Assembly: GCA_046539225.1 (NCBI GenBank)
Contig: JBKHHG010000017.1
Coordinates: 1-16,699, forward strand
DNA length: 16,699 bases
Reading direction: 5' to 3'
From: Candidatus Nanohaloarchaea archaeon
GTDB taxonomy: Archaea > Nanohalarchaeota > Nanosalinia > Nanosalinales > Nanosalinaceae
In this document: in pieces, positions 1 through 16,699 of the stretch
Layout of the letters: every line of letters begins with the position of its first letter
Numbering within the stretch: position 1 is the stretch's first letter
Notes under the pieces: generated by a model
Database searches by the model: none
Told to the model about the DNA's origin: nothing
Seen by the model: only the letters and a program-made list of their open reading frames with translations
Program-made: the position numbers and the translations under genes

Positions 1-1534
1 CCTCGTGTTTCTCGGCCTCCTCCTTCATTTCCTCGATTTCTTCGTCGTCGAGCCGTGAAGCATCGTCGATTGAAATACTTGCTTCTTCTCCGCTCTGTTG
101 TTCCTCTGCGCTGACCTGTAGAATACCGTCGGAGTCGATCTCAAAGGTGACTTCGATCTGTGGCATTCCTGCCTTGGCTGGCGGAATTCCCTGTAGGTTG
201 AACTGTCCGAGGGACTTGTTGTCGCGGGCCATCTCTCTTTCCCCCTGGACAACATTGACGGTAACCATTGACTGGTTGTCCTGAGCTGTCGTAAAGGTCT
301 TGGATTCTTCTGCAGGTATTGTCGTGTTCTTTTCGATCAAAGTCTCTGTCAGGCCTCCCTTGACCTCTACGCCCAGTGAGAGAGGTGCCACATCAAGTAA
401 AAGAATGTCGTCCATCTCTCCCTCGATTGAACCGGCCTGGATTGCTGCTCCCATCGCGACCGCTTCATCCGGCGAGACTTCCTGGCTTGGTTCGAGGCCT
501 GTAATCGCTTGGACGTGTTCTCTGACTGCTGGGACTCGCGTGGTTCCCCCTACCAGAATCACTTCGTCCAGGTCGGAAGAGTCTACCCCTGCGTCTTCCA
601 TCGCGGTTTCAACAGGTTCCGTGGTTCTCTGTATAAGATCTTCTACAAGGTCTTCAAACTTTGAACGCGTTAACTCGTAGTCGATGTTGTAGGTCTCGCC
701 GTCTTCCTGGTGGATGAAAGGAATATTGACTTTGGCGGACTTTTTGGAGCTTAACTCTTTCTTGACTTCTTCCGCCTTTTCCCTGATGCGCTGCAAGGCC
801 TCATCGTTTTCAAGTCTTATGTCGTTTTCTTCCTCGAATTTGTTGAGAATCCATTCCACGATCTCTTCATCAAAGTCGTCGCCTCCGAGATCGTTGTCTC
901 CTTCCGTTGATTGAACTTCATAGATTCCATCGCCCATCTCCAGCACAGTAACGTCAAAAGTTCCGCCACCGAAGTCGTATACAAGAACTTGCTGGTCTCT
1001 ATCATCATCTAAACCGTAAGCCAGTGATGCAGCGGTCGGCTCGTTCAGAATTCTCTCGACTTCAAGGCCTGCGATCTCTCCCGCGTCCTTCGTAGCCTGT
1101 CTCTGAGTATCGTCAAAGTGTGCTGGTACCGTGATGACAGCTTTTGTAACTTCTTCCCCGATTTTATCCTCTGCGTCCTGTTTGAGCTTCTGAAGTATCA
1201 TGGAAGAGATTTCCTGAGGAGTATATTTGCTCCCGCAGCTTTCCTCCGGATCGCTACTCTCAGCAGATTCTCCGTTGGAGTAATCTGCGTCTTCAAGCTC
1301 TACGTCGTAGTCTTCCCCCATGTGGCGCTTGATGGATTTGACAGTGTTCTCCTCGTTGGTCACCATCTGGTTCTTCGCAGGTTTTCCGACCAGTCTTTCA
1401 CCCTCTTCAAATGCGACTATTGAAGGTGTAACTCTTTCACCCTCGCTGTTTTCAATTATCTCCGGTTCTCCGTTTTCTACGTGTGCTACTGCGCTTCTTG
1501 TTGTACCGAGGTCGATCCCGATTATAGCTGCCAT
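1..1534 (-). CDS. dnaK: Molecular chaperone DnaK (Hsp70); C-terminus lies beyond the window edge
   Basis: Manual translation from ATG 1534: [17 protein letters not shown]...[18 protein letters not shown]...[11 protein letters not shown]...[11 protein letters not shown]...LGGDDFD...LVGGTTRVP...[11 protein letters not shown]...[19 protein letters not shown], which are Hsp70 signatures. SD-like GTGGTGA upstream. Missing from the ORF track because it has no stop in the window. Confidence 0.98.
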
Positions 1535-1594
1535 TGTTTTCTAATTCACCACAGTTTTACTTACGTCAATAAAAATTTTTAAACGTGACAGGCC

Positions 1595-1852
1595 TTATTT
1601 TTTCTCCCTTATTCTGTAATCATCTACCTTTATCTGTCCGGATGAATTCTGATAGAGGACGCTCAGCGTTTTACCCTCCCCGTCTAAATCTATATCATAT
1701 TCCAGAGCCGTGTATGGAACGCTTTCAATACTTGAACTGATAATCTTCCTGTGACTATCAACCGCTTCTTCCAGGATTTCAGATATTGATTGTTCAAGTG
1801 CATCCGGCGTTTCAGCCTCAAGATCCAGTAGGGCCTCAAACTCTTTACTCAT
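1595..1852 (-). CDS. Hypothetical acidic protein (~85 aa) between grpE and dnaK
   Basis: ORF MSKEFEALLDLEAETPDALEQ... whose ATG overlaps the end of grpE (GGTGATGAGTAA). Acidic composition matches the genuine genes. No family recognised. Confidence 0.7.
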   Translation of the reverse strand: MSKEFEALLDLEAETPDALEQSISEILEEAVDSHRKIISSSIESVPYTALEYDIDLDGEGKTLSVLYQNSSGQIKVDDYRIREKK

Positions 1853-2330
1853 CACCCACTACCACCTCAGCCTCTCTCAAAACTTTGTCGCCGAACATGT
1901 AGCCTTTCCTCTTCTGCTCTACCACTTTTTTACCTTCCTCTTCCTTCTCCACTGCTTTGTGAAGCTCGGGGTCGAACTCTTCTCCCTCCGCATCGATTCT
2001 CTCCAGGCCTTCACTTTCCAGCTTTTTGTATAACTGGTCTGATACCATCTTTACACCCTGCAGAAGCGCCGAGTCCTCGTCCGCCGACAGAATCGCGCGT
2101 TCAAGGTTGTCAATCACTTCTATCATCTCCTCGGCGAGCTCTTCTTTCGCCTGGTGCTGCCATCTCTGCTTTCTCTCGTCCTGCTTCTTCTTGTAGTTCT
2201 CGAAGTCGGCCTTGAACTTCTTGGCTTTCTCCTCCCATTCCGAGGCCTGTTGCTGCGCCGATTCGAGTTCGTTCTCCAGCTGTTTCAAGGCCTCAATCTT
2301 TTTTTCCTCAGAGAGTTCTCCGTAGTCCAT
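1845..2330 (-). CDS. grpE: Nucleotide exchange factor GrpE
   Basis: KADFENYKKK, VIDNLERAI, GEEFDPELHKAV, KGYMFGDKVLREAEVVV are GrpE motifs; gene lies upstream of dnaK. Confidence 0.96.
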   Translation of the reverse strand: MDYGELSEEKKIEALKQLENELESAQQQASEWEEKAKKFKADFENYKKKQDERKQRWQHQAKEELAEEMIEVIDNLERAILSADEDSALLQGVKMVSDQLYKKLESEGLERIDAEGEEFDPELHKAVEKEEEGKKVVEQKRKGYMFGDKVLREAEVVVGDE

Positions 2331-2355
2331 GTTTCAGGGATGGAGAGAGAATTTT

Positions 2356-2769
2356 TTATGTGTAGCAGGTGTAGGTCATCTCGCTCTCGCCGAGGAATAT
2401 CATCGCCTCTTCCTCAACCACCTGATCCGTAGAGGAAAGACTGTCAAACCTTAACTCGAAGGTCTCCTGCGGGCCTACAAGGCCTTCAGGGCTGAGCGTG
2501 TAGTCAAGCTCTTCCCCGGCCACTATAACGTCAATCTCCGAGTTGTTTATCGAGTTCTGAGGATCCTCGTTTCTTATGTTGAATGCTACATCTCCTCCAT
2601 CTGTCCAGCAGCTTTCAACGTTAAGGTTTTCTGTGTCCAGGGTCAGGTCCGGCGTGTTATCCTGTATATCCTGCTGTGTATCCATCATTACCGTGTAGAA
2701 CGTGCCTGCGGCCGCCACCGTGACAGCCATCAAAAGCACCACTGCAACCACTGGAGTCACTCCTTTCAT
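2356..2769 (-). CDS. Archaeal type IV pilin / archaellin-like protein with class III signal peptide
   Basis: MKG|VTPVVAVVLLMAVTVAAAG matches the K-G|hydrophobic-S/T-P-V prepilin cleavage pattern, followed by a hydrophobic helix and an acidic beta-rich domain. Confidence 0.88.
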   Translation of the reverse strand: MKGVTPVVAVVLLMAVTVAAAGTFYTVMMDTQQDIQDNTPDLTLDTENLNVESCWTDGGDVAFNIRNEDPQNSINNSEIDVIVAGEELDYTLSPEGLVGPQETFELRFDSLSSTDQVVEEEAMIFLGESEMTYTCYT

Positions 2770-2842
2770 ACTCCAGGATAAGGCCTTGAGGTTTTAATCA
2801 GTTTCCAAGAACTTTATCAACCCCTGAAAATATACTTTCTTT

Positions 2843-3319
2843 ATGTCAGAGCATCCTTTTGTAGACGAAGAAGCCAGGAAGACCTCGACAATAGTCACGA
2901 AAAACTCAGTCGCGATACCTGAGGACAGGCAGAAGTACAAGTTAAGTGAGAGGGCGTGGAACTGGGAGAAGATCGTCGACCTGTTCTTCCCGCACGAGCA
3001 ATCACCTAAAAGAAACAAGTACGCCAAGATATTCCTGAGAGAGTTAAAGGCTGAAGGAGAGATCGACTCGGAAAAACTGAATAACTTTGGAGAATGGGGT
3101 CACGAAAAAGGCCTGTCAAACCTGAAAAACAATATCCTGCCAAAACTGAGGCGTCTCGGAGTTATACAGTACGAGTACCTGGAGTACCGTGATTCGAGCG
3201 AAGGCTCTCAAGGCCGCCGAAAAGTAGTCAAACCTGCTAAATCTTTCACATCGATACTGGATTCTATGGCCAATGGCTGGGCCGCCTTCGAGTCAGCTGC
3301 ATACAGCAATCAGGACTGA
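2843..3319 (+). CDS. Hypothetical protein, probable winged-helix DNA-binding protein
   Basis: 158-aa ORF, more basic than its neighbours. LSNLKNNILPKLRRLGVIQY...GRRKVV resembles a wHTH recognition helix plus wing. Divergent from pilin-grpE-dnaK. Confidence 0.7.
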   Translation: MSEHPFVDEEARKTSTIVTKNSVAIPEDRQKYKLSERAWNWEKIVDLFFPHEQSPKRNKYAKIFLRELKAEGEIDSEKLNNFGEWGHEKGLSNLKNNILPKLRRLGVIQYEYLEYRDSSEGSQGRRKVVKPAKSFTSILDSMANGWAAFESAAYSNQD

Positions 3320-3351
3320 ACTCCCGCGCGCGGGCTTTCTGTTCCTGATGC
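3306..3351. terminator. Inverted repeat between convergent genes, possible bidirectional terminator
   Basis: ATCAGGA...CCCGC GC GCGGG...TCCTGAT nested inverted repeat spanning the + gene stop, with CTTTCT on the + strand 3' side of the GC core. Confidence 0.45.
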
Positions 3352-3355
3352 AATG

Positions 3356-3469
3356 TTAAAGAGCGGTCGCTATAACAACTTCTGTATCGGAGCCGACCTT
3401 CGGGGCTTCCCGAACCTCCAAGTCCTGAGCTTCAAGCTCTGCTTCAAAGTTCCGCGTGTTTGCATTCAT
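3356..3469 (-). CDS. Small acidic peptide, 37 aa (MNANTRNFEAELEAQDLEVREAPKVGSDTEVVIATAL)
   Basis: ATG at 3469 is preceded by SD-like GAGGTG with a 10-nt spacer, similar to the histone gene (GGAGGTG plus 11 nt). Acidic composition, unlike the upstream part of the 104-aa track ORF. Confidence 0.65.
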   Translation of the reverse strand: MNANTRNFEAELEAQDLEVREAPKVGSDTEVVIATAL

Positions 3470-3800
3470 TCTTTTCTGGCACCTCGTTGTTCGAATCCAT
3501 AGATTTGGAAAGATTGTCGTAAAGGAGGCCGGAGGACAGGCCTCACCTTGCAAGCAAGACCTGCCCTCAACTGCTCTCCACCAAGTAGTTCCACAGAGGT
3601 AGAAAGCAGTTACCCAGTTTTTGAGTGTTCGCGGTCGGTCATTGGCCACTTCAATCGGCCAAGACTTCATCCCGCTTTACTCTGCCAGAAAATTGATAAT
3701 GGATGTTGCCTTGGCCTTAGTATGGATATACATAGGTCTCCCCAGATCCACGGACACGTTTCCAGAGAGCCATTCAGTATTTGAAACCAAGGCCATTTTC
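3470..3800 (-). ncRNA. Unidentified structured RNA or long 5' leader
   Basis: Helices that pair better on the minus strand through G-U pairs: 3532-3568 (16 bp), 3569-3611 (14 bp), 3638-3665, 3712-3795 (10 bp enclosing 3738-3769). Long-range pairs 3671-3680/3519-3528 and 3683-3692/3472-3481. No convincing protein in any frame. Confidence 0.65.
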
Positions 3801-3825
3801 GACTAACGAAGTATTGGAGCCCCGT

Positions 3826-3842
3826 CCTTAAATATCTTTATA
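3826..3842 (-). promoter_or_regulatory. Putative BRE/TATA promoter for the structured RNA and small peptide
   Basis: Minus strand TATAAAGATATTTAAGG about 30 nt upstream of the first helix. Confidence 0.5.
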
Positions 3843-3986
3843 CTCCCGCCGCAAACCACTCCCCAGAGAAACCTTGAACTAACGGAAAAAAGCCTTTATA
3901 GGCCTTGAATGAGGTTCTATTGGATAGGCCTCAGGGATCGTCAACGATGCAGTAGATTGAAAAATCAGGGTATTCTTCTGTAGTTC

Positions 3987-4439
3987 ATGGATCTTCCGGA
4001 AGGCCTTTCACGGGAGCAAGCTGAAGAACTTTTGAACGAAGCCGATGAAGTAAGAAAAAACACTTTCTCAACCTTCACTGGTAACTCTGTCGGAGCGACG
4101 ATTCTAACTGACTCCGGGAAGACTTACTCTGCGCCCTACTTTGAAAGCGTGATACAGGGTCTTGGGACTTGCGCCGAGAGAAATGCTGTGGGATCTGCGG
4201 TGGCGGACGGAGAATACAAGTTTACAGCGGTCGCAGTAGTCGGAGAGGCTGAAGAACCAATCACGCCCTGCGGAGCATGCAGACAGATACTCTCAGAGTT
4301 CGCGGAAGTCGCACAACACGACATCACTGTCATCATGAGAGGCCAAAATGGAGAAACGGAAGTTGAAAGCCTGGAGAATCTAATGCCGGATAGCTTCGGT
4401 GCCGCGGAAGCCGGGGCAGACCTTGAACAGTACAGATAA
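3987..4439 (+). CDS. cdd: Cytidine deaminase family protein (homotetrameric type)
   Basis: Zinc motifs CAERNA and PCGACRQ, plus VGA and C-terminal LMPDSF; 150 aa. Confidence 0.88.
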   Translation: MDLPEGLSREQAEELLNEADEVRKNTFSTFTGNSVGATILTDSGKTYSAPYFESVIQGLGTCAERNAVGSAVADGEYKFTAVAVVGEAEEPITPCGACRQILSEFAEVAQHDITVIMRGQNGETEVESLENLMPDSFGAAEAGADLEQYR

Positions 4440-5180
4440 CTATTTGATGTGAGGCCTGTAGACATTTTTCTCCAGTCTCTCCACCAAAATCTCCATCAAG
4501 GCCTGAAGGTTCTCCGCGTCGTACCTGTTGTAACGCACCAGCCTATCCAGTGCGTTTTCATCGTTTTTTTCCTCGTATTCCTTCCATAGACGGACCGCTT
4601 CTCTGCCATCGATGTCCTCAAGCTCTCTCTGGATTTCCAGTTCTTTCTCGATCTTCTTGAGGCCTCCGCTCAGGCCTATTCGTTTCGCTGGATACATCAG
4701 GTCGACGTGAGGCGTCTCCACTTCAAGATCGAAGTTGTGCTCCAGGAAGGGCGCGTCAAATCTCTTGCCATTAAAGCTGACAAGCATCTTTGACTCGAAG
4801 AACTCCTGCCTCAAGTTTTCTCTCGTAAGGTCTCTGCCTCTTACAAGCGTCTTTGACTCGCCGCCGCGGTAGAAGCTGACCGTGGTAACTTTATTCTTCT
4901 TTTTGGATAGGCCTGTGGTCTCTATATCGAAGAAGCAGGCCTCTGAGCTGAAGTTTCTGTAAATCCGCCATAGAGATTTGTTTGGAAACTTGTCCTTGAA
5001 GAATACGGAGTTGCCTACCTCCAGGTTTTTCTCTGCTTTCTCCACATGCCTTTTCTTTTCTTCATCAAGCTTCCCCGAGTCTTTCAGGTGATCCCAGTGA
5101 GTGTATCCGGACTTCCAGTACTTTTTCTCGGTTTTCTGGCCTACACCGGGCAGAAAAATGAAGGAGTTTTCGGCTTTCAT
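4440..5180 (-). CDS. RNase H-like domain (YprB-type, DEDD) predicted exonuclease
   Basis: FFDIETTGL, SFNGKRFDAPFL, HVDL, GGLKKIEKELEI and YNRYDAENL motifs; N-terminal LPGVGQKTE HhH-like segment. Confidence 0.85.
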   Translation of the reverse strand: MKAENSFIFLPGVGQKTEKKYWKSGYTHWDHLKDSGKLDEEKKRHVEKAEKNLEVGNSVFFKDKFPNKSLWRIYRNFSSEACFFDIETTGLSKKKNKVTTVSFYRGGESKTLVRGRDLTRENLRQEFFESKMLVSFNGKRFDAPFLEHNFDLEVETPHVDLMYPAKRIGLSGGLKKIEKELEIQRELEDIDGREAVRLWKEYEEKNDENALDRLVRYNRYDAENLQALMEILVERLEKNVYRPHIK

Positions 5181-5221
5181 AAAGAAAAATAGAAGGGGAG
5201 GGGTTAAAAATCCTTCCAGTT

Positions 5222-5419
5222 TTACCTGGAAGTTCTGACGTCTGCAGCCTGGACGGTCTTACGACCTGCGTGCTCTGCGTACTGCTTTGCTTCTCGAGCT
5301 CTGTCTTCCGCGAACTCTTCGAGCTCGTCTCTTAGCTCTTCTACTGCGTCTTCGGAGACTCTTGCGGCGCCAGACTGCTTAATAATTCTCTTAACTGGTG
5401 CGAGTGGTAGTTCTGCCAT
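5222..5419 (-). CDS. Archaeal histone (HMfA/HMfB family)
   Basis: MAELPLAPVKRIIK...ARVSEDA...AEHAGRKTVQAADV is a canonical single histone fold; strong SD GGAGGTGA. Confidence 0.97.
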   Translation of the reverse strand: MAELPLAPVKRIIKQSGAARVSEDAVEELRDELEEFAEDRAREAKQYAEHAGRKTVQAADVRTSR

Positions 5420-5485
5420 AAATTAATTTTCACCTCCTTGTTGAAGGCCTGAAAGGCCTTTTCATGTAAGCCAATTAAACGGGAG

Positions 5486-5500
5486 TGTATAAAAGCCTTT
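5486..5500 (-). promoter_or_regulatory. Putative BRE/TATA box of the histone gene
   Basis: Minus strand AAAGGCTTTTATACA about 70 nt upstream of the ATG, consistent with a leadered mRNA carrying the SD. Confidence 0.55.
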
Positions 5501-5642
5501 CGAGGTTTCCGGCTTCTATAACTGTTCTGCCTCGAGCATGAAACAGCTTTCATCTTCAGACCGGGTTTGAGGCCTGTAAAAAACTCCGGGGAAATGGAGA
5601 GTCACCCGGGAAAACTTTTCGGGTTGCTCCGTCTATACAGAG

Positions 5643-6299
5643 TTACAGGCTTTTCAGTTCCGTTTCAAGGCCTTCATCTGTGTCGAGAACAGCGTAAAAT
5701 CCCTGGTTCACCGGGCCTGGATTCACCATTTTTGTTCCGGCGAGCTGATCAACTCCTCTTGCCTCGTGTATATGGCCTGTCACCAGCAAATCGAAATCTT
5801 TGTCCTCGATGACCTCTCTTACTTCAGGGCTTCCGACGTGTTCCCCGTTGCTGATATCAAGCTCTGTACCTTCCGGTGGTTGATGGATAACCGCCACTTT
5901 CCGTTCTGAAGACATTCTGCCGTGAAGTGTTTCAACTGCTTTTCTGATCTCGTCCCCTGAAGGCTCAAAAGGAGTTCCGAACGGAGTAATTCCGCCTCCG
6001 AAGCCTACGGCCTCGAAATCTCCGAGGCTGGCAATCTTCTTATGAATATTCATCCTTCTCGCTATCAAGGCCTGAACAGACTCCTCTTCAGGATCCATGT
6101 TGCCTGGTACAGCCTTTACAAGGCCTGAACCGGATTCAAAAGTGTCGAGGACTTCTCCGAGGTTCTGGCTGTAGTCTGTGTACTCGCTGGCGTCGCTCAG
6201 GTCTCCGGCGCAGAGAACCGTGTCAAAGCTTTCCCGGGACAGGATTTTCTCAAGGTTTTCGACGTTTCCATGTATATCAGTTAAAAGCAGGACTTTCAT
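5643..6299 (-). CDS. Calcineurin-like metallophosphoesterase (Icc-related)
   Basis: DIHGN, GDL, PGNMD, HQPP and GHIHE metal-binding motifs. Confidence 0.93.
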   Translation of the reverse strand: MKVLLLTDIHGNVENLEKILSRESFDTVLCAGDLSDASEYTDYSQNLGEVLDTFESGSGLVKAVPGNMDPEEESVQALIARRMNIHKKIASLGDFEAVGFGGGITPFGTPFEPSGDEIRKAVETLHGRMSSERKVAVIHQPPEGTELDISNGEHVGSPEVREVIEDKDFDLLVTGHIHEARGVDQLAGTKMVNPGPVNQGFYAVLDTDEGLETELKSL

Positions 6300-6352
6300 G
6301 TTGAATAAAAGACCGGGGCAGAAATAAAGGCCTTTCCAACCAAGTTTCAGGT

Positions 6353-8740
6353 ATGCGGCTCCAGGTTTTTGACGCGGACTACACCACCGACCCGTTAAAG
6401 CTCAGGGTCTTCGGGAAGAACAGCGACGGAGTCTACAAGCTTATCGACACAGAGTTCAAACCATACCTCTACGCGCTCCCCGAGGAAAACCTGGAAGAAA
6501 TGAGGGAAGAAGTCGAGGCCTCGGAGTTCGAGACCGACCAGGGCGAAAAACTTGAGCCCCTGAAAGTTGAAGCAGTCGAGATGCAGGACGAGAACCAGGA
6601 GGTTGAGGCCTTGAAAGTTTACGCTGAAGAACCTGCAGAGGTTCCAAAGCTGAAGAACAGTCTCTGGGATCTGGAAACGGTTCAGGAGTGCAGAGAGTTC
6701 GATATCCCGTTCTACCGCCGCTACCTAATCGACAGAGACGTAAGGCCTGGAGACTGGATCGAGGTTGAAGGAGAGGAAAAGAATTCCAAAGATTTTGAAG
6801 CAGAGATCCGGGTAAAAGAGCTGAGGCCTGTGAAAAGCAGTGAAGAAGTCGACTGGAACCATCTATCATTCGATCTCGAGGTCGTTGATGACAGGGTTGT
6901 AATGGCCTCGCTTTACTCGGAAAGTTTTGAGAAAGTCCTTTCGCTGAAGGATATAGGCCTCGAATTTGTCGAGAAAGTTGAATCCGAAGAACAGATAGTT
7001 GAAAGAATTGTAGAGATCGTTGACGGGAGAGAAGTCGATATCCTGACAGGTTACAACACCGATGAGTTTGATTTTGACGTGTTGAGAAGAATTGAGGAAG
7101 AAACCTCTGTTGAACTCGCGCTGGGAAGAGACGGCGAGAGAATGAAGTTCAACCGCCGCGGAAGATTCAAGGGAGCGAGAATCAAAGCCAGGATGCATCT
7201 CGACCTATACCCCTTTGTCTCGCACGTGCTCTCCCCAGGCCTTGACTCCGAGACCCTGGACCTTGACTCGGTCGCCCAGGAACTCCTGGACATGGAGAAA
7301 GACGACATAGAATGGAGCGAAATGAAAAACATCTGGGAAAACGAAGAAGAACTTGAAAAATTTGCTGAGTACGCGCTGAAGGACTCCCGCCTGACCTATC
7401 TTCTCGGCGAAAAAATCTATCCACAGATACTCGAACTCTCAAAGATTACAGGCCTTATACCCTTCGACACCTGCAGACTCACCTATGGACAGCTCACAGA
7501 AAACTACCTGCTCAGAGAAGCACATGAACGCGGAAAACTCGCCAAGAACAGGCCTTCGCAGAAGAAAAGAAACAAGAGGGACAGGGAAGAGGCTTACACC
7601 GGAGGATTCGTCTACACCCCGGAAGAAGGCCTTTACGAAGACGTCGCGGTCTTCGACTTCCGCTCACTCTACCCTACGGTAATGGTAGCCCACAACATCT
7701 CTCCGGACACTTTTAACATCGAAGAATGCAGCGAAGAATTCAATATAGATGAGCTGAACTACTCTTTCTGCCAGGACAAGCAGGGATTCTTCCCGGAACT
7801 TGTTGAAGATCTTGTAAGCTCGCGCTACACCATAAAATCCGAGATGAAAGATTTAGACGAAGAAACCGAACGTTACACCGATCTCTACAACCGGCAGCAG
7901 GCCCAGAAAATACTTGCAAACTCTTTCTACGGTTATCTGGGTTACAGCGGCGCACGCTGGTATTCAAGAGAAAGCGCGGAAGCCACAACATTTCTTGGAA
8001 GAAAATACATTCAGGAAACGATCGAGAAAGCAAAGGAGAGAGGCTTCGAAATGGTTTACGGAGATACTGACTCCGTAATGCTCAGGAAAGATAATCTGGA
8101 AGAAGAACTGGATGAATTTGTTGAAGAAGTAAACTCTGATCTCCCCAGGTTTATGGAGCTCGAGTTTGAAGGCCTTTTCAAGAGAGGATTTTTTACCTCG
8201 AAGGAGTCAGGTGAGGGAGCCAAGAAAAAGTATGCTTTAATTGATGAAGACGGTAACCTGAAGATTACTGGTTTTGAACAGGTTAGAAGGGACTGGAGCC
8301 CTGTAGCTAAACAAACCCAGAAAAAAGTACTGAGAAAAGTCCTCGAGGATGAGGTCGAAGAAGCCGCTGAAGAAGTCAAAAGTACTATAGAGGCCTTGCA
8401 AAACGGCGAGATAGATGTAGAAGATTTGAGGATTTATACGACGTTGACAAAGCCGCCTGAAGAGTACAACTCGACGGCTCCACATGTCGAAGCGGTTAAA
8501 AAAGCCGAGAAACGCGGCGACGATATTGAGGCGGAGACAACTGTGGGTTATGTTATTACAAGAGGCGGTAAATCTATTTCGGACAGCGCCGAACTTGTTA
8601 AATACGCTGACAGCTATGAAGCTGAATATTACATCGATAACCAGGTTATACCCGTTGCTCTCCGGGTTTTGAAGGTTTTCGGCTATACAGAGGAAGAGTT
8701 AAAGGGTAAAGGCCGTCAAAGCGGCCTCAACCGCTTTTAG
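6353..8740 (+). CDS. polB: Family B DNA polymerase, no intein
   Basis: ExoI FDLEV, ExoII YNTDEFDF, ExoIII YALKD; polymerase DFRSLYP, KILANSFYGY, YGDTDS; archaeal N-terminal EFDIPFYRRYLID; C-terminal PIP-like QSGLNRF. Confidence 0.98.
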   Translation: MRLQVFDADYTTDPLKLRVFGKNSDGVYKLIDTEFKPYLYALPEENLEEMREEVEASEFETDQGEKLEPLKVEAVEMQDENQEVEALKVYAEEPAEVPKLKNSLWDLETVQECREFDIPFYRRYLIDRDVRPGDWIEVEGEEKNSKDFEAEIRVKELRPVKSSEEVDWNHLSFDLEVVDDRVVMASLYSESFEKVLSLKDIGLEFVEKVESEEQIVERIVEIVDGREVDILTGYNTDEFDFDVLRRIEEETSVELALGRDGERMKFNRRGRFKGARIKARMHLDLYPFVSHVLSPGLDSETLDLDSVAQELLDMEKDDIEWSEMKNIWENEEELEKFAEYALKDSRLTYLLGEKIYPQILELSKITGLIPFDTCRLTYGQLTENYLLREAHERGKLAKNRPSQKKRNKRDREEAYTGGFVYTPEEGLYEDVAVFDFRSLYPTVMVAHNISPDTFNIEECSEEFNIDELNYSFCQDKQGFFPELVEDLVSSRYTIKSEMKDLDEETERYTDLYNRQQAQKILANSFYGYLGYSGARWYSRESAEATTFLGRKYIQETIEKAKERGFEMVYGDTDSVMLRKDNLEEELDEFVEEVNSDLPRFMELEFEGLFKRGFFTSKESGEGAKKKYALIDEDGNLKITGFEQVRRDWSPVAKQTQKKVLRKVLEDEVEEAAEEVKSTIEALQNGEIDVEDLRIYTTLTKPPEEYNSTAPHVEAVKKAEKRGDDIEAETTVGYVITRGGKSISDSAELVKYADSYEAEYYIDNQVIPVALRVLKVFGYTEEELKGKGRQSGLNRF

Positions 8741-9538
8741 CTACTCCAGCTTGTCCTGTATGATGGAGTCGATGTTGGATCTGTCCGAGATCATCTCTCC
8801 GTCTATGAAGACTGTTGGAGTCTGGCTTATACTGTTTTTCTGACCGAGTTCTCTATCGTCTCTAACTGATTGAACTGTTTCTTCGCTCTGCATGCAGGCC
8901 TCGACTTCCGTGTAGTTTAGGCCTTCGGTGTGCTCTTTTGTGAACTCGAGGAGGCCTGAGTCGGAGTAGTCTGTCATCCCCTGCTGTGAGAAGAGTTCGT
9001 CGTGGAGGCTCCAGTACTCCTGGTTGTCCTGCTGGTAGACGCATTCGGCTGCTGTCGCGGCTTGGATGTTTTCAGGCCTGAAGTTGGGCAGCGGGAAGTC
9101 TATATAGTACATCTTTACGTTGCCCTGTTCTATGTGGTCCTGGAAAGTCGGCTTTGTCTCCTGGTTAAAGTCTCTACAAGCGCTGCACATGAAGTCTCCG
9201 AACTCTACTATTGTGACGTTGGCGTCTTCTTCTCCGAGCATCGGCTGCTCCTCAAGGTTAAGATCGTCGAAGTCTATGGTCTGGCCGCCTGTGAACATCC
9301 CGATTATTGCCGGTGCCGAGACGTAGACCAGAGCCACGATCACAAGGCCTCCGATACCTCTTATCATCATTTTCCGCCTCCACTCCATCCGGGCGTTTTC
9401 CTCTTCCTCCTTTTCTCGCCGGGCTTTCTTCAGTTTCTCCTCGTCATGTGAGTTAAGCTCTTCGCTGTGTTCTTCGCCCCAGTGAAGATACATCTCACGC
9501 TCTGACTCAAATTCTTTGTCGCAGTACTTGCATTCCAT
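8741..9538 (-). CDS. Membrane-anchored DsbA/BdbD-like thioredoxin-fold protein with N-terminal C2H2 zinc finger
   Basis: CKYC-x12-H-x4-H, then a charged helix, one hydrophobic segment, EFGDFMCSAC active site and TPT cis-Pro motif. Confidence 0.88.
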   Translation of the reverse strand: MECKYCDKEFESEREMYLHWGEEHSEELNSHDEEKLKKARREKEEEENARMEWRRKMMIRGIGGLVIVALVYVSAPAIIGMFTGGQTIDFDDLNLEEQPMLGEEDANVTIVEFGDFMCSACRDFNQETKPTFQDHIEQGNVKMYYIDFPLPNFRPENIQAATAAECVYQQDNQEYWSLHDELFSQQGMTDYSDSGLLEFTKEHTEGLNYTEVEACMQSEETVQSVRDDRELGQKNSISQTPTVFIDGEMISDRSNIDSIIQDKLE

Positions 9539-9577
9539 ACAGGGGATAAGAAACTTCTACCAATAAAAAACTCCTGT

Positions 9578-10981
9578 TCATGTATGGATACTCTTGCCCA
9601 GAGCATCCTCACAGGCCTCCATAAAGGCCTCCGAAAAAGTTGGATGGGCGTGAACCGTGCCTGTAACATCCTTGAGGTAGGCCTGAAGCTCAAGCGCCAG
9701 AGTCGCCTCCGCAACCATGTCAGAAGCCCTGTTCGCCACGAACGCGGCACCAAGAATCTTGTTGTTCTCCGAGGCAACCACTTTTGCATATCCTTTGGGC
9801 GTGTTCGTGGTCAAGGCCCTTCCAGAGTACTTCATCGGAAACCTGCCGACTTTAACGTTTTCATGGCTTTCCTGGGCCTCTTCTTCGGATAGGCCTACTG
9901 TCGCAACCTCGGGATCGGTGTACATAACCTCGGGGATATACTGCGAATCCATCCCCGTGCTCTCTCCTGCTGCAACTTCTCCGACGGTTTTACCCTCCAT
10001 GTAGGCCTTGTGAGCCAGGAGCGGGCCTCTAGCCGCGTCTCCAATCACAAAGATGTTTTCAGAGGCCTTCATCTGCGGATCCGTCTCCACAAAACCGTTT
10101 TCATTTATCTCTACACCTGTGTTCGCCAGCTCGACGCTCTCCAAGTTTGAACGGGTTTCGCGCCCGACCGCTACCAGGATGTAGTCGCCTTTGATCTCGA
10201 CTTTCTCTCCATCCTTTTCAGCCACAAGCACAGGCCGTTCACCTTCTTTAACTTCTACAGCTTTTGTATCTGTATAGACTTCGTCGCTGTATGTATCCGA
10301 GGCCTCCTGAAGTTCCTCGACAACCTCTTCATCGAAGTTTGGAAGTATCTGCTCCTCTGCCTCGACAATCTTAACTATTGATCCGAAGCTTCCGAACTTT
10401 GTGGCTGCCTCCATCCCTATGTAGCCACCTCCGACAACGACCAGTTCTTCAGGCGCCTCGTCAAGATTCAAAAGCTCCCTGGACGATATAACGCCTTCTT
10501 TTTCAAATTCAAGGCCTGGAACCTCTATAGGTTTGCTGCCGGTCGCGACAACGCATTCATCAAAGTTTAACTTGTCAGTCCTGTGTTCCTGTTCTACTCT
10601 GACTGTTGAATCATCTATAAACCTTGCTTCTCCCTTTATTATTTCGACGCCGACCGATTCAAGCTTGTTTTTAACTCCTTTATTCAGTTTTTCGACTACG
10701 CCGTTTTTCCAGGCCTGTAATTCCTTTAGATCCGTGTCAAGGTTTTCCGAGTGTATGCCTATTTCTCTCCAGGCCTCCACTTCTTCCTCTACTTCTGCGG
10801 CGTGTATCAAGGCCTTTGCAGGTATGCAGCCCCGGTTGAGGCAGGTTCCGCCGATATCCTCTTTCTCCACCAGAGTAACGTCTACACCCATCTGTCCGGC
10901 TCTGATCGCTGCCGAGTAGCCTCCAGGTCCACCACCTATAACAAGCAGCTCTGTACCTGTTTCAATATCTCCTACAACCAT
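9578..10981 (-). CDS. lpdA: Dihydrolipoyl dehydrogenase (E3)
   Basis: GGGPGGY, GGTCLNRGCIP, GGGYIG, HAHPTFSE; ATG overlaps the pdhC stop (TGATG). Confidence 0.97.
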   Translation of the reverse strand: MVVGDIETGTELLVIGGGPGGYSAAIRAGQMGVDVTLVEKEDIGGTCLNRGCIPAKALIHAAEVEEEVEAWREIGIHSENLDTDLKELQAWKNGVVEKLNKGVKNKLESVGVEIIKGEARFIDDSTVRVEQEHRTDKLNFDECVVATGSKPIEVPGLEFEKEGVISSRELLNLDEAPEELVVVGGGYIGMEAATKFGSFGSIVKIVEAEEQILPNFDEEVVEELQEASDTYSDEVYTDTKAVEVKEGERPVLVAEKDGEKVEIKGDYILVAVGRETRSNLESVELANTGVEINENGFVETDPQMKASENIFVIGDAARGPLLAHKAYMEGKTVGEVAAGESTGMDSQYIPEVMYTDPEVATVGLSEEEAQESHENVKVGRFPMKYSGRALTTNTPKGYAKVVASENNKILGAAFVANRASDMVAEATLALELQAYLKDVTGTVHAHPTFSEAFMEACEDALGKSIHT

Positions 10982-12417
10982 CACATATCCACCAGCAAGT
11001 TTTTAGGGTTCTCAAGATCTTTCACAACTTTGTTCATGAATTTTGCGGCTTCTGCACCGTCTACAACACGGTGATCATAGCTTAAACTGAGTTTGACTGT
11101 TTTCCTTGGAACCACTTCTCCTTCAATTACTTCAGCAGTCTCCTGTATCTTTCCGACGCCGAGAATCGCGGTCTGAGGCGGGTAAATGATCGGTGTGAAG
11201 GCCTCGCCTCCGATAACCCCGATATTTGTTATGGAGAAAGTCCCGGATTTCAGCTCTTGCCTTGAGAGGCCTCCTTCACGGGCTTTCGAGGCCTTTTCGG
11301 CTATCTCCTCCGCGAGCTCTACCATGGTTAACTGGTCCACGTCTTCAATTCTTGGAACCATCAGGCCTCTCTCGGTGTCGACTGCGATGTTAAAGTCGTA
11401 GAAGTTTTTCTGAATTATCTCATCGTGTTCAAGATCCAGTTCAGAGTTCAACCTGGGATGCTGCTTCAAAGCCGCTACACAGGCCTTGATGATGAAAGGC
11501 AGGTATGTCAGATGTGCATCTACATCGGACTTGACCGACTCCCTGAGCTCCACAAGCCGGGTTATATCCGCCTTCTCTATATGGGTGACGTGAGCGGCTT
11601 CATCCTTTGACTCAGCCATTCTCTCCGCAGTAATCCTTCTAACATTTGACATCTCAACCCTTTCCACATCGCCTTCATGAGTGATAACAGGTTCATCCTC
11701 TTCATCTACTTCTTTTTCCGAGGCCTCAAGCACGTCTTCACGGGTGACCTCGCCGCCTCTTCCAGAGCCTTCAACCTCTGAAATCTCAACGTTTTGCTGC
11801 CGCGCCAGCTCTCTCACAGAAGGCCTCGCATTTACACCGCTGAAATCAGAAGTCTCCACATCTTCTCCAACTTTTTCCTTTTTATCCTTGGATCTGCCTT
11901 TCTCATCTTCCTCTCTGATATACTCCTCTTCTCCTGAGGCCTTGAGCACGTCTTCTTCCCGGATCCGGCCCTCAACATTCAGCTTTCCGAGATCGACTCC
12001 TTTCTCCTCCGCCAGCTTTCTGACTCTCGGCAAAGCAAGGATCTCTCCAGAACTCGAGGCCTCTTCGTTCTCTTCCACCTTTTTCTGTTCAATATTCTCT
12101 TTAGCTCCGTTTATGGATTCTTCCTTGGCTTCCTCTACTTTTTCTGAGGCCTCTGCTTCGTTTACTTCTCCGGCATCTGTCTCTTCTCCTGTGTCAAGCT
12201 CCATGATGACCTCTCCGACTTTGACGGTGTCGCCAGCCTCAACTTTCAGGTCCTTGACGGCCCCATCAGCGGGCGACGGAATCTCCACCACGGCCTTGTC
12301 TGTCTCCGCCTCCCCAACAACCTGGTCTTCCTCGATCTCTTCTCCCTCCTCTACCTTCCACTCCAGGAACTTTCCCTCTGTAACTCCTTCACCGGTGTCA
12401 GGAAACTCGAACTTCAT
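10981..12417 (-). CDS. pdhC: Dihydrolipoamide acyltransferase (E2)
   Basis: Lipoyl domain ETDKA, two peripheral-subunit-binding domains, catalytic GTFSITNIG and DHRVVDG. Confidence 0.95.
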   Translation of the reverse strand: MKFEFPDTGEGVTEGKFLEWKVEEGEEIEEDQVVGEAETDKAVVEIPSPADGAVKDLKVEAGDTVKVGEVIMELDTGEETDAGEVNEAEASEKVEEAKEESINGAKENIEQKKVEENEEASSSGEILALPRVRKLAEEKGVDLGKLNVEGRIREEDVLKASGEEEYIREEDEKGRSKDKKEKVGEDVETSDFSGVNARPSVRELARQQNVEISEVEGSGRGGEVTREDVLEASEKEVDEEDEPVITHEGDVERVEMSNVRRITAERMAESKDEAAHVTHIEKADITRLVELRESVKSDVDAHLTYLPFIIKACVAALKQHPRLNSELDLEHDEIIQKNFYDFNIAVDTERGLMVPRIEDVDQLTMVELAEEIAEKASKAREGGLSRQELKSGTFSITNIGVIGGEAFTPIIYPPQTAILGVGKIQETAEVIEGEVVPRKTVKLSLSYDHRVVDGAEAAKFMNKVVKDLENPKNLLVDM

Positions 12418-12510
12418 GAAACTTCAGAAAGTTTTATCATTGGAGGCTGGGCTCAGCAAGGTGAGGCCGCCTTCAGATGTTTTTCCGGTTTTTATGTTTA
12501 TTATAATCAC

Positions 12511-13476
12511 CTAAAATTCGAGTACTCTTTTCAGGCCTTTTACAGCTCTCTCCTTGTTCGGCATGTAGAAGTCCTCCAAAGTGTAGAGCGGGTAAGGCAC
12601 GTCAGGAGCGGTAACTCTTTCCACAGGCGCCTCCATAGAGAGTATCGCATTCTCCTGTATCCTTGTCGCTATCTCAGCTCCCATACCGCCTGTTTTCGGC
12701 GCCTCGTGCAGTATCATCGCTCTACCGGTCTTTTCCACTGAATCGGTTATGGCTTCGTAGTCCATAGGATGGATAGTCCTTGGATCGATGATCTCCACGG
12801 AAGCGTTTACTTCTTCCGCTGCGTCTTCTGCGACAGGCACCATTGCGCCCCAGGCGATCAGGGTCACGTCCTCTCCTTCCTGGACTGTTCGGGCGTCCTC
12901 CAGTTCAACCTCTTTATCTCTATTGACTTCTTCCTTGAACGCTCTGTAGGTTTTCTTCGGCTCCAGAAAGACCACAGGATCGTCTAGCTGTATAGATTTT
13001 CTCAGAAGCGAGTAGGTGTCCTGTGGCGTGCTCGGAATCACGACTCTGAGGCCTTGGGCGTGCGAGAAGAATGTCTCCGGCGATTCCTGGTGGTGTTCAA
13101 GAGCGGATATTCCTCCGCCGTAAGGCGCCCTGACAGTCAGCGGAACTTCGTAGTCACCGCGGCTTCTCGTTCTGAAACGGGCCGCATGTTCCTTAATCTG
13201 GTGGAACGCCAGGTAGGAGAAACCTGAGAACTGCATCTCCACTACAGGCCTGAAACCGTAAAGACCCATTCCTATAGCGGTCCCAGCAATACCTGACTCC
13301 GCCAGCGGCGAGGAAAAACATCTTTCCTCTCCAAACTCTTCCTGCAATCCTTCCGTGGCTCTGAAGACGCCTCCGTCCTCTCCAACGTCTTCTCCGTACG
13401 CTATAACTTTTTCATCTTCTTCCATTTCGTCGTGAATGGCTTCTCTAACCGCCTCAATAATATTCATCTCTGTCAT
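12511..13476 (-). CDS. pdhB: Pyruvate/2-oxoacid dehydrogenase E1 beta subunit
   Basis: GEDVG..GGVFRAT, PLAESGIAG, EMQFSGF, HHQES; SD AGGTGA. Confidence 0.95.
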   Translation of the reverse strand: MTEMNIIEAVREAIHDEMEEDEKVIAYGEDVGEDGGVFRATEGLQEEFGEERCFSSPLAESGIAGTAIGMGLYGFRPVVEMQFSGFSYLAFHQIKEHAARFRTRSRGDYEVPLTVRAPYGGGISALEHHQESPETFFSHAQGLRVVIPSTPQDTYSLLRKSIQLDDPVVFLEPKKTYRAFKEEVNRDKEVELEDARTVQEGEDVTLIAWGAMVPVAEDAAEEVNASVEIIDPRTIHPMDYEAITDSVEKTGRAMILHEAPKTGGMGAEIATRIQENAILSMEAPVERVTAPDVPYPLYTLEDFYMPNKERAVKGLKRVLEF

Positions 13477-13525
13477 TCGAAAATCACCTGATTTTCTGGA
13501 TGACCGGAAACTCTCCGAGTTTCGA

Positions 13526-14584
13526 TCATTCTTCCACCTCTTCTCTAAGCTTTTCTTTCTCCTTTTTCAGCATTTCTGGCATCTCGCCGTACACATAATC
13601 AAACATCTCGTCAAACTCAGGATCCTCCATCTCCAAGGCCTTTTTGGCTGCTTCATCGACTTTCTCCTCTGCTTTCTCTTCAAATGATTCAAGCTCATCA
13701 TTCCAGATACCGTGTTCTTTCAGGTACTCGCGGAAACGCTTCAGAGGATCTTCATCCTTCCATTCCTCGACTTCCTCCTCATTCCTGTAACGCGTCGAGT
13801 CGTCCGAAGTTGTGTGATCCTCCAGACGGTAAGTCAAGGCCTCTATCAGAACAGGTTCGCCTTTCCGCGCCTTCTCCAGAGCTTCTTCCACTGCCTTGAT
13901 CACAGCCAGTAAATCGTTTCCATCGACCTGTATACCGTCTATCCCATACGCTATAGCTTTCTGTGCGATTGTATCCGATTTAGTCTGTTTCTCCCGCGGC
14001 ATGCTGATCGCGTACTGGTTGTTCTGCACGAAGAAGATTGAATGCGCATTGTAGACGCCTGAAAAGTTCAAGGCCTCGTTAAAGTCTCCCTCCGAAGTGC
14101 TTCCATCGCCTGTAAACCCTATTACCGCGTTTTCATCGCCTTCTTTCTCCATCGCCATCCCGATTCCCGCGGTGTGAAGGTTCTGCGTTCCTACCGGGAT
14201 TGCGACGGGAAGAATGTTCAGTTCTGCGAGGCCTTTCTGGCCGTTCGCGTCACCCATCCATCGTCTGAAAATTTTGTCGAGAGGCGCTCCTCTCGCGATA
14301 AAGGCCGCGGTCTCACGAAAACTCGGTACCATCCAGTCCTCTTCTTCCAGGGCGAACATAGCTCCGATCTGCGCAGCCTCCTGGCCTTTGTGCGGAGCAT
14401 AAGTCGAAATATCGCCTCTTCTCTGGAGAGAGAAGGCCTTTTCATCGAATTTCCGTGCTAAAACCATGTTTTTGTAGAGTTCTCTGTACTCGTCCTCCTC
14501 TATCCATGGAAAATCGTCTTCATCCTCGGTGTCCATCACTTCAACTCTTTCGACTTTACCGGAGTATACTTCCCGCCGCACCAT
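13526..14584 (-). CDS. pdhA: Pyruvate/2-oxoacid dehydrogenase E1 alpha subunit
   Basis: GQEA, TPP motif GDGSTSEGDF...NNQYAIS, TYRLEDHTTSDD. Confidence 0.95.
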   Translation of the reverse strand: MVRREVYSGKVERVEVMDTEDEDDFPWIEEDEYRELYKNMVLARKFDEKAFSLQRRGDISTYAPHKGQEAAQIGAMFALEEEDWMVPSFRETAAFIARGAPLDKIFRRWMGDANGQKGLAELNILPVAIPVGTQNLHTAGIGMAMEKEGDENAVIGFTGDGSTSEGDFNEALNFSGVYNAHSIFFVQNNQYAISMPREKQTKSDTIAQKAIAYGIDGIQVDGNDLLAVIKAVEEALEKARKGEPVLIEALTYRLEDHTTSDDSTRYRNEEEVEEWKDEDPLKRFREYLKEHGIWNDELESFEEKAEEKVDEAAKKALEMEDPEFDEMFDYVYGEMPEMLKKEKEKLREEVEE

Positions 14585-14606
14585 ACAGGGTTAAGGCCTC
14601 TGGCTG

Positions 14607-14617
14607 TATATAAAAAA
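14607..14617 (-). promoter_or_regulatory. TATA box of the pdh operon (probably leaderless)
   Basis: Minus strand TTTTTTATATA about 23 nt upstream of the pdhA ATG; no SD. Confidence 0.6.
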
Positions 14618-14710
14618 TAGTTTGCGACTTTCCGGTGAACTCGGCCGGGAGGCCTTCAACCGGTTTAATTGTTTGAGGTATCGGCAGTACTCTTCCGGAA
14701 TGTGTCTACC

Positions 14711-14737
14711 GTTGAGTAGACTCAACAACCTAAATAA
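14711..14737 (+). promoter_or_regulatory. Perfect 7-2-7 palindrome next to a putative TATA box of the acetate-CoA ligase gene
   Basis: GTTGAGT-AG-ACTCAAC (14711-14726), then TAAATAA (14731-14737) about 23 nt before GTG 14760. Confidence 0.45.
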
Positions 14738-14759
14738 CGAGGCTGTAGAAAGACAGTAC

Positions 14760-16699
14760 GTGAGTCTCGAAAAACTTTTCAGGCCTGAGAAAGTCGCGGT
14801 TGTCGGAGCCTCTCGCCAGGAAGGAAAGACAGGTCATGAAGTGTTCGATAACCTGCATCACGGCTTTGAAGGAGAGGTGGTGCCGGTCAACCCTAACGCA
14901 AAAGAAGTTGAAGGGGTTGAGGCCTTGGATGAGATTCCATCGGGTACTGACTTGGTGGTTGTGGTGGTGCCGGCGAAGATTGTTCCACAGGTTATTGAGG
15001 ATGCGGCGGAGAAAGATGTGGAGGCTGCGGTTGTAATATCGGCAGGGTTCTCCGAGTCAGGCAGGTCAGATCTTGAGAACCGGGTTGTGGAAACTGCGGA
15101 GGAAAACGGTATCGCTCTTCTTGGGCCGAACGTTTTAGGCCTGATCAACACGGAAAACTCGATGAACGCCAGCTTCGCTTCAAAAATGCCGGAAGAAGGA
15201 GATATATCTTTCATGAGTCAGAGCGGAGCTTTCTGCACAGCGATCCTGGATTATGCGAAGGCGGAACACATAGGGTTCAGGCACTTTGTCTCGCTGGGTA
15301 ACAAGTCGATGCTGAACGAGGTCGACTTCCTGGAGAAATGGAGGGAAGACGATACAGAAGCCGTTTTGAGCTATACCGAGGGAATTGAAGACGGCAGAGA
15401 GTATATGGAGGAGGCGGAGAAAACCTCGAGGCAAAAACCGGTGATTACAGTCAAATCCGGGAGAACCGACAAAGGAGGAGACGCTGCTTCCTCACACACC
15501 GGAAGCATAGCAGGTTCTTACCAGGCCTACAAGGCAGCGTTCAGAAAAGCAGGTATAATCGAAGCGGAGTCGAACAGAGAGCTTCTTGACTTTGGAAGAA
15601 GCTTCGCATACCAGCCGCTGCCCTCAGGAAAAAATATAATGATTGTGACGAATGCAGGAGGCCCGGGAGTTATCTCAACCGATGAAGTATCGCAGCGAGG
15701 CCTGAAGCTTGCAGAACTCGACACCGAGACAAAGATGGATCTCCACGAGTTCATGCCTGGAGAATCCACGATTCGAAATCCGTTGGATTTGATTGGAGAC
15801 GCCGGGCATTCACGTTACAGAAAGGCCTTGGAAGCTGTAGGTCAGGACGAAAACGTTGACGGCGTACTGGTGCTCTTGACGCCTCAGGCCAACACCGAAA
15901 TCAAGAAGACTGCTAAAACTATAGTAAAGGCCGGTAAAGACATAGAAAAGCCTGTGTTCGCGTGTTTCATGGGGGAAGAAGATGTTTCTCTGGGCGTGGA
16001 AATACTTGAGGAAAACAATATACCGGACTTTGAGGATCCTGTCGACGCGGTAAAGGCCTTTAAAGAAATGAGTAAATACAGGGAGTTTCTTGAAACGGAA
16101 AGAAACTACTGGGATGTTGACTACGACGCTGAAAAAGCCCATAAGGCCTTGAGAAATCGGCAGGGCTACATGCAGGGCCACAATCTTTTGGAGGCCTACG
16201 GATTTGATCTTCCGATGACAGTGAACGCTGAAGCCCCGCATCCTGCAGAGGAGGCCGCGGTAGACATCGGTTATCCTGTTGTCATGAAGATTAACTCGCC
16301 TGATATTGCACATAAAACCGAGATCGACGGCGTTAAAACAGGGATAAGTTCAAGGCAGGAAGTCAACGACACCTTCAACCAGATAGTCAACAGTGTTCAC
16401 CGCGAAAAACCTGGATCAGAGATTAACGGGGTAGTGGTCCAGGAACAGGTGGAAGGCCTTGAAGTAGCTTTAGGCATGAAGAGAGATCCGCAGTTCGGAC
16501 CGATGATAATGGTAGGCCTCGGCGGGATCTACATAGAGGCGCTCCACGACATATCCTTCGGAATCGCACCGATAAGCGGAGAAGAAGCCGAACAGATGAT
16601 CGAAGAGCTTCAGGCCTCAGAACTCTTTAAAGGCGCAAGAGGAGAAGAACACTCTCTCGAACCGGTAAAAGAAGCTATCATAAAACTTGGAGAACTATC
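14760..16699 (+). CDS. acdAB: Acetate-CoA ligase (ADP-forming), fused alpha-beta type; runs off the window edge
   Basis: Manual translation from GTG 14760: MSLEKLFRPEKVAVVGASRQEGKTG...ISAGFSE...LGPNVLG...SQSGA...SLGNK...SSHTGSIAG...TNAGGPG...NPLDLIGDA, then the ATP-grasp part IGYPVVMKINSPDIAHKTEIDGV...RDPQFGPMIMVGLGGIYIE. Confidence 0.93.
   Translation, partial: MSLEKLFRPEKVAVVGASRQEGKTGHEVFDNLHHGFEGEVVPVNPNAKEVEGVEALDEIPSGTDLVVVVVPAKIVPQVIEDAAEKDVEAAVVISAGFSESGRSDLENRVVETAEENGIALLGPNVLGLINTENSMNASFASKMPEEGDISFMSQSGAFCTAILDYAKAEHIGFRHFVSLGNKSMLNEVDFLEKWREDDTEAVLSYTEGIEDGREYMEEAEKTSRQKPVITVKSGRTDKGGDAASSHTGSIAGSYQAYKAAFRKAGIIEAESNRELLDFGRSFAYQPLPSGKNIMIVTNAGGPGVISTDEVSQRGLKLAELDTETKMDLHEFMPGESTIRNPLDLIGDAGHSRYRKALEAVGQDENVDGVLVLLTPQANTEIKKTAKTIVKAGKDIEKPVFACFMGEEDVSLGVEILEENNIPDFEDPVDAVKAFKEMSKYREFLETERNYWDVDYDAEKAHKALRNRQGYMQGHNLLEAYGFDLPMTVNAEAPHPAEEAAVDIGYPVVMKINSPDIAHKTEIDGVKTGISSRQEVNDTFNQIVNSVHREKPGSEINGVVVQEQVEGLEVALGMKRDPQFGPMIMVGLGGIYIEALHDISFGIAPISGEEAEQMIEELQASELFKGARGEEHSLEPVKEAIIKLGEL

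Follow-up and report, generated by a model that had tools for sequence, protein, structure and literature searches.

Why should a single palindromic hexamer, AGGCCT, be repeated in genes and spacers alike along the DNA of a nanohaloarchaeon, and what could read it? In the window, that is, the whole stretch of 16,699 nucleotides that was analysed, AGGCCT occurs 87 times (the first copy at 351, the last at 16612-16617), or 5.2 times per kb and 21.9 times as often as base composition predicts, the runner-up palindromic hexamers reaching 8 copies each. Thus, the 85-90 copies and the roughly 20-fold enrichment reported in a first-pass annotation hold here, and the enrichment holds across the genome too (20.3-fold). 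All three codon frames are used, as had been claimed (8/37/31 in the called genes of the window), and 10 sites lie wholly within its 1,441 non-coding bp. Most of the spacer positions previously listed also stand, except that 14595 should read 14594, the site at 3538 was overlooked, and the one at 1590 overlaps a gene end, and hence lies outside the wholly non-coding set. No Rfam families were found in the window, whose features are as follows.

351..16617, no strand: dispersed AGGCCT copies, candidate Chi-like sites (87 in the window; 2,850 genome-wide)
2781..2786, no strand: non-coding AGGCCT; the others are at 3538, 3900, 3926, 5445, 5454, 5570, 6328, 14594 and 14650
5445..5459, no strand: very close AGGCCT pair (5445/5454), of a rare type; also 4660/4672 and 9613/9625
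2..1534, minus strand: dnaK (Pfam HSP70), with AGGCCT at 351, 495, 796 and 1065
4440..5180, minus strand: RNase_H_2-family exonuclease gene, with 7 AGGCCT sites
6353..8740, plus strand: family B DNA polymerase, used as the query for fetching related loci
9578..14584, minus strand: 2-oxoacid dehydrogenase cluster E1a/E1b/E2/E3, named from the translations by reading
14700..16697, plus strand: ADP-forming acyl-CoA synthetase, a context gene

The trait extends to the whole genome (G000; 606,781 bp, 82% complete), in which the 2,850 copies are spread over 38 of 38 contigs at 1.7-5.8 per kb. It could be argued that this abundance is a product of codon, dicodon or amino-acid bias, or of assembly or binning, since the observed/expected ratio falls from 20.3 through 16.4, 5.9 and 2.4 to merely 1.11 as the Markov order rises from 0 to 4. 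However, high-order nulls are circular, because their 5-mers are mostly the motif itself. Synonymous codon shuffling of G000 leaves 438 ± 18 copies versus 2,554 observed, non-coding DNA holds 282 versus 8.5-10.5 expected, and three unrelated codon contexts are involved; amino-acid usage alone is thus insufficient, as the first annotation had maintained. A dicodon-preserving null would by its design retain AGG-CCT, and what it asks is addressed by the count in spacers. An assembly artefact is contradicted by a second sample of the same study (run X2), whose contigs span the window with few differences, and by 12 other genomes that behave alike; the window was sparsely covered by runs X3 and X4. 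The numbers from spacers and shuffling refute bias or artefact, to which we leave virtually no probability. AGGCCT is confirmed as an iterated palindrome of the HIP1 type that runs through the genome of an archaeon, and the best named PolB matches mark this archaeon as a nanohaloarchaeon.

The word fills 75-85% of the synonymously allowed places and is favoured, in spacers as in each frame, by odds of about 46-fold. Amino acids are altered too, the contexts that match AGGCCT being roughly doubled. The flanking bases vary, as had been noted, apart from an under-use of 5'T and 3'A that arises because G000 avoids CTAG (O/E 0.14).

Between relatives at 94% identity, 50 of 56 sites are kept, with 11 synonymous losses against 39.8 expected and 7 gains against 1.8; 135 of 256/219 sites are shared between relatives, versus 14-47% for 10 control words. 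Gain and loss, which had been put forward as a check, thus reveal sites purified against change, and the few losses together with the excess gains fit a selection-like force, rather than fast repair conversion or protection alone. Of the 36 strain differences listed for the window (four near the contig start excluded), none falls on an AGGCCT, a count of low power. No reduction of divergence was detected near the sites, 4-fold sites being near saturation, and a relic amino-acid signal in AGGCCT-poor relatives was not resolved in marker genes.

A different origin had been suggested in the first-pass annotation, namely a methylation/repair ratchet on a GGCC or AGGCCT methyltransferase site, which could be recognised by a StuI/HaeIII-like methyltransferase and a Vsr or other repair partner. 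Such a ratchet, of the Elhai or a Vsr-like kind, would generate a functionless word. Its imprint might be seen in the GGCC core, extended by flanks on both sides in the manner of the two-step ratchet of Elhai in the accessible parts of PMC4390886, in the local saturation, which fits a short repair patch, and in the site differences of close relatives (99% identity), almost all C-to-T (6 versus 1.8 expected; 4 distinct events), which hint at modified cytosines. However, both cytosines vary alike, the C-to-T neighbours are not depleted (AGGTCT 1.3x, AGGCTT 2.0x), transversions are purged too (12.5 expected, 0 seen), and of 10 one-off places 7 remain unconverted in both strains. Nor is a methyltransferase of three families common to the AGGCCT-rich genomes: C5 enzymes (PF00145) matched in 1 of 11 rich genomes of a 61-genome set, D12 enzymes (PF02086) in 0 of 11, N4/N6 enzymes (PF01555) passed the cut-off only in G022, and marginally in G026, and the single-contig rich genomes G005, G010 and G034 gave none of the three over cut-off. 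Other families were covered by motif scans of G000, G034, G024 and part of G022, those of G000 and G034 returning RNA/protein-type enzymes only. Vsr and MutS, searched in five rich genomes, were found in 0 of 5, and NucS, considered as the repair partner, is near-universal (36 of 41 genomes), with no diagnostic change or residue in 29 sequences. The ratchet is therefore improbable.

A better correlate was found in the distribution of the trait, which characterises 13 of the 50 genomes of the family (tree built with FastTree) and is also evident in 22-kb loci of Ca. Nanosalina sp. VS9-1 (4.6 AGGCCT per kb) and Nanohaloarchaea SG9 (4.2 per kb). An AddB-like gene with the motif F-A-x-T-P-x-R is present in 13 of 13 rich versus 2 of 37 poor genomes, and, among carriers of the gene, the motif is present in 13 of 13 versus 2 of 16. 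It had been picked out by comparing 23 sequences, 11 of them from rich and 12 from poor genomes, after about a dozen other candidates had been tried, and then predicted 13 of 13 unseen genomes (G061-G073), including four poor members of genus g2; kin not being independent, there are about four informative contrasts, and the Fisher p (3e-10) is far overstated. In g2, both rich genomes carry the AddAB-like pair; in its four poor members, which are 77-89% complete, searches detected no AddB-like gene, and an AddA-like query returned nothing in three and one weak partial match in the fourth. Of two sister genera, g7 is rich with an intact motif and g21 is poor with the motif lost. In poor G024, the AddA-like gene is shortened to 759 aa, its nuclease end gone, and two small genes lie between the subunits. 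The AddA-like partner was checked in, and found in, 4 of the 13 rich genomes.

There are exceptions. Poor G007 retains the motif with an intact-looking AddA, no other iterated word being detected in 24 kb; poor G016 retains it in a split gene; and G003 keeps it at an intermediate density (0.95 AGGCCT per kb; occupancy 6/33 in marker genes). In poor G015 and G028 the pattern matches with no AddB-like gene found around it, matches that may be due to chance, as a reversed control pattern matches about as often. Allowed-place density is 13.4 versus 9.8 per 1000 aa with and without the motif in 43 homolog proteins (p 0.07; one motif call doubtful). No clear AGGCCT-specific halovirus was found among at least 122 viral stretches listed.

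The gene pair lies outside the window:

G000:C2:28886-34077: AddAB-like operon

Its AddA-like subunit combines UvrD, UvrD_C and PDDEXK_1 domains (Pfam), corresponding to an SF1A helicase with a C-terminal nuclease; in G000 the Walker A, DEFQD and nuclease motifs are present, and the protein scores below the NCBIfam AddA cut-offs. The adjacent gene encodes the AddB-like partner, which has a C-terminal nuclease, no Walker A and only two cysteines, and hence would have no AddB-type Fe-S cluster. Judged by these features, the pair is best described as AddAB-like and not of the B. subtilis type, whose AddB has a Walker A and 4Fe-4S cysteines. The partner gave no significant match to PDB sequences and no NCBIfam match, and ADDB_N is absent among the Pfam matches listed; ESM Atlas clusters, which serve as leads only, place it with 'ATP-dependent helicase/nuclease subunit B' (0.96) and its N-terminal half with ADDB_N (0.90-0.92). 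Position 49 is variable in 116 homologs (R 27, Q 27, E 17) and invariant in rich genomes, as would be expected of a specificity position. In B. subtilis, motifs Ia/Ib, with D41 and R70 among their residues, read the 5-mer Chi AGCGG, according to the accessible parts of PMC3321194 and PMC4614115. By its spacing, R49 (as numbered in homolog P0027) would be the counterpart of R70.

Taking this match into account, we regard it as somewhat probable that AGGCC(T) is a Chi-like site of an AddAB-type helicase-nuclease. The signal would be AGGCC, the palindrome being the best form since it offers AGGCC on both strands, and the AddB-like protein's N-terminal domain would act as the Chi scanner. Starting at a break, the enzyme would degrade the DNA as far as an AGGCC, after which the 3' strand would be spared for RadA. 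In break repair, a chromosome copy with the site would keep it, and a copy without it would be resected past that point and rewritten from the site-bearing one. Such rewriting, together with protection of self DNA, would act like selection or biased conversion in favour of sites, and lineages that lose or degrade the enzyme would lose the word.

The arrangement of sites speaks partly for this proposal. The annotation had taken the 6-mer as the unit; AGGCCT is indeed the optimum, but the 5-mer AGGCC is enriched in its own right, strongly in genus g19. The sense-strand enrichment of this half-site is 1.4-1.7x higher in 4 of 4 rich sets, versus 0.86-1.13 in three of four poor sets, the remaining one giving 1.48 (p 0.08). 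Full sites exclude one another within about 30-45 bp, a second site at such a distance adding less, and close pairs are under-represented genome-wide. Half-sites carry weight as well, inner variants none. The exclusion range is shorter than simple shielding predicts, which counts against the Chi-like reading. In G000, a full site to the 3' side of a half-site goes with depletion (48 such half-sites; 0.38x), and one to its 5' side does not (107; 0.87x). This asymmetry, seen in G000 only, is the polarity of Chi, that is, of a site approached from the 3' side. In the two other data sets polarity is absent (26 versus 28; 112 versus 121), half-sites being depleted near full sites in both orientations, so that polar shielding is seen in 1 of 3 data sets, whereas all four rich sets have the sense-strand bias. 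Depletion of half-site pairs in G034 is stronger for those on opposite strands than for those on the same strand, against a polar model. Spacing periodicity, another check proposed at first, gave no clear peak over 5-100 bp. That exclusion is caused by avoidance of hairpins was discarded, since inverted repeats in general (8-31 bp) lie mostly at 0.8-1.2x (one bin at 0.56) versus 0.3-0.7 for the sites; another shuffle control gave 0.78 in G000, so a small generic hairpin part is possible there.

These patterns also bear on a rather unlikely alternative, in which another protein, a chromatin/condensin-type organiser or a DNA-uptake receptor, binds two AGGCC half-sites on dsDNA and covers 30-45 bp, while the AddAB-like genes are merely co-retained, for instance in lineages with active recombination. 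Non-polar exclusion of full and half-sites in two of three data sets, near-multiplicative half-sites in g19, the lack of replichore bias and a proteome remodelling like that by uptake sequences agree with it. HIP1, moreover, is tied to transformation and chromosome structure in the accessible parts of PMC13756078 and PMC5861425. On the other hand, such a protein would leave unexplained both the joint absence of trait and gene within g2 and the sense-strand bias, there is no periodicity at 5-100 bp, and 0 of 7 tested genes present in G000 and G034 and missing from G024 tracked the trait. DnaG, a Cdc6 paralog, a small wHTH, an HVO_0163-like HTH, MazG and a coiled-coil protein also occur in poor genomes, and an orphan protein is missing from G005 and G010, both rich. 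The seven came from a shared set with about 20 further candidates; a Pfam scan covered 145 of 298 proteins confined to G034, the other 153 being small, and 346 genes are confined to G024. The AddAB-like pair escaped this subtraction, a degenerate version of it being present in G024. Thus, of the 'selected chromosome-organisation or uptake motif' first suggested, the idea of a selected motif agrees with the data, which favour a role in recombination or end resection over the two roles named there.

A factor supplied in trans by the haloarchaeal host or a virus, such as a methyltransferase, nuclease or repair enzyme reaching symbiont DNA, would make the trait follow host use. The patchy distribution on the tree is compatible with this, as are the cytoplasmic bridges and the hint of symbiont-to-host methyltransferase passage in the accessible parts of PMC11001535. 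It is nevertheless very improbable, since it leaves the AddB-like match unexplained and the accessible text of an archaeal RM survey (PMC10609329) gives persistent GGCC methylation only for Sulfolobus acidocaldarius.

Returning to the Chi-like reading, its full form, to which we give an even chance, is that some Nanohaloarchaea would run Chi-regulated end resection of the AddAB type, the first in archaea, with a palindromic Chi near saturation, about 80% of permissive codon contexts rewritten and certain tripeptides doubled; the word may also mark self versus host or viral DNA. For Nanohaloarchaea, no paper was found that deals with an enrichment of AGGCCT or with AddAB/Chi, subscription journals being mostly outside the coverage, and a 2026 preprint describes archaea as being without AddAB and Chi. 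If true, a hyper-abundant word that goes with an AddAB-like pair would overturn such claims and provide the first named reader for a highly iterated palindrome. The HIP1 question is 30 years old, and here an iterated palindrome comes without a methyltransferase and with a candidate reader, being gained or lost between close relatives, even inside one genus. Should the Chi reading prove wrong, AGGCCT, as a word by which a reduced symbiont has peptide contexts doubled, would still represent a strong DNA-level constraint on proteins.

Among known systems, the DNA uptake sequences of Neisseriaceae and Pasteurellaceae resemble AGGCCT in their high density, changed encoded peptides and drive-like accumulation; they are of 9-10 bp, non-palindromic and with known receptors, and no receptor candidate was found for AGGCCT. 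Known Chi sites are enriched far below AGGCCT and are typically orientation-biased with replication direction. No leading/lagging bias was detected in G034 (three origin guesses tried, the origin not being established), so AGGCCT is filed as Chi-like and not as a member of Chi.

In the accessible parts of PMC3321194, PMC4614115 and PMC4824097, the bacterial AddAB/RecBCD Chi shares with it a short genome-wide word, a 5-mer unit with strand asymmetry, an AddA-like helicase-nuclease with a putative inactive-helicase/nuclease partner, candidate contact residues in the motif Ia/Ib region of AddB (by spacing) and, in G000, the polarity. AGGCCT differs in being archaeal, with a palindromic optimum, without the GxGG core of known Chi and without replichore bias, and in its odds of about 46-fold with proteome remodelling; the partner, whose activity is putative, differs from B. 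subtilis AddB in lacking a Walker A and having only two cysteines. Cyanobacterial HIP1 (GCGATCGC) and alternate HIPs, as far as the accessible parts of PMC4390886, PMC5861425 and PMC13756078 go, differ from this 6-bp archaeal word, present at 4-5 per kb, with no cognate methyltransferase found and without short-range periodicity (5-100 bp). They resemble it as hyper-abundant palindromes that occur in every frame and in spacers and are conserved among relatives, with enriched terminal one-off variants and patchy loss, and the accessible text of Xu et al. reports that CAGGCCTG, which contains AGGCCT, is over-represented in Synechococcus PCC 6312.

The hexamer AGGCCT occurs 87 times in the window, where the next palindromic hexamer has 8 copies, giving an observed/expected ratio (O/E) of 21.9. 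The whole genome to which the window belongs (G000) holds 2,850 copies in 606,781 bp, spread over 38/38 contigs and 20.3 times the number expected by base composition. With 729 called genes, the density is 4.6 per kb in coding and 5.4 per kb in non-coding DNA. Synonymous shuffling reduces the 2,554 coding copies to 438±18, and 282 non-coding copies are observed against 8.5 expected; the 11 tRNAs (869 bp) contain none. The first-pass annotation had noted a roughly 20-fold enrichment in genes and spacers of the window, and this holds genome-wide: the feature is real and strong, and 13 of 50 genomes of the family are rich in it (0.95 AGGCCT per kb or more). Contigs from a second sample also cover the window, whose PolB has its best named matches in Nanohaloarchaea (identity up to 71%).

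CTAG is strongly avoided across the whole of G000 (O/E 0.14), while in 18-20 kb loci of three congeners it is not scarce (61-71 copies, against 5). About 670 bp of the window without a called gene (3320-3986) include three AGGCCT and may be a structural RNA; an Rfam search gave no match at gathering score. The adjacent 158-aa ORF (window:2843-3319), conserved at the DNA level in three congeners, had no match in a Pfam scan.

Rich genomes belong to genera g1 (5/5, G003 being intermediate), g2 (2/6), g7 (3/3) and g19 (3/3); 20 genomes outside the family but within the order include no rich one. In a FastTree phylogeny of RNA polymerase and EF2 from 41 genomes, one subclade (support 0.998) holds the rich genera, interleaved with the poor g4/g14, g20 and g21. 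Among the named records, Ca. Nanosalina sp. VS9-1, SG9 and M3_22 are examples of rich ones, Nanosalina J07AB43 and Nanosalinarum J07AB56 of poor ones. In the 10-20 kb examined per poor genome, no other iterated word was conspicuous. Intermediate densities (0.6-1.2 per kb) appear in G003 and in loci L105, L376 and L378. In G003, which has two AddB-like copies, 70% of the unoccupied marker-gene places are one-off variants, in what looks like a trait in decay. The poor comparison genome G024 (L142-L189), which encodes a C5 methyltransferase (L002), avoids GGCC generally (O/E 0.41) and also ACGT-containing hexamers (0.14-0.29), probably as restriction-site avoidance. A contig titled Colwellia MAG (L107) encodes a PolB 62% identical to that of the window, and is probably a mis-binned nanohaloarchaeal contig.

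Where synonymous codons permit AGGCCT, the word is present in 446/522, 911/1,211 and 1,177/1,495 places; eight control words fill 0.2-25% of theirs. A single-parameter fit raises the odds of AGGCCT 46-fold in G000 and 12.5-fold in the rich comparison genome G034. AGGCCT has also altered the encoded amino acids, since in 509 ortholog pairs G000 has 2.9/6.4/7.6 permissive contexts per 1,000 aa and G024 has 1.3/2.9/4.4, independent control contexts are nearly flat in the same pairs, and the excess rises from 12.0 to 19.7 as protein conservation falls, G024 remaining constant at 8.2-8.8.

Turnover was followed in two metagenome loci (L396 and L398, 94% identical over 16.3 kb), which have 50 of 56 sites in common. 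Synonymous changes inside sites are scarce, with 9 C-to-T where 22.1 were expected, 2 A-to-G where 5.2 were expected and no transversions against an expected 12.5; gains are frequent (7 vs 1.8). Pure protection predicts almost no losses with normal gains, which does not match these figures, and under a fast repair ratchet few places one change away from the word should still be shared, whereas 7/10 are. A selection-like force on AGGCCT fits this comparison best. The methylation/repair ratchet suggested in the first-pass annotation is disfavoured by these unconverted places and by the genomes themselves, as searches for three methyltransferase families found none common to the rich genomes, and Vsr and MutS were found in 0 of 5 rich genomes. 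More C-to-T differences than the background predicts are seen at 99% identity (6, from 4 distinct events, vs 1.8), which may reflect either a raised mutation rate at site cytosines or a milder cost of transitions.

Other causes were rejected: NucS is near-universal and unchanged, and the seven candidate genes obtained by genome subtraction all failed. G034 carries adjacent NAD-dependent ligase and PolX genes (L220:9417-13133), absent from G024, together with Mrr (L196), McrB-like and SMODS genes (L204). The main text of two methylome papers on cultivated nanohaloarchaea contains no GGCC string in the parts consulted (PMC11001535, PMC10266531).

The half-site AGGCC is itself enriched over bare GGCC, by 1.3-1.8x in G000, by 1.5-2.5x in g19 and by 2-3x in other rich loci; in g19, multiplying the two half-sites nearly gives the level of the full site. 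Half-sites are in excess on the sense strand in 4/4 rich sets (ratios of 1.38-1.68, p ≤ 1.5e-4), the ratios in poor sets being 0.86, 1.13, 1.09 and 1.48 (the last with n=106, p 0.08), and no replichore effect was found in G034 for three origin guesses. In three data sets, full sites separated by 8-31 bp occur at 0.55, 0.48 and 0.44 times their long-range frequency; half-sites are likewise excluded near full sites there, and inner variants are not. Against permutations of occupancy among allowed places, the observed close pairs number 143 vs 183±7 in G000 and 30 vs 52±5 in G034, with 0/500 permutations as low as observed; for the most part, generic inverted repeats show no such avoidance. Exclusion is polar in G000 only (48 vs 107 half-site/full-site pairs, in both coding orientations), the other two data sets giving 26 vs 28 and 112 vs 121.

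Since half-site behaviour suggested Chi, the short word at which AddAB/RecBCD stops degrading DNA, an enzyme of this type was considered, and two adjacent genes (G000:C2:28886-34077) are candidates:

G000:C2, AddB-like protein, 835 aa, with a C-terminal PD-(D/E)XK nuclease
G000:C2, directly after the AddB-like gene, AddA-like UvrD helicase-nuclease, 895 aa

The AddB-like gene was present in 11/11 rich and 12/26 poor family genomes of a first set. Among these 23 aligned N-termini, F-A-x-T-P-x-R occurs in 11/11 rich, and both F and R in 1/12 poor. Thirteen further genomes (2 rich, 11 poor) completed the family: both rich ones have the motif inside the gene, and in the poor ones the gene was not found in 7 and the motif was absent in 4. 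Overall, the motif lies within the gene in 13/13 rich vs 2/37 poor genomes, the two being G007 and G016 (gene split in the latter). Independent contrasts for this match are few (within g2; g7 vs g21; g1 vs g20; upper vs lower clade; g19 vs g4/g14), and the last gives a split outcome. In the four poor g2 genomes, where the AddB-like gene was not found, the AddA-like query likewise gave no convincing match, and the AddA-like gene is truncated in G024. L167 has two small genes inserted (11194-11665) between the AddB-like and truncated AddA-like genes; by eye they look like a RelE-like toxin-antitoxin pair. An RmuC-like gene lies upstream there and at G000:C2:27577, and a short Cdc6/Orc1 paralog lies within about 3-5 kb of the AddB-like gene in G005 (C1:506662) and G010 (C1:629366).

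As described in the consulted parts of PMC3321194 and PMC4614115, AddB of B. subtilis reads AGCGG via D41, Q42, T44, F68, R70, W73 and F210, residues that lie in modified motifs Ia/Ib. The archaeal D24-R49 spacing (numbering of homolog P0027) is 25 residues vs 29 for D41-R70; from this spacing, one might guess that the two pairs are counterparts. Atlas gave AddB-named and ADDB_N clusters, leads only, and the N-terminal domain had no match in PDB, Pfam or NCBIfam. The family comprises 514 clusters at 50% identity, and is mostly archaeal in the Atlas sample, which includes a Halostella member.

We consider, with moderate confidence, that AGGCC(T) is best explained as a Chi-like site of this AddAB-like enzyme. 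The complex would resect from a break and halt at AGGCC, sparing the 3' strand; site-bearing copies would retain the site, site-less copies would be overwritten and self DNA would be spared from degradation, so that sites would spread. The palindrome would work in both directions, and a second site just behind the first would add little. Because this mechanism does not account for exclusion over so short a range, for polarity being confined to G000 or for the lack of a replichore bias, reading of AGGCCT by another DNA-binding protein is kept as a rather unlikely alternative to the Chi-like site.

A 2026 preprint states that archaea lack both AddAB and chi sites, and our literature search, in which subscription journals were mostly uncovered, found no prior description of AGGCCT enrichment or AddAB/Chi in Nanohaloarchaea. 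Among known systems, AGGCCT resembles the cyanobacterial palindrome HIP1 in its statistics, but the methyltransferase link of HIP1, as given in the consulted part of PMC4390886, fails for it. The replication bias of Chi was not seen in G034 with three origin guesses, and the likeness of AGGCC(T) to Chi is one by association.

Follow-up and report, generated by a model that had tools for sequence, protein, structure and literature searches.

Introduction

Ribosome-mediated attenuation is an established form of gene control in bacteria. The uORF of Mycobacterium smegmatis whiB7 holds every amino acid except Cys, and its composition determines sensing (PMC10274678, in part). The element described here resembles this mycobacterial attenuator in having a long, near-all-amino-acid uORF, stalling on which would alter folding, and one small stress protein as its proposed output. 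The whiB7 system is bacterial and works with an intrinsic terminator and a tested antiterminator (PMC10274678, in part), whereas our element is archaeal, lacks a canonical terminator, carries a k-turn within the switch and some 200 nt of additional structure, and leads to an ORF2 of no known family. Likenesses also exist to the Escherichia coli toiL-topAI uORF, where stalling on a short ORF shifts pairing round the downstream ribosome binding site and general translation stress is sensed (PMC12121999, in part), and to the mycobacterial polycysteine sORFs, which are leaderless and where stalling has the same effect on pairing (10.1101/834739, in part). In the accessible parts of these two reports the ORFs differ from ours in being much shorter or devoted to a single amino acid, in pairing directly on the ribosome binding site and in having no k-turn. 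Archaeal L7Ae autoregulatory leaders share with our element an mRNA GAU bulge, tandem G.A and A.G pairs and a predicted L7Ae-dependent fold (PMC6298567, in part); there the k-turn covers the Shine-Dalgarno (SD) of l7ae itself, whereas here it adjoins the leader stop, the SD being some 150 nt away, and an ORF1 strand is its competitor.

A homologous RNA has also been catalogued. SVXNc_nc0001 of Ca. Nanohalococcus occultus, present too in Ca. Nanohalovita, is an abundant unknown ncRNA of 322 nt (PMC10266531 Table S3, in part), the printed sequence of which contains, by eye, the motifs of our element in order as the reverse complement. The annotation, made on the opposite strand, calls it a 'rancRNA with H/ACA boxes', non-coding and specific to the organism, and the accessible part of that report describes neither the ORFs nor the switch, the k-turn or the family-wide range. 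The RNA was thus known before and misread as non-coding. In the same table the SRP RNA nc0002 seems to be reverse-complemented as well, and nc0003, so read, has an SD followed by an AUG (both by eye) and may be another small-ORF leader. Our literature search, which covered few subscription papers, returned no tested archaeal leader-peptide attenuator and no account of ORF1 or ORF2. Here we argue that the two-ORF unit is probably, though well short of certainly, a switch for general starvation or translation stress that is read by the ribosome and puts ORF2 on when translation slows.

Results and discussion

A structured minus-strand element of two ORFs

The window analysed, 16 699 nt in its entirety, is contig 17 of a genome of 607 kb that is 82% complete. 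An earlier note on this DNA had proposed an unrecognised multi-helix RNA at positions 3470–3800, a novel ncRNA or a large cis-regulatory leader with its own promoter. All 14 helix strands that it quoted were located on the minus strand, from 3795 to 3519, and this strand folded to −125.7 kcal/mol (z −4.69, with none of 100 shuffles as low), against −97.1 kcal/mol for the plus strand over 3470–3800 (z −1.83, 3 of 100 shuffles as low). Since the plus strand folds less well relative to its shuffles, the minus-strand call is supported. The earlier note was right, too, in reading selection at the RNA level. Five helices (1:2, P2, a 4-bp post-stop helix, 3:4 and Pb; Table 1), comprising 40 pairs, were paired in 95% of cells across 36 homologues, and 26 of the 40 pairs had double changes. 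None of 500 shuffles came as high, and slid controls reached 31–48%.

The proposal of a leader came close, but 'non-coding' was wrong, as the 5′ 120 nt are a conserved ORF. Nor did the proposed limits hold, for the element continues through an SD and a 37-codon second ORF to 3356. The single fold that was drawn also hides what we regard as the key feature, two mutually exclusive pairings and a k-turn motif. The closing helix (3680–3671 with 3528–3519) proved not to be conserved, cognate strands pairing at −3.7 kcal/mol and shuffled partners at −4.3 kcal/mol in 40 homologues. The region of the 14-bp helix does fold in all 40, but with variable length and shape. The 5-bp helix ACTCA/TGGGT lies in a variable linker.

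Table 1. Features of the two-ORF element and its convergent neighbour (positions in the window; P1 and P2 are helices within ORF1).
Feature	Position	Strand	Evidence
Archaeal TATA-like box, TTTAAG at 3832–3827, with purine-rich upstream flank	3826–3840	−	Sequence
ORF1, 39 codons, folded inside (P1, P2)	3677–3796	−	Frame open in homologues
Strand 1, spanning the start codon, partner of strand 2	3786–3795	−	Covariation
P2 helix within ORF1	3738–3769	−	7 pairs, 91.4% paired, 4 double-changed
Strand 2, encoding K-A-K-A, alternative partner of strands 1 and 3	3707–3721	−	Covariation
k-turn hairpin, one base 3′ of the ORF1 stop	3631–3675	−	Consensus, covariation
Hairpin Pa, variable, holds conserved anti-SD-like motif (3601–3595)	3569–3611	−	SD covariation test
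Hairpin Pb, stem of 15–16 bp with free covariation, top conserved as GCUU-GCAA-GGU	3532–3568	−	Covariation
CGG, short pyrimidine tract and A/C-rich, low-G linker; candidate 3′-end site	3486–3531	−	Base composition
SD of ORF2	3480–3485	−	Sequence, homologues
ORF2, 37-aa acidic protein, N-terminal helix and extended tail ending A-T-A-L	3356–3469	−	Homologues, AlphaFold
Convergent winged-helix gene, 158 aa	2843–3319	+	Constant neighbour, fold match

The absence of a recognisable RNA family was confirmed by a scan of the locus against 4227 Rfam families, which gave nothing at E < 5 (best, ar35, 19.7 bits against a gathering threshold of 45, E 5.2) and no match to group I or II introns or to known riboswitches or ribozymes; by eye, the alignment was without the conserved P7-type motif of a group I-like core. 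In line with the earlier note, neither the archaeal SRP RNA (RF01857) nor the RNase P RNA model (RF00373) matched at the locus, and the relatives have their normal SRP RNA elsewhere (51 of 70 above the cut-off). Two genomes had two SRP RNA matches each (G055:C7 and G061:C3), either a duplication or an assembly artefact, and a divergent RNase P RNA candidate was met at G000:C27:390-653 (E 4.9e-9; 35 bits, far under the Rfam cut-off of 84).

Could the 5′ 300 nt instead be a stable, abundant RNA acting in trans or on the ribosome, with ORF1 merely loading ribosomes and ORF2 a separate gene? The elaborate covarying structure would suit such a role, as would the conserved unpaired motifs at the top of Pb and in a GGAAC loop, which the switch does not explain, and the published homologue, which ends before the SD, is very abundant (RPKM about 40 000; PMC10266531, in part). 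This reading is nevertheless quite unlikely in our view, because it does not account for the coding constraint on ORF1 and its amino-acid coverage, or for an ORF2 that follows the stop by 187–325 nt in 40 of 40 homologues with no promoter-like box in between. There is also no fixed ACA or H box: 25 of 54 homologues had no ACA within 20 nt, and in the rest it was scattered, with no conserved lower stem, and an H/ACA guide RNA was accordingly rejected.

Distribution and neighbouring genes

BLAST over a class of 70 genomes detected the element, essentially in single copy, in 46 (the source genome, 44 of the 49 others of its family and 1 of the 20 outside it). Searches with ORF2 and with DNA added G061 and three of the eight genomes of a distant family (f5), the copies of which (L118, L119 and L129) keep the same design in other letters. 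A metagenome pattern scan gave 26 further loci, and viral contigs no exact pattern match. No element was found in G036, G041, G059 or G069 (72–85% complete), or in 16 of the 20 genomes outside the family. Parsing of 86 loci, before filtering, gave 54 distinct sequences. Three failed the anchor pattern, two of these being put in manually, and L049, truncated by a contig end, and L071, unparsed, were dropped; the outcome was the set of 54 used in later counts. ORF2 was parsed in 48, and the non-redundant homologues numbered 40. All of these sequences are kin rather than independent, so that counts of changes are inflated.

The winged-helix gene adjoins ORF2 in 34 of 34 loci and is always convergent within the family. 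Its 158-aa product, 65–90% identical among full-length relatives, finds its best fold match in TFE-alpha/TFIIE-alpha (Z 9.5, rmsd 5.5 over 101 residues) and has Atlas neighbours in several archaeal phyla (AF_0843 family at 0.91); it could be an undescribed general transcription factor. Homology between this protein and the convergent gene at L119 was unsupported (E 0.75). Upstream, an RNase H-like gene is the neighbour in 36 of 40 homologues. A cytidine-deaminase-like gene (3987–4439, plus strand) stands between it and the promoter of the element in the source genome, the only one of 34 loci to have this gene.

ORF1 is a conserved coding leader

The promoter claimed in the earlier note was borne out by the TATA-like box of the window and by such a box 30–40 nt 5′ of the ATG in 45 of 54 homologues (as counted by a pattern script, outside the pattern of which the window's own box falls). 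With the usual haloarchaeal TATA spacing, the position of the box makes the ORF1 RNA likely leaderless or nearly so, transcription probably starting near 3800. Leaderless transcripts are the common type in Haloferax (PMC7261190, in part). A small hairpin with a T run (3906–3889, minus strand) lies upstream of the promoter and possibly insulates it; such hairpins occur at a chance level of 0.8 per shuffle.

In 53 of the 54 distinct homologues, unfiltered, the frame of ORF1 is open from Met to the same stop (3679–3677 in the window), the remaining one being cut by a contig end, while just 2 and 1 of 54 are open in the other two sense frames. The stop site uses all three codons (TAA 44, TAG 6, TGA 4), indels come as whole codons, and the ATG has shifted upstream in frame in some lineages. 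By these comparative signs ORF1 is coding, and we infer that it is translated. The conservation of both products (mean column identity 52% for ORF1 and 62% for ORF2) would agree with an mRNA that is simply bicistronic and encodes two functional peptides, perhaps a signalling pair or one of toxin-antitoxin type, the structure then serving stability. We judge this reading very unlikely, since the ORF1 peptide has only two invariant columns, varies in length from 35 to 43 with indels throughout, and has its conserved codons where the pairing strands lie; two peptides would, moreover, have no need of competing helices.

The composition of ORF1 speaks for a sensor. The peptide encoded in the window contains 18 of the 20 amino acids, and ORF1 peptides contain on average 18.2 distinct residues, against 15.3 in equal proteome windows and 16.65 in base shuffles. 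When peptide blocks were shuffled among the 40 homologues, the observed 18.35 compared with 17.30 ± 0.11 (0 of 10 000 as high), the gain in 10 control windows of ORF2 and two neighbouring proteins being at most 0.09. His, Tyr and Arg were present in all 40 peptides (expected 32.0, 33.9 and 34.7 respectively), Trp in 36 (expected 28.5) and Pro in 35 (expected 27.2), the last two each in exactly one block per peptide. No loss of His, Tyr, Arg or Phe occurred on a 39-row tree of the neighbouring gene, against 16–23 moves between blocks, counts that are inflated by noise in a tree of one short gene and by block edges. Gln (21 of 40) and Cys (19 of 40) occur in only about half of the peptides, with no signal of compensation, and the divergent leaders hold only 15–17 residues in 26–35 codons. 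Codons ending in U are over-used in ORF1: ATT makes up 78% of Ile codons, compared with 19% genome-wide, and TAT reaches 75%, compared with 23%. This bias may also reflect RNA constraints. These nanohaloarchaea are unable to synthesise most amino acids (PMC10266531, in part), which makes a sensor of general shortage plausible.

Mutually exclusive helices and a k-turn

Within ORF1, helix 1:2 consists of 7 pairs that are 92.8% paired, two of them double-changed, and its cognate duplexes beat non-cognate ones (p < 0.0001). Strand 2 can pair instead with strand 3 beyond the stop (helix 2:3, 3716–3708 with 3665–3657; 9 pairs, 94.4% paired); here too cognate duplexes were stronger than non-cognate, double-change cells numbered 6 against 1.3 in shuffles (0 of 500), and L040 displays a three-way change across the strands. 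Helices 1:2 and 2:3 cannot coexist. Strand 3 also pairs with strand 4, and 3:4 (3665–3657 with 3647–3638) is the NC helix of a k-turn completed by a GAU bulge, G.A and A.G pairs and a C helix (3675–3672 with 3634–3631) that is 100% paired with two covarying pairs. Formation of 2:3 uses up the NC strand and so destroys the k-turn motif.

The k-turn consensus, as defined in PMC6298567 (in part), was found in 54 of 54 homologues, a set partly anchored on the motif itself, and also, on inspection by eye, at four divergent loci (L117, L118, L119 and L129), three of which had been found through ORF2. Its −1b:−1n pair is G:C in 36 of 36. Since k-turns with this pair do not fold in ions alone (PMC6298567, in part), L7Ae is the predicted partner; its gene is present in the source genome.

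A masked ribosome footprint model of 40 homologues links translation to the choice of helix. The mean probability of 2:3 was 0.31 in the free RNA, 0.52–0.61 with a ribosome on codons 1–8 and 0.36–0.46 on codons 12–20, falling to 0.11 or less on codons 24–32 and to 0.11 at the stop, so that at equilibrium the Lys, Ile, Phe and many Tyr codons of the last third would go unsensed through 2:3. The same footprint-dependent flip was obtained for L114, a member of another family, and three of the four divergent leaders had no clear 2:3 helix.

From the leader to ORF2

Hairpin Pb is 97.2% paired, with 11 of 15 pairs double-changed and a mean of −22.6 kcal/mol. The 16 nt on its 3′ side have a U content of 0.27, and the linker that follows is A 0.43, C 0.30, G 0.12 and U 0.14; there is thus a weak U tract only and no canonical bacterial-type terminator 3′ of Pb. 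Termination by aCPSF1/FttA at U tracts has reportedly been described. For the relative L027, RNA-library contigs (four runs of one study, unstranded) cover ORF1 and the spacer (1379–1671) at a depth of 265–1196 and, separately, ORF2 (1148–1386) at a depth of 3–6, with no contig bridging both. The pattern fits a 3′ end before the SD, but contigs cannot rank parts of a gene by expression, and we do not count it as evidence. The annotated end of the published 322-nt homologue before the SD fits termination by default.

The conserved motif in Pa, compared with the SD of ORF2, gave −7.4 kcal/mol in cognate and −6.7 kcal/mol in non-cognate combinations (p 0.001–0.002), the top of 45 windows compared and borderline after correction. 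The last 12 nt of ORF1, another of these 45, co-vary with the SD region too (p 0.002). In full-length nested folds the accessibility of the SD was nearly flat by ribosome position (0.26, 0.29, 0.31), with a probability of about 0 for pairing between the anti-SD motif and the SD. Pairing of the stop region with the Pa motif was rejected for want of covariation (p 0.63–0.73), as was pairing of the Pb top with post-stop bases, which is rare in the model (0.04–0.11; 40 rows, 7 of them mis-anchored there).

The SD core, GGTG or GGATG, stands 6–13 nt before the ORF2 start in all 48 parsed homologues. These starts are AUG in 34, AUC in 6, AUU in 6 and AUA in 2 (e.g. L008, L040, L030; L066 by eye), the non-AUG starts occurring only with an SD spacing of 6–8 nt; L040 and L042 must use AUU as their start, since the GUG within the SD lies out of frame in both. 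The 14 non-AUG starts with their tight spacing point to control of initiation. They favour, together with the covariation of the ORF1 end and an invariant k-turn of the protein-dependent class, a genuine switch that acts on translation only or reports free L7Ae, i.e. a surplus of ribosomal protein, possibly with reversed polarity, full translation of ORF1 turning ORF2 on. We think this unlikely; it leaves unexplained why ORF1 keeps a near-complete residue set whose places move.

The same starts, and a spacer that in the window is open in frame with ORF2, could be taken as signs of a tmRNA-like or recoding element joining ORF1 to ORF2, and ORF2, where A-N follows the start position and the terminal tail is hydrophobic, has what we take to be a tag-like appearance. 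We give this almost no credence: SmpB was found in none of the 70 genomes, no tmRNA model matched at the locus and ARAGORN returned nothing, the SD is ordinary, and spacer lengths fall in all three frames (18, 13 and 9 of 40), continuity of frame from ORF1 to ORF2 thus not being conserved.

The ORF2 protein

ORF2 had a match in 42 of 49 family genomes. AlphaFold predicts a helix over residues 3–18 (pLDDT 77). Among 1.84 billion representatives ORF2 matched 38 clusters, the matches reaching the C-terminus or ending at most four residues from it, and it belongs to no Pfam, PHROG or NCBIfam family; the best ESM Atlas neighbour, at 0.83, is a lead only. A strict ORF2 pattern, a single one that may pass over distant relatives, gave 47 matches in 185 579 species genomes, of which 22 were confirmed (18 nanohaloarchaea and 4 'uncultured archaeon'). 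In the distant copies L118, L119 and L129, with leaders of 26–32 codons and a k-turn of other helix letters, ORF2 starts M-C-x-D-C, a possible metal site. Judging by its modelled shape and its context, we guess that ORF2 most probably serves in stress or dormancy, as a peptide with helix and tail as its contacts to a partner.

Proposed mechanism

Three of the five defining features of leader-peptide attenuators were found in the element: a short conserved ORF with which the transcript opens, exclusive helices over that ORF biased by the ribosome (in the footprint model, for codons 1–20 only) and selection for sensor codons in the leader, in the form of a near-complete set with compensation. 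In the starvation switch that we favour, the ribosome would start at the 5′-terminal AUG of ORF1. With all tRNAs charged it would reach the stop, helix 1:2 would re-form behind it and 3:4 would fold with the k-turn, to be locked by L7Ae. RNA left untranslated would end after Pb and before the SD of ORF2, with aCPSF1/FttA as the likely factor, and the Pa motif would possibly mask the SD in read-through copies. Delay of a ribosome within the first half of ORF1 would free strand 2 to capture strand 3, blocking the k-turn and turning ORF2 on. The sensor half of this scheme is well supported by the sequence comparisons; the output half, polarity included, we infer.

More tentatively, and with clearly less confidence than in the switch as such, we suggest an archaeal pan-amino-acid sensor, in which a checklist of one codon of each kind would switch an L7Ae-bound k-turn, reading tRNA charging jointly with the supply of ribosomal proteins and releasing ORF2 as a dormancy or hibernation factor.

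Significance

The published annotation of this RNA as non-coding, and on the opposite strand, is corrected by these results. Reduced DPANN symbionts take up most of their amino acids from outside. For the sensing of a shortage in them, the locus offers a family-wide, highly expressed and testable candidate, with a k-turn that would work within a switch driven by the ribosome, and a new small protein that would likely stand atop a stress response. If the proposal is true, the sensor would fill in host-dependent nanohaloarchaea the role that ppGpp or GCN2/GCN4 fill elsewhere.
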